This document shows, in pieces, positions 1 through 64,000 of a stretch of 64,000 nucleotides of DNA (positions within the stretch are counted from its first letter, which is position 1; each line of letters opens with the position of its first letter). This DNA comes from a virus. The notes under the pieces were generated by a model. That model was not told the origin of the DNA. It worked only from the letters and a program-made list of their open reading frames with translations, and did not search any database. The stretch is taken from positions 1 to 64,000 of the IMG/VR virus record IMGVR_UViG_3300034356_001764. One strand, given 5' to 3'. The position numbers and the translations under genes were made by a program.

Positions 1-3000
1 GTGTACTATGTGTTAGTTCAAATCTACCGTTACCTTCCATACCAAATGTGTAAATACTACCATTTTTTGTAAGTACTTCATTTGTATAACCTTTTAATTT
101 ATCACCAGAAGGAAGATATATAGTATTATAATCGTTAGCAAAAGTCATTCTTCCTTCATTATTATCTACAATACCTAATCCAGAATCATTACCAATTGTA
201 TACACTATTACAGGATAATTTCTTGCTGTTATACTTTCTGTTGTATCTTTATGTGGATATACATATTGATTATCAAGATATATGTTTCCAATTACAGAAT
301 CATAATCTGACATGTCAATACCTAATGAATTTTGAATTTTATCTATTATAGGTTGTAATACACTAATAGAAGGTAATTGATTTCCTTTTTGATCTAAACT
401 ATGATAATTATAATAGTTATTATTAACCCCTTCAAATTTTTGAATTTTAACAGGATTAGCTTTAGGATTATTTCTTGCCCACATTAAACCATAATGAAAC
501 ATTTCATTTGCAAAAGTACCTTTATTTTCTTTATATGTTTGAGCTTGTATTTGTGGTTTTATTAATTCTACAAAATTTTGTGTTTCTTCTTTACTAGGAT
601 TAGTTTCAGCTTGTACAACACCATAATCTTCTGATATTACTTTAACATTAGTAGATGGTTGAGTAGTAATTAATTTATCAAAGTTTTCATGAAACACAAT
701 ATTATTTGGTATAGGTCCCGCAGCAATAAACATATCTGCCATTTCTTGACCTGTATAACCATTAAGATTAGTTCCAGAATAGTCTGATACTAAAAATTCT
801 TTATAACCTCTATTAGCTAAATCATAAAGCTTTTTGATACTAGAAATAATTTGCTCAGGTGATATAGATTTTAAACTGTTATTTTCTTTAACTCTTAAAT
901 CTTTAGTAGGTAAAGCATAACTTTGTCCTTGCAAACCTTCTCCCTGCCCATACATAGCTCCAAAATTATCTTTTGCATATTTAGCAGCACCAGCACCATG
1001 TCTTCCTTCAGGATTACTTCCAAATACAAATATTTGATTAGGTGCCAACTTAGTTACTTTTCCAGAGTATGTTTTTCTAGTAGTAGGTTCAACACTAGTA
1101 GATGATTGAGTAGTTCTTAATTGTTCTACTACTTCAGCTAATGCTGTAGGATGCATACCCTGACCTCTAGCTTCAGATTTACCAGCATATAGTAATGTAA
1201 CTCCATCAAGTTTACCTTGATTAATCTGATCAAGTATCCAGTTTCTTTGTTGTGGTTTTACGTCTTTATGATTAGTTCCTAACAACCATTCTTTATAAGC
1301 TACAACCGCTGCACCTATACTAGGAACTTTTATTGTACCCCCATAACCAGCTTCACTAAAAGGATTACCAAAGTTTTCAAAAGCATTAGTATTACTTGTT
1401 CTCATAGTATTAACACCTTCTGCAGTGTAAACTGGTCTTGACTCTAAATCACCTTTCCATTGTCTTGATGTATCTATTGTAGGTTTAACACTAGTAGCTG
1501 GTTGAGTAGAAGCTTCTTCAGCACTCTGAGCCTTAGCAAGCATGTCTTCAATCATTGGAGTATTAGCATCCATGATTACTTCTTCTTCTACAGGTTGAGC
1601 AACTGGCTTAGGAGCTATGTATGTCTTAGGATCTCTTACAAAATTAGTAAAGTCTCTATTAGGTGAATCAAGCATTAACTCAAAGATGTTTCCAAGAGTA
1701 TTCTCATTTAACTGTTTCTCCATGAATAGTTTTGAAGCAGATTGCATTACACCTAAGAATTCATTATAAGGAAGTGCTTCATTGAAACCATACTTACTGT
1801 ATCCTATACCATGTTGATACATGCTCATTATAGGGAGCAGGCCAAAAAGCTTACTGATTCTTTTGTTATCTGTAGGGTCTGTAACTTTCTTTACATTTTC
1901 ATCAGCCAAGTCTTTCAGATTTTCAAAGTAAATCTCTGCTAACTGAGGATCTTTCAACATTGCTTTATCATTCAAAGTTAAAACTCTTTCTCCAGTCTTA
2001 ATGTTTGGTATAGTAAGCTGACTCAAGATTGGGTATCTTCCTTTAAGTTGAGAGAATTCTTCTATCATATCCAAGACCATGTCTGTATATGATTGACCCT
2101 CAATACCCATAATTGCTTTTCTATTGAATGCATTAATTAATGCTCTTTGATTTATGTAAGCTTCATAAGCTTCTTTATCATTGGCAGTTAACTCACGCAT
2201 TTTTTTGAAGTCTTTGTTTTCTAATACAGACTCAAGTGAATATAAATTTCTTTGATTCTCTCTTTCAAACACATATCTAAAATAGGCAGCTTCTGATTCA
2301 AATATTGCTGAAGTTCCAAACCCTCTTAATCCACTTTCAGAATAATTGCCGGGCATAGTATTATTCCTGTAATACAAACCTTCTTGATATTCTTTTCTAA
2401 GCTTTGCCTCATCTACAAACAATTTCCCATCAATGATCTCTGCACCATTCTTTACTCCAACTTTACTGACAACATCCATCTTATTAAAGTTCTTAGGCAT
2501 ACTTGTTAGTTGGCCATTCTCATCAACAAAGTTGGACATATAGTTTTGGAAGATATAATTTGGAATAGCATTTTTGAACTGAGTAATAAAATTTCTTGTT
2601 CCGTCCTGACCTTTTCCAAATCTTTTTGCAACTGCACCAGCTCTTTCAGTACTTGTTTTCAAGATAAAGTTAGTTACAGTATCATTATTTCTAAGTGGAA
2701 ACAATGGAACAATAAGATCACTGATTAATCTATTGTCAAAGAAAGTACCAAGTACAGTTTCTTTTAATTTATCTACTGTGCCTTCTTCAATCTTAGACAT
2801 TTGTTTAGCATCTTCCAATGACATGTTTCTTCTTATTACTTCTTGTAAAGTTTTAGAAGTCTTAGTATCTGGATTAGATAAGAACTTAAGTGTAGTAAAC
2901 CCGCGGCTAGATTTTTCTAGCTCAATAAAATGAAGGAACATTGCTTCCATATGATTTCTCAAAGCGGGTTCATTTGGATTCTTAATGATTTTTCTCATTA

Positions 3001-6000
3001 GTTCAATATCAAACTCACCTTTAGAATTTAAAATACCTGAAGCACCTGTTGCTTTAGTAACAGCATTATAATATTTTTTCTGACTTACTTTCTGTGCCCC
3101 ATCTTTAATACCAAACTTTGCTAAAGCATTTACTGCTGCCTGGTATTTACCCATGGTTGCTATAAAATCTTCTTCAATTGTTCCTGTAACTTTTGAGTAT
3201 GCACCCTTAATTATTCTTTGTTGTTTTGCATACTCTCTAACAATTGGATTTGACGCAAATAGAATTGCAGTTTCTTTAGGTACACCGGCTTTTAGTAAGA
3301 AAGTAATCATTGGAGTGATCTCATAATTACCTTGAATAAAGAATATCCATGCATCTTTCTCAACATCCACAGCACCATTCATCATTTGTGAAAATAATTC
3401 ACCAATGTTATCCATACCGTCTACAGTATCTGTACCTGAAAGAGAAACTCTACCATCTTGAGTTTTGTTATGAGGCAACATTAGTCTTACATCATAATCA
3501 TTTTTTCCATCAACATATCTTCCAAGACTTTGATCAAACACTGAATCTTTATATGTTGCTGGCATGGATATACCTATTGAATTAAAGATTGGATGTAATG
3601 CATTTTCTACAGCAATCATACCCAACACTCTCTTAGCAATCGTGTTTACATCATGTTTGTGTAAGTTGTAACCTACCTCAAGAATTCTTGTTGGGCTAAT
3701 CACTTTAGCACCTTTCTGATTAACTCTATATTCCTTACTATTCACATTCTTAAATCTGTTATACTCAATAACATCATCTTGAATTACATCAGCTATTTCA
3801 TCTTTTAATAAGTATGTATCATTTGGTCTTACTAATGATGCATAATTATCTGGCAACTCAAGAATACCTTTAATTGTATTGATTAATCTGTTTTCTAAAG
3901 CTGCTTTCTGTTTCTTAATTAAAGCTCTGGCAACTTTACTTCCTCTTTCATTTCCAGATAATTCATTTACTTTTTTAAGAACTTCATCATTAGTCAATCC
4001 TGTTTCAACATATTGACCATTACTATCTATGCTAGGCATAAATGTTGTCAACTTATCAACATCATAATCAGCTCCTGATTTAGCAACAATTTCTGATGGT
4101 GGAATAATAATATTTCCTGCTGCTGGATCTAAGAACTCATAGATTTCCATGAACTCCATTGAGTTAATACCCTGAACTGGGATACGTACTGCAGATATTG
4201 TTACTGCTTTACGGTTATTATTCAAGTCCAACCACTTGTCATCCTTAATCATTTCATTAAGTCTTTCTCTTGTTGCAATAGGTTGACCGTCTAAGTGGTT
4301 AAGTTTAAGCAAGTTAGCAAAGTCTCCTTGAAGTGCAACAGCAACTTTCATTGCTGCCGTCTTACCATCAGCTGTATCATTATTATAGAAAGGTAAATTA
4401 TTAGTACCCATGTACTTTAATATATCTGCCTTAGTAGCTTTCTTAAGTTTGCTATCCCACATTCCATTGGACATAGAACTAGCAACTTGAACTAATGCTT
4501 CACCTTTTACTTTTTGTTTTATTAATCTTTTTTCTACAAGAGAAACAAGAATCTTTTCAATATCATCAGCTTTAAGGTGCAGAGACAAATCTGTTTTAAT
4601 AGATTTATCTCTATTGAGCCCTACCATTTGTATCAAATGCTCAGGAAGATCTCTTCTTTCAAGTTCTCTTTGAACAACATCTAAGAAGTCTTGTATGTTT
4701 CCAGTATACTTACCAGTCTTTGGATTATACTCATATCCAATTTCATGAAGTAATTCAAGCTTTAGAATATTACTATAAGCATCAACGGCAGCTTCATATG
4801 ATTTTACTGCAACTGAGTTTTTAGGATTGATAATTTTACCATTTCTGTACATACCTCCCAAGATCAACTTTCTTAACTGAGTTGAGAACACAGTTTTGTT
4901 TTTAAACTTGTTAGGTACATTAGTTACATTCTTAAGATTCTCAAGGTAAATAACATTTGGTGTAAATGCAATATCTCTTTTTAAAGACTTTTGATCTTTA
5001 TCATCATAAATCTTATCTGCTACTGCTTCACCTTTATCATTTACTTCAGATGTAACACTACCAAGCTTTGAACCAGTTTGGAATGTAACATACTGAATAT
5101 TCTTAGTCATCATTTGTCTATGAAGATTTTCAAGATCTGAACCAGCAATAACACTAGGGATTAATGGAGCTAATGCAAACTTGTGCATTGCATTTACTGG
5201 AAGACCAGTATTGGCTAAGTTACCAAAGTTTTGTACTTTGTATACAGGGAAGAATTCTTTTATCTCACTTGTAGTTACATTGTCTCCTTTAGCAATTCTC
5301 TGAAATAATATTTCTTGCTCATTAGACCAAGCATTTTCAAGATGTCTTAGTGTCCGGTATGCATCAAAAGTGATAAAGCCTTGCCCATCTCCTTCTTCCA
5401 TTCCTTTATACTTACTAAGTTCTATCTCTAATCTTTTATTAATTATCTTTTCAGCATTTGGAATTCCTGCATTTTTATATCTTGCTTCATAGTCTTTTCT
5501 AAGTCCCTTTTCAATTTGACCAAGATATTCTGAATCTCTAATTACATCTTGAATAATTGCAGTATTGAAAGTTCCATTGTAAGCAATTGCAGAAATGCCT
5601 TGTTTTTTAGCATAAGATGTAGTGGCTAAGTAACCATTAACAAATTTTCTTGCTGCTATGTCAGATCTAAATCCAGGGCCCCCAGATGTAGCTCCAGTAT
5701 TTCTCTTGTGCATCTCTTCTTTGTAGTGATTGTATTGAGCAAAGTCACCATAGAAAAGAATACCCATTTCAAAGTTATGTATCCAAGAATTATAAGTATA
5801 AGCTTCAACAAGCTTTTGTTCTACTTGATCATCTGATAGATTAAATATTTTCATTCTATCTTTAAGATCTTGAGAAATATATTTTGATTCCTGAAGCATC
5901 TCAAGATTTTCTTTAGCTTGTCTGTCAAAGTATTTCTTTACATCTCCTCTTAATACACCAAGTGCACCTGTAGTGTCTGCTTTTAGAAATGTACTTAAGT

Positions 6001-9000
6001 TAAATAGAGTCTTATTCTTAACTGCAGAGTCAATAGCATCATAGATTTGTTTCTTTAGTGAATCTGAGATAACATCATCAAAGGCTGTAAATTCTTCACC
6101 TGCCATTCTTCCACTACTGAGCACTCTATTATAGCCAGCATATTTCTTAAACTCATCTTTGTTAATCTTGAATCTGTAGATTCTTTCAGCCTCTGCTTCC
6201 ATGTAAGGAAGTAAATGAGCCTTTAATGCATAATCAAATGCAGTTCCTTTACCAAACATGTCAAGGTCAACCCAAAGTTTATTATCTCCACCTTCTTTAC
6301 CTGGTAGACCAATAACTCCTCCTTCAATTCTAGCACCAAAAGACGAAGACTTAGAAGCATGTCTCATAAATTCTTGCACACCATCTTTTAACATAGTATG
6401 CATTTCCTGAATCATCTTACCATTTACATCTAAACTTGTTGTGTTAAATCCATCTTCATTCTCAACTTGAGTTCCAGAGTTTGCAAATAATAAAAATGAT
6501 CTTGTTGTTCTTCTTGATTGCTCAGGAGACTTCAAGTCATACAATGATCTGATTATACCTAATCTATTTGTGTAAGAGTTAATAGCAGGGTCCATATAAG
6601 ACATATACTTAAACTCATCACTGGTCCAAAGATCAGAAAGTTTCTTTGCATTATTTAATGCATATACTTGTTTGCTAATTGTATGATTGTCAATAAATTC
6701 AGAGACAAGATTCTTTTCAGCATTAAGCACCATAGAATTAGATGTTCTAGTACCATATCTTGCTTCAAGACTTGCAATTGCAATTACTTTATTTTTCTGT
6801 ACAATTTCTGTAGCACCAATAATATTAGCAGGAATTCCTTTTGATAAAACTTCAATTGGGTTTTCTCTAAAATTACTAATCAAACTTCTTACAGTACTAC
6901 TAGTATTTGGAAGTTGTTCTTTCTCATGCAATTTTTTGATGATCTCAAAAATATATGGAAGACCAAACTCTTCAATTGTTTTGTTATCTTTCTTAAGTGT
7001 ATTTTTGATAATACTTAAATCACTCAAGTTGAATCCAATAGCTCTTGCAAAAGCATATGATTGATTTACATCTAACTTACCTTGAGATGAAAAACTATCA
7101 ACTACTTTTCCAAGATTAAGCATTGGTGTATTATCTCTACCAACTCTTTCTACATATGGATTATACTGATTTGCTCTGAAGTTTTCTCTAAACATTCTTA
7201 CAATGTTCCCAACTTCATTAGAAGCTTCAGTTACTTGTGCATCATAATCATAAACAGGAACTGTTTTCTCTTCTCTAGTGAATTGATTGTACTCAATTTT
7301 CTCACCCGTCTGATTCTTAAACACAGTAAGCTGAATATAAGGTACTCTAGTTTTACTAAAGTCTTGCCAGAAAGATGTTGTTGCTTGAAATTCAAATGCA
7401 TTATTAGTAAATACAGTTGGGTTAGCAAGCTTTGACTGCACAAGTTGTTTAAACTCTGGTACAGTTTCACTTTCTTGCATGAGCTTATCATACATTTGCT
7501 GTGGATCCTGAATGCTGCCAATTGCTCTTACTGTATTATTCCAAGTACTTCTAAAATCAGCAAGCTTCTTAAATCCTAATTCATTGTATTCATACTCTAC
7601 TTGACCCGTCTTCTTATTAATCTTTGCTTGATACAAACTTTTTAGAATGTAAAGAGTTTCCTTACCAGCTAATTGAATAAGTGACTTATCATTATTTTTT
7701 TGATCCCCAAATCTTTCAGTATCAGCCGCATTCTCAGGCTCAACAAGATTTCCTTCTTCATCTAATTCTAATGCAGTATACTTTTGTCTTACAAGGTCAT
7801 AAGAACTATTCTCCACATGGTATTGTACAAGTCCGGATTTTGTGTCCCCATAGTTTTCAAGACCAGTTTGTATAATCCTAATTCTGTTTTGTAGTATGTC
7901 CCTTTTATATTCATTCTCTTCATTCTCAGGAGTTTCCTCCAATTGTGTTTCATAACCCTTTAACTTCTCTTCTAGATTTTGCTTAATCATATTATAAAGA
8001 GGCTCACGGTTTCTTTTATCCAAAAGAATACTTAATGTTGCTCCCTTATTATCTCTTTTACTTACTTCATTATCAATGATACCAGAGATAATAGAATCCA
8101 TACTATCTTTCAATAAGTTGGAATCTTGTCTATTTAATACTTGATCTGTCTCAGTACCTGGTTTAACTATACCACTGTTTCTATAGAGCAAGTCAAACAT
8201 AACATTGTCTATAAGTGGTGTGTAGTTATTCAGATTCTTACCTAAATATAAATTATCAAATAATTCTTTTACTGTACTTATCTCAGATAGATTTGTAACT
8301 GAACCTTTTCCAAATAATGCTTTTAAGAAATCAAGTATTTTTCTAAAAAGACTATTTCTTTTTGGTGCATCTTTTACTGTCTTTTGATTCTTTGCATAAT
8401 CTCTAAACTCCTCAGCAAGTAATTCTTCAATTTCAAAGAAGCTTAAGCTTTTACCTGTTCTTCTAAGTACTTCATTGTATAGAGCCTTCTTTTCAGCTTT
8501 AGTGAGATATAACTGAGAGAAACCATGCCAAGCTTCATGATAAACATCAACCATATTTCCAGTAGCTGCAACTTCAATCATACCTAGGTTGCCATTTAAT
8601 GCAGCACCATAAGCAATAAATCTTGCATAAGCATTAGAGTTAACAATGTTTGCTACTTGTTTAAGTCCAATGTGTTTATTTAATGGAGAGTTTGCCCACC
8701 ATTGTTTAGCATCTTCTACCTGCTCAGTAGATACATCAGATGGAAGGTCTCCTTTTCTTAGGAAGAATACATCACCGGCCCCATTGCTTTCTGGAGTTGG
8801 AACATTCTTTGGATCAATATAACTGTTAATCTCATTCTGAACTTCTTCAATTGATTTAGCTTTAGTTACTTGAGGAGCAAATGCTTTATCAAATTCCTTC
8901 TGAATGATTTCCATCTCAGTTTTACTTGGGCTTCTGAAAGTTGAATAAAGATCAAGCACCTCTTGCATGGTTTCTTTTGTAAACCGTCCAGCATTATTTT

Positions 9001-10957
9001 TTAACTGGTTAGTTAAATAAGTTGACATGTAGTAATTATCCTTGTGAGTCTTACCTGTCTCTTGATCAACAACCGTTTTCCATCCTCTTGCCTCTGTTGA
9101 AATGGCTTCTTTCATTAGATTGTTGAACATCTCCTCTCCTGGAGTAAGACTTTCATCCATCATAGACTCAAAGAAGTCATCTTTATTAACTGTTTCAGTT
9201 GACTCTTGAGCTTTTGCTAGTTGTTCTGTGAACTGATTTGGTAAAGCAAAACCCATGTAACTGTTAAATGATCTACTGTTAATAGATATATCTGCAAAGA
9301 TTTTAGTATTGGGAAGCCCTTTAATTAAAGCAAAGTAATCTTGGTAATCATCTGACAATGTGTTAGTTGCCACATCATAATCTTGATAACCTTTCTCTAT
9401 TGCTTCATCACTATAAGTCATTTTGGCCGCATAGTACTTACCATCTTTTCCTGAAGCATTTGTTAATGCATCAGTAATTTGTTGAAATGCTTCTGGTGAG
9501 TTAAGATCTACTGGTTCAAACTCACTATATCCTTCAGCAAAAGTTGTTAGAGAATATGAGAACATTAGTTTATCTGTTTTCTCTAAATAAACTAAATCAT
9601 GCTTTCTTGTATCATTTGATGCCTTGTCAGCCAAGAACTGAGATACATAACCATACTTCTCTTTGTTTGTTAAATTTTTGTTGGTCAAAACAGAAGCAAT
9701 CTTTTTAGTAAGTTCTGCAGTTAAGTTTGGACGGTCAACTTCATATTCAACACCTTTGATTGTAATTACACCTACTCCTTTTTCAAAACCAGAACGTGGA
9801 GATTTAACAACAGATAATGTTCTTATGGCATGATCATTATCTTCTAGTATAATACTGATATTAGATAAGTTTAATGCATTTGGTTTAATCTCACTAATCC
9901 CCTCGCTAACACCAACTATGTCTACTAAAGGTGACTCACCTTTAATAAGCTTTTCTCTAAACTCATAGAGCTCTTTAAATTCATCCTGTTGTCTTTCTTG
10001 TGCTTCTTCTAATGTGATACCTGATTTCTCAGCTAGAATAGCAGGGTCTATAATTTGTTCTGACCTTCCGTAGATATCTGTAACCTTAAACTTATTCCCA
10101 TCCTTTCTAACCTCTCTTAAGAATTGATAAACAAGTCGGCCACCTTCAGCAACTATATCTCCTTGTTCATTAAACTGTAATGGAATACCATCTTTATCAG
10201 AGATAACCATTAGAAATATATTATCTGGTGTTGTTACATAGTCTTGTGCTTTACCTGATCCCTTCAAATAAGCTGCTCTAGTGACCAATCTCTTTGTTGT
10301 CTTATCTAATAGATTCTCATCTACTTCAGATAACCTTACAGGCTTTAACTTAAGTATAGTATCTTGATATACAAGTTCTCTTAATGGAGTATTGTTATTT
10401 GCTTCTTCTCTAATTGCTGCAAGAGTAGAATAAATTGTTCTTCTTCCTGGATCAAAAGTTTCTGTTTGAATATCTTCATTAGGACTCTTAGAAATAAATT
10501 CCTGAAATGTAGTTGACAAAGATGAATATGTCTGATAGTTAAAGGGATCAGCAGGAACTGTATCACTAGTTTTCTCAGCAATATGAAATGCTTTTAATGC
10601 TTTCTTTTCAATAAGTTCTTTCTCAACATCCGGATCTAGCTGTGGTCTAAAAAATTTAATAGTATTATCAATACCATTCTCAGACTTCTTAAACTTTTTA
10701 ATAAGTGGTTTTAATGAGTCTGTTTTAATTTCAAAGTCTTCCAGAGCTGGACGGAAAGATGCAGTTCCAATCATAGATGGAACTTGTTGCATAAACTTAG
10801 CTGCAGTATCTACATCAGAGTTTTTTGCAATCTTATTGAACAAATCCTTCATGTATTGCTCAGGATTGAACGCGTCTCCTTGTTCAACCATGTTTCCATA
10901 CACATTAGAATATAATTTTTTAATCTGAGATTCAGATAAAGCACATTGTATTTTCAT
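1..10957 (-). CDS. Giant virion-packaged DNA-dependent RNA polymerase polyprotein (crAss-like, phi14:2 gp66-type) with zincin domain and C-terminal accessory cassettes; 3' end outside window
   Basis: Not in the ORF track. ATG at 10957 (MKIQCALSESQIKKLY...). Manual translation of large parts finds these motifs in the same frame: zincin HEAWH...EELLAEEF (~8405-8545), EGDGQGFITFD (~5365-5395), RIPVQG...SGADYDVDKL catalytic DxDxD (4055-4069). The frame is still open at position 2. Not every codon was checked. Confidence 0.9.
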   Translation of the reverse strand, partial: MKIQCALSESQIKKLYSNVYGNMVEQGDAFNPEQYMKDLFNKIAKNSDVDTAAKFMQQVPSMIGTASFRPALEDFEIKTDSLKPLIKKFKKSENGIDNTIKFFRPQLDPDVEKELIEKKALKAFHIAEKTSDTVPADPFNYQTYSSLSTTFQEFISKSPNEDIQTETFDPGRRTIYSTLAAIREEANNNTPLRELVYQDTILKLKPVRLSEVDENLLDKTTKRLVTRAAYLKGSGKAQDYVTTPDNIFLMVISDKDGIPLQFNEQGDIVAEGGRLVYQFLREVRKDGNKFKVTDIYGRSEQIIDPAILAEKSGITLEEAQERQQDEFKELYEFREKLIKGESPLVDIVGVSEGISEIKPNALNLSNISIILEDNDHAIRTLSVVKSPRSGFEKGVGVITIKGVEYEVDRPNLTAELTKKIASVLTNKNLTNKEKYGYVSQFLADKASNDTRKHDLVYLEKTDKLMFSYSLTTFAEGYSEFEPVDLNSPEAFQQITDALTNASGKDGKYYAAKMTYSDEAIEKGYQDYDVATNTLSDDYQDYFALIKGLPNTKIFADISINSRSFNSYMGFALPNQFTEQLAKAQESTETVNKDDFFESMMDESLTPGEEMFNNLMKEAISTEARGWKTVVDQETGKTHKDNYYMSTYLTNQLKNNAGRFTKETMQEVLDLYSTFRSPSKTEMEIIQKEFDKAFAPQVTKAKSIEEVQNEINSYIDPKNVPTPESNGAGDVFFLRKGDLPSDVSTEQVEDAKQWWANSPLNKHIGLKQVANIVNSNAYARFIAYGAALNGNLGMIEVAATGNMVDVYHEAWHGFSQLYLTKAEKKALYNEVLRRTGKSLSFFEIEELLAEEFRDYAKNQKTVKDAPKRNSLFRKILDFLKALFGKGSVTNLSEISTVKELFDNLYLGKNLNNYTPLIDNVMFDLLYRNSGIVKPGTETDQVLNRQDSNLLKDSMDSIISGIIDNEVSKRDNKGATLSILLDKRNREPLYNMIKQNLEEKLKGYETQLEETPENEENEYKRDILQNRIRIIQTGLENYGDTKSGLVQYHVENSSYDLVRQKYTALELDEEGNLVEPENAADTERFGDQKNNDKSLIQLAGKETLYILKSLYQAKINKKTGQVEYEYNELGFKKLADFRSTWNNTVRAIGSIQDPQQMYDKLMQESETVPEFKQLVQSKLANPTVFTNNAFEFQATTSFWQDFSKTRVPYIQLTVFKNQTGEKIEYNQFTREEKTVPVYDYDAQVTEASNEVGNIVRMFRENFRANQYNPYVERVGRDNTPMLNLGKVVDSFSSQGKLDVNQSYAFARAIGFNLSDLSIIKNTLKKDNKTIEEFGLPYIFEIIKKLHEKEQLPNTSSTVRSLISNFRENPIEVLSKGIPANIIGATEIVQKNKVIAIASLEARYGTRTSNSMVLNAEKNLVSEFIDNHTISKQVYALNNAKKLSDLWTSDEFKYMSYMDPAINSYTNRLGIIRSLYDLKSPEQSRRTTRSFLLFANSGTQVENEDGFNTTSLDVNGKMIQEMHTMLKDGVQEFMRHASKSSSFGARIEGGVIGLPGKEGGDNKLWVDLDMFGKGTAFDYALKAHLLPYMEAEAERIYRFKINKDEFKKYAGYNRVLSSGRMAGEEFTAFDDVISDSLKKQIYDAIDSAVKNKTLFNLSTFLKADTTGALGVLRGDVKKYFDRQAKENLEMLQESKYISQDLKDRMKIFNLSDDQVEQKLVEAYTYNSWIHNFEMGILFYGDFAQYNHYKEEMHKRNTGATSGGPGFRSDIAARKFVNGYLATTSYAKKQGISAIAYNGTFNTAIIQDVIRDSEYLGQIEKGLRKDYEARYKNAGIPNAEKIINKRLEIELSKYKGMEEGDGQGFITFDAYRTLRHLENAWSNEQEILFQRIAKGDNVTTSEIKEFFPVYKVQNFGNLANTGLPVNAMHKFALAPLIPSVIAGSDLENLHRQMMTKNIQYVTFQTGSKLGSVTSEVNDKGEAVADKIYDDKDQKSLKRDIAFTPNVIYLENLKNVTNVPNKFKNKTVFSTQLRKLILGGMYRNGKIINPKNSVAVKSYEAAVDAYSNILKLELLHEIGYEYNPKTGKYTGNIQDFLDVVQRELERRDLPEHLIQMVGLNRDKSIKTDLSLHLKADDIEKILVSLVEKRLIKQKVKGEALVQVASSMSNGMWDSKLKKATKADILKYMGTNNLPFYNNDTADGKTAAMKVAVALQGDFANLLKLNHLDGQPIATRERLNEMIKDDKWLDLNNNRKAVTISAVRIPVQGINSMEFMEIYEFLDPAAGNIIIPPSEIVAKSGADYDVDKLTTFMPSIDSNGQYVETGLTNDEVLKKVNELSGNERGSKVARALIKKQKAALENRLINTIKGILELPDNYASLVRPNDTYLLKDEIADVIQDDVIEYNRFKNVNSKEYRVNQKGAKVISPTRILEVGYNLHKHDVNTIAKRVLGMIAVENALHPIFNSIGISMPATYKDSVFDQSLGRYVDGKNDYDVRLMLPHNKTQDGRVSLSGTDTVDGMDNIGELFSQMMNGAVDVEKDAWIFFIQGNYEITPMITFLLKAGVPKETAILFASNPIVREYAKQQRIIKGAYSKVTGTIEEDFIATMGKYQAAVNALAKFGIKDGAQKVSQKKYYNAVTKATGASGILNSKGEFDIELMRKIIKNPNEPALRNHMEAMFLHFIELEKSSRGFTTLKFLSNPDTKTSKTLQEVIRRNMSLEDAKQMSKIEEGTVDKLKETVLGTFFDNRLISDLIVPLFPLRNNDTVTNFILKTSTERAGAVAKRFGKGQDGTRNFITQFKNAIPNYIFQNYMSNFVDENGQLTSMPKNFNKMDVVSKVGVKNGAEIIDGKLFVDEAKLRKEYQEGLYYRNNTMPGNYSESGLRGFGTSAIFESEAAYFRYVFERENQRNLYSLESVLENKDFKKMRELTANDKEAYEAYINQRALINAFNRKAIMGIEGQSYTDMVLDMIEEFSQLKGRYPILSQLTIPNIKTGERVLTLNDKAMLKDPQLAEIYFENLKDLADENVKKVTDPTDNKRISKLFGLLPIMSMYQHGIGYSKYGFNEALPYNEFLGVMQSASKLFMEKQLNENTLGNIFELMLDSPNRDFTNFVRDPKTYIAPKPVAQPVEEEVIMDANTPMIEDMLAKAQSAEEASTQPATSVKPTIDTSRQWKGDLESRPVYTAEGVNTMRTSNTNAFENFGNPFSEAGYGGTIKVPSIGAAVVAYKEWLLGTNHKDVKPQQRNWILDQINQGKLDGVTLLYAGKSEARGQGMHPTALAEVVEQLRTTQSSTSVEPTTRKTYSGKVTKLAPNQIFVFGSNPEGRHGAGAAKYAKDNFGAMYGQGEGLQGQSYALPTKDLRVKENNSLKSISPEQIISSIKKLYDLANRGYKEFLVSDYSGTNLNGYTGQEMADMFIAAGPIPNNIVFHENFDKLITTQPSTNVKVISEDYGVVQAETNPSKEETQNFVELIKPQIQAQTYKENKGTFANEMFHYGLMWARNNPKANPVKIQKFEGVNNNYYNYHSLDQKGNQLPSISVLQPIIDKIQNSLGIDMSDYDSVIGNIYLDNQYVYPHKDTTESITARNYPVIVYTIGNDSGLGIVDNNEGRMTFANDYNTIYLPSGDKLKGYTNEVLTKNGSIYTFGMEGNGRFELTHST
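644..667 (-). repeat. 24-nt in-frame linker repeat copy 3 (TTQPSTNV)
   Basis: ACTACTCAACCATCTACTAATGTT on the minus strand, 23/24 match to the consensus of three copies. Confidence 0.9.
1091..1114 (-). repeat. 24-nt in-frame linker repeat copy 2 (TTQSSTSV)
   Basis: ACTACTCAATCATCTACTAGTGTT on the minus strand, 23/24 match to consensus. Confidence 0.9.
1487..1510 (-). repeat. 24-nt in-frame linker repeat copy 1 (STQPATSV)
   Basis: TCTACTCAACCAGCTACTAGTGTT on the minus strand, 22/24 match to consensus. Confidence 0.9.
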
Positions 10958-10960
10958 AGC

Positions 10961-13900
10961 TTAACATTTCAAGTCTTCTAATAACTCAGCATCTAATTCT
11001 TTAATTGTTTTATTAGAAACAGTTTTCTCAAGTTCCGTTAATTGGTCAGGACTATTCAGTATAGTATCAGCTAAATCTGATGACTGAGTAACCATTTCCT
11101 GTTCTTCTTTAGTAACAGGTTCTGTAACTTGTTCTGTTGTATCCATTACTGTATCTTTTAATATAAACATTTCATTTAACTTATCAAAGCCTACAGTCAT
11201 TTCTTCTGTACTTCCCATAGGAGTAACTGTAACAGTTTTCTTTGTTTTATCAACTGACTTGACTACAAGAGTATCATTTGTCATTGCAAACATTTTTGCA
11301 TCATCAAAGATAATCTCTTTTGCTATAACTTGAGTACCTTCTGTTAAACCAATTGGATCAATTTTTACAGTTCCCGCTTTTATTTCTGCAGCTTTTTGTT
11401 TAGCTAATTCAGACATTACTTGCAAATCTTCAAATGCAACAACCTCTTCAGAAACTTTAATGTGTAAGTCTGAAACAATTTGCTGTAGCTCATCCATTGT
11501 TTTAACTTTTGCAATATCTACTTTGAAGTCATTAATTGAATATCTTTTACTATCATCAATTACTTCTACTTTTCTAGAATCACTATCCTGTGTTGGTGAA
11601 TCAACATCATCACTTGACTGTGGATCTTCTGGAATTGTATCAGCAGTAGATATTTGTGTTTTAGATAATGAACCAGGTCCATAAAAAGATTTAGCATCAT
11701 ATATTACATAAAAAGGATCAATCTTTTCATTACCGATTATATGATTAATAACCTTTACACCTTTTACTTCTGGATTTGATTCTTGAAAATCATTGAATAA
11801 GTCTATTGCTGATCCTGGACTATCTTTTAAAGTATTTGTATCATCATATTCAGTTTTTGAACTTCCTCCTACATAACTTCCACCTTGAGGTGTAGACTTA
11901 CCCATTTGAGGATTATTAAACTTAAATCCTTTAGCTACCAGCATGTCATACATTGCTTTTTGAGACATGTTAGCATCTATAACTATAAAGTCAGAATCTT
12001 TAACTTCTCCTTTAATAGGATTTCCATATCTATTAACAAAGAAGGGTGTAGTAGTAGAGGCTGCATTTAAACCATCTCCAAACTGACTTATTTGATCAGT
12101 ACCTCTTTGAAAATTACCAAAATTAAAATCTTGAGCTTTTACATTTGTATGATGATAAACAGTAACAATATTAGAAGCAGTAGTAGAACTACTTTCTAAA
12201 GCAGCTAGTTCTGCATCATATTTAGCATTGATTTTATCAGCTGCATTAGGTTTTTTATTACCAGCTTCTCTTGATTTTTTAATAGCTTCTCTTGCTTGTT
12301 CAACACTTTCAAAAATTAAAGTATTAACTTCTGCCGCTTGAACCATTACCCCATCTTTTTTAATTAGTGGTTTAATAGTTCTTGATACAGGTGATGGTAG
12401 ATCATCTACAGTAACTTCTTCACCTCTTTTTTCTAAATTATTTATCTTTAATTCTATTGCATTAGCTTGTTCTTCTGTAAGAATATCTTTTTCACTATTA
12501 TAAAAATCTATACCTTCTATTATTGTATTCTCTCCGTATTTAACTATATTGTAATCTACTATCTCATAACCTTGTTCTTTTAATTTTGCTTTAGCTTCTG
12601 ATAATTGTTGTTCTTGTTCTTTTGAAAGTAGTGTGCCTTGGTTTTTATTTTGTTCAATATTTACTATTGCATTAGCAACTTGTTCTGGTTTAGTTGCTTC
12701 TGATAAACTATTAAAACCTTTTGTTAATTGCTTTTGACCGAGTTCATTTAATTCTTCTTGTCTTCTTCTTTTTATATCAGCTTTTTTAGATTCTATGTCA
12801 GATACAGTTGTTGTAGCAGGTTTATTTAAAGCATCTAATTCTTCATCATATTTTTTATTAATATTTTTAACATCTTCTATTGCATATACTTTAGTTAGTT
12901 CTGCTTCATTTTTTGGAGTACCATCTTTTTTTAGTTTATATGCTTCTAATTCTTCTTGTCTTCTTTTTTCTATCTTAGCTTTTTGTACTTCTACATCAGA
13001 TGGTTTAGCTTTAGCAGCCTCTTTCTCACTCATCTTACGGAGCTCTTCATTGATCTCAGAAGTTTTATCCTGGAACATTTCTTTCTCTTGTTGAGTAAGG
13101 TCTGTACCATTCTTAACTTTTTCTGCAATCTTAGTGATACGGCCAGCTTTAACTATACCATTGTCAACAAAATTATCATACTCATCAGCAGTAATTTCAT
13201 CTGATACCTTAGCATCATTCTTAGTTCTTGTATTGATAAGTTTTTCAAGGTCTTTAGAGATGATGCTATACTTAGACTTGTTAGTCATATCTTCAGTAGT
13301 AGGATTTTCACTCTCACTAATATCCTTAATCATCTTGTCAAATCTTCTTTTCATTTTCTCAAGGTCTTGAATAGTTTTAAGATCTGCCGTCTTAACCATC
13401 TTGCCTTGATACATGAATTCAAATTCTTCTTTCTCACCAGTTTCTTTAGTAGCTTCATCAAGCTTTTGCTCTTTGTTATAAGTATCAATAAGCCCTTTTG
13501 CAATTGGATCACTTTGAAGAAACTTTTCAAACAAGTTTCTTTCTTGCTCAGGATTCATATTTACATACTCCTCAGAATCCATTTTCTTAATAACTCTTTC
13601 ATTGAACTCTTTATTAAGCTTGTTATACAAAACAGGGGAACGTGTAATAATATCTTCTAATGAAGTAGCTGAAGTAATTGGTTCTAATTCTGAAGTCTTT
13701 TTTTCTTTTTCTTTTTTCTCAACCTCTTCTACTTGCTCAGTATACTGATTGATCCTGTCTTCTTTAAGCTCTTCATATCTTTTTTCAATCTCCTGAGTAT
13801 ATTCTGGGTTAGGTCTTTCTGCAATGATATAAGTTTCTACAGAAGTAAATGTAACTGGTACTGTATCAACTTGAACAAGATCTCCCTCAGCATCATTCTC

Positions 13901-16900
13901 TCTAAGATTACCTTCTTCATCCATGAACAATATGAAATTGTCTTCAGCTCCATAACTTGCTTCAGCATATGTATTTGGTTGTAACTGTTCTTGTACCATT
14001 TTAGCAGTAACTTGACCAGAAGAATTTGGTTCTAGCTTACCTTTAGAAACTTTTGTTTCAATCTGAGGAACATTCTTAAGCTCTGCTTCTTTTTGTGATT
14101 CAAGTTTTTCTAAATCAGCATTAAGAATTTTATCTAATGATGATGGTACTGTTCCACTTTTCTCTGCTTTTAATTGAGCAGCTTGATCAAAAAGCATATA
14201 ATATACATCATAGGCTTCTGTTCCTTCAGGTATAACTAACTTTCTTGCATGATCATAAAATTCTGACGGTGGAATACCTTCATTTTTCCAAGCAGCAAAG
14301 TCATCCATACTAATGTACACACTCTTATTAGCTAATGCATTTAAGAGAGCATTATCTACTACAATATCAAATTGATCTGTTATCATTTTCTGATAGTACT
14401 CACCTCTTCTTGCATAAAGATCTTTCATCCATTTCTGGTTTCTTTCTACAAGGTCAAGAAATCCTGCCGGGTCATGTAATAAGTTAACTCCTTTAATAAG
14501 TGATCTAGCTTCAGAATCTAATTTATGATGATCTGCAAGTAATTCAAAGGCTTCATCAACCTTCTCATCAAACAAGTAATCCTTATTTACATTTGCAACA
14601 GTTTTAAGATACTCTTTAAAAGCTGTTTCATATTCAGATGTTTGTTGAATCTTATTATCATCACTAAACTCTCCAAAGTATTCATCCATTACAGCTTCTA
14701 CTTCTTCATCAGTTACAGGTTCATCACCTTTTTCTTTCTGAAGTACTTCTCTAATTTCTGCAGATCTTTCATATCTGTTAAAGAAATTTGTAAAGCTTAC
14801 TGTAGCCTCACCAAGTTTTTGCATTGCAGCAAGTTTGCTTTCTTTCTTTTTTAATTCTTCTTTAGATGCAGGATCTTTTAATTGCTTAAGAGATTCAATT
14901 TCATTTTTAAGTAGACCAACTTCATTACGTAGTTTATCATTATCAAATATAACTTCTGAGTCTCTTTGAGTTAAACTTTGTAAAGGCTTTTGAGTATTAA
15001 ACTTTTGTATAATATCTCTTTTTCTCTTCATTGTATCTTCAAATGTTTCATTGAAGAATACAGCATTCTTAGTTGCATCTTCCCATGCATTATGCAAAGT
15101 CACAGCATTCTCATACTCAGGAGTTCCTTTTGGAGGAAGATTATCTGGATCAATAGGGTTCCCATACTTCTCTTTGTAAGTTTTATATCTACTATTAATC
15201 TTATCCATTTTATCAATGGTATCATTAATCTTCATTTGATACTTAGCTCCTTCACCTTTAGGTACATTAGGAACAGCATCTTCAAACTCTTCTGGAGTTA
15301 GTTGTTGAAGATCTCTCAGTTTCTCTTGATATGATTCTAAACTACCATTTCTGACAAGTAAGTCCATCTGATTTAATAATGCCTCATGATCAGCATCCAT
15401 TGCTTCTTTTTTACTTCCGGATTCTTTTATTTTAGATATGATATCCTGTTGGCCATAATTAAATATTTTAGCATCTAAGAAATCTTTAACATCAATTCCA
15501 TTTAGATTATTAACTAAGTCTTTTGTTATCTCAAGCTTTTTATCTTTTAACTTTTGGTAGTCTTCCTTATTGAACATTCTATTGAAGCCAACACCAAGAT
15601 ATTCAAAACTTTTATTCAAAGGAGATGCAAATGTTCCCATTACAAAACCAGAAGCAAATGTTTCAAAACCTTGTGCAGAAACTTGTCTTCCTAACTCATC
15701 AGAAAAATAATCATACTTTGATACTGACTTACTATAGTTATGAGACTGAACAGCACCGCTTTTAAAAGTATCTGTATAGTATCTTTCATTAGCACCACCA
15801 ATAACTTCTTGTAAGTTTTCTTGAATACCTTCAGTAAAGTTAGATTTAAAGTATCCAACTGTATTACCTACTGATTTATATATTGGATTCTTTGCCCATC
15901 CTTTTACATAGTTTTTAAAGTTATTTTTCTCAAAGGCAAATTTCTTTTTAGTTTGATCATATACAACCTTACCTAATTTACCAAACTTACCACCAGATAC
16001 TTCTGATAATTCTTTAACAGTTGCTTTAGAAAAGTTTCTTAATCCACCTTTAGGTCCAACAATATTTGGAAATGTAATTAAGTTTGACCCATAGATAAGA
16101 CCTGTGTTCCAATAGAGAGTATTTAAAGATCCTTTCTTGGCTTGTTTCATCATATCATACTGAACTTCATCAGATGGAGATTCATTATTCTTTGCATAGT
16201 ATTCATTGTAGAGATTATCATAAATTGAATTCTCTACCATACCTGCTTCAAGTCTTGATTCAGATAATGCCATATTGATGTTTCTTACATCTCTGTAAAA
16301 TCCACCGGCAGTTTTATATGCACGTCCAAGATTTGTAAAGTTGTCAGCTTGATTTGCTAACTTATATGCATCAAAAGTATTACTTAATGGATTTACTGTT
16401 TTAGCAAAACCTTTACTAGCATTCCAAAATTCTCTAGCTCCTTTTACACTATTAACAGTATCAAGAGTTTTATTGATGGCTTTCATACCATCAGTGGCAA
16501 AATTAATTCCTTTATAAACTGCTTTTCCTACTCTTGCAATATTTGCTGCTGTTCTTGCAAACAAAGCTGGAGCTGCTATTCCTGCTGTACCTACAGTAGC
16601 TAATCCTAAAGCAACTTCTTCTAACACAGCTTCAGTAATAATACCTGCTGAATATGAAAAATTCATCATAGCATTACTTGTAAAAGCACCAAAACCTCCT
16701 TTACTAGACTGACCAATAGCAGCAGCTTCTTCATAAGCCGCAGCATCTTCTAAGTCTGTCCCAGTAAAATCACCAGTAAGCATCTTACCTAATGACTTTG
16801 GCCCTGATATAAAACCTCTTGTAAAGAGCGGAACAAATGAGTTTGTCATCATTCTAGAAAAATCATCCCACTGAGTAGTTCTAGCATTAAACAATGCTTC

Positions 16901-17356
16901 ATTATCTCTTATTGGAGAAAAACCAATCTCATCAAATTTATCTTGACCATAGGCTTGATATCTTTTATAAAATGCATTACCATCTGGTCCAGCATTATAA
17001 GAATATATCTTTCCATATTGATTTTTATCTGCATTTGATCTTAATGTACCAAGAGCATAATCCTTCATGGATTTTCTTAACTGATCAAAACTTGCATTTT
17101 TATTTATACCAGGTTTGCTTGGAGGATTTCCTACAACAGTTTTTCTAACTTCAGAAGCAGGATTAGTTAAATTTTCTACATCCGGTAATACTGGTGTAAA
17201 ACTTTGAGTTTCTGGAAAATTTATTTTAGGCATATCAATTCTATCTCCTTCAAAAGCTGCTAAACCTTTAGCATCAATTGTTGGAGTATTAATACTTCCA
17301 TATTCCGGTCCTAGTGAATCTAAAGAACTGAATGGTACATTATCATCTGCTGCCAT
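10961..17356 (-). CDS. Large virion cargo/ejection protein (2131 aa) with hydrophobic N-terminal segment, coiled coils, KADIxRRRQEEL...INAKYDAEL cassettes, GrpE-like and ADP-ribosyltransferase-like domains
   Basis: Long ORF directly upstream of the RNAP gene, where crAss-like phages have cargo genes; internal repeats and VYHHT...FGDG...RYG...YVIYD motif. Confidence 0.75.
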   Translation of the reverse strand: MAADDNVPFSSLDSLGPEYGSINTPTIDAKGLAAFEGDRIDMPKINFPETQSFTPVLPDVENLTNPASEVRKTVVGNPPSKPGINKNASFDQLRKSMKDYALGTLRSNADKNQYGKIYSYNAGPDGNAFYKRYQAYGQDKFDEIGFSPIRDNEALFNARTTQWDDFSRMMTNSFVPLFTRGFISGPKSLGKMLTGDFTGTDLEDAAAYEEAAAIGQSSKGGFGAFTSNAMMNFSYSAGIITEAVLEEVALGLATVGTAGIAAPALFARTAANIARVGKAVYKGINFATDGMKAINKTLDTVNSVKGAREFWNASKGFAKTVNPLSNTFDAYKLANQADNFTNLGRAYKTAGGFYRDVRNINMALSESRLEAGMVENSIYDNLYNEYYAKNNESPSDEVQYDMMKQAKKGSLNTLYWNTGLIYGSNLITFPNIVGPKGGLRNFSKATVKELSEVSGGKFGKLGKVVYDQTKKKFAFEKNNFKNYVKGWAKNPIYKSVGNTVGYFKSNFTEGIQENLQEVIGGANERYYTDTFKSGAVQSHNYSKSVSKYDYFSDELGRQVSAQGFETFASGFVMGTFASPLNKSFEYLGVGFNRMFNKEDYQKLKDKKLEITKDLVNNLNGIDVKDFLDAKIFNYGQQDIISKIKESGSKKEAMDADHEALLNQMDLLVRNGSLESYQEKLRDLQQLTPEEFEDAVPNVPKGEGAKYQMKINDTIDKMDKINSRYKTYKEKYGNPIDPDNLPPKGTPEYENAVTLHNAWEDATKNAVFFNETFEDTMKRKRDIIQKFNTQKPLQSLTQRDSEVIFDNDKLRNEVGLLKNEIESLKQLKDPASKEELKKKESKLAAMQKLGEATVSFTNFFNRYERSAEIREVLQKEKGDEPVTDEEVEAVMDEYFGEFSDDNKIQQTSEYETAFKEYLKTVANVNKDYLFDEKVDEAFELLADHHKLDSEARSLIKGVNLLHDPAGFLDLVERNQKWMKDLYARRGEYYQKMITDQFDIVVDNALLNALANKSVYISMDDFAAWKNEGIPPSEFYDHARKLVIPEGTEAYDVYYMLFDQAAQLKAEKSGTVPSSLDKILNADLEKLESQKEAELKNVPQIETKVSKGKLEPNSSGQVTAKMVQEQLQPNTYAEASYGAEDNFILFMDEEGNLRENDAEGDLVQVDTVPVTFTSVETYIIAERPNPEYTQEIEKRYEELKEDRINQYTEQVEEVEKKEKEKKTSELEPITSATSLEDIITRSPVLYNKLNKEFNERVIKKMDSEEYVNMNPEQERNLFEKFLQSDPIAKGLIDTYNKEQKLDEATKETGEKEEFEFMYQGKMVKTADLKTIQDLEKMKRRFDKMIKDISESENPTTEDMTNKSKYSIISKDLEKLINTRTKNDAKVSDEITADEYDNFVDNGIVKAGRITKIAEKVKNGTDLTQQEKEMFQDKTSEINEELRKMSEKEAAKAKPSDVEVQKAKIEKRRQEELEAYKLKKDGTPKNEAELTKVYAIEDVKNINKKYDEELDALNKPATTTVSDIESKKADIKRRRQEELNELGQKQLTKGFNSLSEATKPEQVANAIVNIEQNKNQGTLLSKEQEQQLSEAKAKLKEQGYEIVDYNIVKYGENTIIEGIDFYNSEKDILTEEQANAIELKINNLEKRGEEVTVDDLPSPVSRTIKPLIKKDGVMVQAAEVNTLIFESVEQAREAIKKSREAGNKKPNAADKINAKYDAELAALESSSTTASNIVTVYHHTNVKAQDFNFGNFQRGTDQISQFGDGLNAASTTTPFFVNRYGNPIKGEVKDSDFIVIDANMSQKAMYDMLVAKGFKFNNPQMGKSTPQGGSYVGGSSKTEYDDTNTLKDSPGSAIDLFNDFQESNPEVKGVKVINHIIGNEKIDPFYVIYDAKSFYGPGSLSKTQISTADTIPEDPQSSDDVDSPTQDSDSRKVEVIDDSKRYSINDFKVDIAKVKTMDELQQIVSDLHIKVSEEVVAFEDLQVMSELAKQKAAEIKAGTVKIDPIGLTEGTQVIAKEIIFDDAKMFAMTNDTLVVKSVDKTKKTVTVTPMGSTEEMTVGFDKLNEMFILKDTVMDTTEQVTEPVTKEEQEMVTQSSDLADTILNSPDQLTELEKTVSNKTIKELDAELLEDLKC

Positions 17357-20333
17357 TGTATGAACCTTTATTAATTTGTTTATACTTTTCCATTAAATCC
17401 ATTGCTTGAAATCTAGCTTGTTCCATATTTTGACCATAGTTGGTTACATTATCACTTACTGTTTCAAAAACATATTCTTTTGTATTACTGTTCCAAACTG
17501 GATACTGAAAAGATGTTATATAATCTCCAGTACCTAATTTATTTTTTTCAATACTAAAAGAATAATTAGAATTTAAAGGGTCAGTATAAACATAAGCTTG
17601 CCCTTTAGTATCTAAGTAATCAACATAAGATTGTAAAGGTGACTGATATGAACTCATATAAACTGAGTTTGTCATGTTTGCTGAATCAGTTATATATGAT
17701 ACACCATTTTTCATGATTTCATCATACTCGGTTGCACTGATTAATCCAGCTGAGGATTTTTCCATTTTTCCATCAGCACCTTTCTTTGTACTGTATACTT
17801 GTTCTTTCAACCATTTTGCATCAGGATAAATAATAACGGCAGCTTTATTAATGCTACCAGCTGCAATAGGTGATACATCAACTCTAAAGTTACCCATTTT
17901 ACTTTTACCAGATTTAGTTAACTCTGCTCTAATCTGATCAAGTAATGCAATACCTGTAGCATTTTTTACTGGTGCTTTATTGAATGAAGTTAAGCTAGTA
18001 CCTTTAAAACTTATTTTATTTTTGTTACTAGCTCCCCAATCAACACCATTCATGTCTGAAAGTATTTCTCCAAATCTAATATTTGATGAGGTATGTCCTT
18101 TTGGATTTACAAATATTGAACTTGAATTAGGAGCAAAAACACCTGAACCTGACATTGATCCTAATTTATCTAAACCAACAACTTGTGCTTTTACTTTTCC
18201 AGTACTGTATACTTTATTAGCAGCACCAACTAGTTCATCATAGTCAATATCTGGTGCATTATATGCGTCAATAGCCATACCAAGCCAATTGGATGGATTG
18301 ATACCCTGAATCAATTTTTGTCCCGTGGTCAGTTTTTGTCCTGTATATGATTTAGCATATTTAGCATCTGAGCTATTTATCTTACCAGCTTTTGCTAAAG
18401 CATCAAAGTATTCTGCTTTAGTTCTTTGCTTACCATTATTATCATATAAATAATCAACATATTTATAACCTAATCTTCTTAACTCACCTTCTACTTGTTT
18501 TGAAGAAGTTGCTTTCCATTCTTGATCTGCTTTTAAGTAATTAGTATAATCATCAAACATTAATGATGACTTTTTAAAAGAATTATAAGCTGTTCCATCT
18601 AAACCAGACAACTGACTATTCTGACTTAACCATGTAGACATTTTTTGTTTTATCTTACTTAAGTCATTCATACCAACTTCACCAGTAACCCAATTTTCTC
18701 CATATTTATTTAGCTTATCACTAAATGTTTTTCTGTTAATGTTTGGATTCTTTTTGTAACCAAGTATTTCAGAAGCTTGTTTTTCTGTCATTGTCTTGTT
18801 TCTCACAAGATCATCAATCAATGTAGTTACATTTTTTAAATAAGGAATAGCAACAGCTTTAGTTTGTGTTGAAACTATTTGCTTACTTACTTTTCTCATA
18901 TCTAATTCTGGAGTTGCCGTCCCGTCTGGATTCTGTCTTGTAAATACTTGATCAAGAGCTTCAATTGGTTTGATCTCTCCTGTTTGCTCATCTTGATAAT
19001 GTGTTCCAGCATCAATTCTAGCTTTATCAAGCATAGTTTTTCTTTCACCTTCATTACGGATTTTTGCAGCATTTGCAAGACCAGCATTTCTAGTTGCAAT
19101 TTGCTGCATGCTATACTTATGCTTATCAGCAAGTACTGCATATGGGTTAGCATCCATGTCTTGTTTTGCATCTTTAAATGCAAATATGTTTGCTGCCTCA
19201 TCTAAATCTTTTTGCATAAGCAAAGAAGCCATACCATTATCAACTTTCCATCTTAGTGATTTAAGATCCCCATAAGGATTAACAAAACCATTTGATGTAG
19301 TTGGTGTACTTGACTGACCACCATTAAGATCTTTTTGTTCTTGCTCTGCACGGGCTAAAACTTTATCATTGATCTCTTTGTTCATCTTGTACTGCTCCAA
19401 AGCTTGTACAGCTTCTGGAGATGCTTTGCCATCTTTTATTTGCTTTTCTATATCAGCAATTTTATTGTCATAGCTTTTAGAATTTTCTTGAAGACCTTTA
19501 TATCTTATAGCACTTTTTTCTTTTAAAACATTAAAGCTATTCTCAAGATATTTTAACTCTGCTGCATTCTTATCTCCATTAAATTGTGCTGCATTAGAAT
19601 ATGCATAATCTTTTCTATTTACAAAAGATTGTGTTTTATATACAGCTTGAATAGCAGGATCACTACCAAGGCGCGCTTCAAATAATTTTTGTAAAGGTTC
19701 AACAAGTTGTTGACCATTCTTAGTCTTTACAATCCATCTACCATCTTTACTAAAGTCAACTGACTCAATTGATAATCCAGCTTCTTTTGCAACATCCTGA
19801 GCTTTCTCAACAGCATTAACATAAGGTGTATACTCTACATTGGAAAAGTTCATTGCTTCATCATCTGTAGCAAGTTTAAACTCATCCTTTAAGTATTGCA
19901 TTTCTCTAACACCTGTTTCCCAATACTGAGCTCTATCTTTTTCATTGGATGAAACCTTAAAGATTTCTGCTCTATTGTTTTGGTTATTGTAATTCTTTGT
20001 CCAAGCCATATCTTTCATTAATGACTTGTCTTCATAGAATGGTTTAAAGATTTGAGTTGCCTGAGTTACATTCTGCTCTAGAGATAAATCTAGCTGTGAT
20101 ACTCTCTTTAAGTTAAATTCAATTTGTTTTAGGTAGTTGTCTTTTTTAGCAACATTCCCATCACGTGTAAGATCAGCATGATAATACTGACCATACATTT
20201 TATTTAAAGACTTCCAGTTTGTATCATACTGGGTTTGCTTAGTTTGCATTACATTACCATAGAAGTTCAGGTCCGGTTGAAACGGCTGAAACTGCGGTAT
20301 ATAATCTGTGACTCCTTGTAAGTACGTTGCCAT
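17343..20333 (-). CDS. Virion cargo/ejection protein (996 aa)
   Basis: Long ORF overlapping the next gene by 14 nt; N-terminal PQFQPFQPDLNF then helical region; located in the cargo cluster. Confidence 0.65.
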   Translation of the reverse strand: MATYLQGVTDYIPQFQPFQPDLNFYGNVMQTKQTQYDTNWKSLNKMYGQYYHADLTRDGNVAKKDNYLKQIEFNLKRVSQLDLSLEQNVTQATQIFKPFYEDKSLMKDMAWTKNYNNQNNRAEIFKVSSNEKDRAQYWETGVREMQYLKDEFKLATDDEAMNFSNVEYTPYVNAVEKAQDVAKEAGLSIESVDFSKDGRWIVKTKNGQQLVEPLQKLFEARLGSDPAIQAVYKTQSFVNRKDYAYSNAAQFNGDKNAAELKYLENSFNVLKEKSAIRYKGLQENSKSYDNKIADIEKQIKDGKASPEAVQALEQYKMNKEINDKVLARAEQEQKDLNGGQSSTPTTSNGFVNPYGDLKSLRWKVDNGMASLLMQKDLDEAANIFAFKDAKQDMDANPYAVLADKHKYSMQQIATRNAGLANAAKIRNEGERKTMLDKARIDAGTHYQDEQTGEIKPIEALDQVFTRQNPDGTATPELDMRKVSKQIVSTQTKAVAIPYLKNVTTLIDDLVRNKTMTEKQASEILGYKKNPNINRKTFSDKLNKYGENWVTGEVGMNDLSKIKQKMSTWLSQNSQLSGLDGTAYNSFKKSSLMFDDYTNYLKADQEWKATSSKQVEGELRRLGYKYVDYLYDNNGKQRTKAEYFDALAKAGKINSSDAKYAKSYTGQKLTTGQKLIQGINPSNWLGMAIDAYNAPDIDYDELVGAANKVYSTGKVKAQVVGLDKLGSMSGSGVFAPNSSSIFVNPKGHTSSNIRFGEILSDMNGVDWGASNKNKISFKGTSLTSFNKAPVKNATGIALLDQIRAELTKSGKSKMGNFRVDVSPIAAGSINKAAVIIYPDAKWLKEQVYSTKKGADGKMEKSSAGLISATEYDEIMKNGVSYITDSANMTNSVYMSSYQSPLQSYVDYLDTKGQAYVYTDPLNSNYSFSIEKNKLGTGDYITSFQYPVWNSNTKEYVFETVSDNVTNYGQNMEQARFQAMDLMEKYKQINKGSYNGSR

Positions 20334-20392
20334 GCTATTCTAATTCTTTATAAAAGTATCAACATTTTTTAAGTTTAATAAACTTCTTAAGT

Positions 20393-22696
20393 TTATAGGA
20401 AGATTGGCCAATCAGTATAGACGTATCCTGTTGTACTACCACCTTTCTTTTTATATTTATTTAAAAGGTATTTTTCAGCAGACTCTTTACTAAATCCTTG
20501 AGACATCAATTCTTTTAATTCTTCTCCCATTGTTGCTTGTTTTGCTCCTGGATCAACTTGTTTATCAGTAGGAGTATATTCTACACGTCCCCCAACACCT
20601 GGTCTAGTTTGATAGTTAGGATACATTTGATTCAATGCATCTGTCTTCATTTTATTAGTAAGTGCTGTATTGTAAGCTTGTCTCATATTTGCAGCACCCT
20701 GTCTTTTAGCATTTTCAAACTGTTGATTAGCAATAACATTTTTGTCATAAACTCTATTAGCCATTTGCTGATTCATCTGGTTCTCTTGGTTTCTTACACC
20801 AACTTGATTTGCTTCAAACTGATTAGCAATGTTTACATTCTGATTGTTAATTCTACCAAGTGTATCTGCTGCTGCTCTAGCTCCTTGACCTTGTATCTGA
20901 GATAACCTTGCATTCAATGCTTGAGGACCTGCAAATGAAGCAGCTGCTTGAGATGCAATATTAGCTTGTTCAGATTGTGCAGCTAGTTCTCTTGTAGGAT
21001 CTAAGAATGTAGGTCTTGGTTCTTCAAGATCAACTCTTGCTTCCCATGGCATAAATTTCTTAGCACTCATCATATCACCAAATGCACCCATAGTATTTAC
21101 AGTATCTTGTAACCACCATTCTGGTTCTCTTTGCGCTGCTGGAGTAACTGCTTGTTGTTCTTCACCTGGTTCTTCACAATCTTTACAACTACCATCAGCA
21201 TTCATACCTGGATCATATGTAGTACCATCTGCTCTATCGCATTCACATCTTTCTTTTGGCTTACATGTTTCAGGCATACATTCACCTTTCTCATTCTTCT
21301 GAGCAAACTTTCCTGCAATAGCTACACCTTTATCATCAAGACACGGACATTCTGTTGATACTGGTTCTTTTTTTACTTCTTCTATTGGTTTTACAGGATC
21401 TAATTGTCTTACACCAAAATAATTATCTACATAGGCATCTTGCAATTGTTCTAGTATTTTAGGATCTTTTAATTGTTCTTCAGTAAATTTACCTGACCCA
21501 TCTTTACTCAATGCTTTTAATTTTGCATTCTTCATACCTTTAGCTGTAAGACCATGCGTTGTCCACATATTCTTAATACTTTCAGGATTGTTTTTTAAAG
21601 TCCACTCATAAATAGCTTTTTGTGCTTGACCTTCTGTCATTTTACCAATACCTGGAATACTACTTTCCCATTGCTTTAAATAATCATTTAAAGATTGTTT
21701 ACGTGCACTAAACTTATTTGATGTACCAGTTGGAGTTACATTTCCTTGTTGTGTTTTTGCTTGTTCATAAGGTGTTATAATTCCATCTTGTGCTTGTGGT
21801 ATATAACCTCCATAAGCCATTTCATTTGACTCATAAGGAAATTCAAAGCCTCCCATTGACATTCCATACATTGCCATTGGTTGACCACCATAAGCCATAG
21901 GAGGTTGTTGTTGCATCATTTCCTGAGCAGCCATATCTTGCTCCATAGATTGAGGTTGAGCTATCTGTTCCCCGTTTGGCATTTCCATTGGTATCTCTTC
22001 CATACCTTGCATTTCAGGAGATTCCCTCATTTCTTGCTGTGGCATCTGCTGTTGTGGTTGTGGTTTTTGTGGTATTAAGTCTTCTTCAGAAATTCCATTA
22101 GACTCCATATAAGGTTTTGACAATTCAGGTATACCTTGAGGAAATCCTTTCTTAGACTCTTGAGCTAATGCTAAGGCACCAAGTTTCATGGTGTAATTCT
22201 TAATCATCATCTCAGCAGTCTTTCTATCCATCTTATCTGAATTAGGATCTTGAAGTATTTTTCTATACCTGTTAAGATCATATTTCTTAGATAAGTCAGC
22301 CGGAGTGTATCCACCTTTCTTAGGATTAGCATTAAACATTTTTAGAATAGTTGGGTCTGAAATCTTCATTGACTTAGTATCACTAAAAATAAAACTATCA
22401 TCTGGTAAGTTTAATGGAACACCTCCACTACTGTGACGTGGGCCAGTAATTGTAAAAAATGATGGCATCATACTACCATCAATATTTCCTATTACAGTTT
22501 CTCCACCTTCAGCTTCTAGATTAGCTTCTTCTCTTGGAACTGCAGATATTGTTCTTTTTACCTCAGATGGTTGCTCACCAATATATGCATTGTAATCAGC
22601 ACCACCAAATGCTGGTACATCATTAACCAAACCGCCTCTAACTTGATAGCCTGTTCTAGCTTTTGGTACAGATTTAATTCTTACTCTTCTTAACAT
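20393..22696 (-). CDS. Virion cargo protein (767 aa) with N-terminal EAEGGE...GPRHSSGGV domain and Gln/Ala/Asn-rich C-terminal coiled coil
   Basis: EANLEAEGGETV...ITGPRHSSGGVPLNLPDDSFIFSD motif; pilot/ejection-like QNA-rich C-terminus; MAYGG motifs. Confidence 0.65.
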   Translation of the reverse strand: MLRRVRIKSVPKARTGYQVRGGLVNDVPAFGGADYNAYIGEQPSEVKRTISAVPREEANLEAEGGETVIGNIDGSMMPSFFTITGPRHSSGGVPLNLPDDSFIFSDTKSMKISDPTILKMFNANPKKGGYTPADLSKKYDLNRYRKILQDPNSDKMDRKTAEMMIKNYTMKLGALALAQESKKGFPQGIPELSKPYMESNGISEEDLIPQKPQPQQQMPQQEMRESPEMQGMEEIPMEMPNGEQIAQPQSMEQDMAAQEMMQQQPPMAYGGQPMAMYGMSMGGFEFPYESNEMAYGGYIPQAQDGIITPYEQAKTQQGNVTPTGTSNKFSARKQSLNDYLKQWESSIPGIGKMTEGQAQKAIYEWTLKNNPESIKNMWTTHGLTAKGMKNAKLKALSKDGSGKFTEEQLKDPKILEQLQDAYVDNYFGVRQLDPVKPIEEVKKEPVSTECPCLDDKGVAIAGKFAQKNEKGECMPETCKPKERCECDRADGTTYDPGMNADGSCKDCEEPGEEQQAVTPAAQREPEWWLQDTVNTMGAFGDMMSAKKFMPWEARVDLEEPRPTFLDPTRELAAQSEQANIASQAAASFAGPQALNARLSQIQGQGARAAADTLGRINNQNVNIANQFEANQVGVRNQENQMNQQMANRVYDKNVIANQQFENAKRQGAANMRQAYNTALTNKMKTDALNQMYPNYQTRPGVGGRVEYTPTDKQVDPGAKQATMGEELKELMSQGFSKESAEKYLLNKYKKKGGSTTGYVYTDWPIFL

Positions 22697-22704
22697 AGCT
22701 TAAA

Positions 22705-25700
22705 TTATAAATATTCAACTTCTCCACCATTAGCAATAAAGTTTGCTAATTCTTCTTCTGTCATATCAACTTCATCCCCTTCTACATAGTCAGGATCTTC
22801 ATTAAGATAACTATTTTGACCACCCATTTGTGCAGATCTACTATTCCAAGTTTGACCCATTTGATCTGGTCTATACAAACCAGTATTGGTATCATAGTCA
22901 CCACGGTCTCTACTAGGATCACTTGCATATAGATTATCAGCAGTAAGATTTTTATACATTTCTTTCTCGTTCTTTCTATTCTGCATTCTATCAATAAATC
23001 CTAAAGCTCCTTTAGCAGCTGCATTACCTGTTAACAATGCACCTTGTACTGAAGCATTGTTCATCCCAGCTTTAGTTTTAAAGTCATATGTTACATCACC
23101 TTCTGGCTCATAAACTTTTTGAGTTTGCTGTCTTAAAGCTTGATTTGGATCTATAGTATATTGTTTTGGATCTTGTGATTGATTTCTTGTAGGATTATCA
23201 ACATTCATGAAACTTGTTAAAGATGATTCATCTAAACCTTGAATACCAGGGTTAAGAGATAACATATCAACATCTGTAGTTCCTGCCATTGCTGGATTAT
23301 TAGTATATACTACTGGAGATTGAACACCATTCTGAGCAGTAGGTATAAACTTTCTTAGACCACCACCATATTGTTTCTTTATTCCTTTTTGATTAGTTAC
23401 ATATTGATTGTAGATTCTATCATATGTTTCAATGTCTTTAAGATTACTAAAATCAGGAACTACCCCTACCTCTTTTGCAAAAGCCATCCTAGCTTCATTT
23501 GCAGGTATATTCCATTTCTTAGCCCAATCACTAACAAACTGATTTACTTTTGAAGACTTATCACTAATTTTATTAAAAGCATCTTCACTCTCATACCAAT
23601 CACCATCTTTCCATATTCCTTCATTCTCAGGAACTGCTCCTGTTTTTTGAGAATCAGATTCTAAATTTGGCATTTGTTTATATCCCCATGGACTTTTTTG
23701 AAGTTGTTGATTTATCATTAGCTCTTCTGGAGATACAAGAAGGTTATTTAATTTATTACTTTGTTTAGGAGCTGTATCATAGTTAGCTTGACTATCAAAA
23801 TCTTCTTGTGTAGCAGGCACCTCTTCAAAATATTTTTCATATCTTTTACCAGCCATCAACGGTCTTTGTCTTCCTGCTTGTCTATCACCTCTATCCATTT
23901 CTCTTTGAGATAAAGCCATAGGACCTTTTCCAGGTAGTACTCTTTGTTCATCAGAACCATCTAAACTAATCATTGGTTTAGTTGGATCAGAGCTTTCATT
24001 ACTAAAAGTAACTGAATACTTCTTAGGTCTTCCGCTTAATAAACCTGTTTTTTGAACATTGATATTTTTAATCTGTGCATTTTGTCCAAGATAACCAGGA
24101 ATCTGTTGTCCAGTAGCATCACGTGCACCCATATATTGAGTACGGTAATTTGTATTTAAATTGGCAGGAATTAAGTTTTTAAACAAACCTCCTCTTTGAA
24201 AGTAAGCATCTGTTACATCTTCTGAGCCTGTGTAATCAATATCAGACTGGTCAATATAAGCAAGTGATGGATCATCATTTCCTCCATAAACAAATCTTTG
24301 AAGATTACCATACTCATCAGAAAAAGGATCTTGTACAATACCACCCTGTTGGAAAGTTGAACCGCCAAATTTATTTTCTATCATGTCACCACCAAAACCA
24401 TCATTCCAGCTTTCTTCACTTTCCTTACCAGATCTATTTGGTAATTCATTCCAAGGAACATAAATTACACCACCATAATCTTGTGATTGTTCAACAGCAG
24501 CAAAACTTTTTTCAGGAATTATTTTGCCGTTAGCATCTCTTACAATCTGATATCTTGCAGGTTTTACTGTCCCCCAATTTGTTTTATATGTAGATTCAAA
24601 TGAAGTAGCTTGTTCACCTTTTTTAGTGTTCCATTGTTTTTCATCACTACCTTCTTCAAATTTTCCAGTATTAGGATTAAATCCATAGTTTTTACTACCT
24701 ACAGGTCTTCCCCATTGGTCTTTTTTAACTTGAGGAACTGTTGGTTTTACTTTAGCTTTTGGCTGAATGTAGGGTATAGCATTTTTTTCTAATGCATTTA
24801 CTCTACCTTCTACATCTCCAGAAGAAACTTTTTGAAATGAATTTCCTGTACCAGTTGTATCAATGTACCACTGATTATTTTCTTTCTTGTAAATTGCAGT
24901 CTTACTTGGATATGAGTAAACACCATCTGCACGTTTCTGAACATTAACTTCTTTTTGACCTTTTACTTGATCTTTAACAACTTGTTTTTCTTTTGCTGTT
25001 TGAGAACTATTTACAGTAACCGGAGTTTCAGTTCCAGGAGTTTTAACTTCAGTAGTTGCAACTGTTTCTGTTGTACCATCTGGTTTTACTTCAACTTTTT
25101 CCTCAACCTTAACATCTTTATTAGTTGCCTCATTACCTGGGGTAACAGCAGCTACATCTTTATTAGTTTGACTATTTACATAAACAGCATTATCTTCTAC
25201 AATTTTTCTTGCAGGAGTCTTTTTAGCACCAGTATAACCATAACCATAGAAACCTGGTCCACTACCTGGCATACCACTACCTGGCATAACAGATGGCATT
25301 TGCCCAAAGTTAACTGAGTATTCTTTTGGTCTACCAAATATACCTGAACGTCTTACATCCATAGATTCTATTGGTGGATAACCTTGACCAAAGCCTCCTG
25401 GTATTCTTGGAACTCTTGGTTCTCTATTGAACAAACCTCTTCTTTCTTGACCCTCTTGATTTCTTCTTCTAAATAATCCACCAAACTGAGCTTCATCAAG
25501 CATCTCATCATCTTCAGAATAATTCATTGGAGCTTGAGACATCCCCTGTTGCATCATTTGTTGTTGCTGCATCATTTGATCATACTGTTGTTCAGCTTGT
25601 TCTTTAGCAACAGCTATCTGACTTTGATTCTTAAGAGTTCCAATGTAATTATCTAAGATACCTCTTCTTACATTATTTCCAATTGGATCAGATTGATCTG

Positions 25701-26646
25701 CTTTTTTGGTAAGGTCATTAGGATTATTATTTCCTTGATCCCCACCCATTTGTTTTTTAACTAACTTCAATACAGAATTTACATAAGCACTCTTACCTTT
25801 TTTGTAAGCACCACCTTTTCTAAATTCACTCTCATCATAGTTTTCTTCTTGTGGTTCTGAATCATCCATATCCATCATTGGAGAAGAGTCAGGATTCATA
25901 TTGCCATATGAAACACCACTATCTTGTGAAGTTTCAGGTGCAGTAAACTCTGGTCTTTGCCAAGCTTCTCCAGTTGCTACATCATAACCTCCACTCATCA
26001 TGTCAGACATGTTTGCAGGCAAGTATGCTTCAATTCCTGGAAATACAATTGGATACTGACTTTCTACTTCCGCACCTTCTTGTGCTCTCATGTAGCCACC
26101 TCTCATCATTACTACTTGAGAAGCAACATCAGAATCATCATCTTCTATTTCATCATCTTCATTAGCAACTTCATTTGCCATATCATTATTCATGTCATCA
26201 CCATAGAAGTCTTCTTCAGTTTCTTGAACCGGATTCATTACTGTTTCTTCCTGAGCATCTTCTGGATCTCCTCCTGTAACTTCTTCATCTGATGATTCTT
26301 CAGAATCTTCTTCTTTCTGAGCTTCTGATTGTTCTTCAAGATACGTGTATATCTGATTTACCAAGTTAGTTGCTTCCATTGGATCTTTACCATACACATT
26401 CACCAACTTAACAACTATCTCTTCTTTTGGTCTTGAGTTACTAATGTCTTGCATTACTAATGACGCAAGCTGATTATCATCAACTTGTTGTGCTTGTCCA
26501 GCTTGCCCTTGACCAGCACCCGGATATGATAATTCTTCTGCACTAGGTGTACCACCCATTTGAGCTTTACGTAAAAACTGGGCAGTCTTATTTAAAAACT
26601 GTCCTTCACCTGTTGGGCTCTTATAGATTCTGACTCTTTTTTTCAT
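22705..26646 (-). CDS. Low-complexity virion cargo protein (1313 aa) with many xQxGG motifs
   Basis: Long ORF with acidic and Gln/Met-rich tracts and about 11 di-glycine motifs; shares modules with the upstream gene. Confidence 0.65.
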   Translation of the reverse strand: MKKRVRIYKSPTGEGQFLNKTAQFLRKAQMGGTPSAEELSYPGAGQGQAGQAQQVDDNQLASLVMQDISNSRPKEEIVVKLVNVYGKDPMEATNLVNQIYTYLEEQSEAQKEEDSEESSDEEVTGGDPEDAQEETVMNPVQETEEDFYGDDMNNDMANEVANEDDEIEDDDSDVASQVVMMRGGYMRAQEGAEVESQYPIVFPGIEAYLPANMSDMMSGGYDVATGEAWQRPEFTAPETSQDSGVSYGNMNPDSSPMMDMDDSEPQEENYDESEFRKGGAYKKGKSAYVNSVLKLVKKQMGGDQGNNNPNDLTKKADQSDPIGNNVRRGILDNYIGTLKNQSQIAVAKEQAEQQYDQMMQQQQMMQQGMSQAPMNYSEDDEMLDEAQFGGLFRRRNQEGQERRGLFNREPRVPRIPGGFGQGYPPIESMDVRRSGIFGRPKEYSVNFGQMPSVMPGSGMPGSGPGFYGYGYTGAKKTPARKIVEDNAVYVNSQTNKDVAAVTPGNEATNKDVKVEEKVEVKPDGTTETVATTEVKTPGTETPVTVNSSQTAKEKQVVKDQVKGQKEVNVQKRADGVYSYPSKTAIYKKENNQWYIDTTGTGNSFQKVSSGDVEGRVNALEKNAIPYIQPKAKVKPTVPQVKKDQWGRPVGSKNYGFNPNTGKFEEGSDEKQWNTKKGEQATSFESTYKTNWGTVKPARYQIVRDANGKIIPEKSFAAVEQSQDYGGVIYVPWNELPNRSGKESEESWNDGFGGDMIENKFGGSTFQQGGIVQDPFSDEYGNLQRFVYGGNDDPSLAYIDQSDIDYTGSEDVTDAYFQRGGLFKNLIPANLNTNYRTQYMGARDATGQQIPGYLGQNAQIKNINVQKTGLLSGRPKKYSVTFSNESSDPTKPMISLDGSDEQRVLPGKGPMALSQREMDRGDRQAGRQRPLMAGKRYEKYFEEVPATQEDFDSQANYDTAPKQSNKLNNLLVSPEELMINQQLQKSPWGYKQMPNLESDSQKTGAVPENEGIWKDGDWYESEDAFNKISDKSSKVNQFVSDWAKKWNIPANEARMAFAKEVGVVPDFSNLKDIETYDRIYNQYVTNQKGIKKQYGGGLRKFIPTAQNGVQSPVVYTNNPAMAGTTDVDMLSLNPGIQGLDESSLTSFMNVDNPTRNQSQDPKQYTIDPNQALRQQTQKVYEPEGDVTYDFKTKAGMNNASVQGALLTGNAAAKGALGFIDRMQNRKNEKEMYKNLTADNLYASDPSRDRGDYDTNTGLYRPDQMGQTWNSRSAQMGGQNSYLNEDPDYVEGDEVDMTEEELANFIANGGEVEYL

Positions 26647-26661
26647 ATTATATTATATAGT

Positions 26662-26673
26662 TAATATACTAAA
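26662..26673 (-). promoter_or_regulatory. Putative late promoter motif TTTAGTATATTA
   Basis: Identical 12-mer at 39760-39771; both are intergenic and just upstream of a start codon. Confidence 0.5.
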
Positions 26674-26702
26674 TTTTAATTTAACTGTTAAACTTTAAAG
26701 AT

Positions 26703-29700
26703 TTAGTCAATTTCTTCAATTACATAACCATCTTTAATATATCTATTAATCTCTGCTTGTGTAAGATTTGCTACCATCCCTCCTTCTTTAGCTTTAACTG
26801 CACCCTTTACTAAGGCTTTAGTTCTACTTCCAGACGGATCTTTTATAGGAACATATGTATTACCTGTTGATTTCCCGGTGTTAATATACCATTTACCATT
26901 TGAATCTTTCTTATAAGTTACTCCAGGTCTTTCAGGATATTTATAAACTGTACTTTGGAGTGTAACTTTCTTAGTATAATCAGGTGCTACAAATGGCTTC
27001 AACTTATTTGCATCTTTGTATGGATTATAAACAGCAGTAGACTCAGTAGGTACAAGTTTTGAATAAGCAAAATTTGGATTACTCTTTTCATACTCAGCTT
27101 GTTTTTTATTTTTTTCTGCTATGTCTTTACGAACCTGTTCTCTTTGAGCATCCTCACTAGCTTTTTCTCTTGCTGTAATTCCTTTTTGTACTATACTATA
27201 TTCTTTTTGTAATTGATTAGTTGAACTTGTATTACCTATTATTTCATTAGCTTGCTTCAATACATTATTACTATAATCTATATCAAAGTTATTAATATAT
27301 TTTTGATACTTCTCTCTCTTATACCAATCAGAACCTGCTTGCCAAGACTTAGCTAAAATATAAGATGCAGGTATCTTTCCTTTGTATAGACCAGTCTTAA
27401 CATTAAAGTCTTTATCTTTTTTAAGTTTTTCATAATTGTCCAAAAGAATAATTGCACCCGCTTTAGTCTGTGCTTCAATATCAAATGTTCCAATATCTTT
27501 AGGATCAACTCCAAGTTTTTCTAACTTTTTACCAAGGGCATTTAATGAACCATCTTTATTTACAAAGTTTAAAGTAGGTTTCATTTGATAATAACCAATA
27601 CTTGCTTCATCTCCTTCAAAGGCTCCTTGACCAAGAACATCTTTATAAACAGTAGCTGCAACTTGTTTAGGAATTCTTTTATTTGATTCACCACCTGAAC
27701 TTTCATTCTGCATGATTCCACCTACAAGGATCTGTCCTACAAAGTTTGTATCCTCTTGACTATAACCTAGATTTTTAATGTTTCTAACATTGTTATTAAT
27801 AACACCTGTTGCTTGTTTTTGACGCTCAGTTGCTGTTTTACCTGCTACTAGTTTTAGTTTAGGATCAACTGTGCTATAATATCCTGTGTTCTGTAATCCA
27901 GATAAGTCAGCATTTTTAAGACTTGGGGATCTTACAATAGATGCAACTTGATAAGTAAATACACTTTTGTCATGATCATCAAGACTTATTGGCTCATCAA
28001 GTCTTTTGATAAAAGCTTTTCCTTTTTCAGAAGCATGCCAAATTAGTGGCGTACCATCTTTATCTTTACCAACTACAAATCCAAGGTGCTCAACATTTTC
28101 ATTTTCTAAACCACCTTTTGTTTCTGAAGCAAACTCTCCACTTGTTTTTGTATTCATTCTATTGAGCTGTACATAATCACCAACTTGTAATTTTGCATAA
28201 ACATCTTTAGGAACCTTTGGCATCTTAGCCATATCTCTTTCTGTAGTTTCATAAATAAGATCTCCACCTTTATTAAGAACATCAGATTTATTAAACCAAG
28301 CATCATTTGCCCATATATCTCCATCAGCTATTTCACCAAGTAAGTTACTCATCTTAACACTTACATTGAATGAACATCCTTTACCTTCAACACAAACTTC
28401 TTCTCCTTCCCCTTTATCAAGATATGGTAAGTAACCTACTCCAAGATTTTTGTTAACCGTATACTTAGTACTTTGTGATTGTTTTTTTGGTTCAATTGTT
28501 TTTACCTTAGATGGAGGAATACCAGAATTAAATGCATCTAATGCCATCTTTGTTCTGTTACCCATAATACCATCAACTCCATCTCTACTTGGACCTGAAG
28601 CTCCAATGTTATATCCAGCTGCTACTAGTTTCTTTTGAATTGCTTTAACATCACCTGATTGTTCAATCTTTGGCATTGCTATTTTCTCTACTTCTTTCTT
28701 AGTAAGTGTTGGTTGATCTACTACTGGAGTGTTCACTAGGGTAGCTGGTTGCTGAACTGTTGTAGCTACCACAGGTTCAGTAACAACTGGAGGTGCAACA
28801 AGATCACCTGTAGGCATCATATCAGGTGCTAACATAGGAGTCACAACCGGACTCTGACTTTGTTGCATAGTTGGAACAGTTGGTACACCACCATCTTGAA
28901 ACTTAACTTCCTCTATAGTAAACCCACCTTTTCTATAGTACTCTATTTCTTCATCATCAAGATCTAGTTCAATAAAACCACCATCTTCTTCTTGTTGTAA
29001 AGCTTTACCTCCTAATGATTTAGTAGATTTTTTAGGAAGCATTTCATAAATACCTTTCTCATTTTGTTTAGCTAAACCTTGTCTTTCTAAACTTTGCCAT
29101 GTGTTTCTTCCTGGAGCTACTCCATTATTTTCAACAAAGGCACCCCATGATCTAACTTTATTTCCTTCTGGTAATGATTCATTTAACTGCTTATAAACTT
29201 CTGTTCCTATACCTTGTCTTTGAAATTTAGGATCAACTCCTATATCCAATGTTTCAAAATCACCACTGGATAATCTATTACCTGAAACTTCACCAACTTT
29301 TGTATCTCCTTTATAAACCCCAAAAGTCTCCATGTCTAATTCTTGAGATCTTACATTATCAGGTAAAAGTTTTATATTCATATTTTTAGGTGCACTTGTA
29401 ATTTTTTTACTAGTTCCAAGTACATCTTCTGCGTAAGAGCCTACTTTACCAAATTTACCAACTTTACCTAACTTACCCAATGAACCAATTCCTGGTAACA
29501 CACCTGCTACATCTAATGTTTTATCTAACCCTGACCAATATTGATTTCCTGTAAGAGGATTTATATTAGTATTTCCTGTACCAAATGCAGAACCTATTCC
29601 TGGATTAGCAGACAGTGCAACATCAGCAACTGTATTACCTACTCCTTTAAGTGTACCCATGGGATCTTTTGCAATACGCAATAATGCTGGAGCTCCAGTT

Positions 29701-31976
29701 AATTCTAGCACTGCATCAGTAACTCCCATATTAGCTTCTTTTCTAGTATTAGCTTGATCTACTGCATCCTGATATTGGCCTTTATAACCTTCCTTCATTG
29801 TAGCTTGGTCATACTTACCCCAACCTCTTTCATCATACAGTCTGGCAAAGTCAGAAGTTGATATCTTACCTTCTTGAACCTTTCTTCTAGCACGTTCATA
29901 ATCTTGAGCTCCTTGATTATGTTCTTTAACTCCTTGTGTAAATCTTTGAAGTTCTTTTATAGAAAAGTCTTTAGGTTTTAAATCTTGATACCAAAGCTTT
30001 CTACCTTGAGCAGTATTCATAAGAGCTTTACTCTTATCCATTAACTCTTTCCAGCGTTCTTTATCTGAAGCTTTTGCATAAGCAAATGTTTCCGCTTCAT
30101 CTTGAGATTTATCTATAATGGGTTGTTGTGAACCTTCTTGAGCTTGAGGTAGTTCTTCTACTATATAACCACCTTTTCTATACTGTTCAATTTCTTGAGG
30201 AGTTAAATCCATTTCAACATACCCACCATCTTCTTGCATGGCCATCTTGTCATTAACTCCGTATGCCCATCTTTTATATGCAGTGCGGCCTTCTCTTAAT
30301 GGAAGACTTGGTATTTCTTCACCACCTTTTTGTGCATGCACTAATCCTTGACCACCACATTTATGACATGTAGTAACATCATCACTACCATCTGCAGCAT
30401 TCCATTTCCAACCACATTTTTTACAGGTTACTTTCTTAGTAAGTAAAGCACCTCCTTTTTGTTCTTTATTTAAAAAAGCTGGTGATACTGATTTATAATG
30501 TTCTGCAAAATATTGGGCATCTGCAGGATTATTAAATCTTATTGCTTCATTAGATTCTGGACCATAATCACCAAGCATTAACTGACCATTCTCATTTTGT
30601 ATTTGAGGTACAGCATAATTATCCATACTAGCCATATAGTGAGTACCTGTATTACCATTTTCAAATTGATATGGATTATCAGTAGGGACAACCATTCTTT
30701 TTGCAGCAGGATTGCCAAATTCATTTGCATAAGCAAGCTTTGCTTTCATCATACCACTTGTATAATCTTGCAAATGAGATGGTAAAGGAATATCATATTC
30801 TCCTTCTTCATTATGTGAATCTACTACAGCTTGTCCTTCTGGAGTAGTTTCTCTCCAGTTTCTATACTCATTAAGTTTATTTTGAATTAAATTATAATCA
30901 TCAAGTGTCCAACCTTTAGGATTTCCAATTTGATTTTCTATGGCTTTAATTTCTTTTCCCCATTCTTGTGGAGTTGTTGAACCACCAAATTGAAACAGTT
31001 GTCCACTAAATCCAAGTTTATCAATTACAGATTGTTTATTATCAATATGTCTATCAATACCAAGCTCTCTTACTTTAGCTACCTTAGCTTCATCTGAACC
31101 CATTGCAAAGATTCTATCTTCTGGGATACCTGCATTACGTGCCCTAGTGATCATATCTGGTGTTACTTCTTCTCTAGCAGATATAATATACTTCTGATCA
31201 CTAGGTGTATTCATTGCCATTTCCATTCCTGCATCAGTTGTAAGAGTATCATCATAGTCAAATGATACAATACCACCATCTGCGTAGAAACTTGCATTAG
31301 GATCAAAGATTTTTCTTTTTCTAGATTTAGGTACTTCAAATAAAGGATTCAATGCAAACAATCTATTTGTTGCTTCAAGACTTCTTGAATAAGCTTTTGA
31401 TTTAATTCCTTTTGATCCAGTAGGTATTCTTACTTTAGGAGTTTGCCCACCTTTCTTAAAATCTTCAGGTTGCTCAAGCTCTGGTTGAAGTCTGTAATCA
31501 GTTGTTAATTCTTCCCCAGCTTTAATATCTCTTTTTGCATAGACATATCTTTCATTACCTTTTTTAACACTATACATGTTAGGTGTGTCAGAGTGATTAT
31601 GCATCTTTCCAATCTCTCCTACTGGTTGACCATTTCTATGCGCTAAACCTATAAGTTGATTTTTTTTAAAAAAAGTATTTGCAAACAATCCTTTATCAGC
31701 TCCTGCAATTTTTGATTGTTTAACTACTAAATGACTGTTAGCTTTATTACCTCCTTTTTTTAATTCAGGATATTCATCAACATACTTAGCACCCGGAAAA
31801 TTATATTCCTCCTCTGGATGCATCATTACTGGTGAACCAAAATCTGGATAAGCCATGACAGGATATGGAACATTGTCCATGGTTATGTCATTACCTGGAA
31901 TTCTAGTTGGTACTCCAGGATGTGCCCACTGACCTCTTGGATCAACAATAATTTTAGATTTAGATTTCTTATTCAT
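26703..31976 (-). CDS. Multi-domain virion polyprotein (1757 aa): N-terminal GQWAHPG domain, SET, HAD-like, Zn ribbon, GNAT, peptidoglycan-binding, NlpC/P60-like, lysozyme/transglycosylase-like
   Basis: SET: KGLFA...HNHSDTPN...AKRDIKAGEELTTDY. HAD: SFDYDDTL...ISAR...HIDN. Zn ribbon: CKKC...CHKC. GNAT: VDPKFQRQGIGTEVY. PG-binding: VKAIQKKLVAAGY...VDGIMGNRTKMAL. Also GCSFNV...HLGFV...IWHAS and MQNESSGG...SIGYYQMK. Confidence 0.8.
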   Translation of the reverse strand: MNKKSKSKIIVDPRGQWAHPGVPTRIPGNDITMDNVPYPVMAYPDFGSPVMMHPEEEYNFPGAKYVDEYPELKKGGNKANSHLVVKQSKIAGADKGLFANTFFKKNQLIGLAHRNGQPVGEIGKMHNHSDTPNMYSVKKGNERYVYAKRDIKAGEELTTDYRLQPELEQPEDFKKGGQTPKVRIPTGSKGIKSKAYSRSLEATNRLFALNPLFEVPKSRKRKIFDPNASFYADGGIVSFDYDDTLTTDAGMEMAMNTPSDQKYIISAREEVTPDMITRARNAGIPEDRIFAMGSDEAKVAKVRELGIDRHIDNKQSVIDKLGFSGQLFQFGGSTTPQEWGKEIKAIENQIGNPKGWTLDDYNLIQNKLNEYRNWRETTPEGQAVVDSHNEEGEYDIPLPSHLQDYTSGMMKAKLAYANEFGNPAAKRMVVPTDNPYQFENGNTGTHYMASMDNYAVPQIQNENGQLMLGDYGPESNEAIRFNNPADAQYFAEHYKSVSPAFLNKEQKGGALLTKKVTCKKCGWKWNAADGSDDVTTCHKCGGQGLVHAQKGGEEIPSLPLREGRTAYKRWAYGVNDKMAMQEDGGYVEMDLTPQEIEQYRKGGYIVEELPQAQEGSQQPIIDKSQDEAETFAYAKASDKERWKELMDKSKALMNTAQGRKLWYQDLKPKDFSIKELQRFTQGVKEHNQGAQDYERARRKVQEGKISTSDFARLYDERGWGKYDQATMKEGYKGQYQDAVDQANTRKEANMGVTDAVLELTGAPALLRIAKDPMGTLKGVGNTVADVALSANPGIGSAFGTGNTNINPLTGNQYWSGLDKTLDVAGVLPGIGSLGKLGKVGKFGKVGSYAEDVLGTSKKITSAPKNMNIKLLPDNVRSQELDMETFGVYKGDTKVGEVSGNRLSSGDFETLDIGVDPKFQRQGIGTEVYKQLNESLPEGNKVRSWGAFVENNGVAPGRNTWQSLERQGLAKQNEKGIYEMLPKKSTKSLGGKALQQEEDGGFIELDLDDEEIEYYRKGGFTIEEVKFQDGGVPTVPTMQQSQSPVVTPMLAPDMMPTGDLVAPPVVTEPVVATTVQQPATLVNTPVVDQPTLTKKEVEKIAMPKIEQSGDVKAIQKKLVAAGYNIGASGPSRDGVDGIMGNRTKMALDAFNSGIPPSKVKTIEPKKQSQSTKYTVNKNLGVGYLPYLDKGEGEEVCVEGKGCSFNVSVKMSNLLGEIADGDIWANDAWFNKSDVLNKGGDLIYETTERDMAKMPKVPKDVYAKLQVGDYVQLNRMNTKTSGEFASETKGGLENENVEHLGFVVGKDKDGTPLIWHASEKGKAFIKRLDEPISLDDHDKSVFTYQVASIVRSPSLKNADLSGLQNTGYYSTVDPKLKLVAGKTATERQKQATGVINNNVRNIKNLGYSQEDTNFVGQILVGGIMQNESSGGESNKRIPKQVAATVYKDVLGQGAFEGDEASIGYYQMKPTLNFVNKDGSLNALGKKLEKLGVDPKDIGTFDIEAQTKAGAIILLDNYEKLKKDKDFNVKTGLYKGKIPASYILAKSWQAGSDWYKREKYQKYINNFDIDYSNNVLKQANEIIGNTSSTNQLQKEYSIVQKGITAREKASEDAQREQVRKDIAEKNKKQAEYEKSNPNFAYSKLVPTESTAVYNPYKDANKLKPFVAPDYTKKVTLQSTVYKYPERPGVTYKKDSNGKWYINTGKSTGNTYVPIKDPSGSRTKALVKGAVKAKEGGMVANLTQAEINRYIKDGYVIEEID

Positions 31977-34900
31977 TATCTTAATGATGCTTGATTCTTA
32001 CTATTTACTACTTTAACTATCATGTTAACACTACCAGAAATTTCTTTCCTTAAAGTTATATAATTTAAGTAATGTCTGAATTTTTTTCTTTGTAGTTCAG
32101 CTTTGTTATAATCTAAACTTGTAAGATTTAATTCTCTACGGTAGCCATCAGGTAATGTTATCCATGCAATTTCTTCTGGATAGTTACCAAGTAACTCAGT
32201 TGTTCCTGGAACTAATGGTCCTGTTGGAGGATAACCTGATCCTAGTGGAAACTCTCCTCTATCTCTTGTTACATCCCAGAATTGATTAAATCTATATTTG
32301 TTTTCTTCTTTTGAAAACAAGATATCAAATCCAGGTAGACCAACCACTGTATCCCTAATGATTATAGGAATAGATGGATTGAATTTAGGATACTCTAAAC
32401 TTAGTGTTATATTATTTTTAGGAAATACATTTAAGTTTAAATATCCAGATACTTGTTCTGAGTTATAAATAATTGCTGTGTCAAAGTTATTATCTAGCAC
32501 ATGGAATTGATCAACACAATTAGCTGCTCTTTTGTAAGATTCAAGTATATATTCAAATGATTTAACTACTGTTGGTGATTGACCTGTAATAATAGGAGTT
32601 TCAATTTCAAATGGATAATCTTTTCCATAGAAGTTGCAATAAGAATTACATACATAATTATGTTTCCAGAAACTATTTTTCTTTGTTGTTAAGAAAACAG
32701 TTTTACTTGGCATTACTAAATCCGGATGCCAGTCATGAAATGAAATCCACATTTCATTCTTAGGGTCATAACTTGCTGTCCAAGAAGCACTTTCAAATAT
32801 AGTAGGGTCACCAAGTAAGTATCTTCCTCTACCATCTAATGTAAAGAAATCTCCTTGTCCTTTTTTATAACCTTTACCTTTAATCATTTGACGGCAATCA
32901 ACTACTAATGGAACATAGTCAACTCTATCTAAGTCTATACCATCTTTAACAATGTAATCTTTCTTAGTAAAATAAAGTATAGAGTTTTCATTATCATATA
33001 CTGCCTGTACACCTACTCCAGCTACTGGATTATCTTTCCATGGATAATCAGGAAACTGAGTTGTAAGTTTACACTTTAAGAATAGTGAATACCACCACTT
33101 TAATCCAACTTGAGATATCTCTTTTAATCCTCCTGCATAACTAAATATCTTACCTTGATTCTGTGATGCATAAAATAAGCCTGCTGGAGTAGAGATAACT
33201 GCAAGTCTATTTTGAGATGATCCATACTCATATGGCTTATCTGCATTTGAAACAGACTGACCGGGTTGAGAAAATAAACCACCATCACCAATAGTAATCT
33301 TAGTTCCTAAATCTGTTTGAAGTGTATCAACACCTTGAAACATTTGTGGACTATCATTCTTAAATGTAATGAACAAACCACTTTTGTTTATAGACTTAAC
33401 ACCAGATATTTGAGACTTAAATTCTCTATAGTTATTTGGTAAAAATATAAACCAGCTATCTTTAAATGATTCATCTTGTTGTTGTAATGAATAATAAATT
33501 CTATCTGGAAAATATGTATAACATAGTTGAGATACATTTGGGTTGTAGTATCTATTTTGTAAATTACCAGAAGAGAAATACTGATTGTATAGTTTACTTA
33601 CACTTAATGAATAGTCATATCTAAATGTGTTACCTCTTGTAATGTTTTCTGGATTAATTTCAAACATTCTAGCAAGCTCAGTATAACGGTAAGGATCATA
33701 ATGCTTTTCCCATTCATTATCTCCAGCTTCTCTATAATCTACTATTACATCTGACTCAACAAAGAAGTCTCTTACAGAAGAAACTGCTAAATAGAAAAAT
33801 GAATCCTTTGGTCTAAATACACCTGGATAATCTCCTGCTGTATCATTTGTATAATCATATCCTGGATTTGTAGGTGTTGGACCATGATCCATTCTATAAA
33901 ATCTTGTTGGAAAAGCTCCTGTTCCAGGTACTGGTGAATTCCAGTTACTAGGTCCAAGATCTGATACTTCATATTTTCTGGAGTTAACATAAAATCTTGG
34001 TTCAGGAATCATTTGATGAATTGCATAATTATATTCAAAACCATCAGGTTGACCATATAACCAATCATAGAAAAAGAACATTGAATTCTTTTCTGTATAT
34101 CTATTTACATAAACATCTCCACCAAAAAATATTGGGCTAATATTTATTTTTTTAAGTATTACTGCAAGGTTACATGATCCACATTGATTATAAGGACCCC
34201 AGTTTGATAAAGTATTATAATCAAACTTTTGCTCACATGGAGTTATTACAATTTGTTTTATAGATTGCAATTGACCATACTGATTTTGAATTCTTACTTT
34301 CATTGCCGCATAGTGACTAGCAATTGGTAAAGTAAAATTAGCATCTACAATCTCAAAATTTGGACCTACATTTGGATTAGGAATATAAGGATTTAATGTC
34401 AAGGGATCAACTAAACCATTTTGTTGAATATTACCAAGAGTAGTTAATGACTGATCTACATATCTTGAAGATTCAATAATATAGTTTGGTCCAATTGCAC
34501 CACCAATATAAGGCCCCGCATAATTTGGACCAGCCTCTGTTCTTATTACAACTGTGTCAGATCTTTTAAGATTATTAATACTATAAGATCTGAAAGTACC
34601 TGCTACATTATAATACCCAGGCATTTGCATAATGTTATCTCTTATGTAAGAACTATCTTCAATTTTAAATCTAAATAGTTTTGTACTACTAGGAGATCTC
34701 ATATCTGAGTAGAACCCATGAGCAATCATTTGTGATGCATACTGTGTATAAGGAATAATTGCTCTAATAATATCAGCTGCAATATTTGCTCCTTCAGAAA
34801 AATAATATAGTGCTTGATTCAAACCACCTAAAATTCTAAGAGGGATTGGTAAGTAATCTAATTTAGGTACTGTATAAGTATACTCATCTCCAGATGCAGA

Positions 34901-37474
34901 AATTCCACCTGTTGCCGTTGCTGTAGTTATTGCAGCATCTTTTGTTGTATTGATTCCAGCTAAGATAGGTCTTGTACCTGTTACAATATATGATAATGCA
35001 TCAAGAATTGAACCACCTGCAGAATAATAAGTTGTTAATGCAGCATCATAAGTAACAGCTGCAGCTTGACCAACAACAGCTCCTGCAACAGCAATAGGAT
35101 ATATAGTTAAACCTGTGGCATCTGATGCATAACCTGGTGCTGTAAAGTTTGCAAGTTTTTTATCATACTTTCCAATAAATGAAATTATTGCTTCTGCAAT
35201 ACCAAGTAGGAACATAGGCAAAACAGTAAGATCAGAAAATAATTTAAACTTAGGATGTTGATTGGGTTCAATAAATCTTTGAGTTGATGCTCCTCTTAAA
35301 TATCCATAAAGCTTAAGTTCAGTTCCTGATAAAAATGGAGTTTTAAAACTTGTATCTGGAGAATGAAAACTTACAAAATCTGATGGAACATTCTGATCAA
35401 AAACACTATCATTATCATTAGGATTTGGAATTCTTATATAAGGATCAATAAAATTTCTATTATGATCACTACCACCTGTTGAATTATAAAAAGGTTTAAT
35501 AGTATTAAATGGATAATTTGCATACATGCCTTTTCTTGGAGCTGCTGGATTACTCACCTGCCCAACAATATCATATGTTCTAAAATTGTTAAGCATTCCC
35601 TTAGCAATGATAGACTTATTACCCTCTCTTGATCCTCTTAAGATCTCATAACCAACAATACCAGGAATATCATTACCTTCATTATCTTTTGGATATGTAA
35701 TATTTTCAAAGAAAACTCCAAGCAATCTAATTTTTAATTCATTAGGTTGATTGCTTAATGTTGGTTTAAAATGATTAGTAAGTTTATTTGCACTTGGATC
35801 TAAACAGTTATCCGGAAACTTATGATGTCTGATATTATCACCACATAGATCATAAGTATTACTTGGTTGATTGTAAAAGCCTGTCCAACATTGAGCACTT
35901 GTATTCCAAATTTCTGGTTTATCATCAGGATACTGTTCAGTAGATTCCCAGTAACCCATGTTTCCAACTGCAATTACTGTACCTCCGTCATCTGTTGTAG
36001 TTGATAACCCACTTGGTATTGTTCCTATTGAAGCAGTATTAAATACTTCAAATACATTATCACTTGCACTTAATGCATTTTGATTAAAACTTATTCCAGT
36101 TTCTGGTAATCCATTGTATAATCCTGGAGCTCTTCCTGGAATATGATAAGAAGATGATTTATCACCTGTATCATATACCCATCTAATAAAGAAACAATAA
36201 ACTTCATCTCTTAAGTAACTTGCCTTATTTCCACTTTTTACATAATAGTCAGAAGGATATTCAACTGAAGCCCACTTGGCTGTAATTAGATTAGCTAATG
36301 GTTGGTAGTTAAAATCAAATTTAGAAGTAGGTCCAACTCTCAGTAAGTAATTATTTACTTCAGATATCTGATCAGATTTTTCAAAAACTGGTGTCTGAAT
36401 TGGAAGCTGCTCTAGTGGTACAGTTATTAAATCTTCTTTTATTTGATCTAAAGCAATAACATTTGTTCTAGTAGAATATATACCAACTTGTCTTGCAACA
36501 GTTCCTTGGTTTATATTTTGTACAATGACCAAGATAAACTCATCAAAGTTTACACTGTCAGCTTCTACTTCAAGTACAAGTGAACCTTGTAAATCTTGAG
36601 GAGTCCAAATTTGTTGGTTGTTACTTTGAGAAAAATAGTCTGTAACTTTTTGACCTTTAATGCTATAAGCAATAACTGCAAAGTAAGTTCCATTTCTTAA
36701 TGTACCACCTTGATTACCAAGTGTTAAATTAAGACATGGTGTCTCCATTAATCTTGCTAATCTAATTTTATCACAATCTAACTGATTAATATCAACACAT
36801 GTAATGCAACCTATTGGATGGCCAGAAGGCCAAACATCTGGTTGTGTTTCTGATACACCAGTTTCATCAGTACAAATTTGTTTCCATTTTACTCCTGGCC
36901 ACAAAAGTAGATTTACACCATTTGAGTAATAATTAATATTTACTTGTCCCACCCAACTATAGTTAGCAGCTGGCCAAGTTTGAGGATCTCCTACATTTAA
37001 AACTCTATCTGGATTTAATGCATCTGCAAAATATACTTGCCAAGTACAATCTTCTTTCTCTCTTGAAGCTCCGCTTATTAAATATCTTTTATCAAACTTA
37101 AGACATGCATCTTGTACAATAGGTCTGTAAACACAAGTATCAGTTTCTAGTAAACCAATCTCTGACATAACAGGTATACCAGTTGAATCATGACCTGCTG
37201 TAAACACTATCCACTTATCTGAGAATAATTGTATAGTGCCAATAATGTATTTGTCTACTGCAATTGCAGGCATTGTTAAACCTGCTGTTGCACATAGAAT
37301 ATTAGATTGCTCATTAGAAAGGGTTCCAATATTACCCTCATCTGTATTATTTGTTGCATTTCTAGCATGTGTCCACATTCCTTCTCCTACAAAAGAAGGG
37401 TCAGAATCTTTGTTCATCCCCTTAGAAAAACTACGGGTGACGTTCTGTGTTGTATTTTGTAAACCTTTTGCCAT
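31976..37474 (-). CDS. Tail stabilization / muzzle protein (crAss-like, P22 gp10-like)
   Basis: About 1830 aa; N-terminal FSKGMNKD...ARNA and C-terminal WISFHDWHP...FYG motifs; follows the ring-protein genes. Likely start is ATG 37474 (TAATG coupling) rather than 37507. Confidence 0.8.
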   Translation of the reverse strand: MAKGLQNTTQNVTRSFSKGMNKDSDPSFVGEGMWTHARNATNNTDEGNIGTLSNEQSNILCATAGLTMPAIAVDKYIIGTIQLFSDKWIVFTAGHDSTGIPVMSEIGLLETDTCVYRPIVQDACLKFDKRYLISGASREKEDCTWQVYFADALNPDRVLNVGDPQTWPAANYSWVGQVNINYYSNGVNLLLWPGVKWKQICTDETGVSETQPDVWPSGHPIGCITCVDINQLDCDKIRLARLMETPCLNLTLGNQGGTLRNGTYFAVIAYSIKGQKVTDYFSQSNNQQIWTPQDLQGSLVLEVEADSVNFDEFILVIVQNINQGTVARQVGIYSTRTNVIALDQIKEDLITVPLEQLPIQTPVFEKSDQISEVNNYLLRVGPTSKFDFNYQPLANLITAKWASVEYPSDYYVKSGNKASYLRDEVYCFFIRWVYDTGDKSSSYHIPGRAPGLYNGLPETGISFNQNALSASDNVFEVFNTASIGTIPSGLSTTTDDGGTVIAVGNMGYWESTEQYPDDKPEIWNTSAQCWTGFYNQPSNTYDLCGDNIRHHKFPDNCLDPSANKLTNHFKPTLSNQPNELKIRLLGVFFENITYPKDNEGNDIPGIVGYEILRGSREGNKSIIAKGMLNNFRTYDIVGQVSNPAAPRKGMYANYPFNTIKPFYNSTGGSDHNRNFIDPYIRIPNPNDNDSVFDQNVPSDFVSFHSPDTSFKTPFLSGTELKLYGYLRGASTQRFIEPNQHPKFKLFSDLTVLPMFLLGIAEAIISFIGKYDKKLANFTAPGYASDATGLTIYPIAVAGAVVGQAAAVTYDAALTTYYSAGGSILDALSYIVTGTRPILAGINTTKDAAITTATATGGISASGDEYTYTVPKLDYLPIPLRILGGLNQALYYFSEGANIAADIIRAIIPYTQYASQMIAHGFYSDMRSPSSTKLFRFKIEDSSYIRDNIMQMPGYYNVAGTFRSYSINNLKRSDTVVIRTEAGPNYAGPYIGGAIGPNYIIESSRYVDQSLTTLGNIQQNGLVDPLTLNPYIPNPNVGPNFEIVDANFTLPIASHYAAMKVRIQNQYGQLQSIKQIVITPCEQKFDYNTLSNWGPYNQCGSCNLAVILKKINISPIFFGGDVYVNRYTEKNSMFFFYDWLYGQPDGFEYNYAIHQMIPEPRFYVNSRKYEVSDLGPSNWNSPVPGTGAFPTRFYRMDHGPTPTNPGYDYTNDTAGDYPGVFRPKDSFFYLAVSSVRDFFVESDVIVDYREAGDNEWEKHYDPYRYTELARMFEINPENITRGNTFRYDYSLSVSKLYNQYFSSGNLQNRYYNPNVSQLCYTYFPDRIYYSLQQQDESFKDSWFIFLPNNYREFKSQISGVKSINKSGLFITFKNDSPQMFQGVDTLQTDLGTKITIGDGGLFSQPGQSVSNADKPYEYGSSQNRLAVISTPAGLFYASQNQGKIFSYAGGLKEISQVGLKWWYSLFLKCKLTTQFPDYPWKDNPVAGVGVQAVYDNENSILYFTKKDYIVKDGIDLDRVDYVPLVVDCRQMIKGKGYKKGQGDFFTLDGRGRYLLGDPTIFESASWTASYDPKNEMWISFHDWHPDLVMPSKTVFLTTKKNSFWKHNYVCNSYCNFYGKDYPFEIETPIITGQSPTVVKSFEYILESYKRAANCVDQFHVLDNNFDTAIIYNSEQVSGYLNLNVFPKNNITLSLEYPKFNPSIPIIIRDTVVGLPGFDILFSKEENKYRFNQFWDVTRDRGEFPLGSGYPPTGPLVPGTTELLGNYPEEIAWITLPDGYRRELNLTSLDYNKAELQRKKFRHYLNYITLRKEISGSVNMIVKVVNSKNQASLR

Positions 37475-38517
37475 TACATTAGTCTTGAAGTTCCTACTCT
37501 TCTCCAATATGGATCATTTGGACTATAACTTTTAAACATATCATAGTATTTTGCATACTGTGCTCTTCTGTTTGTCCACCATACTTTTTCCATTTCTCTA
37601 AAGTTTGGTGTATTAACTAAACTTAGTGCTGCATTTCTTGCTGCTCTAAACTCTGGAATAATAAGCTGTAGCTTTTGAGCCATGTCTTCTCCATTGAGAG
37701 CTAAGTTCTCTATGATTCTTTTCTTCAATGCATACTCATAGTAGTCATTAATCAATTCATGATTAGGAACCATTAGATTATTATTCTCATCCGTCAACTC
37801 TCCCTGGTAGTTTATATAAACATGACCCGTTTGAAAAGTTGTATATAAGTAATTGTCTTTTAACCAACCTTGATTAGCTGTATTGTAATAAAGATTTGGG
37901 CATTCACAATCTATGTTCTGACTCTGCTTCATTCTTAGAGGAACTAAAGATTTATAAACTCTTGATTGAACCGGATTAATTACTTGGATAATTTCATACT
38001 GATCACCTTTACAGTTCATGAATACTCTTGGAGCAATACATGTATCCCCGTAAGGATTATTTGGATCATACTCAGTTGGTATTGGATCTACTATAGGATG
38101 ATTAAGATCACATGCAGCAGTCTTGTTACATGGATTAGAATTACATGTTCTACAATTAACTGTAGGAGCTACACACTGATCTACTGTAGCTGGAAATTCT
38201 CTGTAAGGAATCTCTTGAATATTAGTTCCAGAAACTTGTCCACCATAACCGGTCATAACAGTATATTCACCACACACCATTCCATAGTTCCATACATAGA
38301 AATCATCAGGAAGTTTAACTTTTCCATGACAAACTTCTAATACAACTTCCTTAGTTTGATTTATTCTTAAACCAAGATCATAATTTAACCTGCGGGCAAC
38401 TTTAATTAATTGCTGAGGTTCAATCATGTTCTCTAAGGCTAGAGTATTTAAGTCAATACTAACATCTTCTAATAAAGAATCAAATGTCCGGTATTTTAGT
38501 GTGTAATTGAAATCCAT
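37474..38517 (-). CDS. Tail tubular / ring protein (P22 gp4-like) with Cys-rich insertion
   Basis: KVKLPDDF...YLYTTFQTGHVYINYQG...DENNNLMVP pattern; immediately upstream of the muzzle gene. Confidence 0.7.
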   Translation of the reverse strand: MDFNYTLKYRTFDSLLEDVSIDLNTLALENMIEPQQLIKVARRLNYDLGLRINQTKEVVLEVCHGKVKLPDDFYVWNYGMVCGEYTVMTGYGGQVSGTNIQEIPYREFPATVDQCVAPTVNCRTCNSNPCNKTAACDLNHPIVDPIPTEYDPNNPYGDTCIAPRVFMNCKGDQYEIIQVINPVQSRVYKSLVPLRMKQSQNIDCECPNLYYNTANQGWLKDNYLYTTFQTGHVYINYQGELTDENNNLMVPNHELINDYYEYALKKRIIENLALNGEDMAQKLQLIIPEFRAARNAALSLVNTPNFREMEKVWWTNRRAQYAKYYDMFKSYSPNDPYWRRVGTSRLM

Positions 38518-39179
38518 TATCTAAGTGCATTTTGACTATCATCAGGTCCATCTGTTGGAATTGATATAGCCATGGTTAATTCTTTTATTACAAACTGTTC
38601 AACTTCAGAGAATAAATACTCTGGAATAGCAAATGCTGTATCTTGAAATACCTCACACTCATCTGAATCACATGTCTCTAATGCGCCTTCAAAGATTGCC
38701 TCTATTCTGATAGCATCCCAATCAATGTTTGGACAATACAAGTATCCATTAAGATACCAGAAGTATGGTCTCTTATTATATTTGAATGTACTAGATTTAG
38801 TAATTGATATCCAAGTACCAGGTTCTGTTCTAAACATTTCAATAGATCCATCTATAGAAGATACAGTACGTATAATAGGTCCAAACATACCAGCTAATAT
38901 AGTTGGCAGTTTTTCTTTAGATCTTTTAAAATAACATTCAGAATATACTCCTACACACCCTGCCTCAACTTTATCTACATCAATAAGTTCTATATAAGGT
39001 AACACCTTAAATATAGAGCTCATCTTCATTAGTCTAAATTGATTGTCTTCTCTTTTTATCAAAGTCTTTGCATACTTAATAAGTGAAAAGTAAATAACCC
39101 TGTCTGTTAAAAACGGGTCTTCCTTTACTGCCTTTAAAGTATTTCTTACTCTTGATATTGCTTCACCAACTGTTGTCAT
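38517..39179 (-). CDS. Tail ring protein (crAss gene 53-like)
   Basis: IELIDVD...C...RSKEKLP...YFWYLNGYLY...AIFE pattern; syntenic between IHF-like and tubular genes. Confidence 0.6.
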   Translation of the reverse strand: MTTVGEAISRVRNTLKAVKEDPFLTDRVIYFSLIKYAKTLIKREDNQFRLMKMSSIFKVLPYIELIDVDKVEAGCVGVYSECYFKRSKEKLPTILAGMFGPIIRTVSSIDGSIEMFRTEPGTWISITKSSTFKYNKRPYFWYLNGYLYCPNIDWDAIRIEAIFEGALETCDSDECEVFQDTAFAIPEYLFSEVEQFVIKELTMAISIPTDGPDDSQNALR

Positions 39180-39757
39180 AGGTCAAACTCATTATAGTTT
39201 TCAAGGGCCTTTATGGTCTCCTTAAGTTTAATTTCTTTGTATACTGCTTTGTTGTATGCTAACTTCAACCTTTGAGTTGCATCTACAACAACATATGTGT
39301 TCCAGTTTTCTGGATAAGTCTTAGCTACAGTTCTTTTAAAGTCTCTACAAGCTGTAAACCCCCAGTACTCTCTATTGCGCATTCTATGTTTTGGAGCATA
39401 ATTAGTAAAAAAAATCTTTGCTAGCTTACCATCTGTTTCCCAGTTCTTGTTAGTAACTGTTACTCCATACTTCCTGGACTTAGCAAAGTCAACATTTGTT
39501 TTCTTACTTTGTTGACATGTTCCAATAAAAAGCCACCCTAATGATTCTGGTAATTGTACACCATCTCTAGTATCTATAACTCCTTGAAATATTGCATTGT
39601 TGAATTTTCTCATGATCTCTTTCAACAACTTATAATCCAAGTTTTTATACTTAGGATACTTTTTTTTAAAATCTTTTACAAGCTTTGGATTAAACACATT
39701 CAATACATCTGGTCTAAACCTAGCTCCTTTAACATCAGGATTATTAAATTCCCTCAT
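39176..39757 (-). CDS. IHF/HU-like DNA-binding protein (crAss gene 54-like)
   Basis: IMRKFNNAIFQGVIDTRDGVQLPESLGWLFI motif; basic protein; synteny. Confidence 0.6.
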   Translation of the reverse strand: MREFNNPDVKGARFRPDVLNVFNPKLVKDFKKKYPKYKNLDYKLLKEIMRKFNNAIFQGVIDTRDGVQLPESLGWLFIGTCQQSKKTNVDFAKSRKYGVTVTNKNWETDGKLAKIFFTNYAPKHRMRNREYWGFTACRDFKRTVAKTYPENWNTYVVVDATQRLKLAYNKAVYKEIKLKETIKALENYNEFDL

Positions 39758-39759
39758 AA

Positions 39760-39771
39760 TAATATACTAAA
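39760..39771 (-). promoter_or_regulatory. Putative late promoter motif TTTAGTATATTA
   Basis: Repeated intergenic motif with TTTG upstream (39787-39790); lies downstream of a terminator. Confidence 0.5.
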
Positions 39772-39800
39772 AATAAATGACTTTAGCAAATATAGGTATA

Positions 39801-39830
39801 AAACAAAACCCCCACAAGTGTGAGGGCTTT
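39801..39830 (-). terminator. Probable intrinsic terminator
   Basis: AAAGCCCTCAC-loop-GTGGGGGTTTT hairpin (G-U pairs) followed by T-rich run. Confidence 0.6.
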
Positions 39831-39870
39831 GCCGTTGTTGTTACAGAAACCAACAAACCTGCAACACTCT

Positions 39871-40554
39871 TTAACCAATTATAGTAATTCTTATTCTGAC
39901 AGGTAAATCAAGATCAACAGGTGGCGGATCAAACGCAGGAAATATACCTATGTCACCTGAGAGATCTATACCAATGCCTGTTTTATCGTTATGTGTGAAT
40001 TCTATCCATGCATTTTCATCAATATTAAACCAATAACCTTGAATTATTAAATCTACTACTGTTGGTACAGCAGTTAAAGTACCATCACATCCTACTGTAG
40101 GAATTCCACAAGGAGAATACACAGTATTAAGAATTGTTATTTGTTGATTAGGATTACCATCTGGTAAAGTTTCTTCATAAACAAATTTTCTAAGTAAAGG
40201 TGTTTCAGTAGCTACTGTATAAGTTGTTGTAGTACCAACTGTTACAGGAGTAACATCAATACCATTACCTGCTGCTACAATGGTAATAGGAACTAAACTT
40301 GCAAGATTACAGAAATAACCAACTATATCTTCTAATGCAAGATTTATTGCAGAATTTTGAATAACTACAGTATCATCACCACATTCTAAATCTGGACCTG
40401 TATATACAATACATTCAGCATCAAATACTTCAGAACACGGTTGTCTGTCTGGACATCCTACTGGTGTAGGACATGGTGCCGGTGATGTCAACATTGTGTC
40501 TTGACATCCGCACTTTGGTTTACTGCATCCGCAGTTTGTACATGTTGTTGCCAT
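39871..40554 (-). CDS. Cys-rich structural (fibre-like) protein
   Basis: CSEVFDAECIVYTGPDLEC motif is paralogous to the N-terminus of the upstream gene; VAAGNGIDVT fibre-like repeat. Confidence 0.5.
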   Translation of the reverse strand: MATTCTNCGCSKPKCGCQDTMLTSPAPCPTPVGCPDRQPCSEVFDAECIVYTGPDLECGDDTVVIQNSAINLALEDIVGYFCNLASLVPITIVAAGNGIDVTPVTVGTTTTYTVATETPLLRKFVYEETLPDGNPNQQITILNTVYSPCGIPTVGCDGTLTAVPTVVDLIIQGYWFNIDENAWIEFTHNDKTGIGIDLSGDIGIFPAFDPPPVDLDLPVRIRITIIG

Positions 40555-40560
40555 AATATT

Positions 40561-42267
40561 TTATTTACAAGGTTCAGGACTTGGGATTGATATTGTACAT
40601 GGAGATATATATCCCATAATGCCATCTATACCTAGCATAAATCCTCCAACTTCATCTTCATCATTTGCATTGCAACTATATGGATAATTTTCAGTTGCAC
40701 TAAATGATAAATCTACACTCTGAACACCAGGTGTTGGATTACCATTTACTAATGATCCAGCACTTCTAAGAAACTTAGGAACTTGATCACCACTAGATAC
40801 GTGAGAAATTATATAATTTAAAGGACATGTATCATATGCTCCAGATCCACCTAGTGCAGTACTTTCTTCATTATCTTTAACTAAAGTTGCAAATAATACT
40901 CCTGTTGGTAATACAGATATACTAAATAAACTTGTAAGTACAGAACTATCTGATCCAGTATCAATTGATCTAAATGCAAACTTCCATCCATTATAAGCAT
41001 TACCATCTAAACTAATTCCTGCAGGTAATACTTCAACTGGAATAACTGAATCAGGTAAACCTGTTCCAGCATTATAATTCCAACTTATACCACCAGCAGC
41101 ATTTGTCAATACTCCTCCATCTCCTGTACAAGGCGCAACTGTAGTTATATTAAGATAACTGTTAACGCCTGTTTTAAGTGTATATTGTAATGGTAAACCA
41201 GTATCTGGATTATTAAGTGGTACTGTTACTTGTCCTCTAAAATAAATTACATTTCCAATTCTTCTACACTCAGGTCTTTTAATTGAAGATGGATCTGCTG
41301 TATTATAAAACTCAAAACCATTTAACGGCCACCATCCACTATCTTGTATCTCTGCAGATAATACTCCTGCAGTATAAGTAAGATCAATTGTGTTAGTATC
41401 TTGAACTGTTAAAGCTAATGTTTGAAGATAAGTATATATATCACATATTGCAATCCAAATATTTTTAATTGCATTTGCTACTGTACTTTCTGCAGTCAAT
41501 GAAGGATTATTAACCCATGAGCCTGCGTAGTAGGTAGAGAATGATTGTACTGGAGAATCTCCGGCAGCTATTGAAGCTAATGAAGCATCACCATCTGCAA
41601 TACATTGAGATAATACAGAACTTATTATTTGTGCAGGTGTACCTGTTGCAGACAATAAACTACAGTATCCAAGTATATCATCATTCATTAATGCATTAAG
41701 AACCTGGTCTAATGGGTAATTGCCTGCTGGTAAAATACAATCAGCTGGAATACTTGGTAAAGTATAAACAGGAAGATTATCAATTTGATATTGTAAATCT
41801 ACTAATGTATCATTAACTATAACAAGTTCATTATTAATAGCAGCTATCTGATCAATTATAGTACAAACTCTATTTGCAATCATTTGAACATAATCAACTA
41901 ACTGCATTGTAGTTTGTATACCTTCAATAAAACAAGGAGCTACTGAAACTACACAATCTGGACATCCTGCTGTTTTTACTACATCTGAAGGAATACCATT
42001 AAGTTCACAAATTCTTGTGATAAGTAATTGAATTAAACCTTTAAAATCTGTTGGTGCACAACCAGTTAAATCCAAACATGAAAGATCATAATTTGTAACA
42101 TTCAACTGATCCATAATAGCACACAGCTCTGTAGCTAGTTTAAATACAACATCAGATACTGTATCACCACTACATAAATTAATGCATGGAATATCTGGGC
42201 CCTGCCAAATAACACAGTTACTTGAAATTGGACTACAGGGTCTATTATCTAAATTTAAAGGTTTCAT
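40561..42267 (-). CDS. Cys-rich tail fibre-like structural protein
   Basis: CSPISSNCVIWQGPDIPC N-terminus, coiled coil, VQDTNTIDLT, C-terminal DSGW...RRIGNVIYFRG fibre-tip-like domain. Confidence 0.55.
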   Translation of the reverse strand: MKPLNLDNRPCSPISSNCVIWQGPDIPCINLCSGDTVSDVVFKLATELCAIMDQLNVTNYDLSCLDLTGCAPTDFKGLIQLLITRICELNGIPSDVVKTAGCPDCVVSVAPCFIEGIQTTMQLVDYVQMIANRVCTIIDQIAAINNELVIVNDTLVDLQYQIDNLPVYTLPSIPADCILPAGNYPLDQVLNALMNDDILGYCSLLSATGTPAQIISSVLSQCIADGDASLASIAAGDSPVQSFSTYYAGSWVNNPSLTAESTVANAIKNIWIAICDIYTYLQTLALTVQDTNTIDLTYTAGVLSAEIQDSGWWPLNGFEFYNTADPSSIKRPECRRIGNVIYFRGQVTVPLNNPDTGLPLQYTLKTGVNSYLNITTVAPCTGDGGVLTNAAGGISWNYNAGTGLPDSVIPVEVLPAGISLDGNAYNGWKFAFRSIDTGSDSSVLTSLFSISVLPTGVLFATLVKDNEESTALGGSGAYDTCPLNYIISHVSSGDQVPKFLRSAGSLVNGNPTPGVQSVDLSFSATENYPYSCNANDEDEVGGFMLGIDGIMGYISPCTISIPSPEPCK

Positions 42268-42281
42268 ACTTCTACTGTTAT

Positions 42282-42294
42282 TATAATATACAAA
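42282..42294 (-). promoter_or_regulatory. Putative late promoter motif TTTGTATATTATA
   Basis: Identical 13-mer at 55073-55085. Confidence 0.5.
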
Positions 42295-42300
42295 TTATTA

Positions 42301-44097
42301 TTAAGAATTACAAGTGTTAGATCTACTATTACATCCACATCCACAAGTTGGAGTATTATTACAACATGTTTGAACAGGTGTACATGTATAGTTTGGATCT
42401 CTTGCTCCTTGTAAATCTGCTAGTTCTTTTTTAACAAGCCACTTTTCTCCAAGACTTGTATCAGGACAACAATTGCTTATACCATATCTTCTTTCAAGAA
42501 CAGTTTTATATAAGATGTCTGCTGAGTTACATGCAAATCTCTCATACTTTTCTGTATCACATGCTGGTACAAAGTATCCAGGTCTGATAAATCTTTTAGG
42601 CAAAGGTTCAACAGGACATTCTCCATTAACACAATCTCCAAAATAAATTGGTTCTCTTGCTGTTATCCATTCTCTTACACATAACTTTTCAGATTGTGTA
42701 TTAGGATCTAATCCTCCAAGAGTAACTGGGGCACCGGTGCAATCTATATATGATAATACTCCAGAAGTATTTGGCCAAGCAACAGAACATCTACAAGCAA
42801 GTTCTGCAAGACATGCTGGACAATCAGCATAATCAACTACTACTGTAACTTCTGTAGCTATAGAAGATTGATCAAAAGTTGGAAGTTCTAAAATATTAAC
42901 TTCCCAACATATATCACAGTCTTTCAGTTTTATTACATTGCCTATTTCTGCACTTAAATCTGTATAAGTATAAATAGTTGGTTCAATACCACTGCAATCT
43001 GTTAATTCATAATAAGTTCTACTACAAGCTAAACAAGATTCAAATGATGTAATGATATTAATTACTTGTGTTGCCGGTGGCATATAGTTAATCAAATCAA
43101 CAAACCAACATTCTCCACAATCAAGTTTTACTGTTTGCCCTACATAAGCAGAGTAATCATCTAAACTATACTTAATGATAGACTGATTATTACAGTTAGT
43201 AAATTTGTATGCAACTATAGGTAGACAAGTTGGACAGTCAGCATATACTTGAAGTATTGTTACATTTACTGCGCAGTCACAAGGGTCTTCTGAAATATCA
43301 ATTGTCCAACAACCATCATAACCTTGTATTGTAACAACATTATTATTAGCATAATAACCAAGTACTGTTGTTGTATTAGATATAATTAATGTTTCTTCAG
43401 TTATACAATTAGTAAAAGTAAAACAAACCTCTGGACATACTCCGTCTACACATAGTCCAAAATTATATACAATACCATGAGTTCCTCCTGTTACAACAGG
43501 TACAATCAAAGAACAAATTGTTGTACTTCCACTAGTTACTACTAGTTCTAAGTCTTCATTTACATAAGTAATAGATGTTGGATTACCTGTAATTGAATAA
43601 CAATTAAGTGCACATAAACATTCTACATCAGGATCAGCACTTATATTTAACGCACCTTCACAATCTCCTAGATCATTTTCTACAACAAAGTAACAACTCC
43701 CATATCCAACTAATCCTGTAAACTGACCAATGTAAGGTATTAGTGTATCACTAGTTGATACTAAAACTGGTAAATCTGGTTCACATGGATAAAGTGTATA
43801 ACACTGTATCTCAACCGCACATGGATTACATAACTCTATATTTTCACATTCATCTGCTAATGCAAAATTAGAAAATGAAGGAGTATCAGGATAATCAGAA
43901 AAACTAGTACCAATGTTAGTAATTGTATAGCATTTATTTGGTTGAAAAATAATTCCATTTATACTTGTTATTGATCCAGTATAAACATATACTCCATTTG
44001 AAACAACACCATCTCCTATTGGAAAATTAAAATAATCCAACGCAGGTCCTAAATTAGAACAACAAGGAACAATACTATAATATGGTTTACCAGCCAT
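42301..44097 (-). CDS. Extremely Cys-rich repeat protein, probably structural
   Basis: Repeated Y/F-x-L/F-T-N/D-C...C-W/Y...Y-A-D-C-x-x-C units. Confidence 0.55.
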   Translation of the reverse strand: MAGKPYYSIVPCCSNLGPALDYFNFPIGDGVVSNGVYVYTGSITSINGIIFQPNKCYTITNIGTSFSDYPDTPSFSNFALADECENIELCNPCAVEIQCYTLYPCEPDLPVLVSTSDTLIPYIGQFTGLVGYGSCYFVVENDLGDCEGALNISADPDVECLCALNCYSITGNPTSITYVNEDLELVVTSGSTTICSLIVPVVTGGTHGIVYNFGLCVDGVCPEVCFTFTNCITEETLIISNTTTVLGYYANNNVVTIQGYDGCWTIDISEDPCDCAVNVTILQVYADCPTCLPIVAYKFTNCNNQSIIKYSLDDYSAYVGQTVKLDCGECWFVDLINYMPPATQVINIITSFESCLACSRTYYELTDCSGIEPTIYTYTDLSAEIGNVIKLKDCDICWEVNILELPTFDQSSIATEVTVVVDYADCPACLAELACRCSVAWPNTSGVLSYIDCTGAPVTLGGLDPNTQSEKLCVREWITAREPIYFGDCVNGECPVEPLPKRFIRPGYFVPACDTEKYERFACNSADILYKTVLERRYGISNCCPDTSLGEKWLVKKELADLQGARDPNYTCTPVQTCCNNTPTCGCGCNSRSNTCNS

Positions 44098-44103
44098 TGC
44101 TTT

Positions 44104-44343
44104 TTATTTTGTGAACTTACCTAAGTTCTTATATCTTTCTCTTCCCCATACATCTAATGATACAGGTGCTTTTCCTTCAATTGTTACAGGAGCTTTTCTT
44201 GCTTGTTTTATAACAGGTACTGGAGCTTTACTTGCTCCTGCTGTTTTTCCTAGACAGCTAGTGCATCCTTGAGATCCGTTTGGTAATGTTCTTTTCTGAC
44301 ATGAGCATGTCATTGCACTACCACAGTTTGAACATTTTGCCAT
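44104..44343 (-). CDS. Small Cys-rich basic hypothetical protein (possible Zn-binding)
   Basis: CSNC...CSC...CTSC; in-line with neighbours. Confidence 0.6.
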   Translation of the reverse strand: MAKCSNCGSAMTCSCQKRTLPNGSQGCTSCLGKTAGASKAPVPVIKQARKAPVTIEGKAPVSLDVWGRERYKNLGKFTK

Positions 44344-44364
44344 AATTTATTGGTTTTTAATTAG

Positions 44365-44931
44365 TTAACAATTTGTACAAGTCATCTTATTCAAAAGCTT
44401 AAGGGCATAATTATATAAGCTCATTCCCTTTTGAGGCTCATGACAAAATTCTACTTTAGATATTGCAGCATCAAGATACATCTTTATGAAACGCAACTCT
44501 TCAAGTTTTTGTTTTATTATTAATGGTGGATCACATGCATTTGCATCAACACTACAAAGTACATTGTAATATTTATTCATTGCTTGTGTGATTCTCATAT
44601 GGTTATACTCTACATATACTTGGTCATTAGGAGATACACTGTATTTGATTATGTAAATCCCATCTGGAATATCCACATACTGTGTACCACAATTTGTAGT
44701 TTGTAGTTGTAAATCACATGCTGTTAAAGTAATATGTCCACTATTAACAAAATCAGTCATTACAGCTCCCTCAATCTGATTTGAATAGCCAAATCCTGGT
44801 ACTGTTATATTAAGAGTAGGACAAGTAACTGGGATTAAAGGATTCACTGCATAAACACTTGTATCAAAAATCTTTAATACACATGAGTTCATTACAAAAG
44901 GAACCTCTAAGCTTAAGACATGATTTGCCAT
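44365..44931 (-). CDS. Putative structural protein (tail hub-like)
   Basis: LKIFDTSVY...IPDGIYIIKYSV Ig-like N-terminal part plus helical C-terminus; located in the structural module. Confidence 0.5.
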   Translation of the reverse strand: MANHVLSLEVPFVMNSCVLKIFDTSVYAVNPLIPVTCPTLNITVPGFGYSNQIEGAVMTDFVNSGHITLTACDLQLQTTNCGTQYVDIPDGIYIIKYSVSPNDQVYVEYNHMRITQAMNKYYNVLCSVDANACDPPLIIKQKLEELRFIKMYLDAAISKVEFCHEPQKGMSLYNYALKLLNKMTCTNC

Positions 44932-44941
44932 AATTTTATAT

Positions 44942-44980
44942 TAAAAAAAGGGGAGGAGTATGAAACTCAGCTCCCCTTTC
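44942..44980 (-). terminator. Intrinsic terminator after the auxiliary capsid gene
   Basis: AAAGGGGAG...CTCCCCTTTTTTT hairpin plus U-tract on the minus strand. Confidence 0.75.
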
Positions 44981-45016
44981 TAGTTATTAATTAGAATTAA
45001 TTAAATACCTAAGACA

Positions 45017-46711
45017 TTATAATTGTCCACCTGGACGTGGACCTGGTCTAAAACCTCTTGGAGGTAGTGGAGGAAATATAATTGGAACAATACATTCTGT
45101 TTCACATGTAAAGTTATCAAATTCACAAACACCACATGCAGTTAACCATTCAGTAGTAACATCATTAAACTCAGACAGACCAGTATTATCTGTTGCAACA
45201 ACTTGCAATAAGTATTGATCATTATCAAATGTACTTGATGGGTTGTTGAAACGTGGAACACTATGTTGTAAACATGATTGGAAGTACAAACCATTACGGT
45301 TAATTGAAGCAATGATTTGGTTTCCTTGAGTAATTTCACGGATACGTAAATCAGAATGTAAGAAGTTTTGTCTGTATGCTTCTGACAATGTTAAGTCACG
45401 TACAATTGTTTCACCAAGTCCATTAGCTTGAGTACCTAAACACTCATGAACTACACAAATTCCATCAAATGTACATGGATCACCATTTAAGTCAACCTCT
45501 GATGCATAAAGTTTAACTGGTTCAACTTCATAGAAGTCAGTTAATTGGAATGTACAATCACCAAACTTAGTATCAACATAAGCACCATTTAATATCATAC
45601 CTGCACATGCACCATCAATATATCCTGGAGATACATAGTTATCCCAAGTATCACCACCTAAAGCAACTAAGTCAGCAGCAGAAGTTCCTGGAGCATACCA
45701 AAGAACACCAGTCTGATCTTGTACAATAATTTGTACAAAAGGATTTACTACTGGGTAACGTAAGATTGCATCAGCCCATTTGATAAATACTTCAGTTGAG
45801 TCAACCGGAGTTGGTGCAATTGAACCTTCTGGACAACATCCTGTATATGCATCAGCAATATAGTATGCATTGTGATTCAAGTAACGTAAAGCAGGAGAAC
45901 CTTTGATATCAATACGTAATGAGTAAGTCTCACCACATAAGAATTCTTTACAACATGAAACACCACCTGAACCTGTAATTGGATCTACATTAGCTGTAGT
46001 AACGTCAGTTACAGTAATTTCTGCAAGACCATCACCACCACCTGTAAGAGTAATTACATCAGCAGGAGGAATACCAGAACCATCACTATATCCTTTTCCA
46101 GGATTAATAATTGTAACAGATGTAACTGCGCCACCCACTCCAGTGCCACTTATTTGAACTACAATTCCAATACCAGCTCCTGTAGTAGTTGTTGCTGTAA
46201 TAACTTCACCTAATACATATCCAGAACCATCATTAGCAGGAACTACAGCAGCAGCAAGTACACCACCACCTGCAGTCCAGAATGTAGAACCAACATGAAG
46301 TACTTCATTTTGAGGTTCACATGGATCTACTGTGTAGAAACGTGATACATACTTAGGATTGATCATCTTAGACTTGTTAGTCTCAGTGTATCCACCATGG
46401 AAAGGACCAATTTTGTCATTAGTATAAATTGCAGAACCTGCAAGTATTACATTACAACAATTGTCAGGAATAACTGACAAGTTAGTTTTTGGATTAAAAT
46501 ATCCAATATACCCACTGTAGAAAGCACCAAAAATATTTTCTGCTTGAGCAGATAATGAATTTAATGCATAAGTTGGTAAACCAGTAGTAGTTAAAAATCC
46601 ATCAACTGTAACTGCTGGAGCAACTGTGCCATCAAGCAAAGTTACAGTTGTTGTTAAAGACTCTCCTGTTGCAAGGAATGTCTTTCTAAACGCGTGATTA
46701 AAATAAGCCAT
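45017..46711 (-). CDS. Putative auxiliary capsid / major structural protein (crAss gene 74-like)
   Basis: CGETYSLRIDIKGSPALR motif; has its own upstream promoter motif and downstream terminator; GSGY...NPGKGY beta insert. Confidence 0.55.
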   Translation of the reverse strand: MAYFNHAFRKTFLATGESLTTTVTLLDGTVAPAVTVDGFLTTTGLPTYALNSLSAQAENIFGAFYSGYIGYFNPKTNLSVIPDNCCNVILAGSAIYTNDKIGPFHGGYTETNKSKMINPKYVSRFYTVDPCEPQNEVLHVGSTFWTAGGGVLAAAVVPANDGSGYVLGEVITATTTTGAGIGIVVQISGTGVGGAVTSVTIINPGKGYSDGSGIPPADVITLTGGGDGLAEITVTDVTTANVDPITGSGGVSCCKEFLCGETYSLRIDIKGSPALRYLNHNAYYIADAYTGCCPEGSIAPTPVDSTEVFIKWADAILRYPVVNPFVQIIVQDQTGVLWYAPGTSAADLVALGGDTWDNYVSPGYIDGACAGMILNGAYVDTKFGDCTFQLTDFYEVEPVKLYASEVDLNGDPCTFDGICVVHECLGTQANGLGETIVRDLTLSEAYRQNFLHSDLRIREITQGNQIIASINRNGLYFQSCLQHSVPRFNNPSSTFDNDQYLLQVVATDNTGLSEFNDVTTEWLTACGVCEFDNFTCETECIVPIIFPPLPPRGFRPGPRPGGQL

Positions 46712-46741
46712 TTTTTCTTTTTTTTAATTTATAAACAATAC

Positions 46742-46754
46742 TATAATATAATAA
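46742..46754 (-). promoter_or_regulatory. Putative late promoter motif variant TTATTATATTATA
   Basis: Shares the TATATTATA core with 42282 and 55073; TTTG upstream at 46771-46774. Confidence 0.4.
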
Positions 46755-46774
46755 AACTTTTTGAAACTTCCAAA

Positions 46775-47287
46775 TTATTTTAAGAAAAGTAATTTGTATT
46801 TTGTAGAATTAATAGAATCTTTTATAAGATCTAAATTATTTACTATTTCTGAGTATGGCATTTTACCTTGTAGTTTAGTTACCATAGCATAGATATCTCT
46901 TAGGTAAGCAACACCATCTGCAACTGTGTCAAGTGTTCTTGGTGCTACATCTTTACACTGAAGTATTTTTTCAGATACTCCTTGGTAACCTTCCATAAGA
47001 GTATCTACAAAATCAGGTAATACATCATAAAATTTATTAAGAGCTTTATGAGCAGCATATGATCCTTCTCCTGTTACTTTAAGGTGTAATTTATGAAAAC
47101 TATTTCTTGCATTCATTAATTCCATTGCACAAGCTGCTACCATTGTATCTAAAGAACTTCCACCAACTCCTGAATCTGGAGTAGGTTCAGGTTTAGCTGG
47201 TTCTGACTTAGGCACTATTGGTAATGATTGAGGTCTACTAATATTTGCTGACTCAGGATTTCTTTTTAACATTCTAGGTTTTTCCAT
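46775..47287 (-). CDS. Ferritin/Dps-like protein (DUF5856-like)
   Basis: HKLHL...SYAAHKALNKFYD...D.LMEGYQG...KYKLLFL four-helix-bundle signature. Confidence 0.75.
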   Translation of the reverse strand: MEKPRMLKRNPESANISRPQSLPIVPKSEPAKPEPTPDSGVGGSSLDTMVAACAMELMNARNSFHKLHLKVTGEGSYAAHKALNKFYDVLPDFVDTLMEGYQGVSEKILQCKDVAPRTLDTVADGVAYLRDIYAMVTKLQGKMPYSEIVNNLDLIKDSINSTKYKLLFLK

Positions 47288-47292
47288 TATTT

Positions 47293-47991
47293 TTAGTTGT
47301 TACGTTCAGCAGTTTCTGTTCCTCTAGAAAATTGGTTTCCTGATTCAATATCTCCGGCCAGAATAGCCACAGCCTCATCAATTATTACTTCAATTATATC
47401 ATCTTTAAATTCACAGTTTACTTCTACAGTAGAAGCAAGTCCAGTATATGGATCTACACAACCTTGTACTTGAATTTTAATTGGCTGTCTATAGTAAATA
47501 AGATCAGCTGTTCCAACTTCAAAATCTCCATTAGTGTAGATGTTTACTCCATTGCCTTTTAATGTTGCAAAAGTTTCTGCCCATTCAAAGTTAGGCTGCT
47601 TTGCTTTATCTCTAAGAAGCTGATTAAGATTTCCCTCTTCTGCTAAGTATACAGTCATACGTCTTTTATCACAACAACCTTTTTTAGCAAAAACATCAAC
47701 TCTCTTCCATTGTAAATAGTCTGCTGGTATATTCCCCCGGAAATAATACTCCTTATTGATCAAGCCTAAACCATTAGTAACAAGTAATACTTGGAGATCA
47801 TCCTTTCTTCTTGTAGACTGTTCATCACCCTCTCTCACAGGATTAATCCCATGAAGCTGTCTTCTAGCCCACTCTACCTGAGCTTTATTAAAGGACTCAA
47901 CAATTTGCCAGCATTCTATGTTGTCATAGTCTTGACTGTCAAGCTTATTAAGCCTTTGCTTCATCTTAACGGTTATAACACTGTTATTCAT
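47293..47991 (-). CDS. Head-tail ring/adaptor protein (crAss gene 73-like)
   Basis: LNKLDSQ...FNKAQ...RRKDDLQVLL...YYRQP...IIDEAV pattern; synteny. Confidence 0.65.
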   Translation of the reverse strand: MNNSVITVKMKQRLNKLDSQDYDNIECWQIVESFNKAQVEWARRQLHGINPVREGDEQSTRRKDDLQVLLVTNGLGLINKEYYFRGNIPADYLQWKRVDVFAKKGCCDKRRMTVYLAEEGNLNQLLRDKAKQPNFEWAETFATLKGNGVNIYTNGDFEVGTADLIYYRQPIKIQVQGCVDPYTGLASTVEVNCEFKDDIIEVIIDEAVAILAGDIESGNQFSRGTETAERNN

Positions 47992-47994
47992 ATC

Positions 47995-48219
47995 TTAGTT
48001 TCCTTTTCTTGCTTTAGCCATTGCTTTAAAAGTTTTGGCTAATGCTTTACGTTTTGGTGTACAAGTTGGTTTTGACATGGGAGTGCAAAAACCTTTATGT
48101 TTTGGATTAACAGCATCCTGTATCCAGTTCTTATCTTTTACAGCACCACCTTTTTTATACTGGTTTGTTCCACGGTTTGTCTTAATTATTTGACTAAGAC
48201 TAGTATCTCCAGTTGCCAT
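47995..48219 (-). CDS. Small basic protein (WIQ.A...KRKALAKTFKAM family), paralog 1
   Basis: Lys-rich; YKKGG motif; near-duplicate of 49348-49497. Confidence 0.7.
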   Translation of the reverse strand: MATGDTSLSQIIKTNRGTNQYKKGGAVKDKNWIQDAVNPKHKGFCTPMSKPTCTPKRKALAKTFKAMAKARKGN

Positions 48220-48221
48220 AA

Positions 48222-48566
48222 CTATTTCTTTTTAAGGGAACCGCCTAGTTTTTTAATAACTCCACGGCCTTTAAGAATATCAGCTTTAGTAACTTTACCA
48301 TCTTTGTTTAAATCTGGAAAACCACCTTTAGCCATTTTACGTGCCATTACACATCTTCCATTTTCATCTCTAACCATACCACCTTTACAAGAAGATTGTA
48401 CTGCACGGTTAGGAGCAAATGCTACTGACCCACCTTTTTTAAGCATGCGTCCTTCATCAGTACGTGGGTTATTACCATACTTAGGCATTCCAACAATTTC
48501 TGCTGATCCACCTTTTTGCATTTTCTTCATTTTTGTGGTACCCCCACATTGCATACATTTTGCCAT
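48222..48566 (-). CDS. Small basic protein with repeated xxxGG motifs and an EF-hand-like DLNKDGKVTKAD loop
   Basis: Six GG motifs in 114 aa; DxNxDGxxxxxD. Confidence 0.7.
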   Translation of the reverse strand: MAKCMQCGGTTKMKKMQKGGSAEIVGMPKYGNNPRTDEGRMLKKGGSVAFAPNRAVQSSCKGGMVRDENGRCVMARKMAKGGFPDLNKDGKVTKADILKGRGVIKKLGGSLKKK

Positions 48567-48578
48567 GATATATAGTTT

Positions 48579-49046
48579 TTAACAATTCCATTTTTTTAGT
48601 GAAAGAGCCTTTCTTGTAGGTCTTCCTTTTTCATCCTTCATAGGCCCAGGCATTCCTGACATTCTAGCACAGAAACTCTTACGTCTCTTAGCATCTTTGC
48701 TTCCAGCTTTAAGCTTTGAAGGTTTAGTAGTTACAGCTGTCTTAAGTTTACTACCAGGATTAGCTGCTCTATAGCTTGCTACACCTTTAGCATTAAGACC
48801 TCCTGTAGGATTCTTACCTTCTTTCCTTGTCCAAGCGGCTGTGCTTCCACCATTTTTCATGGCTTTACCTTTGTATGTAGATTGTCTATCAAAACCTGGA
48901 TCATTTTTTATTCCTCTAGATTGATATGAATTAGGGGGTGTATAATTAAAACCTGGATCATTTTTTTTTTGTTGTTTAAATGTTTTACCCATTTGATTTT
49001 TTAGTAACCAATCAATTTTTCTTGTCCAAGCTGCAGTCTTTGCCAT
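48579..49046 (-). CDS. Small basic phage protein (DUF6321-like)
   Basis: AWTRKEGKNPTGGLNAKG...RRKSFCARM...ALSLKKWNC. Confidence 0.65.
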   Translation of the reverse strand: MAKTAAWTRKIDWLLKNQMGKTFKQQKKNDPGFNYTPPNSYQSRGIKNDPGFDRQSTYKGKAMKNGGSTAAWTRKEGKNPTGGLNAKGVASYRAANPGSKLKTAVTTKPSKLKAGSKDAKRRKSFCARMSGMPGPMKDEKGRPTRKALSLKKWNC

Positions 49047-49060
49047 TATTCAATATTTTA

Positions 49061-49345
49061 TTATTGCTTCTCTTTAAGCTTTTTAACCCCAAAGTAAACT
49101 CCGGTTCCTGCAGCTCCTGCTCCAAGAATACCACCTACTACACCAGCACCTTTTTCTTTAAAGTTACTCCAAGCTCTAGCTCTCTTATTCTTTTTCTGGG
49201 CACGGTTAAAATTACATCCTCCGCGTTGCGCTTCAGGTAGTGAATTCATATTACCTATCATGGCTCCGTTACTAGCTTTCTTTAATTGAGCTTCTTTAAC
49301 ATTATTAAAATGTGTAAGCGGATTTACTTTCTTTACTGCTTTCAT
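49061..49345 (-). CDS. Small basic protein with C-terminal Gly/Ala-rich hydrophobic segment
   Basis: AQRGG motif; GAGVVGGILGAGAAGTGVYFGV. Confidence 0.65.
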   Translation of the reverse strand: MKAVKKVNPLTHFNNVKEAQLKKASNGAMIGNMNSLPEAQRGGCNFNRAQKKNKRARAWSNFKEKGAGVVGGILGAGAAGTGVYFGVKKLKEKQ

Positions 49346-49347
49346 AA

Positions 49348-49497
49348 TTATCTTTTTTTTGCCATTGCTTTAAAAGTTTTGGCTAATGCTTTACGCTTTG
49401 GTGTACAAGTAGGTTTAGACATTGGAGTACAGTAACCTTTGTGTTTAGGATTTACTGCTTTTTGAATCCATTTGTCATCCTTCTTTTTAGTTGCCAT
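49348..49497 (-). CDS. 49-aa basic protein, paralog 2 (not in ORF track)
   Basis: MATKKKDDKWIQKAVNPKHKGYCTPMSKPTCTPKRKALAKTFKAMAKKR fills the gap between its neighbours with 2-nt spacers. Confidence 0.8.
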   Translation of the reverse strand: MATKKKDDKWIQKAVNPKHKGYCTPMSKPTCTPKRKALAKTFKAMAKKR

Positions 49498-49499
49498 AA

Positions 49500-49838
49500 C
49501 TATACTTTTTTAACTCTTCTTCCCATACCTACTCTAGACTTCTCAGCTTTTTTAGCAATTAGTTTAGAAGGTGTAATTTCACTCTTTGTTTTAGGTGTAT
49601 CTTTAGATACTCTTCTTGTAGGCCGGCAGTATTCATTTTTACCACCGGCTCCACAAGCTTTACCTGATTTTGTATCTTGCCATTTTTCTGCTTGCCATCT
49701 TTTTAAGTTTGTTCCTTCTTTAGTCTTTCTTACTGTACCTGAACCTTTACGGCATTTGGCAATAGCCTGAGAAGCTCTAGCTGAAGGAAACACAGCATAC
49801 TGTGCTTTTACTTTACTATAACAAGCATCTTTAGGCAT
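49500..49838 (-). CDS. Small basic phage protein (DUF5872-like)
   Basis: DACYSKVK...FPSARASQAIAKCRK...LKRWQAEKWQD...YCRP...VSKDTPKT. Confidence 0.65.
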   Translation of the reverse strand: MPKDACYSKVKAQYAVFPSARASQAIAKCRKGSGTVRKTKEGTNLKRWQAEKWQDTKSGKACGAGGKNEYCRPTRRVSKDTPKTKSEITPSKLIAKKAEKSRVGMGRRVKKV

Positions 49839-49841
49839 AAT

Positions 49842-51014
49842 TTATTTCTTTTTCATTCTCATCATTCCACCCATTTTAGCTTTAGGTGTAGCTGTTTTAG
49901 GAGCTGCACTAGTACCACCAGTACGTCCTTTAGCAACATTAGATGCAGCAGCTTTTGGATTTACTCCAGACTTAACACCTTTTGATCCTGCAACAGTTTG
50001 TTTTTTAACTGTAGCATTAGGATTTACCATACCACCAGTCTTATAACCTAAAATAGTTTTAGCAGCTGATTTTACTCCATCATAAAAAGATCCTTTTTTT
50101 GTGTAATTAGGATATCTTTTTTCAATAGCATCATCAACTTTTTTTGCTCCTGATCCAATAGCTTTATATGCTTTGTATTCAGGAGTAGCTTTAACTGCTG
50201 CTTTAACTACCTTCTTAGTATTTTTAGCAGAGTCTGTTACACCTTTACTAACACCTTTTGCTACTTGCTTAACACCAGCTTTTACATCTGACATTGCTCC
50301 ACCTTTTTGCATTTTTAGACCAGAACCTTGTTTCTTTGCATAACGCATAGTTGCATTAGTTTCTCTTTTAGCTTGTCTTTTTTCTTTAGGTGTCATTGGT
50401 GCATCAGTCATTCTAGTTGAGAATGGTGTTGGTCCACCTTTTTGAGCCATCATTGGTCTTGCCATTGGTCTGTCCGGACCTGTCATTCTAATTTTACTAT
50501 CAATGTATCCTCTTGTTGAATTTTTTTTAATAGTTCCTTTTGTAGTTTTTACACCACCTTTTTGAAATTCACCAGGAGCACTAGAACCACTTGTTTTATC
50601 TTTAACAGCTTTTACTATGTCAGCTGCAGAACCTGCAGTTTTAGCTACATTGCCTGTAATAGTTGCTGCTTTTTCATAGGCAGTAGGTTCAGTACCAGCT
50701 TTAATACGGTCTGTCTTTGCAGTTATCTTTGCAAGCTTTTGATCTTGCTTTGCAGATTTTTTGATATCCTTAAAAGAAGCACCACCATCTTGGTATTTAG
50801 CTTTAGTAGTACCACCATATTTCATTTTACCTGATGCTTCCATTTTTGCTTTTTCTTCAGCAGCTTTTTTAGCTTTACGTCTATTTGAAATATTCTTTCC
50901 AATACCAGCAGCACCTGCAGCAGCAGCACTAATACCAGCAATGATTTGACTTGCTTTAGCACCTTTTGATCCTTTTACCTCAGACCCAGTCTGATATTTT
51001 TTCATTGTTTTCAT
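49842..51014 (-). CDS. Lys/Ala/Gly-rich basic protein (390 aa) punctuated by xQxGG motifs; candidate DNA-condensing core polyprotein
   Basis: Histone-H1-like composition; MKYGG, YQDGG, FQKGG, AQKGG, MQKGG, YKTGG, AKMGG. Confidence 0.7.
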   Translation of the reverse strand: MKTMKKYQTGSEVKGSKGAKASQIIAGISAAAAGAAGIGKNISNRRKAKKAAEEKAKMEASGKMKYGGTTKAKYQDGGASFKDIKKSAKQDQKLAKITAKTDRIKAGTEPTAYEKAATITGNVAKTAGSAADIVKAVKDKTSGSSAPGEFQKGGVKTTKGTIKKNSTRGYIDSKIRMTGPDRPMARPMMAQKGGPTPFSTRMTDAPMTPKEKRQAKRETNATMRYAKKQGSGLKMQKGGAMSDVKAGVKQVAKGVSKGVTDSAKNTKKVVKAAVKATPEYKAYKAIGSGAKKVDDAIEKRYPNYTKKGSFYDGVKSAAKTILGYKTGGMVNPNATVKKQTVAGSKGVKSGVNPKAAASNVAKGRTGGTSAAPKTATPKAKMGGMMRMKKK

Positions 51015-51026
51015 TTTATTTTAAAT

Positions 51027-52046
51027 TTAAGAGTTCCAATACTTTTCACAAGCAATGTTTAGATCCTTAAGAACATCCTCATTTAAAGGATTTTTTAAGT
51101 GCTCTATTACATCAGACACATTTCTTCCAAGCATTGCTCCAGTTTTTGTGTGATAGATATAACCATCTGCCTTACTTATAATATACTTAAAAAATACGGA
51201 ATCTCTAACAATTGATTTAATTTTTAATGTTTCCATATCTAAGTTTGTTGCATCAATGAAAGTTTTTGCTGCTCTTTCCTTGTTGCTTTCACCACCTTCT
51301 CCATTAATATATATATCCATGTTCTCATAGATAACATCATTTGGAGTTGATTTTCTATACTGTGTACTATTGATATCTACAACTTTTGCAATGTAGAATA
51401 ACTTAGTACTGTTTTTATCAAATAATTTCTGAAGTTCAGCTAATGCTTTGTTACGCATTTTCTTGTATTCAGTTCTTACCATTACTGTTTCCTCAGCTTT
51501 ATCTAAGTAAAACTTAGGCGGAACAGCTTTTGATCTTGCATCATCATAACTTTTTGAAACTATTGAAAACCCTCCGGCCTCAATTGCAAATAGTTTGATT
51601 CTATCATATGGATCAGCTGGATCTAAATAACTAGGCTCATTACCACATGATACACTTATTTTGTTCCAGAATTCAGCATTGTCAGGTTTTAATAACTTAA
51701 CTTTATTCCAAAATTGTGGATCTTCAATTTCAATTACATTTGCAGCTAACTCTTTCTCTAGCTCAATAATTGCTTCTCTTACTTGTCTTACTTTAGCTTC
51801 TTTATCTTCTGGATTTAAAAGTCTAATTTCTGGAGCAAATTCATTAAGACCTGTTACGTATCTTACTACTCCATTGTTTTCTAAACAAGCTAGTTGTTCA
51901 TTATGTGTTACTCCGTCAAACAGAGATAAACCATAAGATTCAAGACCCATGTTTGATGCATTAGCATCAAAGTAAGGACGGATGGCAATTGCAGTTTTCT
52001 TAACTGTTCCCTTGCCTGTTTCTACCATTGTGAATTGTGCTTCCAT
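51027..52046 (-). CDS. Conserved capsid-module protein (crAss gene 75-like)
   Basis: Directly downstream of MCP; YVTGLNE...N.EFW...LDP.DP motifs. Confidence 0.65.
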   Translation of the reverse strand: MEAQFTMVETGKGTVKKTAIAIRPYFDANASNMGLESYGLSLFDGVTHNEQLACLENNGVVRYVTGLNEFAPEIRLLNPEDKEAKVRQVREAIIELEKELAANVIEIEDPQFWNKVKLLKPDNAEFWNKISVSCGNEPSYLDPADPYDRIKLFAIEAGGFSIVSKSYDDARSKAVPPKFYLDKAEETVMVRTEYKKMRNKALAELQKLFDKNSTKLFYIAKVVDINSTQYRKSTPNDVIYENMDIYINGEGGESNKERAAKTFIDATNLDMETLKIKSIVRDSVFFKYIISKADGYIYHTKTGAMLGRNVSDVIEHLKNPLNEDVLKDLNIACEKYWNS

Positions 52047-52081
52047 TTTGTTGTTGGTTTTTTGTTGATTTTTAAAATTAG

Positions 52082-52123
52082 TAAAAAAAGGGGTAGATGC
52101 TGTGCAACCACCCCCGTTTTTTT
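52082..52123 (-). terminator. Intrinsic terminator after the MCP gene (possibly bidirectional)
   Basis: GGGGGTGG...CTACCCC-type stem flanked by A/T runs on both sides. Confidence 0.65.
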
Positions 52124-52134
52124 ATATAGTCTGG

Positions 52135-53751
52135 TTAGAATGATCCACCAGTAATTGGATTTCTCATGACAATCTTCAATACTTTAGTTGGATCTTTAAC
52201 CCAAATAGCTGGCATTGTTTGAGACATCATTACACGGTATCCATTGAATTGTCCAGAAGACTGGAATCCTTGAGAACGTCCCATATAATCCATAGTACCA
52301 TTCTGATACCACCACTTCAATTGATTATCCCAAGACAATTTCAACAAGAAGATGTTATCATTTGTGTTGTCTGTGATATCAAAGATAATGAATGAGTAAG
52401 AAGATAATGGGAAACCATCAATGATTGGGTTCTCAATATCATTTGTATGAATGTTGTCAAATGCAGGATTCAATACAAACTTCACGTTAGCCAAGAATGG
52501 AATAACATAAGAAGTGTAAGCAAATCCAAAATTCAAGTCCATACCTTTACCAGTGATAGCACCAATATCAGCAGCCTGAATCAAAAGACCTGAAGATACT
52601 GCTTCTCTTTTGATGGCTTCATTTACCATACGCATACCACCCATACCAGTTTGAACAACTAAGCTACGCTTAGGATCTGGACCTTGGAACTCAACCTTAC
52701 CATTGAAGAAGTTGTAGATTTCTCCACGGAACAAATCCAATGTAAAGTTATTCTTATTGTATACTCTTTTGAAAGAGTTATCCAATTGCTTCCAAAGACC
52801 CACTGACATTCTGATATCATCTGGTCCATCTTGCTTAACACGTCCACCGTGACCCCACATAAGGTAAGTCTCAATATCTGTAGCAATTTTAGACAAGTGA
52901 GCAGATTCCATATTTGTCAAGAATGATCTAGAAAGATCTCCATTGTCAAATGCTTTCTTCACTTTGTCTTTACCCATAACCTTCACCATGTCTTCCAAAG
53001 AAGTAACAGATGGATCAATGTTTTTGTCAAATGTTCTCCAGATCTCAGTTACTGGAACTGTACCATCTGCATTCATTCCACCTTTAATCATCAAGTCAGC
53101 ACGTGATGAGATAGAATAATGTACGTGAGCTTCTGCTCCTCCTACATAGTTGTAGAATTCACGGAAACCTGTTTTAGTGATGATGTCAGAGAATCTTTCA
53201 CCATATTCACCACGTGCAGAACCTTTACGGAAAACTTTAGTACCATTTGATAAGTACTTGTTCTCTAAGTATTTGTAGTTGTCATTGTTTACTAACTGAA
53301 CAGTATAGATATAGCCATCTCCAATTGGAAGGATATCTTCATCTGTAATGTACATCTCACAACCATTGTATTTGTCATATGTGATGATATCACCATGTCC
53401 AAACTCACGTCTGCTTAATTTGATGCGGAAAGTACTTCCATCAACACCTTTAAAAGTATTGTCTGGTTCAATATCCTCAATTACATAAGGAAGCTCATTA
53501 GAGACAGGTGTTTGCCACTTGTACTCTCCACGAGCATTATCAACCATTATTACATTCTTTCCACCGAAGCTAGACATTTGGTAAAGAGGCATTTCAACCT
53601 TCTGAGCCATAGCCCAAAGGTCCACTGGACCTAGATCCATTGGTTCTGCATCCTTCAACATGTTAACCAAGTGGTAGGAATCTACGTGTGAACTAGCATT
53701 GTAGTTGGTATCCCGTAGAAATATACCATTGTTTAAAACTGGAGTTGCCAT
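52135..53751 (-). CDS. Major capsid protein (crAss-like HK97 fold)
   Basis: 538 aa; third gene after TerL in the TerL-portal-gene77-MCP block; GEYKW, ETYLMWG, VGLWKQL, WVKDPTK motifs; followed by a terminator. Confidence 0.85.
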   Translation of the reverse strand: MATPVLNNGIFLRDTNYNASSHVDSYHLVNMLKDAEPMDLGPVDLWAMAQKVEMPLYQMSSFGGKNVIMVDNARGEYKWQTPVSNELPYVIEDIEPDNTFKGVDGSTFRIKLSRREFGHGDIITYDKYNGCEMYITDEDILPIGDGYIYTVQLVNNDNYKYLENKYLSNGTKVFRKGSARGEYGERFSDIITKTGFREFYNYVGGAEAHVHYSISSRADLMIKGGMNADGTVPVTEIWRTFDKNIDPSVTSLEDMVKVMGKDKVKKAFDNGDLSRSFLTNMESAHLSKIATDIETYLMWGHGGRVKQDGPDDIRMSVGLWKQLDNSFKRVYNKNNFTLDLFRGEIYNFFNGKVEFQGPDPKRSLVVQTGMGGMRMVNEAIKREAVSSGLLIQAADIGAITGKGMDLNFGFAYTSYVIPFLANVKFVLNPAFDNIHTNDIENPIIDGFPLSSYSFIIFDITDNTNDNIFLLKLSWDNQLKWWYQNGTMDYMGRSQGFQSSGQFNGYRVMMSQTMPAIWVKDPTKVLKIVMRNPITGGSF

Positions 53752-53780
53752 TTGTATTTATTTATTTAAATTGTTACTAA

Positions 53781-55049
53781 TTAAAATCTCTTGAACAGAT
53801 TGTTATTCTGTCTAGGGATTGTTCTTTGAGGTTTGTTAGAAGGTCTTGTCTTGAAGTCATCATCATCTGTTTGACTTGATGATCCAAGTTTTCTAGCTTC
53901 CTCAGTTTTTAATTGTCTTACTACTTTTTCAGTAGCTACTCTTCCTCCTTGATCTTTTACTTTAGTTCTGTATCCTTCTGGATCAGAAAGTAACCAAAGA
54001 GCTTCAGCAATTAAACCATGATTTGGTTCCACAAACTGATACTTTTCAAGTAAGTGGCCAAGCAAGTTTGTTTGCTTTCCAGAGATTGATGGATAATTTG
54101 GTTGAACCAATCCTGAATATAACACGCTCTGTGTTTTCTTATCAAGTTTAATTCCTCCAATCTCTCCTCCAAGTAAAGTATTATATACACTATCAGTGTA
54201 TGCTCTAGCTTGTTTAGATTGTTGATCTTTTTTCATCTCTTGCTCTGCAAGTTGACGTGCAACAATCTCTTCTTGCATTCTATCCAACTTTGGTTTGAAC
54301 TGATTAGCTTTTTGACCAAGCTTATCAAGATCTCTCCAGTCTTCAACCTCAGATTCAATTTCTTCTGGAGTACCAAAACCTGTTGCATAAAGATACTGTC
54401 TTGCAATTTCAGCTTGATCATATTCATCATCTGGATCTAACTGACGCATCTCCTCTACTTGAGCAAGTGTTCTGAACAAACCTTTTAAGTCTTGACCTCC
54501 ATCAGCAACATACTTTGCTGCTAGTTGAAGTTCTTCTGGTAAAGCATTAAAGAATTCTTTTGGAGTATTCTCTTTAATCTTTGCAGCTCTTTCTTCAAAG
54601 TTTGCTTCAAACAGTTCTCTAAAATCTTTAGTGGTGTAATCCTCTAATGATTTATCATCATCAAAAGGAATTAACTCACCTTCTTCAATCATTTTAGATG
54701 CTAATTCAAATAAACCTGACTTGTCAACTTTAGGTCTTCCTTTGTTGCCAGCTTCTTCTTCTTGTAAGATTAAGCCATCAAGTTCAGCAATAGTTTCATC
54801 AGCTTCTGCTTTCTTATCTGCTATCTCCCTTTTTTCAGCAGGAGTTGCAGGTGTCTTTTCAAGGAACGAGGTGTCAACATCTTCTCCTTGTGAGAATAGT
54901 GACTTTGGTTTCTCTTCTTTGCCATCTTCTGGAAGCATCACATTCTCTGCCCCAGGTGCCCCAAATAAGGCATCAATGTCTACTTCTCTTTGCTCTACCG
55001 TTGTAGAGTCTAATACCTGATCATCAGGGTTGTTGTTGGTTTTTTCCAT
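53781..55049 (-). CDS. Acidic scaffold-like protein (crAss gene 77-like)
   Basis: Acidic helical protein between portal and MCP; ATG at 55049 (GTG at 55052 is an alternative start). Confidence 0.7.
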   Translation of the reverse strand: MEKTNNNPDDQVLDSTTVEQREVDIDALFGAPGAENVMLPEDGKEEKPKSLFSQGEDVDTSFLEKTPATPAEKREIADKKAEADETIAELDGLILQEEEAGNKGRPKVDKSGLFELASKMIEEGELIPFDDDKSLEDYTTKDFRELFEANFEERAAKIKENTPKEFFNALPEELQLAAKYVADGGQDLKGLFRTLAQVEEMRQLDPDDEYDQAEIARQYLYATGFGTPEEIESEVEDWRDLDKLGQKANQFKPKLDRMQEEIVARQLAEQEMKKDQQSKQARAYTDSVYNTLLGGEIGGIKLDKKTQSVLYSGLVQPNYPSISGKQTNLLGHLLEKYQFVEPNHGLIAEALWLLSDPEGYRTKVKDQGGRVATEKVVRQLKTEEARKLGSSSQTDDDDFKTRPSNKPQRTIPRQNNNLFKRF

Positions 55050-55072
55050 CACTGTTGGTTTTAATGATACAC

Positions 55073-55085
55073 TATAATATACAAA
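55073..55085 (-). promoter_or_regulatory. Putative late promoter motif TTTGTATATTATA
   Basis: Identical to 42282-42294; upstream of the scaffold/MCP genes. Confidence 0.5.
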
Positions 55086-55142
55086 TAAATCTTTTAAATT
55101 TAAAGTGCTATTTGTAATTTTTTTGCATTATATAGCTACAAA

Positions 55143-57893
55143 CTATTTTTTAGTTTTACTGTCTTTACCAGAATCATATTTATTCTTGTTAATTCTAGCA
55201 ATTTCAACTTGTTTGTTTGCTATATCTTCTTGCACTTGAAGCTTTCTTTCTTCAATACTCATCTTTTGAGAATGTCTAATATTGTCATCAGATTGTTTTT
55301 CTCTTTGTAAATCCATTTGACTTTGGTACTGTTCTGTCTGTCTAATGTTTTTCATTTCATCCTGATAATCTGATATCTCATTCTTATTGATATCCTGCAT
55401 TGCACCAAATCCAGCAGATCTAATTTCAGCAACAGTAATATTATTTGCAAGCTCTCTTTCTTGTTTATCAGCATCAGCTTGAATTTTAGCTTGTAACTGT
55501 TTCTCTTGAGATGCAAGTTGTTCTTGTTGCATTTGTTGTGCAGCTTGTTGCTCTTGTTGTTTCTGTTGTTGTATCTTAGCTTCAGAATCTTTAAGCACTG
55601 AGTTAAGCTCTGAGATTGAATCTGACTGAACTAATTTACCTAAGTCATATATAGAGGCCCCTGTTGTATTATTCTGCATTGCCATAGACTTTAATTGTTC
55701 TAGTACAGCTCTGTGGTTTGCAGTAGTTGTACAGAATATATTAAGATCGCGCATTAGAAGGTCTGTGCCATTGATTTGAAAGTTTACCTTTTCATCATTG
55801 CCGGTTATGTATGTTAGTCTACTGGAAGGTTTTGTAGAATGATAATACTGTGCAAGGTCAGTTCTCATCTGATGTACTCTTGGCATTAGATAATCACAGT
55901 GTTGAATAAAGAATACTTCTGTTTGAGCATAAGATGCTGCGGCAGCTTGTTCTACTCCGGTAGCAGTCATTTGTGATAACTGAGCACCCATACGTTGTGG
56001 GTTTACTCCTATAACTTCATAAGCCTGTTGCTTAAAGTGGTTAGCTAATTGTACCCTTGACATTAATCTTTCTGTCTGAGATAGATCTAGTTTTTGGAAA
56101 TGCTGAAAGTTTAATGCATTCTCTGTATTTGTAATACTAGTATCAAGAGGTAGAATTTGAAAATTCTTCATTGCTGTATAGGCATTAGCATAATTTCCTT
56201 TTCCCCAGTCTTCACCCAAGGAATGCTTTGGTAAAGTATTTTGGTCAAGCATGATGATAGTACCAAGTTCATCTACCAGGATATCAGCTATTTGATTGTT
56301 GACAATGTTATATCCAATCTGGTATGGCTTCATTAAATCAATCAATGCAGTAGACTTTGTATTTCTATCAGAGAACACCGCTCCTTCTACAGGAAGCTTG
56401 CAACCATAAAGAGTATTATCACCTTTAAATTGAAACTTTAAAGAGCTAATGTGGTTCTTATCTATACCTACATAGATAGGAGAGAATCCACCGGGGTTAT
56501 TCATACCCCAGAAAGAAGGAATGTTTGGTCCAATTTTTACACCACCCCACACTTCATTAATCCAAATCCAATCAATATGCTCACCATATACTAAATTGTC
56601 TTTAGTTTTATTCTTGAAAAGTCTAGTATCATAGATTGGTTTTTCTTCAACTTTGTAGTCTTCAGTTATTACTTCATTAATAACTTCTCCATTCTCAGCT
56701 ACTTTAGTTAAGTTACCAACTTTACGCTGAGACTTCCAATATACTGTTGATACTCTTAATAAGTATGCAGTACCTTGATCATAATAATCTTCTCCCTCAG
56801 ACAAAATCTGATTGATTATGTCTCCTTGGTTGATAACACTACCGTTCATTGCTGAGGTATACTGTCTGTAAGCAAGAGAAGGCATCTGAGTATTCCACTC
56901 ATGTGATTTAGTTCCATCATACATAGAACCATCATTTTGGATACCACCAATTGTATATCCTGCAGATCTAATTGGGTAAACAGCTTCTAGTGCTTCTAAT
57001 TGTTCAGTTGTCATCTGATAACCATAACGGTCAATAACATCTGATGCTGTCATCATGTCTGTTTTACCAACCCATTGTGACTGAGAAATATATCTTGCAT
57101 CTGGAGATTTGTGGTAGAAAGTAATAGCTGGATTCCATAACTCTACTTCATAGTCATCCTCCATCATTCTAAAATGCCAGAATTCTCTATCTGTAATGAG
57201 CATGTCCCTGAAGCCTCTCTCTTCTAGTTCATCCATTTTAAATCTTTCAACATCTACTTTGTGCTGGTGAGTTGCCCACTCTTCAACCATTGATCTATAA
57301 TCCTTCTTAAAGAATTGCTCTATCTCTGGTAAAGTTTTAAGATTCTCTGGATTTAATTGTTGTTGTGCTTCTTCAGATTCTGGATCAAGACCTTGCTCTA
57401 ACAAAGCTGCAGTAAGTTTAATTTGAGCATCTGCCATAAGAACTTCTTCAACTGCAGCACGTTTTTGTTCCATCATCTCATTGTATGAGAACTCATCAAC
57501 AGCTCTGTATGTTAATTTAGTTGATCTCTTAGCAAATTCAGCTACTAGAACATTAATAACATTAGGTATGATTGGGTAGAATCTTAACTCTAAAGCTGAC
57601 TGATCCTCTTTAGTAAGAACATCAACCATGTCTCTATAGTCATTATCTTCTTCAACTATATAATCTGATTTATCAATTACACCTTTAGCCAACTTATAGT
57701 TTTTCATAAGTCTTCTAGCATTTCTTCTAATCTGCTTAAGTCCTTGCCACTCAACCCAGTCTAGATTCCATGCTGCCCACTGCTGATCTTTCTCAGCTTT
57801 TGGTAAAAATTGTAATGGCTGAGTAATACTACCAATTCTATTAGGTTTAGTTTTAGCCCCAGCTTTGGCTTGCATTGCGTTAATTATCTGCAT
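55143..57893 (-). CDS. Portal protein
   Basis: 916 aa after TerL; FYPIIPNVINVLVAEF, WINEVWGG.KIG, LIDLMKPYQ, GVNPQRMG motifs; Q-rich C-terminal barrel. Confidence 0.9.
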   Translation of the reverse strand: MQIINAMQAKAGAKTKPNRIGSITQPLQFLPKAEKDQQWAAWNLDWVEWQGLKQIRRNARRLMKNYKLAKGVIDKSDYIVEEDNDYRDMVDVLTKEDQSALELRFYPIIPNVINVLVAEFAKRSTKLTYRAVDEFSYNEMMEQKRAAVEEVLMADAQIKLTAALLEQGLDPESEEAQQQLNPENLKTLPEIEQFFKKDYRSMVEEWATHQHKVDVERFKMDELEERGFRDMLITDREFWHFRMMEDDYEVELWNPAITFYHKSPDARYISQSQWVGKTDMMTASDVIDRYGYQMTTEQLEALEAVYPIRSAGYTIGGIQNDGSMYDGTKSHEWNTQMPSLAYRQYTSAMNGSVINQGDIINQILSEGEDYYDQGTAYLLRVSTVYWKSQRKVGNLTKVAENGEVINEVITEDYKVEEKPIYDTRLFKNKTKDNLVYGEHIDWIWINEVWGGVKIGPNIPSFWGMNNPGGFSPIYVGIDKNHISSLKFQFKGDNTLYGCKLPVEGAVFSDRNTKSTALIDLMKPYQIGYNIVNNQIADILVDELGTIIMLDQNTLPKHSLGEDWGKGNYANAYTAMKNFQILPLDTSITNTENALNFQHFQKLDLSQTERLMSRVQLANHFKQQAYEVIGVNPQRMGAQLSQMTATGVEQAAAASYAQTEVFFIQHCDYLMPRVHQMRTDLAQYYHSTKPSSRLTYITGNDEKVNFQINGTDLLMRDLNIFCTTTANHRAVLEQLKSMAMQNNTTGASIYDLGKLVQSDSISELNSVLKDSEAKIQQQKQQEQQAAQQMQQEQLASQEKQLQAKIQADADKQERELANNITVAEIRSAGFGAMQDINKNEISDYQDEMKNIRQTEQYQSQMDLQREKQSDDNIRHSQKMSIEERKLQVQEDIANKQVEIARINKNKYDSGKDSKTKK

Positions 57894-57898
57894 AACTC

Positions 57899-60103
57899 TT
57901 ATTTAATATTTTTGAATGGTGATCTTTTAAAATTCTGACCATTGCCAAGTTGGCCTCTTCCCATATGACGGAAAGGACTCCTATTTAATTTAAACAAATT
58001 TTCTGACTTTTGCAAGTTTTTAGCTGCATCATCCATGATTACTCTCTTTGAATAACCTCTGTTAGCTTGTTGAATTCTCATGAAAGCAACAAGTGCACAA
58101 AATGAAACCAGCCTATCCACATTGACTCCATCTGAATATTCTCTCATTTCCTTTAGAAGCATAGGATCTGGAATCCTTTCAATACCATATTTGGTTCTTA
58201 CAATAGTTCCATCAGGTTTTGTTTCTACATCTAATTCTTCTTTAGTGTATTCAATCGCATAACTTAACAAGTGAGCTTTAAATAATACACCTGTATTCTT
58301 CCAACCATACTCCTGGAATACATTAGCATTGGCACCAAGATCTTTCAAGAAAAGTATTTGACTCTTAGGTACTAAGAATCTTTGCTTCTTTCTAGAAATC
58401 ATATACTGGATAAAAAGAGAAATGTTATTCTCTATTACTGTCCATGCATTGTACCATTCTATGATAAGCTCTAATTGCTGGTGTGTTTTATTGATATCAT
58501 CATATCTACCACACCATGATGCTACAATTCTATCTTGTTCAATGAAGGTCTCTGTCTCAGTTCCAGAAATCTTAGTTACCTCTACTGGAGCTTTCATTAT
58601 ATAGATAGAACATAATGATTCTGATGTTGTTGTTTTACCTTCTGATACAGGGTCAATAGAAGCGTAATACTGTCCGAAGGTTGGGTCAGGAATTGGTCTT
58701 TCCCATACAACAATACAACCAGTTTTATCTTCAGTCTTTTTAGATACTGGAAATTCAGAGATAGGTCTTTTATTACTAGTCTTTACACTTGGTTTTCCGT
58801 TCTCATCTGTAGAGATATCTAAAAACTCATAAGCATATTCTTTTTCTTCTATTCTTCTTTCCTGAGCTCCAATAAGATGTGTAGGAAATACAGATACAGT
58901 TCTATTAGCAAAGGCCTCTTCAATGTTTCTAGGATGCTGAGAGATTCTTAACTGGTAAGTTTCCGGGTCTAATTCTTTTTTCCATTTATCAAACTGTTCA
59001 TCTAAAGCCTTTAATGCTTCTTCTACAAGTGAATTACCATATTGATCTATGTATGGTGGCATTGACCATTGCTCAGGAATAAATAATCCAGATAATCCTA
59101 CAGTTCTATTCTTGTCTAGTAAGTTAGATTCAACAGCATAGATATCATTATCTGAAGGATGTAATATCATTTTTCTTAGTGGTTCACATTGTGATAAATC
59201 ACCCACAGATCCTGCAGCTATAAACATTCCTGTAGTAGTCAAACCAGATCTCATAGCAGGACGCATGTACTCATATGTTTTATTCATCTTAGGAGCAATC
59301 CCGGCCTCTTCATGAAAGAAGTATTTAACTGGACCCCCTACACCATTTGTAGGATCCTTTTCAAATGACATACCTTGTATAGTTCCTTTAAGACCTACTT
59401 CATTTTTTCTGTCACCTTTTCTTACCTCAATCTTCTGCTGCCACATCATTACTTTGCTTGGATTCATTGGACGGTACCAAGCTGTGTGCTCATTTAAGAA
59501 TGCTGCATATTCATCTAAGAATTTCCAAGAACCTTTTTCATTGATGTAATCTTTAAGACTTGCTCCAATCTTTAGTGTGACCCCTGCCTCAAACCATTGT
59601 TGACAAAGTAACTTTGCCATGTGATAATATGAAGATGCAATCTGACGTTTCTTTAATACTGCAACATGTTGATAATTAAGTTCAGCAAGCATTTCATAAA
59701 GAGCAAGATGATACTGGGCATCTCTAATATCTGCAAATCCAAACTGTTGTATCTCTTTGTTAAAGATAGGTAAGAAGTTTAACCACATGTAATACTCCCG
59801 CGCTAGATACCAGTTCTTTTCTCCACTCTTAATTAAGACACCTTTTCTGCACTTAGCTTTTTGATCATCCCAATAATTTAAAAAGTCTTTTGATTTAAAT
59901 GGAGCCATGGTATAAACATTCTGCATTTTAAATCTTCTTGATTCTACTGTAAATAGATCAGCACTTACTTCATCAAACTGATATTCACCTGGTTCTTTAA
60001 AAATGCTAAATAAAAAAGTAGCAAACTCTTCTCTAGTTTCAAAAGAAGTTATTGTCCAAGTACCGTTATCCCACGTAGGAATATCTTGATATATCTCACT
60101 CAT
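57899..60103 (-). CDS. terL: Terminase large subunit
   Basis: Walker A-like LKKRQIASSY, Walker B YFFHEEAG, GSVG motif, RNase H-like IDPVS...VIENN...NVDRL. Confidence 0.92.
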   Translation of the reverse strand: MSEIYQDIPTWDNGTWTITSFETREEFATFLFSIFKEPGEYQFDEVSADLFTVESRRFKMQNVYTMAPFKSKDFLNYWDDQKAKCRKGVLIKSGEKNWYLAREYYMWLNFLPIFNKEIQQFGFADIRDAQYHLALYEMLAELNYQHVAVLKKRQIASSYYHMAKLLCQQWFEAGVTLKIGASLKDYINEKGSWKFLDEYAAFLNEHTAWYRPMNPSKVMMWQQKIEVRKGDRKNEVGLKGTIQGMSFEKDPTNGVGGPVKYFFHEEAGIAPKMNKTYEYMRPAMRSGLTTTGMFIAAGSVGDLSQCEPLRKMILHPSDNDIYAVESNLLDKNRTVGLSGLFIPEQWSMPPYIDQYGNSLVEEALKALDEQFDKWKKELDPETYQLRISQHPRNIEEAFANRTVSVFPTHLIGAQERRIEEKEYAYEFLDISTDENGKPSVKTSNKRPISEFPVSKKTEDKTGCIVVWERPIPDPTFGQYYASIDPVSEGKTTTSESLCSIYIMKAPVEVTKISGTETETFIEQDRIVASWCGRYDDINKTHQQLELIIEWYNAWTVIENNISLFIQYMISRKKQRFLVPKSQILFLKDLGANANVFQEYGWKNTGVLFKAHLLSYAIEYTKEELDVETKPDGTIVRTKYGIERIPDPMLLKEMREYSDGVNVDRLVSFCALVAFMRIQQANRGYSKRVIMDDAAKNLQKSENLFKLNRSPFRHMGRGQLGNGQNFKRSPFKNIK

Positions 60104-60618
60104 TATGCATCATATGCTAGTCCTTGACCTCCGCGTACTTTGCTAGATTGCTCCTCTTGTAAGTCTTTATAAACTCCTTTGAATGAGGCTCTTATCTGAT
60201 CAAAATTCTTTGCGGCTGCTACAAGTGAATTAATATTTCCATCTCTTCCTGCTGTGATGGGTGTAGTTTCCATATACTTTCCAAGCCTATCAAGCATTGA
60301 AGACATTCCTTTATATGCTCTAGATGTAGGAGTTTCATACATTCTTTCACAAAATCTTAATGCTGCAAAAACTGTAGCATCTTCTGTTGAGAACTCTCCT
60401 TCAATCTCACGCATTATTATAGATTCTTTTTCAACTTCTGGAGTATGAAAGAAAGGATTCATATCTGGATTAGGACAAGTCATATAAAACAGATACTGGT
60501 AAATCTTAAGATGCTCTTCTGGATATTCATCCATTACATCTTTTAATGCCTTCAGTGTATAACAGTGCTCAGTAGGGATTACTGTTCTGTTTTGAACATC
60601 AAATAGTTTTATTAACAT
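60103..60618 (-). CDS. Conserved hypothetical protein upstream of TerL (possible small terminase)
   Basis: TAATG-coupled to terL; helical with C-terminal KVRGG. Confidence 0.55.
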   Translation of the reverse strand: MLIKLFDVQNRTVIPTEHCYTLKALKDVMDEYPEEHLKIYQYLFYMTCPNPDMNPFFHTPEVEKESIIMREIEGEFSTEDATVFAALRFCERMYETPTSRAYKGMSSMLDRLGKYMETTPITAGRDGNINSLVAAAKNFDQIRASFKGVYKDLQEEQSSKVRGGQGLAYDA

Positions 60619-61451
60619 TAGTGTTTTGTTTTAAGTTTATCTCTGTTGTCATTAATATAATGAATAATTGCCAATACTTCATCAACTAAATAAGGTATTG
60701 CAATTGGTAAAACTTCTTTTACTATAGGATCTCCATGAAGATCACGCTTTGTTATTGGGTATCCCCAGTCATCTTCACCTTCAACTTCAAAAATTACATG
60801 ATGAACAAATATTCTTCCTGGCTTAAGTTTTGGATTATGCTTAAGTATAATGTACATGTAGATGCTTAACTGTAAAGCATAGTGATAGAAATGACAATCA
60901 TCAAGATTATCTACTGGAGGTAACAACTTAGTTGATTTACCTTCCCAGTCTACCCATGATTCTTTTTTAATTTCTTTGTTAGTTTTATAGTCAATGATAT
61001 TTACTTTACCATTGACTACTTCAACTAAATCTGATTGTCCACAAATACCTACTGAACGTAGATATACCATGTGCTCAGGATAAACTCCTGGTTCAAGCTT
61101 TTGAGATGGAGCATGTCTTATTCCATTATTCTCACCGGATGGTTTAAATACAGGAATAGTTACTCCTTCTCTTTCAATTGAAGCAAATGAACATATGTCA
61201 TCTTCTCTTTGGTTATGATAAAATGTTCCAAGAGTAGTAGATCTATCTGCTTCATTTTTCCAAATTTGTTGTATTATAATAGGATCAACACCAGCCCACT
61301 TTGACTTCTTGTTTTTAGAAACTCTTTCTGCAACCTTCTTTGTATCAAAAGGTATTTTAAAATGAGAGACAAGTGTTGTTACACTTACCCAATCAATGTT
61401 ACTATCTTCAAGACTTTTGTAACTGTGATCATCTGCGTTAAATACTATCAT
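60618..61451 (-). CDS. PD-(D/E)XK exonuclease
   Basis: SVTT...GTFYH...EHMVY...ICGQSDLV...IIDYKT...YALQLSIY. Confidence 0.88.
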   Translation of the reverse strand: MIVFNADDHSYKSLEDSNIDWVSVTTLVSHFKIPFDTKKVAERVSKNKKSKWAGVDPIIIQQIWKNEADRSTTLGTFYHNQREDDICSFASIEREGVTIPVFKPSGENNGIRHAPSQKLEPGVYPEHMVYLRSVGICGQSDLVEVVNGKVNIIDYKTNKEIKKESWVDWEGKSTKLLPPVDNLDDCHFYHYALQLSIYMYIILKHNPKLKPGRIFVHHVIFEVEGEDDWGYPITKRDLHGDPIVKEVLPIAIPYLVDEVLAIIHYINDNRDKLKTKH

Positions 61452-61463
61452 TTTTTTTAATTG

Positions 61464-61814
61464 TTAAGCATTTTCAATAATTGAATCAGCTAATGTTCTA
61501 GCTGCCTTATCTTCTGACATGAACATTTTTTTAATATTACTTATTTCTTCTTGAGTAAACTTACCTTCCATACCAAGTATTTTGAGTCTTAGAAGTTTAT
61601 TATCTAATTCAAGTTTATCCATTCTTTCTTCTAAAAGAGTTGTAGGTGATCTATAAACATTTTTATGAGCTTCTGTTATTTGACTCCATAAACCATCTGC
61701 CATTGAGCCAGGTATTCTTTTAGTACTTATTATTGTTTCATCTGAAGTTGTTATTGAACTTGGCTTATATATTTCTTTTGCCCAATCATCTTCATTATTT
61801 GGATAGTCATACAT
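61464..61814 (-). CDS. Hypothetical protein
   Basis: In-line ORF, no recognised motif. Confidence 0.6.
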   Translation of the reverse strand: MYDYPNNEDDWAKEIYKPSSITTSDETIISTKRIPGSMADGLWSQITEAHKNVYRSPTTLLEERMDKLELDNKLLRLKILGMEGKFTQEEISNIKKMFMSEDKAARTLADSIIENA

Positions 61815-61818
61815 AAAA

Positions 61819-62127
61819 TTAATCTTTAAGGTTATCTAATGCATCTTCATCTTCTTCTGATATTAAAGAATTCCAACGTAAGTCAGGACAAGATGTAGAT
61901 AGGGCTCTAACTTTAAAATGTAAAGAGCATCCACATAAATTACAACAAGGTTGAGTTCCTTGTACTACACAAGATTTACCTTCTTCATCTTTTCTAACAC
62001 AGATATTACATATGGCCATACGCTTTTCAGCAATATGCTCAACAAACTCATCTCTTATAATAGAGTTAGTTATCCCCTCCAGTATCTGTTTTCTGTTCTT
62101 CCAAATTTCTTTAAGATTTGCTTTCAT
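61819..62127 (-). CDS. Small Zn-finger protein (DUF6171-like)
   Basis: RMAICNIC...CNLCGCSL..K....SCP...W. Confidence 0.7.
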   Translation of the reverse strand: MKANLKEIWKNRKQILEGITNSIIRDEFVEHIAEKRMAICNICVRKDEEGKSCVVQGTQPCCNLCGCSLHFKVRALSTSCPDLRWNSLISEEDEDALDNLKD

Positions 62128-62482
62128 TTCTTTTAGATTTAATGTTATCCTTTTTGATTTCCTGATCTGCTATTCTCTGCTCTAGTTTGATCAGTAGATC
62201 AAGTTTGTTTTCTACAGCCTTCTTATTAAAGTAAGCTCTGAAAGTAGAAGTATCATGATTACTTAAACTCTTGGTATATTTGGGTATTGCTTTCCTAATT
62301 AATCTAGGTTTTGCTACAAACTGACCAAGACCATCCACATTTATTCTAGGATGTGCTAAGTTACTCATGTTCTCTCTTACTGCTTTATAATAGAATTCAA
62401 TAAAGTCTTCTACTAAAGGTTCCGGAACATCTAGTTCATCAGCAACCTGTCTGTAAAGTTTATTTGCCTTCTTGGGATTCAT
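62111..62482 (-). CDS. IHF/HU-like DNA-binding protein
   Basis: LYRQVADELDVPEPLVEDFIEFYY...INVDGLGQF pattern. Confidence 0.6.
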   Translation of the reverse strand: MNPKKANKLYRQVADELDVPEPLVEDFIEFYYKAVRENMSNLAHPRINVDGLGQFVAKPRLIRKAIPKYTKSLSNHDTSTFRAYFNKKAVENKLDLLIKLEQRIADQEIKKDNIKSKRNESKS

Positions 62483-62840
62483 GTGCTAAGAACTTATAAT
62501 CTAATAACACTGTACCTTCTGTTTGAATCTTTAATGCTGGATTAAGCATAATCAACTTCTTATTCTCTGAATCTTTAACTACTAAACCATTCTTCTCAGA
62601 TTTGTTTATAGAATTTCTTACAGTTTGTGGAGACTTAAATATCCAATCCTCATCTGTAGAAGTATCAACACAAAAATGACTGAGCTCTATTGGCTGGTTA
62701 AAACTAAGCAATGTCAAACAGTTAAGATCAGACTCACTCATTGCTATATGATTAACATAACAATGAGTTAAAATCTGAAATTTTACTACATCCCACTTTG
62801 GCATCTTTACACGTTTCTCAACTTGATTTACTAATGCCAT
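62460..62840 (-). CDS. Winged-HTH protein (RepL-like)
   Basis: MSESDLNCL...SPQTVRNSINK..KNGLVVK...LNP. Confidence 0.55.
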   Translation of the reverse strand: MALVNQVEKRVKMPKWDVVKFQILTHCYVNHIAMSESDLNCLTLLSFNQPIELSHFCVDTSTDEDWIFKSPQTVRNSINKSEKNGLVVKDSENKKLIMLNPALKIQTEGTVLLDYKFLAHESQEGK

Positions 62841-62844
62841 GATG

Positions 62845-63123
62845 TTATCCCTTTTTTAGTTTTCTTTCTTTTGGTTTATCTTCACTCTCTGGACCCTCTG
62901 CTGGTCTCTCTTGAGTTTCTTGCATCATCATTGCATACTGTATACCATACTGAGCACGTCTAAATCTTTCATGATCAATGTCAGCTAATAGTTTTTCATA
63001 CTCATGTTGTGCTTTAAGATAAGGAAGAGACTCAGTGTAGAAAAGTAACATTTCTTCTTTTCTTGCTGTTAGTTCTTCTGCTGATAACTGTTGCTCAGCT
63101 TCATTAAATTGTTGGTTGTCCAT
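62845..63123 (-). CDS. Hypothetical coiled-coil protein
   Basis: In-line ORF downstream of a promoter-like site. Confidence 0.6.
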   Translation of the reverse strand: MDNQQFNEAEQQLSAEELTARKEEMLLFYTESLPYLKAQHEYEKLLADIDHERFRRAQYGIQYAMMMQETQERPAEGPESEDKPKERKLKKG

Positions 63124-63146
63124 CTTATTATATTTTAAAGTTTACA

Positions 63147-63157
63147 CAAATATACAA
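63147..63157 (-). promoter_or_regulatory. Promoter with Bacteroidota -7 box (TAnnTTTG)
   Basis: TTGTATATTTG contains TATATTTG; lies between a terminator and the 63123 start. Confidence 0.55.
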
Positions 63158-63181
63158 TTTTTGTTTAAACATATATAATGT

Positions 63182-63217
63182 AAAAAAGAAAATCCAGGCA
63201 TACAACACACCTGGATT
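63182..63217 (-). terminator. Intrinsic terminator
   Basis: AATCCAGG...CCTGGATT stem followed by TTCTTTTTT on the minus strand. Confidence 0.75.
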
Positions 63218-63235
63218 ACTATACTTTAAGTAGAC

Positions 63236-63394
63236 TTATCTATTTTTAATGGTAAAGTTGCAAATAGTTATCATATAAAATTCTCTAGATATATCAATCT
63301 CTACGGTAAAAAAATCAATTTTACCAATTCTAAAACGAATAGCAAACTTATCCCATTGCTTATTCTTTACTTTCCAGTTGTTTCTAAGTATCAT
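63236..63394 (-). CDS. 52-aa hypothetical protein (not in ORF track)
   Basis: MILRNNWKVKNKQWDKFAIRFRIGKIDFFTVEIDISREFYMITICNFTIKNR; ATGA overlap with the upstream stop; ends just before the terminator. Confidence 0.65.
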   Translation of the reverse strand: MILRNNWKVKNKQWDKFAIRFRIGKIDFFTVEIDISREFYMITICNFTIKNR

Positions 63395-64000
63395 ACAATA
63401 TCATTTGATTCAATTAATGTATATGTAAAGTTGTTTCCATGTGCAGCTTTTGCTTTACGGCAAATTGCCATAAACTCTTCAAAGTCTGCGGCCTTCTTAA
63501 ACACTTGACATCCTTCTGACCAGTTTTCTACAAAAGTAGAATCGGCACCAGCTTTATGAATATTGATACCAAAGAGACCTTCTTGAATAGACTTCTCATC
63601 ATATATCATATCCTTGTTTGGATCACGGTATACTTTAACTGGTTTGTTTTGTCCTAGTGCTTCATACTTACCAGAATGAAGACGCATTATATGAGAGTTA
63701 ATATATTGTCCTTCAACTAATCTAGCTACACCAGCTTTGTTTCCAAATTGCATTACACCTTTAGTTCCAGGATCTGTAGTTGCTGGCCAACAATGAAAAT
63801 GCTCTACATCATCAACAGTATAAGTTAAAGTTAAATGATCATCAAATAAGTTAGTTACTTTTTGACCTGTAGAAGAGTTTCTTACTCCTACAATATTTAA
63901 CATTAAATCTTTACCATCAAACCACTTGTGTCCTTTTGATGCTACTGCTTTTTTTATTTGAGCTGCTGTGTACTTAGTAGCAACTGCAGGTTTACTATCT
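63391..64000 (-). CDS. YkuD/L,D-transpeptidase-fold peptidoglycan enzyme (putative endolysin), 5'-truncated
   Basis: GINIHKAG...WSEGCQV His/Cys motif; frame stays open upstream of 63903 to the window edge (...KYTAAQIKKAVASKGHKWFDGKDLMLNIVGVRN). Confidence 0.7.
   Translation of the reverse strand, partial: DSKPAVATKYTAAQIKKAVASKGHKWFDGKDLMLNIVGVRNSSTGQKVTNLFDDHLTLTYTVDDVEHFHCWPATTDPGTKGVMQFGNKAGVARLVEGQYINSHIMRLHSGKYEALGQNKPVKVYRDPNKDMIYDEKSIQEGLFGINIHKAGADSTFVENWSEGCQVFKKAADFEEFMAICRKAKAAHGNNFTYTLIESNDIV

Follow-up and report, generated by a model that had tools for sequence, protein, structure and literature searches.

A recurrent in-frame DNA linker between variable modules of a putative virion RNA polymerase from an uncultured crAss-like phage

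Why would unrelated domains of one very large phage protein be separated by almost the same 24 bases? This question arose from a 64,000-nt stretch of viral DNA (IMG/VR record IMGVR_UViG_3300034356_001764; hereafter, the window), in which an earlier note, made from the sequence alone, described three near-identical linkers in frame behind an RNA polymerase core. The note proposed that the linkers serve as recombination handles for adding or swapping effector domains on a protein injected at infection. Proteins delivered by phages are thought to take over the host or disarm its defences, and rapid change of the delivered set is poorly understood. We therefore asked what the gene encodes, whether the linker is conserved as DNA or as peptide, and where related genes begin and cease to resemble one another.

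The gene, its core and its modules

The first base of the window is also the first base of an 80,203-nt contig, which represents approximately 68% of the complete genome and starts within the array of modules. Our best reading, from sequence, is that the gene belongs to an uncultured crAss-like phage of lake water and that its product is a virion RNA polymerase with the architecture of a polyvalent protein (Table 1). The window protein matched g066 of Cellulophaga phage phi14:2, the 'catalytic RNA polymerase subunit' (tblastn E 5e-16; BLASTP E 1e-21 over approximately 600 aa), and the alignment revealed the DxDxD catalytic motif of gp66-type polymerases. The phi14:2 record (NC_021806) states MS/MS evidence for g066; by homology to gp66, the window protein is probably packaged in the virion and injected at infection. 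Searching the whole window protein against solved structures returned no match. In 40 of 45 orthologues, the only two cysteines lie at the extreme ends of the chain, which suggests that the chain, including the cassettes, may need to stay intact at least up to ejection. An HExxH motif could mark a zincin-like peptidase; however, no peptidase domain was matched in Pfam by the whole protein or by aa 700-960, and a BLASTP comparison with the start of phi14:2 g065, made in search of a zincin, gave nothing.

Table 1. Features of the polymerase gene and its module array in the window
Feature	Coordinates	Strand	Description	Basis
Putative giant polyvalent virion-RNA-polymerase gene	2..10957	-	at least 3,652 aa; 3' end missing at contig end	ORF list, translation
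Polymerase core and N-terminal regions	1511..10957	-		24-95% aa identity to relatives
HEAWH	8525..8539	-	HExxH motif; could mark zincin-like peptidase	motif only
DYDVD	4055..4069	-	candidate catalytic Asp triad of two-barrel polymerase	aligns with DFDID of phi14:2 gp66
Linker 1, STQPATSV	1487..1510	-	aa 3150-3157; joins core and module A	
Module A	1115..1486	-	124 aa; DUF4326-like	through relatives
Linker 2, TTQSSTSV	1091..1114	-	aa 3282-3289; joins modules A and B	
Module B	668..1090	-	141 aa; A1S_2505 family of phage non-structural proteins	NF049995, phrog_2072
Linker 3, TTQPSTNV	644..667	-	aa 3431-3438; joins modules B and C	
Module C	2..643	-	at least 214 aa; AlkB-like 2OG-Fe(II) oxygenase domain, cut by contig end	weak Pfam match, motif

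Each linker is followed by one domain, and family searches showed that the three domains are mutually unrelated, as the earlier note had claimed. The window copy of module A has no family match of its own in Pfam or other family profiles, whereas 7 of its 45 relatives matched DUF4326 (PF14216; best E 1.3e-13). An initial AF2 model of module A, built from 12 sequences, was too poor (pLDDT 61) and was discarded. The model that we kept has a pLDDT of 94, and comparing it with solved folds (Foldseek, VIA-align) gave no match, with a best Z of 3.2 and NADAR entries at only Z 2-2.9. Module B scored 105 bits against NF049995 (A1S_2505_Nterm; NCBIfam cut-off 45) and matched phrog_2072 at E 2.7e-33. 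By tblastn, it had matches in 408 phage records, mostly in small proteins annotated 'hypothetical protein', and in some gut crAss-like records the matches were annotated 'putative RNA polymerase'. Neither module A nor module B alone gave anything meaningful against PDB sequences.

Module C, which ends approximately 45-50 aa short of the conserved TFRR end, scored 23.4 bits against PF13532 (2OG-FeII_Oxy_2), under the Pfam gathering cut-off of 31.2. Its H-x-D motif and second His are invariant in eight relatives, and a profile search gave a match of E 1.5e-4 to a 2OG-Fe oxygenase of solved structure, with ALKBH2 reaching only E 0.23. Overall, a single phage polypeptide combines the core with A1S_2505, AlkB-like and DUF4326-like modules, an arrangement of several unrelated domains as in polyvalent proteins. 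The modules may act as effectors for take-over or counter-defence.

The linker as a DNA sequence

Matching the 24-mer against the window returned three sites, all on the minus strand, with one mismatch each in linkers 3 and 2 and two mismatches in linker 1; none was expected, given 100 shuffles. The sites are spaced 396 nt and 447 nt apart, and all three lie in frame within the same ORF, a single unbroken frame that runs through all modules. These results confirm the copies and spacings described previously. The three linkers differ at four positions: codons 1, 4, and 5 vary in their first base, and codon 7 varies in its second. Each of these changes alters the encoded residue, and no third position differs in any of the eight codons, in agreement with the earlier note, as is the presence of further shared bases directly after linkers 1 and 2 (AACCTAC, encoding K/E-P-T). 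The linker also contains the palindrome ACTAGT. A candidate fourth, degenerate copy, AQESTETV (9191-9214), has at least eight mismatches and was not counted.

The earlier note allowed that codon usage could explain part of the third-position identity, and it named freely varying synonymous sites as an observation that would count against its proposal. Among 25 distinct linkers defined by their peptide, in orthologues fetched by core homology, the third positions of codons 5-8 are invariant. Across 284 pairs of linkers with unrelated flanks, the same codon is used at 96.4% of the sites that share a residue, compared to 31-71% expected from codon usage. The synonymous sites thus do not vary freely, and we rejected codon bias as the source of the identity.

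A degenerate version of the 24-mer also matched 41 further viral contigs, each time in frame within a large ORF; the scan of related phages suggested by the earlier note thus showed the linker to be recurrent. All linker matches that resemble any window protein map to the polymerase gene. Because a 23-mer had no match in 185,579 prokaryote genomes, we rejected a cellular origin of the linker. The canonical linker is present in only approximately 12 of 79 orthologues, and many junctions carry degenerate or other linkers; the joint is therefore optional. Codons are also near-fixed in a second linker type, STQQQAPV, across the four contexts in which it was seen. Peptides resembling TQPST lie on either side of module A in giant proteins that are much more distantly related. 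A full-text literature search for TQPSTSV returned no paper, and we found no published description.

Breakpoints and the exchange of modules

The number, order, and identity of the cassettes vary among relatives of the polymerase, as predicted. The closest relative (L058) is 94% identical to the window gene at the nucleotide level over gene nt 1-9455 (9.4 kb); homology is then lost inside linker 1, beyond which the modules differ from those of the window. Module A and both of its linkers, in turn, share 87-90% nucleotide identity with two relatives whose cores are otherwise distant (L014 and L040), and homology to these relatives ends at linkers 1 and 2. Arrays in other relatives are also located N-terminal to the core or inside it.

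In 97 non-redundant ORFs, we placed 314 interior homology ends, of which 89 lie within 15 nt of a linker and 225 lie elsewhere. Random placement over 500 trials put 4.1 ends at linkers on average, with a maximum of 11; simple probabilities derived from these counts overstate their significance, given that 41 of the loci were selected via the motif and that linker instances are phylogenetically dependent. The predicted concentration of breakpoints at the linker was observed, and 46 of 78 linkers coincide with a breakpoint. Shared segments usually hold the whole linker at both ends, with left ends peaking at positions 2-3 and right ends at 24-28. Considering all contexts together, we distinguished 79 unique linker contexts, 57 flank clusters, and 70 different pairs of upstream and downstream neighbors; the AlkB-like module alone lies downstream of seven different upstream clusters. 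Recombination events are deduced here from homology ends, and none was directly observed.

We consider it probable that modules of a polyvalent, probably injected protein are shuffled in frame by recombination at a shared DNA joint. The gene would consist of a conserved core followed by accessory modules that fold independently (DUF4326-like, A1S_2505, AlkB-like). The 24-nt element encodes a short Thr/Ser/Gln/Pro-rich spacer and would double as a common in-frame joint in the DNA. Because the same 21-24 identical bases stand between unrelated modules in many phages of the gene pool, a crossover could fall inside the linker when related phages infect the same cell or when two copies in a single gene recombine. 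The product of such a crossover would always be in frame and would have gained, lost, or replaced entire modules. The linker would stay identical at the DNA level through repeated exchange; mutated linkers would leave the exchange pool and decay, which would explain the many degenerate variants. The linker may cause the exchanges, and homologous recombination is the mechanism that we infer, although a 24-nt match is barely long enough for such recombination to be efficient. Crossovers tolerated by selection only at domain borders would likewise enrich breakpoints at those borders.

Alternative explanations and known systems

All of the data are metagenomic contigs, that of the window stops within the array, and Logan contigs break at linkers. 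Each of these features is compatible with an assembly artefact, in which assemblers joined different phages at a shared 24-mer and the variable arrays are chimeras. Contigs from lake metagenomes diverge from the window only at linkers (at 640 and 671 for linker 3, at 1081 and 1114, and at 1500 and 1510 for linker 1), barring one conserved 35-nt island. One contig, from run X15, matches 1081-1114 only and has foreign flanks. An X12 contig with an apparent skip of 814 nt (669 to 1484) does not prove a deletion of modules A and B; its short side is 27 letters long, which is the linker itself, and we assigned it to a different cassette context. In some runs, contigs covered only parts of the window. 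Against an artefact, contigs from independent runs cross linker 1 (X12) and linker 2 (X1 and X3) in the order of the window, and the same arrays occur in independent samples (L013/L023, L030/L036, L064/L067, and L021/L024). For linker 3, the junction between modules B and C, no bridging contig was present among those listed from the four runs. Assemblers also build their final contigs from k-mers longer than 24 nt. We regard an artefact of this kind as extremely improbable.

Two further explanations place the function of the linker in the protein. If the linker were mainly a protease recognition site, the polyprotein would be cut at TTQPSTSV by its own HExxH region or by another phage enzyme, the modules would be released in the capsid or after injection, and the identity of the DNA would be a by-product. 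The eight-residue motif does lie between modules in many contexts, similar peptides surround module A in distant giant proteins, and the window protein contains HEAWH; zincin domains have been proposed to process polyvalent proteins (PMC5512222), and the fused polyproteins of crAss-like phages likewise (bioRxiv 10.1101/2020.03.07.982082). However, changes in the linker fall mostly at first and second codon positions, altering the residue, while third positions are nearly fixed, which is the reverse of what selection on the peptide predicts. Cassettes lack the canonical motif in most orthologues, Pfam detects no peptidase domain, and the terminal-only cysteines in 40 of 45 orthologues also argue against cleavage, which leaves this explanation unlikely. 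Alternatively, the linker could be a flexible spacer without any causal role: recombinants formed elsewhere would be non-functional and purged by selection, and linker identity would reflect recent ancestry shared with a neighboring module. The linker has the composition usually found between protein domains, many degenerate variants exist, and where flanks are near-identical the linker is conserved no better than they are (same-codon fraction 0.93, compared to 0.97 in the flanks). This explanation does not fit the sharing of codons by linkers whose flanks are unrelated on both sides, the similarly fixed codons of STQQQAPV, or the whole linker typically falling within shared segments at both ends; in addition, illegitimate joining anywhere in a domain border would not recreate 24 identical bases. 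We judge a spacer without further role to be improbable.

A dedicated site-specific system, strictly integron-like, would require a recombinase or nuclease that recognizes the 24-mer and inserts or excises cassettes. The linker is a short sequence fixed at the DNA level and has an internal palindrome, both of which speak for such a system. Yet neither tyrosine (PF00589, Phage_integrase) nor serine (PF00239, Resolvase) recombinases were detected in the 80,203-nt record, which covers approximately 68% of the genome, and the linkers with their flanks fold no better than shuffled sequences (z -0.29, -0.84, and +0.52), giving no indication of an attC-like hairpin. Homology ends are scattered across the linker rather than located at one bond, the motif occurs only in frame inside ORFs in 41 of 41 contigs, and no free cassettes were seen. 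We therefore hold a system of this kind to be very improbable. Of the integron-like, translationally fused system proposed in the earlier note, the translational fusion stands, whereas integron-like machinery is not supported.

A bolder version of in-frame shuffling, which we offer as speculation and think rather unlikely to be correct, is that selection acts on the 24-nt joint as a DNA signal in its own right. The lineage would then keep up a dedicated in-frame 'domain cassette' system, perhaps with the aid of a phage recombination enzyme. Such a system would let the population continually re-assort the enzymes injected with the polymerase, as a protein-level counterpart of integrons and polymorphic-toxin tips, with cassettes already suited to travelling in the chain, for instance through a lack of cysteines. 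If shuffling at the joint is true, a short DNA sequence at which enzyme modules are always exchanged whole and in frame would offer a simple means of re-assorting the toolkit within a phage population, and it would explain the large differences in polyvalent proteins between close relatives. The linker also offers a way to catalogue the cassettes of uncultured crAss-like phages, among them many modules whose function is unknown, and it suggests a natural design rule for multi-domain fusion proteins.

Polyvalent proteins of phages and conjugative elements were described by Iyer, Burroughs, Anand, de Souza, and Aravind (2017, PMC5512222), who also discuss polymorphic toxin systems. As in those proteins, unrelated enzymatic domains are strung on a scaffold of the virion-polymerase type, the set of domains differs between relatives, and the protein is presumed to be delivered with the DNA. 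A DNA-identical, codon-fixed joint for in-frame exchange is not described in that paper, where the word 'linker' is absent; polyvalent proteins typically have a zincin peptidase, for which the HEAWH motif is the candidate in the window protein. Variable polyvalent proteins are thus already published, the codon-fixed joint and the breakpoint statistics are new, and the mechanism is inferred. The core is homologous to phi14:2 gp66 (Drobysheva et al. 2020/2021; NC_021806 g066), with an aligned Asp triad, and the cysteines of gp66 are likewise only near the termini (positions 3 and 2179). In contrast, gp66 has 2,180 aa and no cassette array, whereas the window protein carries three linker-bounded modules.

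Integrons resemble the locus in being ordered arrays of exchangeable cassettes bounded by a repeated sequence. Given that integrase and attC-like hairpin are both missing here, and that the cassettes are translational fusions rather than separate ORFs, the comparison is only an analogy. In the tail fibres of T-even phages, short conserved in-frame motifs (His boxes) are recombination points at which related phages exchange protein segments. Those segments are structural and bind receptors, whereas the units at this locus are whole enzyme domains of a polymerase that is packaged, judging by homology, and the codon fixity of the linker has been measured. In polymorphic toxins, a short conserved motif (VENN in CdiA, PxxxxDPxGL in Rhs) borders a variable C-terminal domain, which is exchanged through recombination, and the linker borders variable, replaceable modules in an analogous manner. 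Unlike the single tip of such toxins, the array consists of several cassettes in tandem, is carried by a phage, and probably acts inside the infected cell.

The polymerase gene and its modules

The 64-kb window covers the start of a linear viral contig of 80,203 nt from IMG/VR, which is approximately 68% complete; sequence of this phage is present in many lake-water metagenome runs from 2020 to 2024. The middle part of the polymerase matches g066 of Cellulophaga phage phi14:2 (tblastn E 5e-16, BLASTP E 1e-21), a gene annotated as the catalytic subunit of an RNA polymerase and for which the record cites MS/MS evidence, and DYDVD in the window protein aligned to DFDID in gp66. By tblastn, the nearest cultured phage reaches approximately 25% identity to the polymerase at best.

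Three copies of a 24-mer linker lie in this gene, with 2, 1, and 1 mismatches in linkers 1, 2, and 3 against a chance expectation of 0. Read in the gene frame, they encode STQPATSV, TTQSSTSV, and TTQPSTNV. The four differences among them affect first or second codon positions only, all third positions being identical, and copies 1 and 2 additionally share AACCTAC. The earlier note's description of the copies was thus confirmed.

Coordinates of the polymerase gene and other features (window positions unless a locus is named)
Feature	Position	Strand	Remarks
Polymerase ORF	2..10957	minus	at least 3,652 aa; runs off contig end
Linker 1	1487-1510	minus	between core and module A
Linker 2	1091-1114	minus	between modules A and B
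Linker 3	644-667	minus	between modules B and C
35-nt island	1005-1039		in module B
Polymerase Cys5	10943-10945
Last codon of upstream 2,131-aa gene	10964-10966		encodes that protein's only Cys
Three cargo-like proteins	20393-31976		767, 1313, and 1757 aa
Giant ORF in viral locus L006	6893-13369	minus	PIF1/RecD-like helicase, then linker, then NADAR domain
Giant ORF in viral locus L028	2530-5820	minus	linker, then AAA_33/zeta-toxin-like kinase domain

The modules that follow the core (A, B, and C) are mutually unrelated. No family match was obtained for module A itself (124 aa), but 7 of 45 relatives match DUF4326; a search of solved structures with the module A model (pLDDT 94) returned no structural neighbor. 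In three other loci (L054, L055, and L057), module A is represented only by its N-terminal 68 aa, which are fused to a different domain with no linker between them; this may mean that module A comprises two units, or that some breakpoints fall within it. Module B is an A1S_2505-family domain (105 bits, cut-off 45) that also matched phrog_2072. By tblastn, it occurs in 408 phage records, mainly inside small "hypothetical protein" annotations, and in some gut crAss-like records under a "putative RNA polymerase" annotation; no such linker surrounds it in the Kolpuevirus record, the sole gut crAss-like one inspected. Module C is a putative AlkB-like 2OG-Fe(II) oxygenase, matched below the Pfam cut-off. 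Its H-x-D...H residues are invariant across relatives, and the contig end truncates it approximately 45 to 50 aa short of the conserved end.

Exactly two cysteines, one at residues 3 to 5 and one among the last four residues, occur in 40 of 45 complete polymerase orthologues (3,200 to 4,700 aa). The terminal cysteine is found in all 49 distinct C-terminal tails among orthologues L058 to L136, with cysteine making up 0.06% of all residues, and phi14:2 gp66 has cysteines at positions 3 and 2179 only. Over 503 aa, the window linkers and cassettes contain none; cysteine accounts for 2.3% of residues in other window ORFs. Given these end-only cysteines and the cysteine-free 503 aa, the cassettes are placed between the core and the conserved terminal cysteine, under the same cysteine-free rule. 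A short C-terminal tail, PEGLPGI(D/P)R..S.C(Q/S), is common to seven loci with different arrays (L058, L069, L073, L076, L105, L042, and L043), pointing to a conserved terminal element beyond the variable region.

Elsewhere in the window, the three cargo-like proteins contain 4, 7, and 9 x-x-x-G-G motifs (approximately 5 per 1,000 aa), which are absent from the polymerase and from the 2,131-, 996-, and 1,843-aa proteins.

Linker recurrence and homology breakpoints

The earlier note had called for a scan of other phage genomes, and the degenerate 24-mer recurs in 41 further viral contigs, always in frame in a large ORF, with the peptide [ST]TQ[PS]STSV and quite different sequence on both sides. 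The linker sequence was not found among 185,579 prokaryote genomes. Wherever a linker-bearing ORF resembles any window protein, it is the polymerase gene; a few are other giant proteins in which no similarity to that polymerase could be detected. The sequences all come from metagenomes, the motif itself served to select some of the data set, and the linker instances are not independent of one another. The 79 unique linker contexts fall into 57 flank clusters that form 70 different upstream/downstream pairs, and seven different upstream clusters precede the AlkB-like module. Cassette order, identity, and placement differ between phages, as anticipated: the order is A-B-C in the window and C before A in L030 and L036, and cassettes lie N-terminal to the core in L023 and L008 and inside it in L020.

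Breakpoints had been expected at the linker, and this is where many were found. The closest relative, L058, shares 94% nucleotide identity over gene nt 1 to 9455, and its homology ends within linker 1 (gene nt 9448 to 9471); beyond it, L058 continues with another small domain, then a canonical linker, and then an AlkB-like module that has just 38% identity to module C. Module A and both its linkers share 87 to 90% nucleotide identity with L014 and L040, the limits of the homology falling at linkers 1 and 2. We collapsed redundancy to 97 ORFs and counted interior homology ends in linker-bearing ORFs. Of 314 distinct ends, 89 lay within 15 nt of a linker, compared to 4.1 under random placement (maximum 11 in 500 trials). 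Forty-six of 78 linkers are breakpoints, and shared segments mostly take in the whole linker at either end.

We also aligned lake contigs from four metagenome runs on the window. They diverge at 640, 671, 1081, 1114, 1500, and 1510, which correspond to the three linkers; the only other divergence is around the conserved 35-nt island in module B. Longer foreign contigs from two lake runs match this island, with both sides unrelated. Independent contigs bridge linker 1 (run X12) and linker 2 (runs X1 and X3); linker 3 is bridged by none among the contigs listed from the four runs.

Codon conservation within the linker

To avoid circularity, we retrieved 79 orthologues through homology in the core and identified their linkers from the peptide sequence. 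The canonical linker occurs in only approximately 12 of them. Across 25 distinct contexts, the third positions of codons 5 to 8 are kept without exception, so synonymous sites do not vary freely, and nearly all copies read TCT ACT AGT GTT, codons whose usage in the same genes is 0.38, 0.52, 0.32, and 0.44, respectively. The earlier note had allowed that codon bias might explain part of this identity. However, in 284 pairs of linkers whose upstream and downstream flanks are both unrelated, the same codon was used at 96.4% of same-residue positions, compared to 31 to 71% expected from codon usage. Because third positions are nearly fixed and most of the substitutions present are nonsynonymous, the linker is conserved at the DNA level, or its copies are young through repeated exchange; selection on the peptide only would not give this pattern.

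Degenerate relatives of the linker, such as PTQPT..., STQQQAPV, and TQPATEAV, are common in more distant genes. STQQQAPV constitutes a second linker type in L064, L065, L072, and L074, where four contexts with unrelated flanks have near-fixed codons (ACT CAA CAA CAA GCT CCA GTA/GTT).

Proposed module exchange and known systems

We favor in-frame module exchange through recombination within the shared linker, which we infer from sequence comparison rather than from an exchange event seen directly; the linker would double as a flexible spacer. The integron-like mechanism proposed earlier is not supported: no tyrosine or serine recombinase was found within the 80 kb of phage sequence, the linkers form no hairpin, and homology does not end at one fixed bond. 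It is possible that the linker is a protease site. Proteolytic processing has been proposed for polyvalent proteins in general by Aravind's group (PMC5512222) and for fused crAss polyproteins by Drobysheva et al. (bioRxiv 10.1101/2020.03.07.982082). The substitution pattern argues against cleavage as the main constraint, and a search for a peptidase domain in the polymerase confirmed none.

The window protein fits the class of polyvalent proteins, although linkers are nowhere mentioned in PMC5512222. A full-text literature search found no paper containing the linker motif. In principle, the system is similar to the His-box recombination of T-even tail fibers and to the conserved borders of the toxin tips in polymorphic toxins.

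Follow-up and report, generated by a model that had tools for sequence, protein, structure and literature searches.

At one end of the viral DNA analysed here, a phage RNA polymerase carries a fused cassette of AlkB fold whose metal site is intact; this cassette is constrained, recurrent and mobile. The analysed stretch, hereafter the window, comprises 64,000 nucleotides, positions 1 to 64,000 of the IMG/VR virus record IMGVR_UViG_3300034356_001764. Based on its motifs and predicted structure, the segment is a genuine but cut-off AlkB-type iron dioxygenase domain whose fold is well supported. We consider it probable that this module, for which we infer both substrate and role, is delivered by injection and dealkylates nucleic acids oxidatively, with changed contacts to substrate and cofactor, carried as a self-contained cassette on the virion RNA polymerase.

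The minus-strand translation of window positions 2–643 is an open frame of 214 residues (P0001) that forms the C-terminal part of a giant ORF (Table 1). This ORF starts at position 10957, is still open at base 2 and runs off base 1. The source record is linear, 80,203 bp long and rated 68% complete. Given that window base 1 coincides with record base 1, the truncation of the module is attributed to assembly rather than to biology. The frame ends in ...GRFELTHST, and the contig end falls two residues past the distal histidine. Copies of the module on two other IMG/VR contigs (L003 and L004), 82% and 74% identical to that of the window, extend past this break. Judged from such relatives, approximately 47 residues are absent, including the final beta-strand with the equivalent of AlkB Arg210; the completeness of the window's own copy is therefore deduced from its relatives. 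The missing C-terminus was also sought elsewhere in the 80-kb record, as in a permuted contig, and none was found. All of the strings quoted in the earlier note (YDSVIGNIYLDNQYVYPHKDTTE, PVIVYTIG, GSIYTFG and RFELTHST) occur in the 214-residue frame.

Table 1. Features of the giant ORF and its C-terminal cassettes, in window coordinates
Feature	Position	Strand	Details
Whole giant ORF, at least 3652 aa	2..10957	minus	N-terminal region, HExxH region, RNAP core, C-terminal cassette array
RNAP core	2708..5410	minus	tblastn, residues 1850-2750 as query
DYDVD catalytic motif	4055-4069	minus	aa 2297-2301; sole DxDxD of the ORF
DUF4326-like module (lead only)	1079..1468	minus	atlas feature search: 29/30 nearest clusters in DUF4326 set, scores 0.90-0.91
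A1S_2505-family domain (phrog_2072)	644..1078	minus	NCBIfam NF049995 E=2.6e-30, 104.9 bits vs cut-off 45; phrog_2072 E=1.1e-32
Linker repeat before AlkB module (..TTQPSTNVK..)	641..675	minus	35 nt, consensus ..TQPSTxV..
AlkB-fold dioxygenase module	2..643	minus	aa 3439-3652 of giant ORF
N120-x-Y122 (GNIY), AlkB Asn120/Tyr122 equivalent	278..286	minus	hhalign register; invariant 168/168
H131-K-D133-T-T135-E136, iron-binding HxD with Thr135 and Glu136	236..253	minus	H, D and E invariant 169/169
Distal iron-binding His H212 (= AlkB H187), in GRFELTHST	8..10	minus	H in 151/162 aligned domains

The Pfam family 2OG-FeII_Oxy_2 (PF13532) matches the window fragment with E=8.1e-5 and 23.4 bits over profile positions 52–156 of 194, and full-length relatives and free-standing homologues score 20.5–27.0 bits, all below the curated gathering cut-off of 31.2 bits. 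In a Pfam scan of the whole record, the window module is the single site of this family. PDB sequence searches with the fragment, the full domain and a 29-sequence profile found no AlkB, and the RCC1-repeat (to GSIYTFG) and intimin matches that they returned were dismissed as spurious. With E. coli AlkB as the one sequence to align to, hhalign gives a non-significant score (probability 0.5%, E=0.11), yet its register is right, and neither PHROGs nor NCBIfam holds a model matching the module. Given these PDB sequence searches, the link to AlkB is drawn from the fold, the motifs and Pfam matches under the threshold.

For the L003 domain, AlphaFold2 gives a confident model (pLDDT 83.7, pTM 0.87), and the module has a double-stranded beta-helix core together with an N-terminal nucleotide-recognition lid. 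The best matches in the PDB are AlkB and ALKBH1, followed by ALKBH2/3/5, and the best 50 listed matches in each of two PDB structure comparisons are all AlkB/ALKBH. In the viral structure library BFVD, every match is an AlkB/2OG oxygenase, with giant viruses, uncultured phages or RNA-virus polyproteins as the source and identities that do not exceed 17%, and in a protein atlas 26 of its 30 nearest neighbours fall in PF13532 clusters. Purifying selection is indicated by a dN/dS of approximately 0.25 for the module against the two close relatives. This value and the invariance of NxY and HxD, with the distal histidine, across 150–170 family members argue that the resemblance to AlkB is not due to chance. 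The earlier note had proposed an AlkB-like 2OG-Fe(II) dioxygenase, which is borne out by the sub-threshold Pfam match, the motif invariance, the predicted fold and the purifying selection. It had also suggested a TET/JBP-like base hydroxylase, which would make a hypermodified base in phage DNA, and base-modifying dioxygenases are indeed encoded by phages. Here this function is extremely improbable: TET/JBP entries are absent from the best 50 listed matches of either PDB structure comparison, and an enzyme delivered in single copy by the virion would be poorly placed to modify replicating DNA.

The family alignment comprises 180 domain sequences from an exhaustive profile search, with approximately 160–169 contributing at each invariant position. 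In the hhalign register, module N120, Y122, H131 and D133 align to the AlkB residues of the same numbers, and Y78 and Y80 align to AlkB Y76 and Y78. Towards their C-terminal end, the structural alignments keep to one offset of 35, which equates R245 with Arg210 and T239 with Arg204. N120, Y122, H131, D133, E136, R207, R245 and R246 are invariant across the family domains, as are the equivalents of the base-contacting residues Tyr76, Tyr78 and Glu136. The N-x-Y...H-x-D...H pattern described in the earlier note is thus present in the window, with NxY and HxD invariant and the distal histidine kept at the frequency given in Table 1. In AlkB, His131, Asp133 and His187 bind iron, and Arg204 forms a salt bridge with the C5 carboxylate of 2OG (PMC7467159). 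The flipped base is stacked by Trp69 and His131 and hydrogen-bonded by Tyr78, Asp135 and Glu136, and Asp135 favours positively charged bases (PMC8508711); Trp69 and Tyr76 contact 1-meA (PMC2553587). Asn120, Tyr122 and Arg210 contact 2OG at C1, and Arg210 is described in the literature as a hallmark of the AlkB family.

Two of these contacts differ in the window's lineage. Position 135 is Thr in the window, Thr or Ser in its subclade and Asp in 48 other members. Beyond the contig end, L003 and L004 read on through ...THSTP and about 25 residues to YTITLTFRR. R245 is present in both and in all 159 domains that reach it. Position 239, in contrast, carries Thr throughout the 102 members of the window's subclade, these two relatives included, and Arg in 58 more distant members, where the segment reads YRITLTFRR and forms the canonical RxxxxxR. 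The arginine in those 58 members confirms the R204/R210 register and indicates that the window's lineage has lost it. The earlier note had placed a distal RxxxxxR outside the window; the relatives agree with this location, but in the nearest of them only the second arginine is there. Taken together with the published roles of the AlkB residues, this conservation pattern suggests that the metal site and base-flipping lid have been kept, whereas one cofactor contact and one substrate-selectivity contact have been altered. With Asp135 and Arg204 both replaced by Thr in the subclade, the preferred lesion is probably not cationic 1mA/3mC, and 2OG would have to be bound in another way or another co-substrate used.

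Given that the arginine contacting the C5 carboxylate is replaced by Thr, the 2OG dependence of the T239 subclade is putative. It could be argued that the loss of Arg204 abolishes 2OG binding, leaving an enzyme with another co-substrate or a module that merely binds nucleic acids. The strict division at position 239, which co-varies perfectly with G/N at position 206, and the salt bridge made by Arg204 in AlkB (PMC7467159) are consistent with such a change. We regard it as unlikely, however, since the iron triad, N120, Y122 and the Arg210 equivalent are all kept under a dN/dS of 0.25, whereas their loss would be anticipated in a pseudoenzyme. Moreover, basic residues are more common in the T239 group than in the R239 group at positions 220 (K/R, 93% vs 15%) and 141 (R/K, 77% vs 10%); on this pattern, they are the better candidates and could substitute for the lost Arg204. 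Two other potential compensators were not clean: R207 does not vary in either subgroup, and K/R132 of the H-[KR]-D motif is merely enriched (90% vs 47%).

Some AlkB homologues are known to act on proteins, and an ALKBH4- or ALKBH7-type hydroxylase or demethylase could modify a host protein or the polymerase itself. Among injected polyvalent proteins, modification of host proteins is common (PMC5512222). A protein substrate nevertheless appears very improbable for this module, as structure comparison ranks the nucleic-acid enzymes AlkB and ALKBH1 first and ALKBH2/3/5 next, and the lid tyrosines and Glu136 equivalent that would contact a flipped base do not vary. The nucleic-acid dealkylase remains our preferred reading.

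Among the viruses of Bacteroidota, crAss-like phages rank with the most abundant, and the non-transcription roles of their giant virion proteins are largely obscure; approximately 1,600 residues of gp66 of Cellulophaga phage phi14:2 have no assigned function. In addition to the giant ORF, the window encodes a crAss-type portal, a large terminase (TerL) and a major head protein. As judged from sequence comparison, the giant ORF is a crAss-like virion RNA polymerase. In a tblastn search, its residues 1850–2750 matched 104 crAss-like phage records, including Flavobacterium phages, with matches to phi14:2 g066, a 'Catalytic RNA polymerase subunit' (E=1e-11, 23% identity over 461 aa), and to the 'putative RNA polymerase' of crAss001. 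A phmmer search of the whole giant ORF against the PDB did not reach gp66, and the polymerase identity comes from tblastn instead. The fusion to an RNA polymerase claimed in the earlier note is confirmed by the presence of core and module in one ORF, by the DYDVD motif and by the phi14:2 match. An HExxH region sits in the same giant protein as the AlkB module. The window protein and gp66 share a homologous core with the DxDxD motif; however, gp66 has 2180 residues and lacks C-terminal enzymatic cassettes, whereas the window ORF has at least 3652 residues and carries them. Virions carry gp66, which passes into the host along with the DNA, carries out early-gene transcription and shows strong activity on ssDNA (bioRxiv 10.1101/2020.03.07.982082). 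Because gp66 is homologous and behaves in this way, delivery of the module at the onset of infection can be inferred.

The C-terminal region of the giant ORF has the organization of a cassette array. A repeat search and BLAST revealed three copies of the 35-nt linker repeat, 80–86% identical, with the other two at 1088–1122 and 1484–1518, and each of the three C-terminal modules is preceded by one copy. The start of the AlkB-like module is the exact start of its free-standing homologues. The cassette would therefore seem equivalent to a 263-residue free-standing gene that has been joined in frame, via a short repeated linker, to the polymerase C-terminus. Upstream of it lie an A1S_2505-family domain and a DUF4326-like module. 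A Pfam scan of the latter gave no match, and modules homologous to it occur in six other loci (L012, L013, L017, L031, L021 and L007), either before or after the AlkB domain.

Through large-scale searches, the module was found to belong to a sizeable family. A word-indexed search gave 54 relatives, many of them free-standing proteins of about 263 residues at approximately 60% identity, and the 29-sequence alignment of the module (A1) is very well conserved. A profile search of 1.84 billion representative proteins recovered 207 clusters at E<=1e-3 and did not reach canonical AlkBs, which indicates a discrete, divergent clade. Most matches lie in proteins of 3000–6187 residues, with the module usually near the C-terminus and sometimes N-terminal or internal. 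A BLAST-detectable polymerase core is present in the same chain in 56 of the 78 representatives of at least 1000 residues, and most of the remaining 22 have a DxDxD-like motif in mid-protein; among IMG/VR loci, module and core share an ORF in 22 of 25. A free-standing copy was also observed on a 368-kb viral contig, among genes for PRPP synthetase and Thg1-like, CYTH and NT5C proteins. A tblastn search of 50,697 GenBank phage records with three family members gave no match. A pattern scan of 185,579 species genomes, which sees only copies with two seed motifs, yielded only two short Legionellaceae MAG contigs. On these data, the family appears to form a clade confined to phages, not described before, which turns up repeatedly on crAss-like polymerases. 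The cassette also moves between lineages, as shown by the discordant identities of module and core: relative to the window, L007 has an AlkB module 82% identical and a core only 23% identical, whereas L021 has a module 47% identical and a core 62% identical. Its partners are variable and include NADAR (L003, L014), cpYpsA-SLOG (L021), an SF1 helicase (L011), DUF4326-like modules and A1S_2505.

In the dealkylase reading that we favour, the module would come into the cell together with the virion polymerase, right at the onset of infection. It would then act on a flipped nucleobase, either in the ssDNA template or in nascent early RNA, and take off an alkyl- or methyl-type group by oxidation; AlkB itself prefers ssDNA (PMC8508711). 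Dealkylation would keep the incoming genome transcribable, much like the action of the AlkB domains in RNA-virus replicases. The co-occurring NADAR, SLOG, DUF4326-like and A1S_2505 modules, however, are as suggestive of counter-defence as of damage repair. As the main rival, which we judge rather unlikely, the injected module would be an eraser of host-installed base modifications instead of chemical damage. Its targets could be the methyl marks that shield host DNA from the host's own restriction enzymes, or marks imposed by a defence system on phage DNA or RNA, and it would be one tool in a swappable de-modification kit on the polymerase. The partners found in the same proteins (NADAR, cpYpsA-SLOG, A1S_2505 and DUF4326-like) are tied to NAD/ADP-ribose and DNA-modification conflicts, DUF4326 is known as a fusion partner of Macro, SLOG and NADAR, and the sporadic AlkB-like enzymes of phages have been proposed to reset methyl marks rather than repair DNA (PMC7824862). 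Cassette exchange between divergent phages, as in L007 and L021, is typical of arms-race genes, and Thr in place of Asp135 hints at an uncharged substrate, for example N6-methyladenine. Nevertheless, no defence system that alkylates phage nucleic acids has been linked to the module, and the nucleotide- and tRNA-repair neighbours of the free-standing copy on the 368-kb contig (Thg1, PRPP synthetase, CYTH, NT5C) fit repair better.

A broader proposal can be put forward tentatively, in which the C-terminal cassettes of these polymerases constitute a swappable de-modification toolkit that strips host-imposed or environmental base adducts (alkyl, ADP-ribosyl) from the entering template during transcription, the T239 subclade being one version with rewired co-substrate binding. 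The AlkB-like, NADAR, SLOG, DUF4326-like, A1S_2505 and helicase modules would then arrive on the first transcribing enzyme, and direct reversal coupled to transcription might serve as a first-line counter-defence.

The closest precedent for the module is the AlkB domain of RNA-virus replicase polyproteins. In plant viruses of the Flexiviridae and Closteroviridae and in other RNA viruses, a viral AlkB is likewise in frame with the virus's own polymerase polyprotein. The plant-virus domains are established RNA-repair enzymes that have spread by recombination between viruses (PMC2553587, PMC544882). They differ from the phage module in having eukaryotic hosts, the canonical HxDDE/RxNxTxR residues and demonstrated repair of 1mA/3mC in RNA, whereas the module is known from sequence and has a derived active site; its carrier is the DNA-dependent RNA polymerase of a DNA-phage virion rather than a replicase polyprotein. 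E. coli AlkB is a free-standing enzyme of 216 residues, in contrast to a module that forms part of a chain of at least 3652. Compared with it and with plant and animal ALKBH1, the module is only about 17% identical, falls below the Pfam threshold and carries two insertions that together add about 45 residues; Arg204 and Asp135 of E. coli AlkB are both Thr in the window's subclade. As a large, injected multidomain protein with swappable enzymatic cassettes, the polymerase also resembles the polyvalent proteins (Iyer et al. 2017), although the terms AlkB, 2OGFeDO and dioxygenase are absent from the 2017 catalogue of these proteins (PMC5512222). A few jumbo phages encode AlkB-like 2OGFeDO proteins suggested to reset methyl marks (PMC7824862); these are free-standing (Iyer et al. 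2021), whereas the window module is fused to the polymerase. A crAss genomics paper (PMC7886860) makes no mention of an oxygenase or NADAR on the polymerase, and a search of open-licence papers and bioRxiv gave no relevant description of AlkB fused to a crAss-like polymerase; an earlier account may exist elsewhere.

A recurrent, mobile AlkB-type enzyme on an injected polymerase offers a concrete, assayable activity for part of the dark matter of crAss virion proteins. With it, the theme of the polymerase-tethered AlkB, familiar from eukaryotic RNA viruses, reaches DNA phages. The enzyme also represents a natural experiment in 2OG-oxygenase chemistry, in which one clade has swapped the canonical C5-carboxylate arginine and kept everything else. 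If the module does serve counter-defence, nucleobase alkylation or methylation would be a battleground in the first minutes of infection.

Each of the three C-terminal modules of the giant crAss-like virion RNA polymerase ORF is directly preceded by one copy of a 35-nt repeat, which is translated as a ..T-Q-P/S-S/A-T-x-V.. linker and could plausibly act as a recombination handle for swapping cassettes. The A1S_2505-family domain is located between the DUF4326-like and AlkB-like modules. Several of the representative giant proteins matched by the module-family profile search (P0080, P0102, P0151) also have this domain beside their AlkB-like module; in the AlkB-bearing ORFs of the 25 IMG/VR loci it was not found. 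No match to the DUF4326-like module was obtained in a Pfam search; its homologues in other phages were observed on either side of the AlkB-like module, before or after it. Further upstream in the giant ORF, a zincin-type motif lies in a region without a Pfam or PHROG match; it could have a bearing on how the polyprotein is processed.

Features of the giant ORF and of loci carrying AlkB-like relatives
Feature	Location	Strand	Details
35-nt repeat, 3 copies	window 641-675, 1088-1122, 1484-1518		copies 80-86% identical
A1S_2505-family domain	window 644-1078	-	NCBIfam NF049995, 104.9 bits; phrog_2072
DUF4326-like module, 130 aa	window 1079-1468	-	contains GNPF...; closest atlas clusters are DUF4326
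HEAWHG, HExxH zincin-type motif	window 8522-8539	-	aa 807-812 of giant ORF
Free-standing family member, 263 aa	L010:7998-8789		368,549-bp IMG/VR contig, jumbo-phage-sized
AlkB-like module with helicase	L011:8823-10619		AAA_30 E=2.5e-22; UvrD_C_2
Final 47 aa of an AlkB-like module	L028:2-142		IMG/VR contig begins within these 47 aa

The arrangement of the AlkB-like module varies among giant proteins. At locus L011, an SF1 helicase comes after the module in the same reading frame, and a weak NADAR match lies ahead of the module. In six representative proteins (P0159, P0132, P0117, P0112, P0084, P0105), the profile-match envelopes span 600-2000 aa in two stretches each, suggesting that some giant proteins may carry two AlkB-like modules. 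The L028 contig is a further example of a module N-terminal to a putative polymerase core, with ~1940 aa after the module end that include a weak RNAP-core match.

Free-standing homologues were also identified. The copy at L010 is flanked by genes for PRPP synthetase, a Thg1-like tRNA-His guanylyltransferase, CYTH and an NT5C nucleotidase. Within the species-genome collection, the sole matches were L032 and L033, two contigs (6.8 and 9.0 kb) from Legionellaceae MAGs. The homologues on them are free-standing, have ~45% identity and may be either cellular genes or binned phage DNA; a radical-SAM gene adjoins one of the two.

Compared with the window, the relative L007 (on the L003 contig) shows 82% identity in the AlkB module and 23% in the RNAP core, whereas L021 shows 47% and 62%, respectively. 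The order of identities is reversed between module and core for L007 and for L021/L030. Because these ranks are reversed, the sequence comparison indicates that the AlkB cassette is exchanged horizontally among divergent crAss-like lineages.

Follow-up and report, generated by a model that had tools for sequence, protein, structure and literature searches.

A Gly-Gly seam motif at cassette borders in the cargo proteins of a marine crAss-like phage

In the 64,000-nucleotide stretch of viral DNA analysed here (the window), each module of the cargo proteins, be it an enzyme domain, a Zn ribbon, a small basic DNA-binding-like module or a leader peptide, ends in the short motif [F/Y/M/A]-[Q/K/A/R]-x-G-G, and related phages shuffle, fuse and split these cassettes exactly at the Gly-Gly of the motif. 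The motif is best explained as the C-terminal seam of the cassettes that form crassvirus cargo (ejected) proteins, which in this marine crAss-like phage are most likely packed in the particle and injected. We conclude that the junction motif is real and undescribed.

Distribution and composition of the motif

A preliminary description had put copies of [AFYMLK][QKAR].GG at some 35–40 by eye, concentrated in three cargo proteins and a Lys-rich cluster. Counting against 400 residue shuffles per protein group, a check set beforehand, bears out the number, the location and the enrichment: the three cargo proteins and seven Lys-rich proteins together hold 35 copies vs 4.6 expected, and all other window proteins (14,879 aa; the 3652-, 2131-, 996- and 1843-aa proteins, ten tail genes and five head genes) hold 0 vs 4.3 expected. 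The seven Lys-rich open reading frames (47995-51014) contribute 15 copies (2.0 expected), the 1757-aa cargo A 9 (1.4 expected) and the 1313-aa cargo B 8 (0.7 expected), in each case with none of the 400 shuffles as high; the 767-aa cargo C contributes 3 (0.5 expected), a count reached by 4 of 400 shuffles. The same restriction to cargo and Lys-rich proteins holds in the complete relatives G004 and G005. Across the family, 146 of the 150 top representatives, each drawn from a different 50%-identity cluster, together contain 342 motifs outside the conserved domain vs 74±6 expected, a 4.6-fold excess.

Gly-Gly alone is only mildly in excess (e.g. 18 observed vs 11.2 expected), and the signal is carried by the residues that precede it. 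In the window and 11 relatives the information content is 0.58 bit at −3 (F/Y/M/H), 0.39 bit at −2 (Q/K/A/R) and 0.38 bit at −1, while positions after the Gly-Gly show little specificity in the window, the relatives and the family representatives, with hydrophobic residues at +1 and +2. The position of the motif is kept among orthologues within otherwise divergent low-complexity sequence, and the motifs are located in the low-pLDDT flanks of confident domains. The motif is a protein-level signal, with F/Y/M at −3 and Q/K/A/R at −2 followed by Gly-Gly, and the evidence supports its resemblance to a recognition element more than to a plain flexible linker.

Cassettes and their borders

Cargo A (26703..31976, on the minus strand, as are all features below) is a polyvalent protein that runs from an N-terminal leader through SET, a basic segment, HAD-like, an unknown domain, Zn ribbon, a 25-aa module, GNAT, a second 25-aa module and a PG-binding plus SLT-like muralytic part to a C-terminal 25-aa module. 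Pfam identifies SET at residues 115-161 and GNAT at 882-950; the PG_binding match at 1107-1149 is weak (E 0.001, 19.6 bits, under the 23-bit cut-off). All eight motif copies previously quoted as bracketing domains of this protein were found at the places claimed: LKKGG (72-76), FKKGG (173-177), YADGG (231-235), FQFGG (328-332), EQKGG (505-509), AQKGG (548-552), FQDGG (1026-1030) and AKEGG (1729-1733). As for the domain names attached to them, SET stands by Pfam; HAD was named from a DYDDT motif alone and the Zn ribbon from CxxC pairs alone.

Breakpoints of homology agree with these brackets in placing the motif at module borders, as first proposed. Homology ends within 5 aa of a Gly-Gly in 31% of cases, vs 11% for random positions; ends of local alignments between relatives fall at Gly-Gly, and the modules of cargo A are shuffled among relatives. 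At YADGG (31272..31286) alignment A6 shows the swap point: G175 and G176 never vary, all similarity is lost beyond them, and the next module is HAD-like, a 25-aa module, a Zn ribbon or another, depending on the relative. The Zn-ribbon cassette between EQKGG and AQKGG (30321..30464) opens with ALLTKKVTC directly after the Gly-Gly in four different upstream contexts and closes with HAQxGG in three of the four, with unlike sequence downstream. Amidase_2 occurs in one relative. The ~25-aa module follows the pattern GG, strand, helix, GG, strand; an internal copy, followed by LPQAQEG, occupies 30132..30233, and across window and relatives a regular expression matches 27 times; some 25 of these are clear copies and most are C-terminal, and neither Pfam nor PDB has a match to the module. 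About six of the nine motif copies in cargo A fall within this folded-looking mini-module, where the Gly-Gly is probably a turn. At internal junctions, a C-terminal cargo module is fused to the N-terminal signature of the following cargo protein.

Cargo B (1313 aa; 22705..26646) is of low complexity and rich in Q/M/E; its N-terminal signature ends in AQMGG and its C-terminal module in GGEVEYL, and relatives keep both signatures. AQxG occurs 5 times vs 0.5 expected. Cargo C (767 aa; 20393..22696), whose family counts 1719 representatives, combines a disordered N-terminal leader (residues 1-41) holding two Gly-Gly, a conserved domain (~45-200) and a C-terminal tail conserved beyond the last Gly-Gly, and its Gly-Gly positions are conserved among orthologues. 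Its AF2 model has a mean pLDDT of 82.5, with residues 1-41 below 50, and forms hairpin turns at the in-domain Gly-Gly (EAEGGE between strands 60-62 and 67-70).

Cargo C is likely the counterpart of crassvirus cargo protein 1 (C1, gp45; Pfam PF25725, crAss_CARG1), seen in Bacteroides phage ΦcrAss001 in PDB 7QOG, 7QOI, 7QOJ, 7QOL and 8CKB (Bayfield et al. 2023, PMC10172136). The window holds a Crass_capsid MCP, a portal and TerL, and its gene order (1843, 1757, 1313, 767, 996, 2131 and 3652 aa) parallels that of gp44 to gp50, the gp45-like placement lying downstream of the gene in muzzle position (1843 aa, by position only) and upstream of giant RNAP-related genes. VIA-align ranked 7qog_M (gp45 425-551) second of 48,161 chains for the cargo C AF2 domain, at a Z of 5.1 that is not decisive (rmsd 5.2 Å, 96 of 126 residues, 19% identity), and the Atlas neighbour clusters of cargo C include crAss_CARG1 with a score of 0.93, a lead only. 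Foldseek returned no match, and the sequence comparison with gp45 gave BLASTP E >2 and an hhalign probability of 0.2, with no Pfam or PDB match.

The seven small Lys-rich genes (74, 114, 155, 94, 49, 112 and 390 aa; 47995..51014) contain DUF6321 and DUF5872 (Pfam), a WIQxAVNPKHKG module and an EF-hand-like module. In the 74-aa gene (47995..48219) a 25-aa leader ending in YKKGG precedes the WIQxAVNPKHKG module, which the 49-aa gene (49348-49497) carries without a leader; G004 has this module on its own, and within cargo B of G005 it lies between KFKKGG and KEMGG. In the 155-aa gene, MKNGG (48846..48860) stands directly ahead of the DUF6321 module (STAAWTRKEGKN), and the heptad TAAWTRK that follows it recurs behind the start Met of that gene. 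DUF6321 follows Met in HTVC034P, in G004 and at the window's own N-terminus, and follows hydrophobic-x-Glu (e.g. FLNE, FMNE) in 114 instances among 120 fused cyanophage-type proteins, its homology beginning at the same residue behind MKNGG and hydrophobic-x-Glu, with ~90% identity. The fused proteins, which are cyanomyovirus structural proteins, contain 360 hydrophobic-x-Glu-[AS] vs 123 expected and 5 aromatic-xxGG vs 30 expected; cyanophage S-P4 has Peptidase_S77.

Readings of the seam

The leading reading, to which we assign a probability of roughly 0.45, is that the seams are cleaved, with an uncut docking handle as a close rival. The seam would be the recognition site, read on the non-prime side, of a lineage-specific factor, most likely a protease so far unrecognised, that would cut the cargo polyproteins and strip N-terminal leaders and short C-terminal tails, either inside the procapsid or after ejection. 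Only some copies would be cut, the Gly-Gly of the 25-aa module and of folded domains probably being structural turns. T4 would provide the parallel: its prohead protease gp21 cuts after L/I-x-E, thereby freeing internal proteins and removing the capsid-targeting sequence. A little more tentative is the general form of the claim, that Crassvirales process injected cargo polyproteins by an unrecognised Gly-Gly-specific protease, of phage or host, after [F/Y/M]-[Q/K/A]-x-G-G. If true, this would release SET, GNAT and muralytic enzymes together with small basic peptides, remove N-terminal targeting leaders, and place a new phage protease and its substrate code in thousands of phages that abound in the sea and the gut.

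The scant specificity after the Gly-Gly speaks for cleavage, as it is found in proteases that read the non-prime side alone, and the equivalence of Met, hydrophobic-x-Glu and MKNGG at the DUF6321 junction is a new comparative argument that favours processing. On the same side stand the enrichment and restriction of the motif, its kept position among orthologues, the breakpoints of homology and the low-pLDDT setting of the motifs. Against cleavage, indiscriminate cutting would destroy the conserved tails after the last Gly-Gly and the 25-aa modules, and hydrophobic residues at +1 and +2 suit a beta-hairpin turn. For clan CE, PF00770 found no match (E up to 1) in the window contig, G002, G004, G005 or crAss001, although a very divergent enzyme could escape it, in keeping with the earlier remark that no adenain-like protease was recognised in the window; PF02902 found none (E up to 1) in G001 to G005. 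PF03412 (C39) was without a match in the five relatives searched, of which two are complete, as was PF03420 (S77) in G000, G004 and G005, and no S78 or JAB peptidase was detectable in the window or two complete relatives. The suggestion that a candidate protease might be encoded elsewhere in the genome was pursued in the two complete relatives, where no suitable one was found. The sole peptidase-like signature in the window is HEAWH (HExxH) at residue 807 of the truncated 3652-aa giant virion protein (8525..8539), a regular-expression hit without Pfam support; HExxH also occurs, by the same kind of search and likewise without Pfam support, in the cargo of three relatives. The early region of relatives encodes a peptidase-like DUF2201_N/PhageMetallopep-VWA protein adjoining a MoxR ATPase. 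The 423-aa gene between portal and MCP (53781..55052) has 6466 homologues, with identity of at least ~75% among the 120 matches listed, and encodes a charged, helical-looking, very conserved protein. The named Atlas clusters closest to it are scaffolding proteins, with scores no better than chance; the product is scaffold-like, not protease-like. In the literature, the structure paper on ΦcrAss001 and a 2023 review of Crassvirales are both silent on any protease or proteolysis.

It is possible, and somewhat less probable than cleavage, that the seam is an uncut docking or threading handle. Together with terminal signatures (an N-terminal basic strand with LPxAQxG and a C-terminal acidic strand after the Gly-Gly), it would bind the portal, a ring or the capsid interior, or these elements would pair with one another, so that cargo is loaded into the procapsid and exits as an ordered unfolded train, the fused polyvalent proteins being a covalent train. 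The motif may also be a capsid-targeting tag, the alternative offered in the preliminary description. The ordered, virion-bound segments of gp45 are themselves flanked by aromatic-xxGG motifs: SAYGG at 209 lies ahead of the barrel-bound helix 214-245, AFGG (425-428) stands at the start of the portal-bound domain and FAYGG at 562 comes after it. In the published model gp45 is a single chain spanning the portal (PMC10172136), and A425-F-G-G428 falls within the modelled chain 425-551, in continuous cryo-EM density; AFGG is therefore uncut in the only solved crassvirus, a point against cleavage. The conserved tails and N-terminal signatures, the pairing of C-terminal module and N-terminal signature at internal junctions and the protease searches of window and relatives, which found none, also favour a handle. 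However, one handle would be enough for each protein, yet even the small modules each bear one; nor does this reading account for the head-protease sites that T4-like phages have at the corresponding position of the same modules, and the binding partner is hypothetical.

That nothing recognises the Gly-Gly, which would then be a tight turn or hinge closing independently folding modules with the hydrophobic residue as last core contact, we consider unlikely. The motif would persist because cassette recombination is tolerated there, and the hairpin turn at EAEGGE in the AF2 model, the Gly-Gly dividing strand, helix and strand in the 25-aa module and the hydrophobic residues that follow the Gly-Gly all fit such a structural role. 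Yet unrelated SET, Zn-ribbon and basic modules and leaders end in one five-residue pattern with Q/K at −2, and the motif is missing from all other multidomain virion proteins; ordinary linkers neither keep their position across orthologues nor give way to a protease motif in a second phage lineage. A short nucleotide word driving cassette recombination at the seams, with the peptide as by-product, is highly improbable: GGT encodes 74% of motif glycines vs 56% elsewhere, but the 36 window seams (the counted pattern with His also allowed in first place) have heterogeneous codons and flanks without a common nucleotide word, and conservation across different 50%-identity clusters is at the amino-acid level.

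Few gut phages are as abundant as the crassviruses, which load and deliver cargo protein in the megadalton range, and the clade of this phage appears common in marine metagenomes. The five-residue seam supplies a rule for parsing giant, otherwise unannotatable cargo proteins into functional units and offers a cheap, direct test of cargo processing, namely termini at GG+1. Seams that are cut would help to find a new protease; seams left uncut would be a candidate loading or threading signal.

Comparison with known systems

Adenovirus adenain, which recognises (M/I/L)XGG and cuts before the following X, ASFV pS273R and SUMO/Ulp proteases all cleave after Gly-Gly. As in the seam described here, the repeated units of adenain and pS273R substrates and of polyubiquitin or SUMO precursors cut by DUBs or Ulp end in Gly-Gly; adenain-type systems likewise show residue preference on the non-prime side, and their substrates are core or cargo proteins like the carriers of the motif. 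The parallel with adenain drawn in the preliminary description does not extend to the register, however: the hydrophobic or aromatic residue, three positions before the first Gly, occupies P5, with Q/K/A/R at P4, whereas adenain has it at P4. Unlike adenovirus and ASFV, the carrier of the seam is a tailed phage of a Bacteroidota-type lineage, without a detectable clan CE or deubiquitinase-like peptidase.

The polyvalent proteins of phages and conjugative elements are virion-delivered and carry many unrelated, shuffled effector domains (Iyer et al. 2017, PMC5512222). Cargo A matches this class in its SET, GNAT and weak PG_binding domains and in architectures that vary among relatives. An embedded zincin-like peptidase was proposed to process polyvalent proteins (PMC5512222); the MPTase domain of the class has no Pfam confirmation here. 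The junction motif is absent from that paper, as are the words "linker" and "glycine", and the ΦcrAss001 structure paper (PMC10172136) describes neither motif nor processing. Unlike the case of gp45, the motif here extends to two far larger polyvalent proteins and seven small basic proteins. Cutting of cargo at a fixed motif has a precedent in SPN3US gp245, which cuts after AXE (PMC10052503).

A further comparison is with T4-like cyanophages, whose structural protein contains, among others, the same small basic modules (DUF6321, DUF5872), each with a fixed short junction motif ahead of it, as in this phage, and stand-alone versions of the modules start after Met at the same residue as in the T4-like fusions. 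The junction ends in Glu in the cyanophages and in Gly-Gly here, and the cyanophages encode Peptidase_S77 whereas this lineage does not; cutting of the cyanophage fused protein is itself only inferred. The same basic modules joined by a different junction motif in another lineage suggest that junctions in phage head cargo are protease-matched or machine-matched. The xxGG seam sits exactly where T4-like ocean phages have their head-protease site and may mark an undescribed candidate processing system.

Distribution of the Gly-Gly motif

The window lies in an 80,203-bp viral contig (estimated completeness 68%), and its minus strand carries all of the long genes. The head genes MCP (52135-53751, a Pfam Crass_capsid match), portal (55143-57893) and TerL (57899-60103), the latter two with crass-type PHROGs matches, identify a crAss-like phage; the nearest cultured MCPs share only ~28% identity with that of the window. 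Downstream of the tail genes, proteins of 1843, 1757, 1313, 767, 996 and 2131 aa precede a truncated one (at least 3652 aa), an order that mirrors gp44 (muzzle), gp45 and gp46 (cargo) and gp47 to gp50 (RNAP-related cargo) of Bacteroides phage ΦcrAss001 (PMC10172136). Neither Pfam nor PHROGs gives a match for the 767-, 1313- and 996-aa proteins or the 390-aa Lys-rich protein, and tblastn with the 1757-aa protein finds none in cultured phages. Lys content is very low (~2%) in the tail-region proteins (39871-46711 (-)) compared with 17–19% in the Lys-rich cluster of seven small genes (47995-51014 (-)). A 161-aa ORF antisense to these genes (48097-48582 (+)) most likely arises from their composition rather than being a gene.

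Three cargo proteins, A (1757 aa, 26703-31976 (-)), B (1313 aa, 22705-26646 (-)) and C (767 aa, 20393-22696 (-)), and the Lys-rich cluster were described in the preliminary description as the sites where a motif, [AFYMLK][QKAR]xGG, is concentrated, with no similar repetition in TerL, portal, MCP, tail proteins or the 996- and 2131-aa proteins. Counts of this same pattern against residue shuffles bear out both statements. There are 9 copies in cargo A (1.4 expected), 8 in cargo B (0.7), 3 in cargo C (0.5) and 15 in the seven Lys-rich ORFs (2.0), a total of 35 against 4.6, while all other window proteins, 14,879 aa, hold none against 4.3 expected. A compositional artefact is ruled out by the ~8-fold enrichment of the context motif in cargo and its absence elsewhere; plain GG is only mildly enriched, and the signal is therefore the context that precedes it. 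In the truncated 3652-aa virion protein GG is depleted (6 observed, 13.8 expected). Across the cargo proteins of the window and 11 IMG/VR relatives, F/Y/M/H dominate at −3 (0.58 bit) and Q/K/A/R at −2, with Y/M/K at −1 and a preference for Y, F, V or L at +1, a pattern not found in neighbouring non-cargo proteins. AQxG(G) is a recurrent sister motif.

The motif is conserved at the protein level throughout the family. When eight cargo C orthologues are aligned, the GG motifs hold their columns within divergent, gap-rich low-complexity sequence. A profile built on the N-terminal domain of cargo C matched 1719 cluster representatives, with 1078 scoring below 1e-30. Counted outside the conserved domain, 146 of the 150 best together contain 342 copies of the same pattern (74±6 expected) and 412 of aromatic-xxGG (98 expected). 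Two complete relatives, G004 (119,985 bp) and G005 (109,874 bp), both with terminal repeats, carry the motif almost solely in the cargo genes that follow the muzzle-position gene and in small basic genes, which lie after MCP or within the tail-gene block.

Seams at module borders

BLASTP of cargo A against its relatives reveals modules in differing orders and combinations, with local alignments ending at 76, 177, 237, 499-508, 551-553, 584-586, 999 and 1031-1034, all of which are GG positions. When all cargo proteins are taken together, 31% of the breakpoints in homology fall within 5 residues of a GG, compared with 11% of random positions. The Zn-ribbon cassette begins with ALLTKKVTC immediately after GG in four different upstream contexts and ends in HAQxGG in three of them and HAQRG-I in the fourth, after which the sequence differs. 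Likewise, the invariant GG of YADGG closes the basic segment of cargo A and is followed by a different module in each relative. These exact joints indicate that the motif belongs to the upstream cassette, which consists of a body and then hydrophobic-x-x-GG, hereafter the seam.

The brackets described earlier around cargo A domains were all found in place; for the domains themselves, Pfam confirms SET and GNAT, while HAD and the Zn ribbon are assigned by motifs only, and a PG_binding match is weaker, below the Pfam cut-off. In AF2 models, seams fall in the low-confidence flanks of confident domains. For cargo C, pLDDT is ~40 over residues 1-41 and >90 in the domain; for cargo A, it is 77-90 in the SET domain and <50 in the flanks with LKKGG, FKKGG and YADGG. 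Because the alignment is shallow, SET is the only confident domain in residues 60-345, and the HAD-like part rests on its motif.

An N-terminal signature, a basic strand with LPxA[QRK]xG, occurs in cargo B, cargo C and some split genes, and most cargo A and B proteins end in a module of ~25 aa (GG, strand, D-L-T-x-x-E-I-x-x-Y helix, GG, acidic strand) whose profile has no significant match in PDB or Pfam. Internal junctions of cargo A copy this C-terminal module followed by LPQAQEG, so that polyvalent cargo A looks like an end-to-end fusion of once-separate cargo proteins. Fused forms of the cargo C family carry hydrophobic-xxGG at the position where stand-alone forms have their N-terminus. 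Small modules show the same behaviour. The WIQxAVNPKHKG module forms a 49-aa gene in the window, recurs in the 74-aa window gene behind a 25-aa leader ending in YKKGG, stands alone in G004 and, in cargo B of G005, is enclosed by KFKKGG and KEMGG. A segment resembling an EF-hand or dockerin (FPDLNKDGKVTKADILKGRG), with GG on either side, is found in the 114-aa protein (48222-48566 (-)) and again in a 426-aa protein of a relative (G004 44919-46199). In the small basic proteins, GG and a short KKK tail form the C-terminus.

Possible processing site, handle or turn

We favour, with a probability of roughly 45%, the reading that the seam may be a processing site of an unrecognised protease, by analogy with cyanophage junctions. 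The preliminary description had proposed cutting at xxGG or a capsid-targeting tag, and this proposal is partly supported: an equivalence with putative cyanophage head-protease sites speaks for cutting, and the failure to find a protease and one intact gp45 copy speak against it. Peptidases of the S77, S78, C5, C48, C39 and JAB families were looked for in the window and/or the complete relatives, with no match; crAss001 gives one Prok-JAB match, below the cut-off. Among 62 non-structural G004 ORFs, Pfam yields only one non-lysis peptidase-like gene, a DUF2201_N/PhageMetallopep putative zinc peptidase with a VWA-like domain (locus L044, G004:105862-107160; also L043 and L045). Its neighbour in G002, G004 and G005 is a MoxR-type AAA ATPase; the pair lies in the early or replication region, which the window contig lacks. 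The sole peptidase-like signature of the window is an unsupported HExxH (HEAWH, residue 807) in the truncated giant protein (2-10957 (-), at least 3652 aa); this protein also gives a weak match to a 2OG-Fe(II) oxygenase (AlkB-like) over 3512-3619. A role of the N-terminal domain of cargo C as a GG reader or protease is not supported: the domain appears to resemble the portal-bound C1 domain, and its conserved His, Ser and Asp stand within 20 residues of one another. Neither the ΦcrAss001 structure paper (PMC10172136) nor a 2023 review mentions a protease, and we found no description of the motif in the literature searched.

The 423-aa gene between portal and MCP (53781-55052 (-)) was ruled out as a protease, its product being charged, helical-looking and scaffold-like. 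A search at E up to 1e-5 gives 6466 homologues, with ~75% identity or more among the 120 matches listed, a conservation unusual for a scaffold-like protein; these homologues suggest that this clade is common in marine metagenomes.

Somewhat less probable, at about one chance in three, is that the seam is an uncut handle for docking or threading, for which part of the evidence comes from ΦcrAss001 gp45 (cargo protein 1, C1). Motif copies in gp45 (SAYGG 209, FAEGGG 263, KAFGG 332, AFGG 427 and FAYGG 562) flank the ordered segments 214-245 and 425-552, and since A425-F-G-G428 lies within the modelled chain 425-551 (7qog_M), that copy is uncut. Cargo C probably corresponds to C1: VIA-align of its AF2 domain ranks 7qog_M second among 48,161 chains (Z 5.1 over 96 residues, a weak match). 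No sequence link between cargo C and gp45 was found by phmmer, profile search against PDB, BLASTP or hhalign, Foldseek of cargo C against PDB gave no match, and the 2018 crAss001 supplement gives no gp45 band sizes. The end of gp45 (AKGGKVRTKKKK...) resembles the tail of the cargo C family, which is strongly conserved and hydrophobic after the last GG, e.g. GG-x-Y-V-x-G-x-x-x-F-P-F-M-F-Y (window 20393-20440 (-); family members P0001-P0150).

A passive turn or hinge is an unlikely account of the seam as a whole. The GGs within the 25-aa module and the cargo C domain are probably turns. Together with the conserved tails after the last GG, these turns imply that cutting, if any, does not occur at every copy. 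A DNA-level signal is highly improbable, as seam codons and flanks are heterogeneous and thus not a nucleotide repeat.

DUF6321 junctions in unrelated phages

The strongest argument for xxGG as a putative processing site, made by analogy, is the equivalence of junctions across lineages. The 155-aa Lys-rich protein (48579-49046 (-)) carries DUF6321 (Pfam), a module that also occurs in >7600 longer fused proteins and in cultured marine phages, with at least 541 records, most of them from T4-like cyanophages. In stand-alone genes (pelagiphage HTVC034P, G004), the module begins directly after Met. In the window it follows MKNGG-S, and homology to the cyanophage-type fused protein starts exactly at TAAWTRK. 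The ~90% identity of the two modules suggests that a small cargo module passed recently between phage lineages that are not related. TAAWTRK occurs twice in the 155-aa gene, after the start Met and after MKNGG, which looks like the result of an insertion of ~60 aa.

Among the best 120 fused proteins, a hydrophobic-x-Glu, such as FMNE|AS or FLNE|T, precedes DUF6321 in 114 instances; hydrophobic-x-Glu-[AS] is enriched in these fused proteins (360 observed, 123 expected) and aromatic-xxGG depleted (5 observed, 30 expected). Typing of their contigs by tblastn matched cyanomyovirus structural proteins, and S-P4, which has such a fused protein, encodes a gp21-type Peptidase_S77. Proteases of the gp21 family recognise short motifs and cleave behind the Glu; in T4 the motif is L/I-x-E. 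In SPN3US it is AXE, again with cleavage after Glu (PMC10052503). Cutting of the cyanophage fused proteins at hydrophobic-x-Glu is itself putative. A shared module with differing junctions indicates that the junction peptide is lineage-specific: in the cyanophage lineage, where the machinery is known, the hydrophobic-x-Glu junction fits the head protease, whereas in the window the corresponding junction is xxGG.

Follow-up and report, generated by a model that had tools for sequence, protein, structure and literature searches.

Polyvalent proteins of phages that carry GNAT acetyltransferase domains have been described as virion-delivered early effectors (PMC5512222). SET domains are absent from the domains mentioned in the founding paper on this class (Iyer, Burroughs, Anand, de Souza and Aravind 2017, PMC5512222), and they are likewise unmentioned in the jumbo-phage survey by the Iyer/Aravind group. 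In crAss001, cargo proteins are encoded after the muzzle gene and stored in the capsid and the tail (PMC10172136). The cargo protein C1 (gp45), with a mass of 90.8 kDa, is stored in the tail as well as in the capsid and is presumed to leave the particle first (Bayfield et al. 2023, PMC10172136); ejection in the N-to-C direction has been proposed for it. For individual enzyme domains, the closest points of reference are vSET of the chlorovirus PBCV-1 (A612L; PDB: 1n3j), which is a stand-alone protein of 119 aa from a eukaryotic virus; the 3'-phosphatase of T4 Pnkp (PDB: 5uj0, 1ltq); and AcrVA5 (PDB: 6iuf), a very small, free-standing GNAT from a mobile element whose solved chain comprises ~95 residues. 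vSET methylates histone H3 K27, and AcrVA5 acetylates Cas12a, which disables this host defence protein.

The protein considered here, P0001, is encoded by a distant crAss-like phage from lake water, in a window of 64,000 nt (the whole stretch of DNA that was analysed). Its gene, which is present in many lake metagenomes, is a single uninterrupted frame of 1757 aa on the minus strand (26703..31976); all features given below lie on this strand. The initial annotation had read a SET domain at 31490-31735 (aa 81-162), a HAD-like domain at 31000-31272 (aa 235-325) and a GNAT at 29040-29370 (aa 869-979) from this DNA, and had assigned them to one phage cargo protein. The three stretches indeed share this ORF, and each identification is upheld at its own strength: profile searches place the SET domain above its Pfam cut-off and the GNAT marginally above, whereas the HAD-like domain has no Pfam match and is rated as probable from its four motifs and a structural model. 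The designation as a cargo protein is a reasonable one, because the domains occupy one large modular protein within a block of virion genes. P0001 is composed of at least 12 modules with Gly-Gly at the joints. We presume that it is a phage polyvalent protein, i.e. a chain of small, independently folding modules that is made late, packed into the virion and delivered with the DNA, and we assign this reading a probability of roughly 0.7.

The genomic context is that of a structural block. Terminase, portal and major head protein are encoded upstream of P0001 on the same strand, and the portal is related to those of crAss-like phages. The 1843-aa ORF directly upstream is homologous to Cellulophaga phage proteins that are annotated as virion structural. 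In a search of all phage records, the N-terminal module of P0001 is 38% identical to the start of a gene in Leptolyngbya phage Lbo-JY46 (E 1e-4), and in this cultured relative the matching gene comes right after the homologous structural gene. Given the position of its gene behind one for a virion structural protein in a crAss-like phage, P0001 fits the class of polyvalent proteins. Members of this class combine at least two unrelated effector-type domains, shuffled among relatives, and are encoded among virion and packaging genes; P0001 has at least 12 modules that are shuffled among 150 relatives, and it is located among such genes. The likeness extends to the presence of GNAT modules and to the union of unrelated small enzyme domains in one chain. 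Differences are the SET domain, the crAss-like lineage, the Gly-Gly borders and a 26-residue motif that recurs along the chain; furthermore, P0001 ends in a cell-wall module, whereas MuF, zincin and ART hubs are typical of the described set. Polyvalent proteins are expected to enter the host together with the DNA and to act early (PMC5512222), and such a delivery is likewise predicted for P0001.

With respect to gp45, P0001 is similar in that its gene belongs to a block behind a large structural gene of a crAss-type phage, the upstream gene here being known only as virion structural. P0001 is twice as long as gp45 and consists mostly of enzymes, while enzyme domains are not described for gp45 in the excerpted account (PMC10172136). 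Sequence searches of the PDB with P0001 or its module profiles returned no crAss001 chains.

When 50,697 phage records were searched with the entire gene or protein (megablast and tblastn), no match was obtained, and no PHROGs family was assigned. Nor do other ORFs of the window contain repeat copies of the P0001 modules. Pfam and NCBIfam gave no match for the N-terminal module, the HAD module, aa 333-504, module B1 and the C-terminal half. No membrane helix is convincing (top Kyte-Doolittle score 1.06), and module B1 likewise has no strong membrane helix. In representative proteins, by comparison, 3203 clusters match P0001 at E <= 1e-3. In the top 150 of these relatives, the modules of P0001 occur in many orders and are exchanged at the Gly-Gly borders; where a number of relatives is given below for the occurrence of a module, it refers to these 150.

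The minimal SET domain (aa 83-173; 31458..31730) matches Pfam PF00856 with E 1.5e-9 and 38.6 bits, above the curated cut-off of 22.4. A profile built from eight relatives finds PBCV-1 vSET as the top PDB entry (1n3j, E 3.7e-6), followed by the SET domains of MLL and EZH2; by sequence, the match is far beyond chance. The motifs GLFA, NHS and ELTTDY are all found in P0001. Across the 74 related modules that were examined, residues G96, L97, N127, H128, E156 and Y161 do not vary, T158 is kept in 73 and G92 in 72, so that the cofactor and catalytic motifs GxG, NH and E..T..Y are all retained. A combined alignment of SET and HAD sequences (A4) was set aside, since HAD-only rows fell on SET columns. 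Like vSET, the domain is a viral minimal SET with GxG, NHS and E..Y, and the profile match covers nearly the full length; unlike vSET, it is a module of ~90 aa in a 1757-aa phage protein. About 21 residues of the insert (SET-I) region are absent when it is aligned with vSET, and for this reason its predicted activity is not assured. The domain occurs in 69 relatives, and only three stand-alone proteins of similar length with a SET of the P0001 type were found. When the SET segment alone was compared with the 50,697 phage records, the best hit reached only E 0.2, which is not significant. SET-type sequences are thus rare in deposited phage genomes, in agreement with the initial annotation, which had called SET domains unusual in tailed phages.

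The small GNAT module (aa 868-990; 29007..29375) is less clear-cut in Pfam: Acetyltransf_1 is matched with 21.0 bits and E 4e-4, barely above the cut-off of 20.7, and Acetyltransf_7 with 22.6, below the cut-off of 27. In an alignment with nine relatives, the acetyl-CoA loop shows an invariant F-Q-x-Q-G followed by an I-G that is at least 90% conserved (Q-x-Q-G-I-G in P0001). According to our reading of the alignment, the usual Tyr of the LYEKLGF-like helix is absent. The AlphaFold model has a pLDDT of 73. Almost all of the Foldseek matches listed for this model are GNAT-type with a probability of ~1.0, although they are weak (best E 7.5e-4, TM ~0.45-0.5); in the VIA search, all of the 50 best rows are GNATs, with Z scores of 8.0-9.4. 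The GNAT match is convincing. AcrVA5 resembles the module in its very small size and in structure (Z 8.4 over 87 residues), but it does not stand out among the 50 GNAT matches, which are nearly tied, it shows no specific sequence kinship, and it is not, as here, a module of a protein from a virion block. The module is present in nine relatives. These were recovered solely by the search of representative proteins; a scan of viral contigs with the GNAT segment gave zero relatives. Together with extra HAD relatives, they were aligned as whole proteins (A5, A6).

What is more difficult to place is the putative capless HAD-like phosphatase (aa 237-330; 30987..31268). Even at E up to 10, Pfam and NCBIfam give no match to a HAD family, and the module profile finds only a weak match in the PDB (4eze, E 0.11). 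However, D9, D11, T13, S35, K67 and the pair D81-N82 are invariant (A2) or nearly so (A6) in the alignments. In the AlphaFold model, a five-strand Rossmann-like fold with pLDDT 93.3, DxDxT follows strand 1, the Ser follows strand 2, the Lys precedes strand 4, and D81-N82, at the site of the acidic pair, follows strand 4. The VIA search with this model lists a universal stress protein, a non-HAD Rossmann fold, at the top (Z 11.7), yet HAD enzymes make up the majority of the 50 rows, among them 3cnh (Z 10.5) and the T4 Pnkp phosphatase (Z 10.3); Foldseek returned nothing at E <= 0.001. In the Atlas, the closest clusters consist of small HAD phosphatases of viral origin, namely those of the PNK3P, HAD_PNKP, Acid_phosphat_B and NT5C types. 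On the basis of motifs and model, the module probably belongs to the HAD phosphatase superfamily. It has the motif order and probably also the fold of the T4 Pnkp phosphatase (rmsd 2.7 over 97 residues) but is only 16% identical, has no kinase partner and, at ~95 aa, is smaller than solved examples. Fourteen relatives contain it. Compared with the closest relative, dN/dS amounts to 0.17 for HAD and to 0.21 for SET, which indicates purifying selection on both.

Judged by its model, the HAD module looks most like a polynucleotide 3'-phosphatase or nucleotidase and not like an eraser of protein marks. The ART-, Macro- and AlkB-like domains that had been reported from neighbouring cargo fared unevenly: an AlkB-type Pfam match does exist in neighbouring ORFs, albeit a weak one below the cut-off (E 4.6e-4), while no ART or Macro family was matched by Pfam in these ORFs. 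The 'writer/eraser toolkit' of the initial annotation is therefore a label and not a finding.

The remaining modules are mostly recognized by their recurrence in relatives. The N-terminal module (aa 1-80; 31737..31976) is a conserved head of the family and stands first in 70 relatives. The basic 'link' module (aa 177-236, SRSLEATNRLF ... PKSRKRKIFDPN; 31269..31448), which is rich in Lys/Arg and has GG at its end, is found in 105 relatives behind either the SET or the N-terminal module; on contigs from other lake runs, it is joined straight to other modules. In a module without assignment (aa 333-504; 30465..30980), the second half (aa 404-504) is more frequent and better conserved than any other module of the family: it occurs in 106 relatives with 70-74% identity, versus ~55% for the remainder of the protein; a profile of this half has no match in the PDB, and Pfam likewise gave none. 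A four-cysteine zinc ribbon (CxxC...CxxC; aa 509-551; 30324..30452) is 71-85% identical among relatives and varies in location. Module B1 (aa 620-850; 29427..30119), helical and then Gly-rich, is present in 25 relatives. The 26-residue motif has three copies, at aa 584-609 (30150..30227), at aa 999-1024 (28905..28982) and, at the exact C-terminus, at aa 1732-1757 (26706..26783).

The cell-wall character of the C-terminal 650 residues was overlooked in the initial annotation. Pfam PG_binding_1 is matched below its cut-off (E 1e-3) by a peptidoglycan-binding domain (aa 1107-1165; 28482..28658), and a profile of this region finds the corresponding domain of the effector 4nso (E 1.8e-3). It is followed by a probable NlpC/P60- or CHAP-like cysteine peptidase (aa 1185-1345; 27942..28424), whose Cys and His residues are invariant in relatives. 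There is no Pfam match for the peptidase region; in the Atlas, two DUF1989 clusters rank highest (0.94), and 20 of 30 matches are NlpC/P60 or CHAP clusters (four listed family sets) with scores of 0.92-0.93. A possible lysozyme- or transglycosylase-like domain (aa 1395-1570; 27267..27794) is recognized by motif only: MQNESSGG and GYYQMK are kept in relatives, and profile searches of Pfam, NCBIfam and the PDB gave no confirming match. Judged by these features, the C-terminal part is a cell-wall-binding and cell-wall-cutting module, in which the peptidase is probable and the lysozyme-like domain possible. It is the best internal clue to the predicted ejection of P0001, even if a C-terminal site of the cell-wall enzymes is awkward for wall opening should ejection run from N to C.

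According to our model, P0001 is probably an injected multi-enzyme chain that would be carried in the particle and would enter the host with the phage DNA. The C-terminal module, with its peptidoglycan binding, its NlpC/P60-like peptidase and its possible glycosidase, would open the cell wall at entry. SET would then methylate, and GNAT acetylate, lysines or amino groups of proteins encountered upon entry, and HAD would strip 3'-phosphates from nucleic-acid ends or dephosphorylate nucleotides, as in the case of T4 Pnkp. The targets suggested initially (Lys-rich core peptides, IHF-like proteins, host nucleoid and defence proteins) were guesses; by analogy with AcrVA5, host proteins such as nucleoid, translation and defence factors seem to be the likelier targets of SET and GNAT.

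An action of the enzymes on proteins of the phage itself, at assembly or just before ejection, for instance by neutralising lysines of core or DNA-binding proteins, is improbable; this had been the first option named in the initial annotation. P0001 would admittedly be co-packed with internal proteins at high local concentration, and the link module lies directly after SET in most architectures. But the link follows the N-terminal module equally often in proteins without SET, and is thus not a SET-specific partner; moreover, SET, HAD and GNAT are each optional in close relatives, which is a better fit for accessory weapons than for an assembly step. To our knowledge, neither SAM nor acetyl-CoA is expected inside a sealed capsid. 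That SET, GNAT and HAD are catalytically dead folds, kept as bulk, spacers or binding modules while only wall cutting is enzymatic, is a distinctly unlikely explanation. In its favour are the reduced SET, the short GNAT without the usual Tyr, and a HAD that could hardly be smaller; however, precisely the cofactor-binding and catalytic residues are invariant (in SET, NH and Tyr, 74 of 74 modules; in HAD, DxDxT, S, K and D-N; in GNAT, Q-x-Q-G-x-G), dN/dS is ~0.2, and vSET and AcrVA5 are active despite being similarly small.

Doubtful, yet compatible with the polyvalent reading and not opposed to it, is the proposal that P0001 is a polyprotein from which a phage protease would release separate small enzymes by cutting at the Gly-Gly borders or the repeat motif. 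An x-G-G is found at every module border, and 60 of 181 copies of the 26-residue motif in relatives are located at a C-terminus, like the last copy in P0001, as if internal copies marked former or future ends; on the other hand, no candidate protease was identified in the analysis, and GG is equally expected of a flexible joint. The Gly-Gly borders and the motif may hence be either flexible joints kept by recombination or sites of processing or docking. Within the polyvalent reading, we tentatively propose a further step: a large, uncultured crAss-like group may inject a lysine methyltransferase and an acetyltransferase that, within seconds of entry, rewrite lysines of nucleoid, translation or defence proteins in the host, drawing on a shared library of cassettes that are swapped at the Gly-Gly joints and perhaps cleaved there or at the 26-residue motif. 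If true, bacteriophages would possess an equivalent of the SET effectors that intracellular pathogens use.

As far as we know, protein lysine methylation of the SET type has hardly been studied in bacteria. Our literature search found no paper that links SET domains to phage polyvalent proteins or to Crassvirales, and no description of SET lysine methylation as a phage weapon. With its 3203 clusters, the family is large and offers small methyltransferases, acetyltransferases and phosphatases of natural origin that could readily be tested, and the cassette borders give clean construct boundaries. Should the SET domain be both active and injected, the early conflict between phage and host would gain a new chemistry, beside ADP-ribosylation and acetylation.

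All three stretches in which the initial annotation saw SET, HAD-like and GNAT domains lie in a single unbroken ORF on the minus strand (window 26703-31976), and their co-occurrence in one phage protein of 1757 aa (P0001) is confirmed. The window represents the leading 64 kb of an 80-kb IMG/VR record with an estimated completeness of about 68%. Its minus strand carries every large gene, including those identified with PHROGs as terminase (57899-60103), portal (55143-57893) and major head protein (52135-53751), as well as smaller structural genes and a series of giant ORFs in the order 1843 aa, P0001, 1313, 767, 996, 2131 and more than 3652 aa. The portal is 23-34% identical to those of crAss-like phages from the gut, of Flavobacterium and Cellulophaga phages and of Leptolyngbya phage Lbo-JY46, the last being the top match. 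Near-identical copies of the P0001 gene occur in contigs of many lake-water metagenomes sampled in 2020, 2023 and 2024. The source is a persistent freshwater phage, crAss-like at a distance.

The 1843-aa ORF upstream of P0001 has homologs in Cellulophaga phages phi17:2 and phi4:1, where they are annotated as virion structural proteins, and in Lbo-JY46. In the latter (PP438436.1), the gene next to this homolog (13566-15053, 495 aa) begins with the N-terminal module of P0001 (38% identity, E 1e-4 against all phage records). P0001 therefore fills a slot that is conserved within the structural block, and consists of a conserved head and a variable body. The 495-aa gene also offers a cultured handle on whether this slot encodes virion cargo.

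The SET domain (aa 83-173) is recognized by Pfam PF00856 with an E-value of 1.5e-9, above the curated cut-off. When a profile was built from eight relatives, the top match was vSET (1n3j), the minimal chlorovirus enzyme, aligned over almost its full length (E 3.7e-6), followed by the SET domains of MLL and EZH2; compared with vSET, the P0001 domain lacks about 21 residues of the insert region. Among 74 related SET modules, drawn from clusters at 50% identity, G96, L97, H113, N127, H128, E156, Y161 and a few other residues are identical throughout, T158 is shared by 73 of them and G92 by 72. The NH pair that binds the cofactor and the catalytic Tyr belong to the invariant set, and dN/dS relative to the closest relative is 0.21. 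Relatives are encoded on 104 IMG/VR contigs; no significant match was found in deposited phage genomes. Four representative relatives (P0014, P0015, P0037 and P0083) contain two SET modules each, separated by about 240 residues in P0015 and about 40 in the other three.

The HAD-like module (aa 237-330) has no match in Pfam or NCBIfam, and is assigned by conserved motifs and an AlphaFold model (pLDDT 93.3, pTM 0.86). A D-x-D-x-T motif, one Ser, one Lys and a D-N pair show no or almost no variation among its relatives, and their modelled positions fit HAD motifs I-IV: motifs I, II and IV follow strands 1, 2 and 4, and motif III lies in the helix that precedes strand 4. Foldseek returned only weak, mixed Rossmann-like matches. 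With VIA-align, the top row is a universal stress protein (Z 11.7) and most rows are HAD enzymes, among them 3cnh (Z 10.5), the T4 Pnkp 3'-phosphatase (Z 10.3, rmsd 2.7 over 97 residues), a deoxyribonucleotidase-like protein (Z 9.2) and the RNA repair enzyme Pnkp1 (Z 9.1). In the ESM Atlas, its neighbors belong to the PNK3P, HAD_PNKP, Acid_phosphat_B, HAD_SAK_1 and NT5C types of small viral HAD phosphatase; their scores of 0.79-0.85 make them a lead only. We read the module as a probable capless HAD phosphatase, most similar to nucleic-acid 3'-end or nucleotide phosphatases. The same module, 45-47% identical, is found on IMG/VR contigs (L026-L035) within large phage proteins of quite another kind, and some of these proteins have a 'YQRGVGAYN.SHSP...WALARVNAFL' domain; hence it is mobile between unrelated polyvalent proteins, the multi-domain phage protein class.

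For the GNAT module (aa 868-990), the Acetyltransf_1 score is marginal (21.0 bits against a cut-off of 20.7). The module recurs in nine representative proteins with an invariant or nearly invariant F-Q-x-Q-G-I-G loop, and its AlphaFold model reaches a pLDDT of 73 and a pTM of 0.68. The matches listed by Foldseek are almost all GNAT-type acetyltransferases, at weak scores (best E 7.5e-4, TM about 0.45-0.5), and all of the best 50 VIA-align rows are GNATs (Z 8.0-9.4). They include the protein acetyltransferases RimI, RimL and Naa50, the tRNA-acetylating toxins TacT and AtaT, and the anti-CRISPR enzyme AcrVA5. As judged from the predicted structure, we regard the fold assignment as settled.

The initial annotation interpreted these domains as a toolkit of modification writers and erasers, which is partly supported. 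The writer half is reasonable, the SET and GNAT motifs being intact, whereas the eraser half lacks support, the HAD module resembling nucleic-acid or nucleotide phosphatases rather than an eraser of protein marks. As for the ART-, Macro- and AlkB-like domains proposed in neighboring cargo, the C-terminal part of the ORF of more than 3652 aa shows a weak AlkB-type match (window 101-424, minus strand; 2OG-FeII_Oxy_2, E 4.6e-4, 20.9 bits, below the cut-off of 31.2), but no ART or Macro family was matched in the stretches tried. The targets named for the enzymes stand as suggestions.

The C-terminal third of P0001, 39-86% identical across relatives, has three parts. One is a peptidoglycan-binding domain (Pfam E 1e-3; profile match to the corresponding domain of effector 4nso, E 1.8e-3). 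Another is a Cys/His domain, whose top Atlas matches are two DUF1989 clusters (0.94) and for which 20 of 30 matches are NlpC/P60 or CHAP clusters (four family sets listed); by our own reading, its motif order appears like that of NlpC/P60 peptidases. The third is a segment with lysozyme- or transglycosylase-like motifs, for which no profile confirmation was obtained. The remainder comprises the conserved N-terminal module (aa 1-80), a basic link module (aa 177-236), a module at aa 333-504, a zinc ribbon with four cysteines, and the Gly-rich module B1 (aa 620-850). No other piece of the family is as common or as well conserved as the second half of the aa 333-504 module (aa 404-504; window 30465-30767), which is present in 106 of the best 150 relatives at 70-74% identity with the pattern MMKA[KR]LAYAN..GNPAA ... 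THYMASMDNYAVPQIQ. It matches nothing in Pfam or the PDB, and may be the virion anchor of P0001.

With residues 1-1030 of P0001 as the query, an exhaustive search retrieved 3203 representative clusters at E <= 1e-3, of which 473 also pass E <= 1e-30. Among the best 150 of these 3203 relatives, module order and number vary widely: SET is present in 69 (four with two copies), HAD in 14 and GNAT in nine. Close relatives keep the C-terminal wall module with a swapped front, several beginning directly with SET; just one other carries the HAD module, and none the GNAT module. Every module ends in x-G-G, and relatives swap modules exactly at those borders (aa 75-76, 176-177, 234-235, 331-332, 508-509, 551-552, 584-585, 999-1000 and others). 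Flexible joints and protease sites are both conceivable at such borders; no protease was identified. P0001 contains three copies of a 26-residue motif (consensus G-[YF]-I-E-x-E-L-T-P-E-E-I-E-E-Y-x-K-G-G-Y-I-V-E), located at aa 584-609, 999-1024 and 1732-1757, the exact C-terminus (window 30150-30227, 28905-28982 and 26706-26783, minus strand). The motif is found in no other ORF of the window and in 122 of the best 150 relatives; 60 of 181 copies in relatives are C-terminal. It may serve as a tag for docking or as a site of processing, or may be left over from gene fusion. Contigs from other lake metagenomes fuse window positions 28952/31294, 30753/31294 and 28315/30492, skipping 2341, 540 and 2176 bases, respectively. 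The first two junctions place the repeat motif or the aa 404 module immediately behind the link module, an arrangement shared with the close relatives above, and thus point to co-occurring relatives with other cassette orders; because the flanks are short (26-74 bases), this support is weak.

A cell-wall module is also known from the ejected virion proteins of podoviruses, for example T7. In crAss001, the muzzle gene is followed by genes for cargo proteins that reside in the tail and capsid and are proposed to leave the particle before the DNA does (PMC10172136); no sequence similarity was found between its cargo protein gp45 and P0001. Iyer et al. 2017 (PMC5512222) described multidomain polyvalent proteins, GNATs included, as effectors that accompany the DNA and act early, and P0001 shows the defining features of this class that are open to sequence tests. 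Given the conserved structural slot, the crAss001 cargo, the polyvalent class and the wall module, we infer on good grounds that P0001 is probably packaged and ejected. The SET domain is absent from the texts of Iyer et al. 2017 and of the jumbo-phage survey by the same group, and full-text searches yielded no papers tying SET domains to Crassvirales or phage polyvalent proteins. For the class, the SET module is a novelty, and the same holds for the setting in a crAss-like phage, for cassette borders at Gly-Gly and for the repeated motif. We consider it likely, with a probability of roughly 0.7, that P0001 is a virion-delivered polyvalent protein, whose wall-cutting C-terminal tail would help entry, and whose SET, GNAT and HAD modules would work at the start of infection on host or, less likely, phage molecules.
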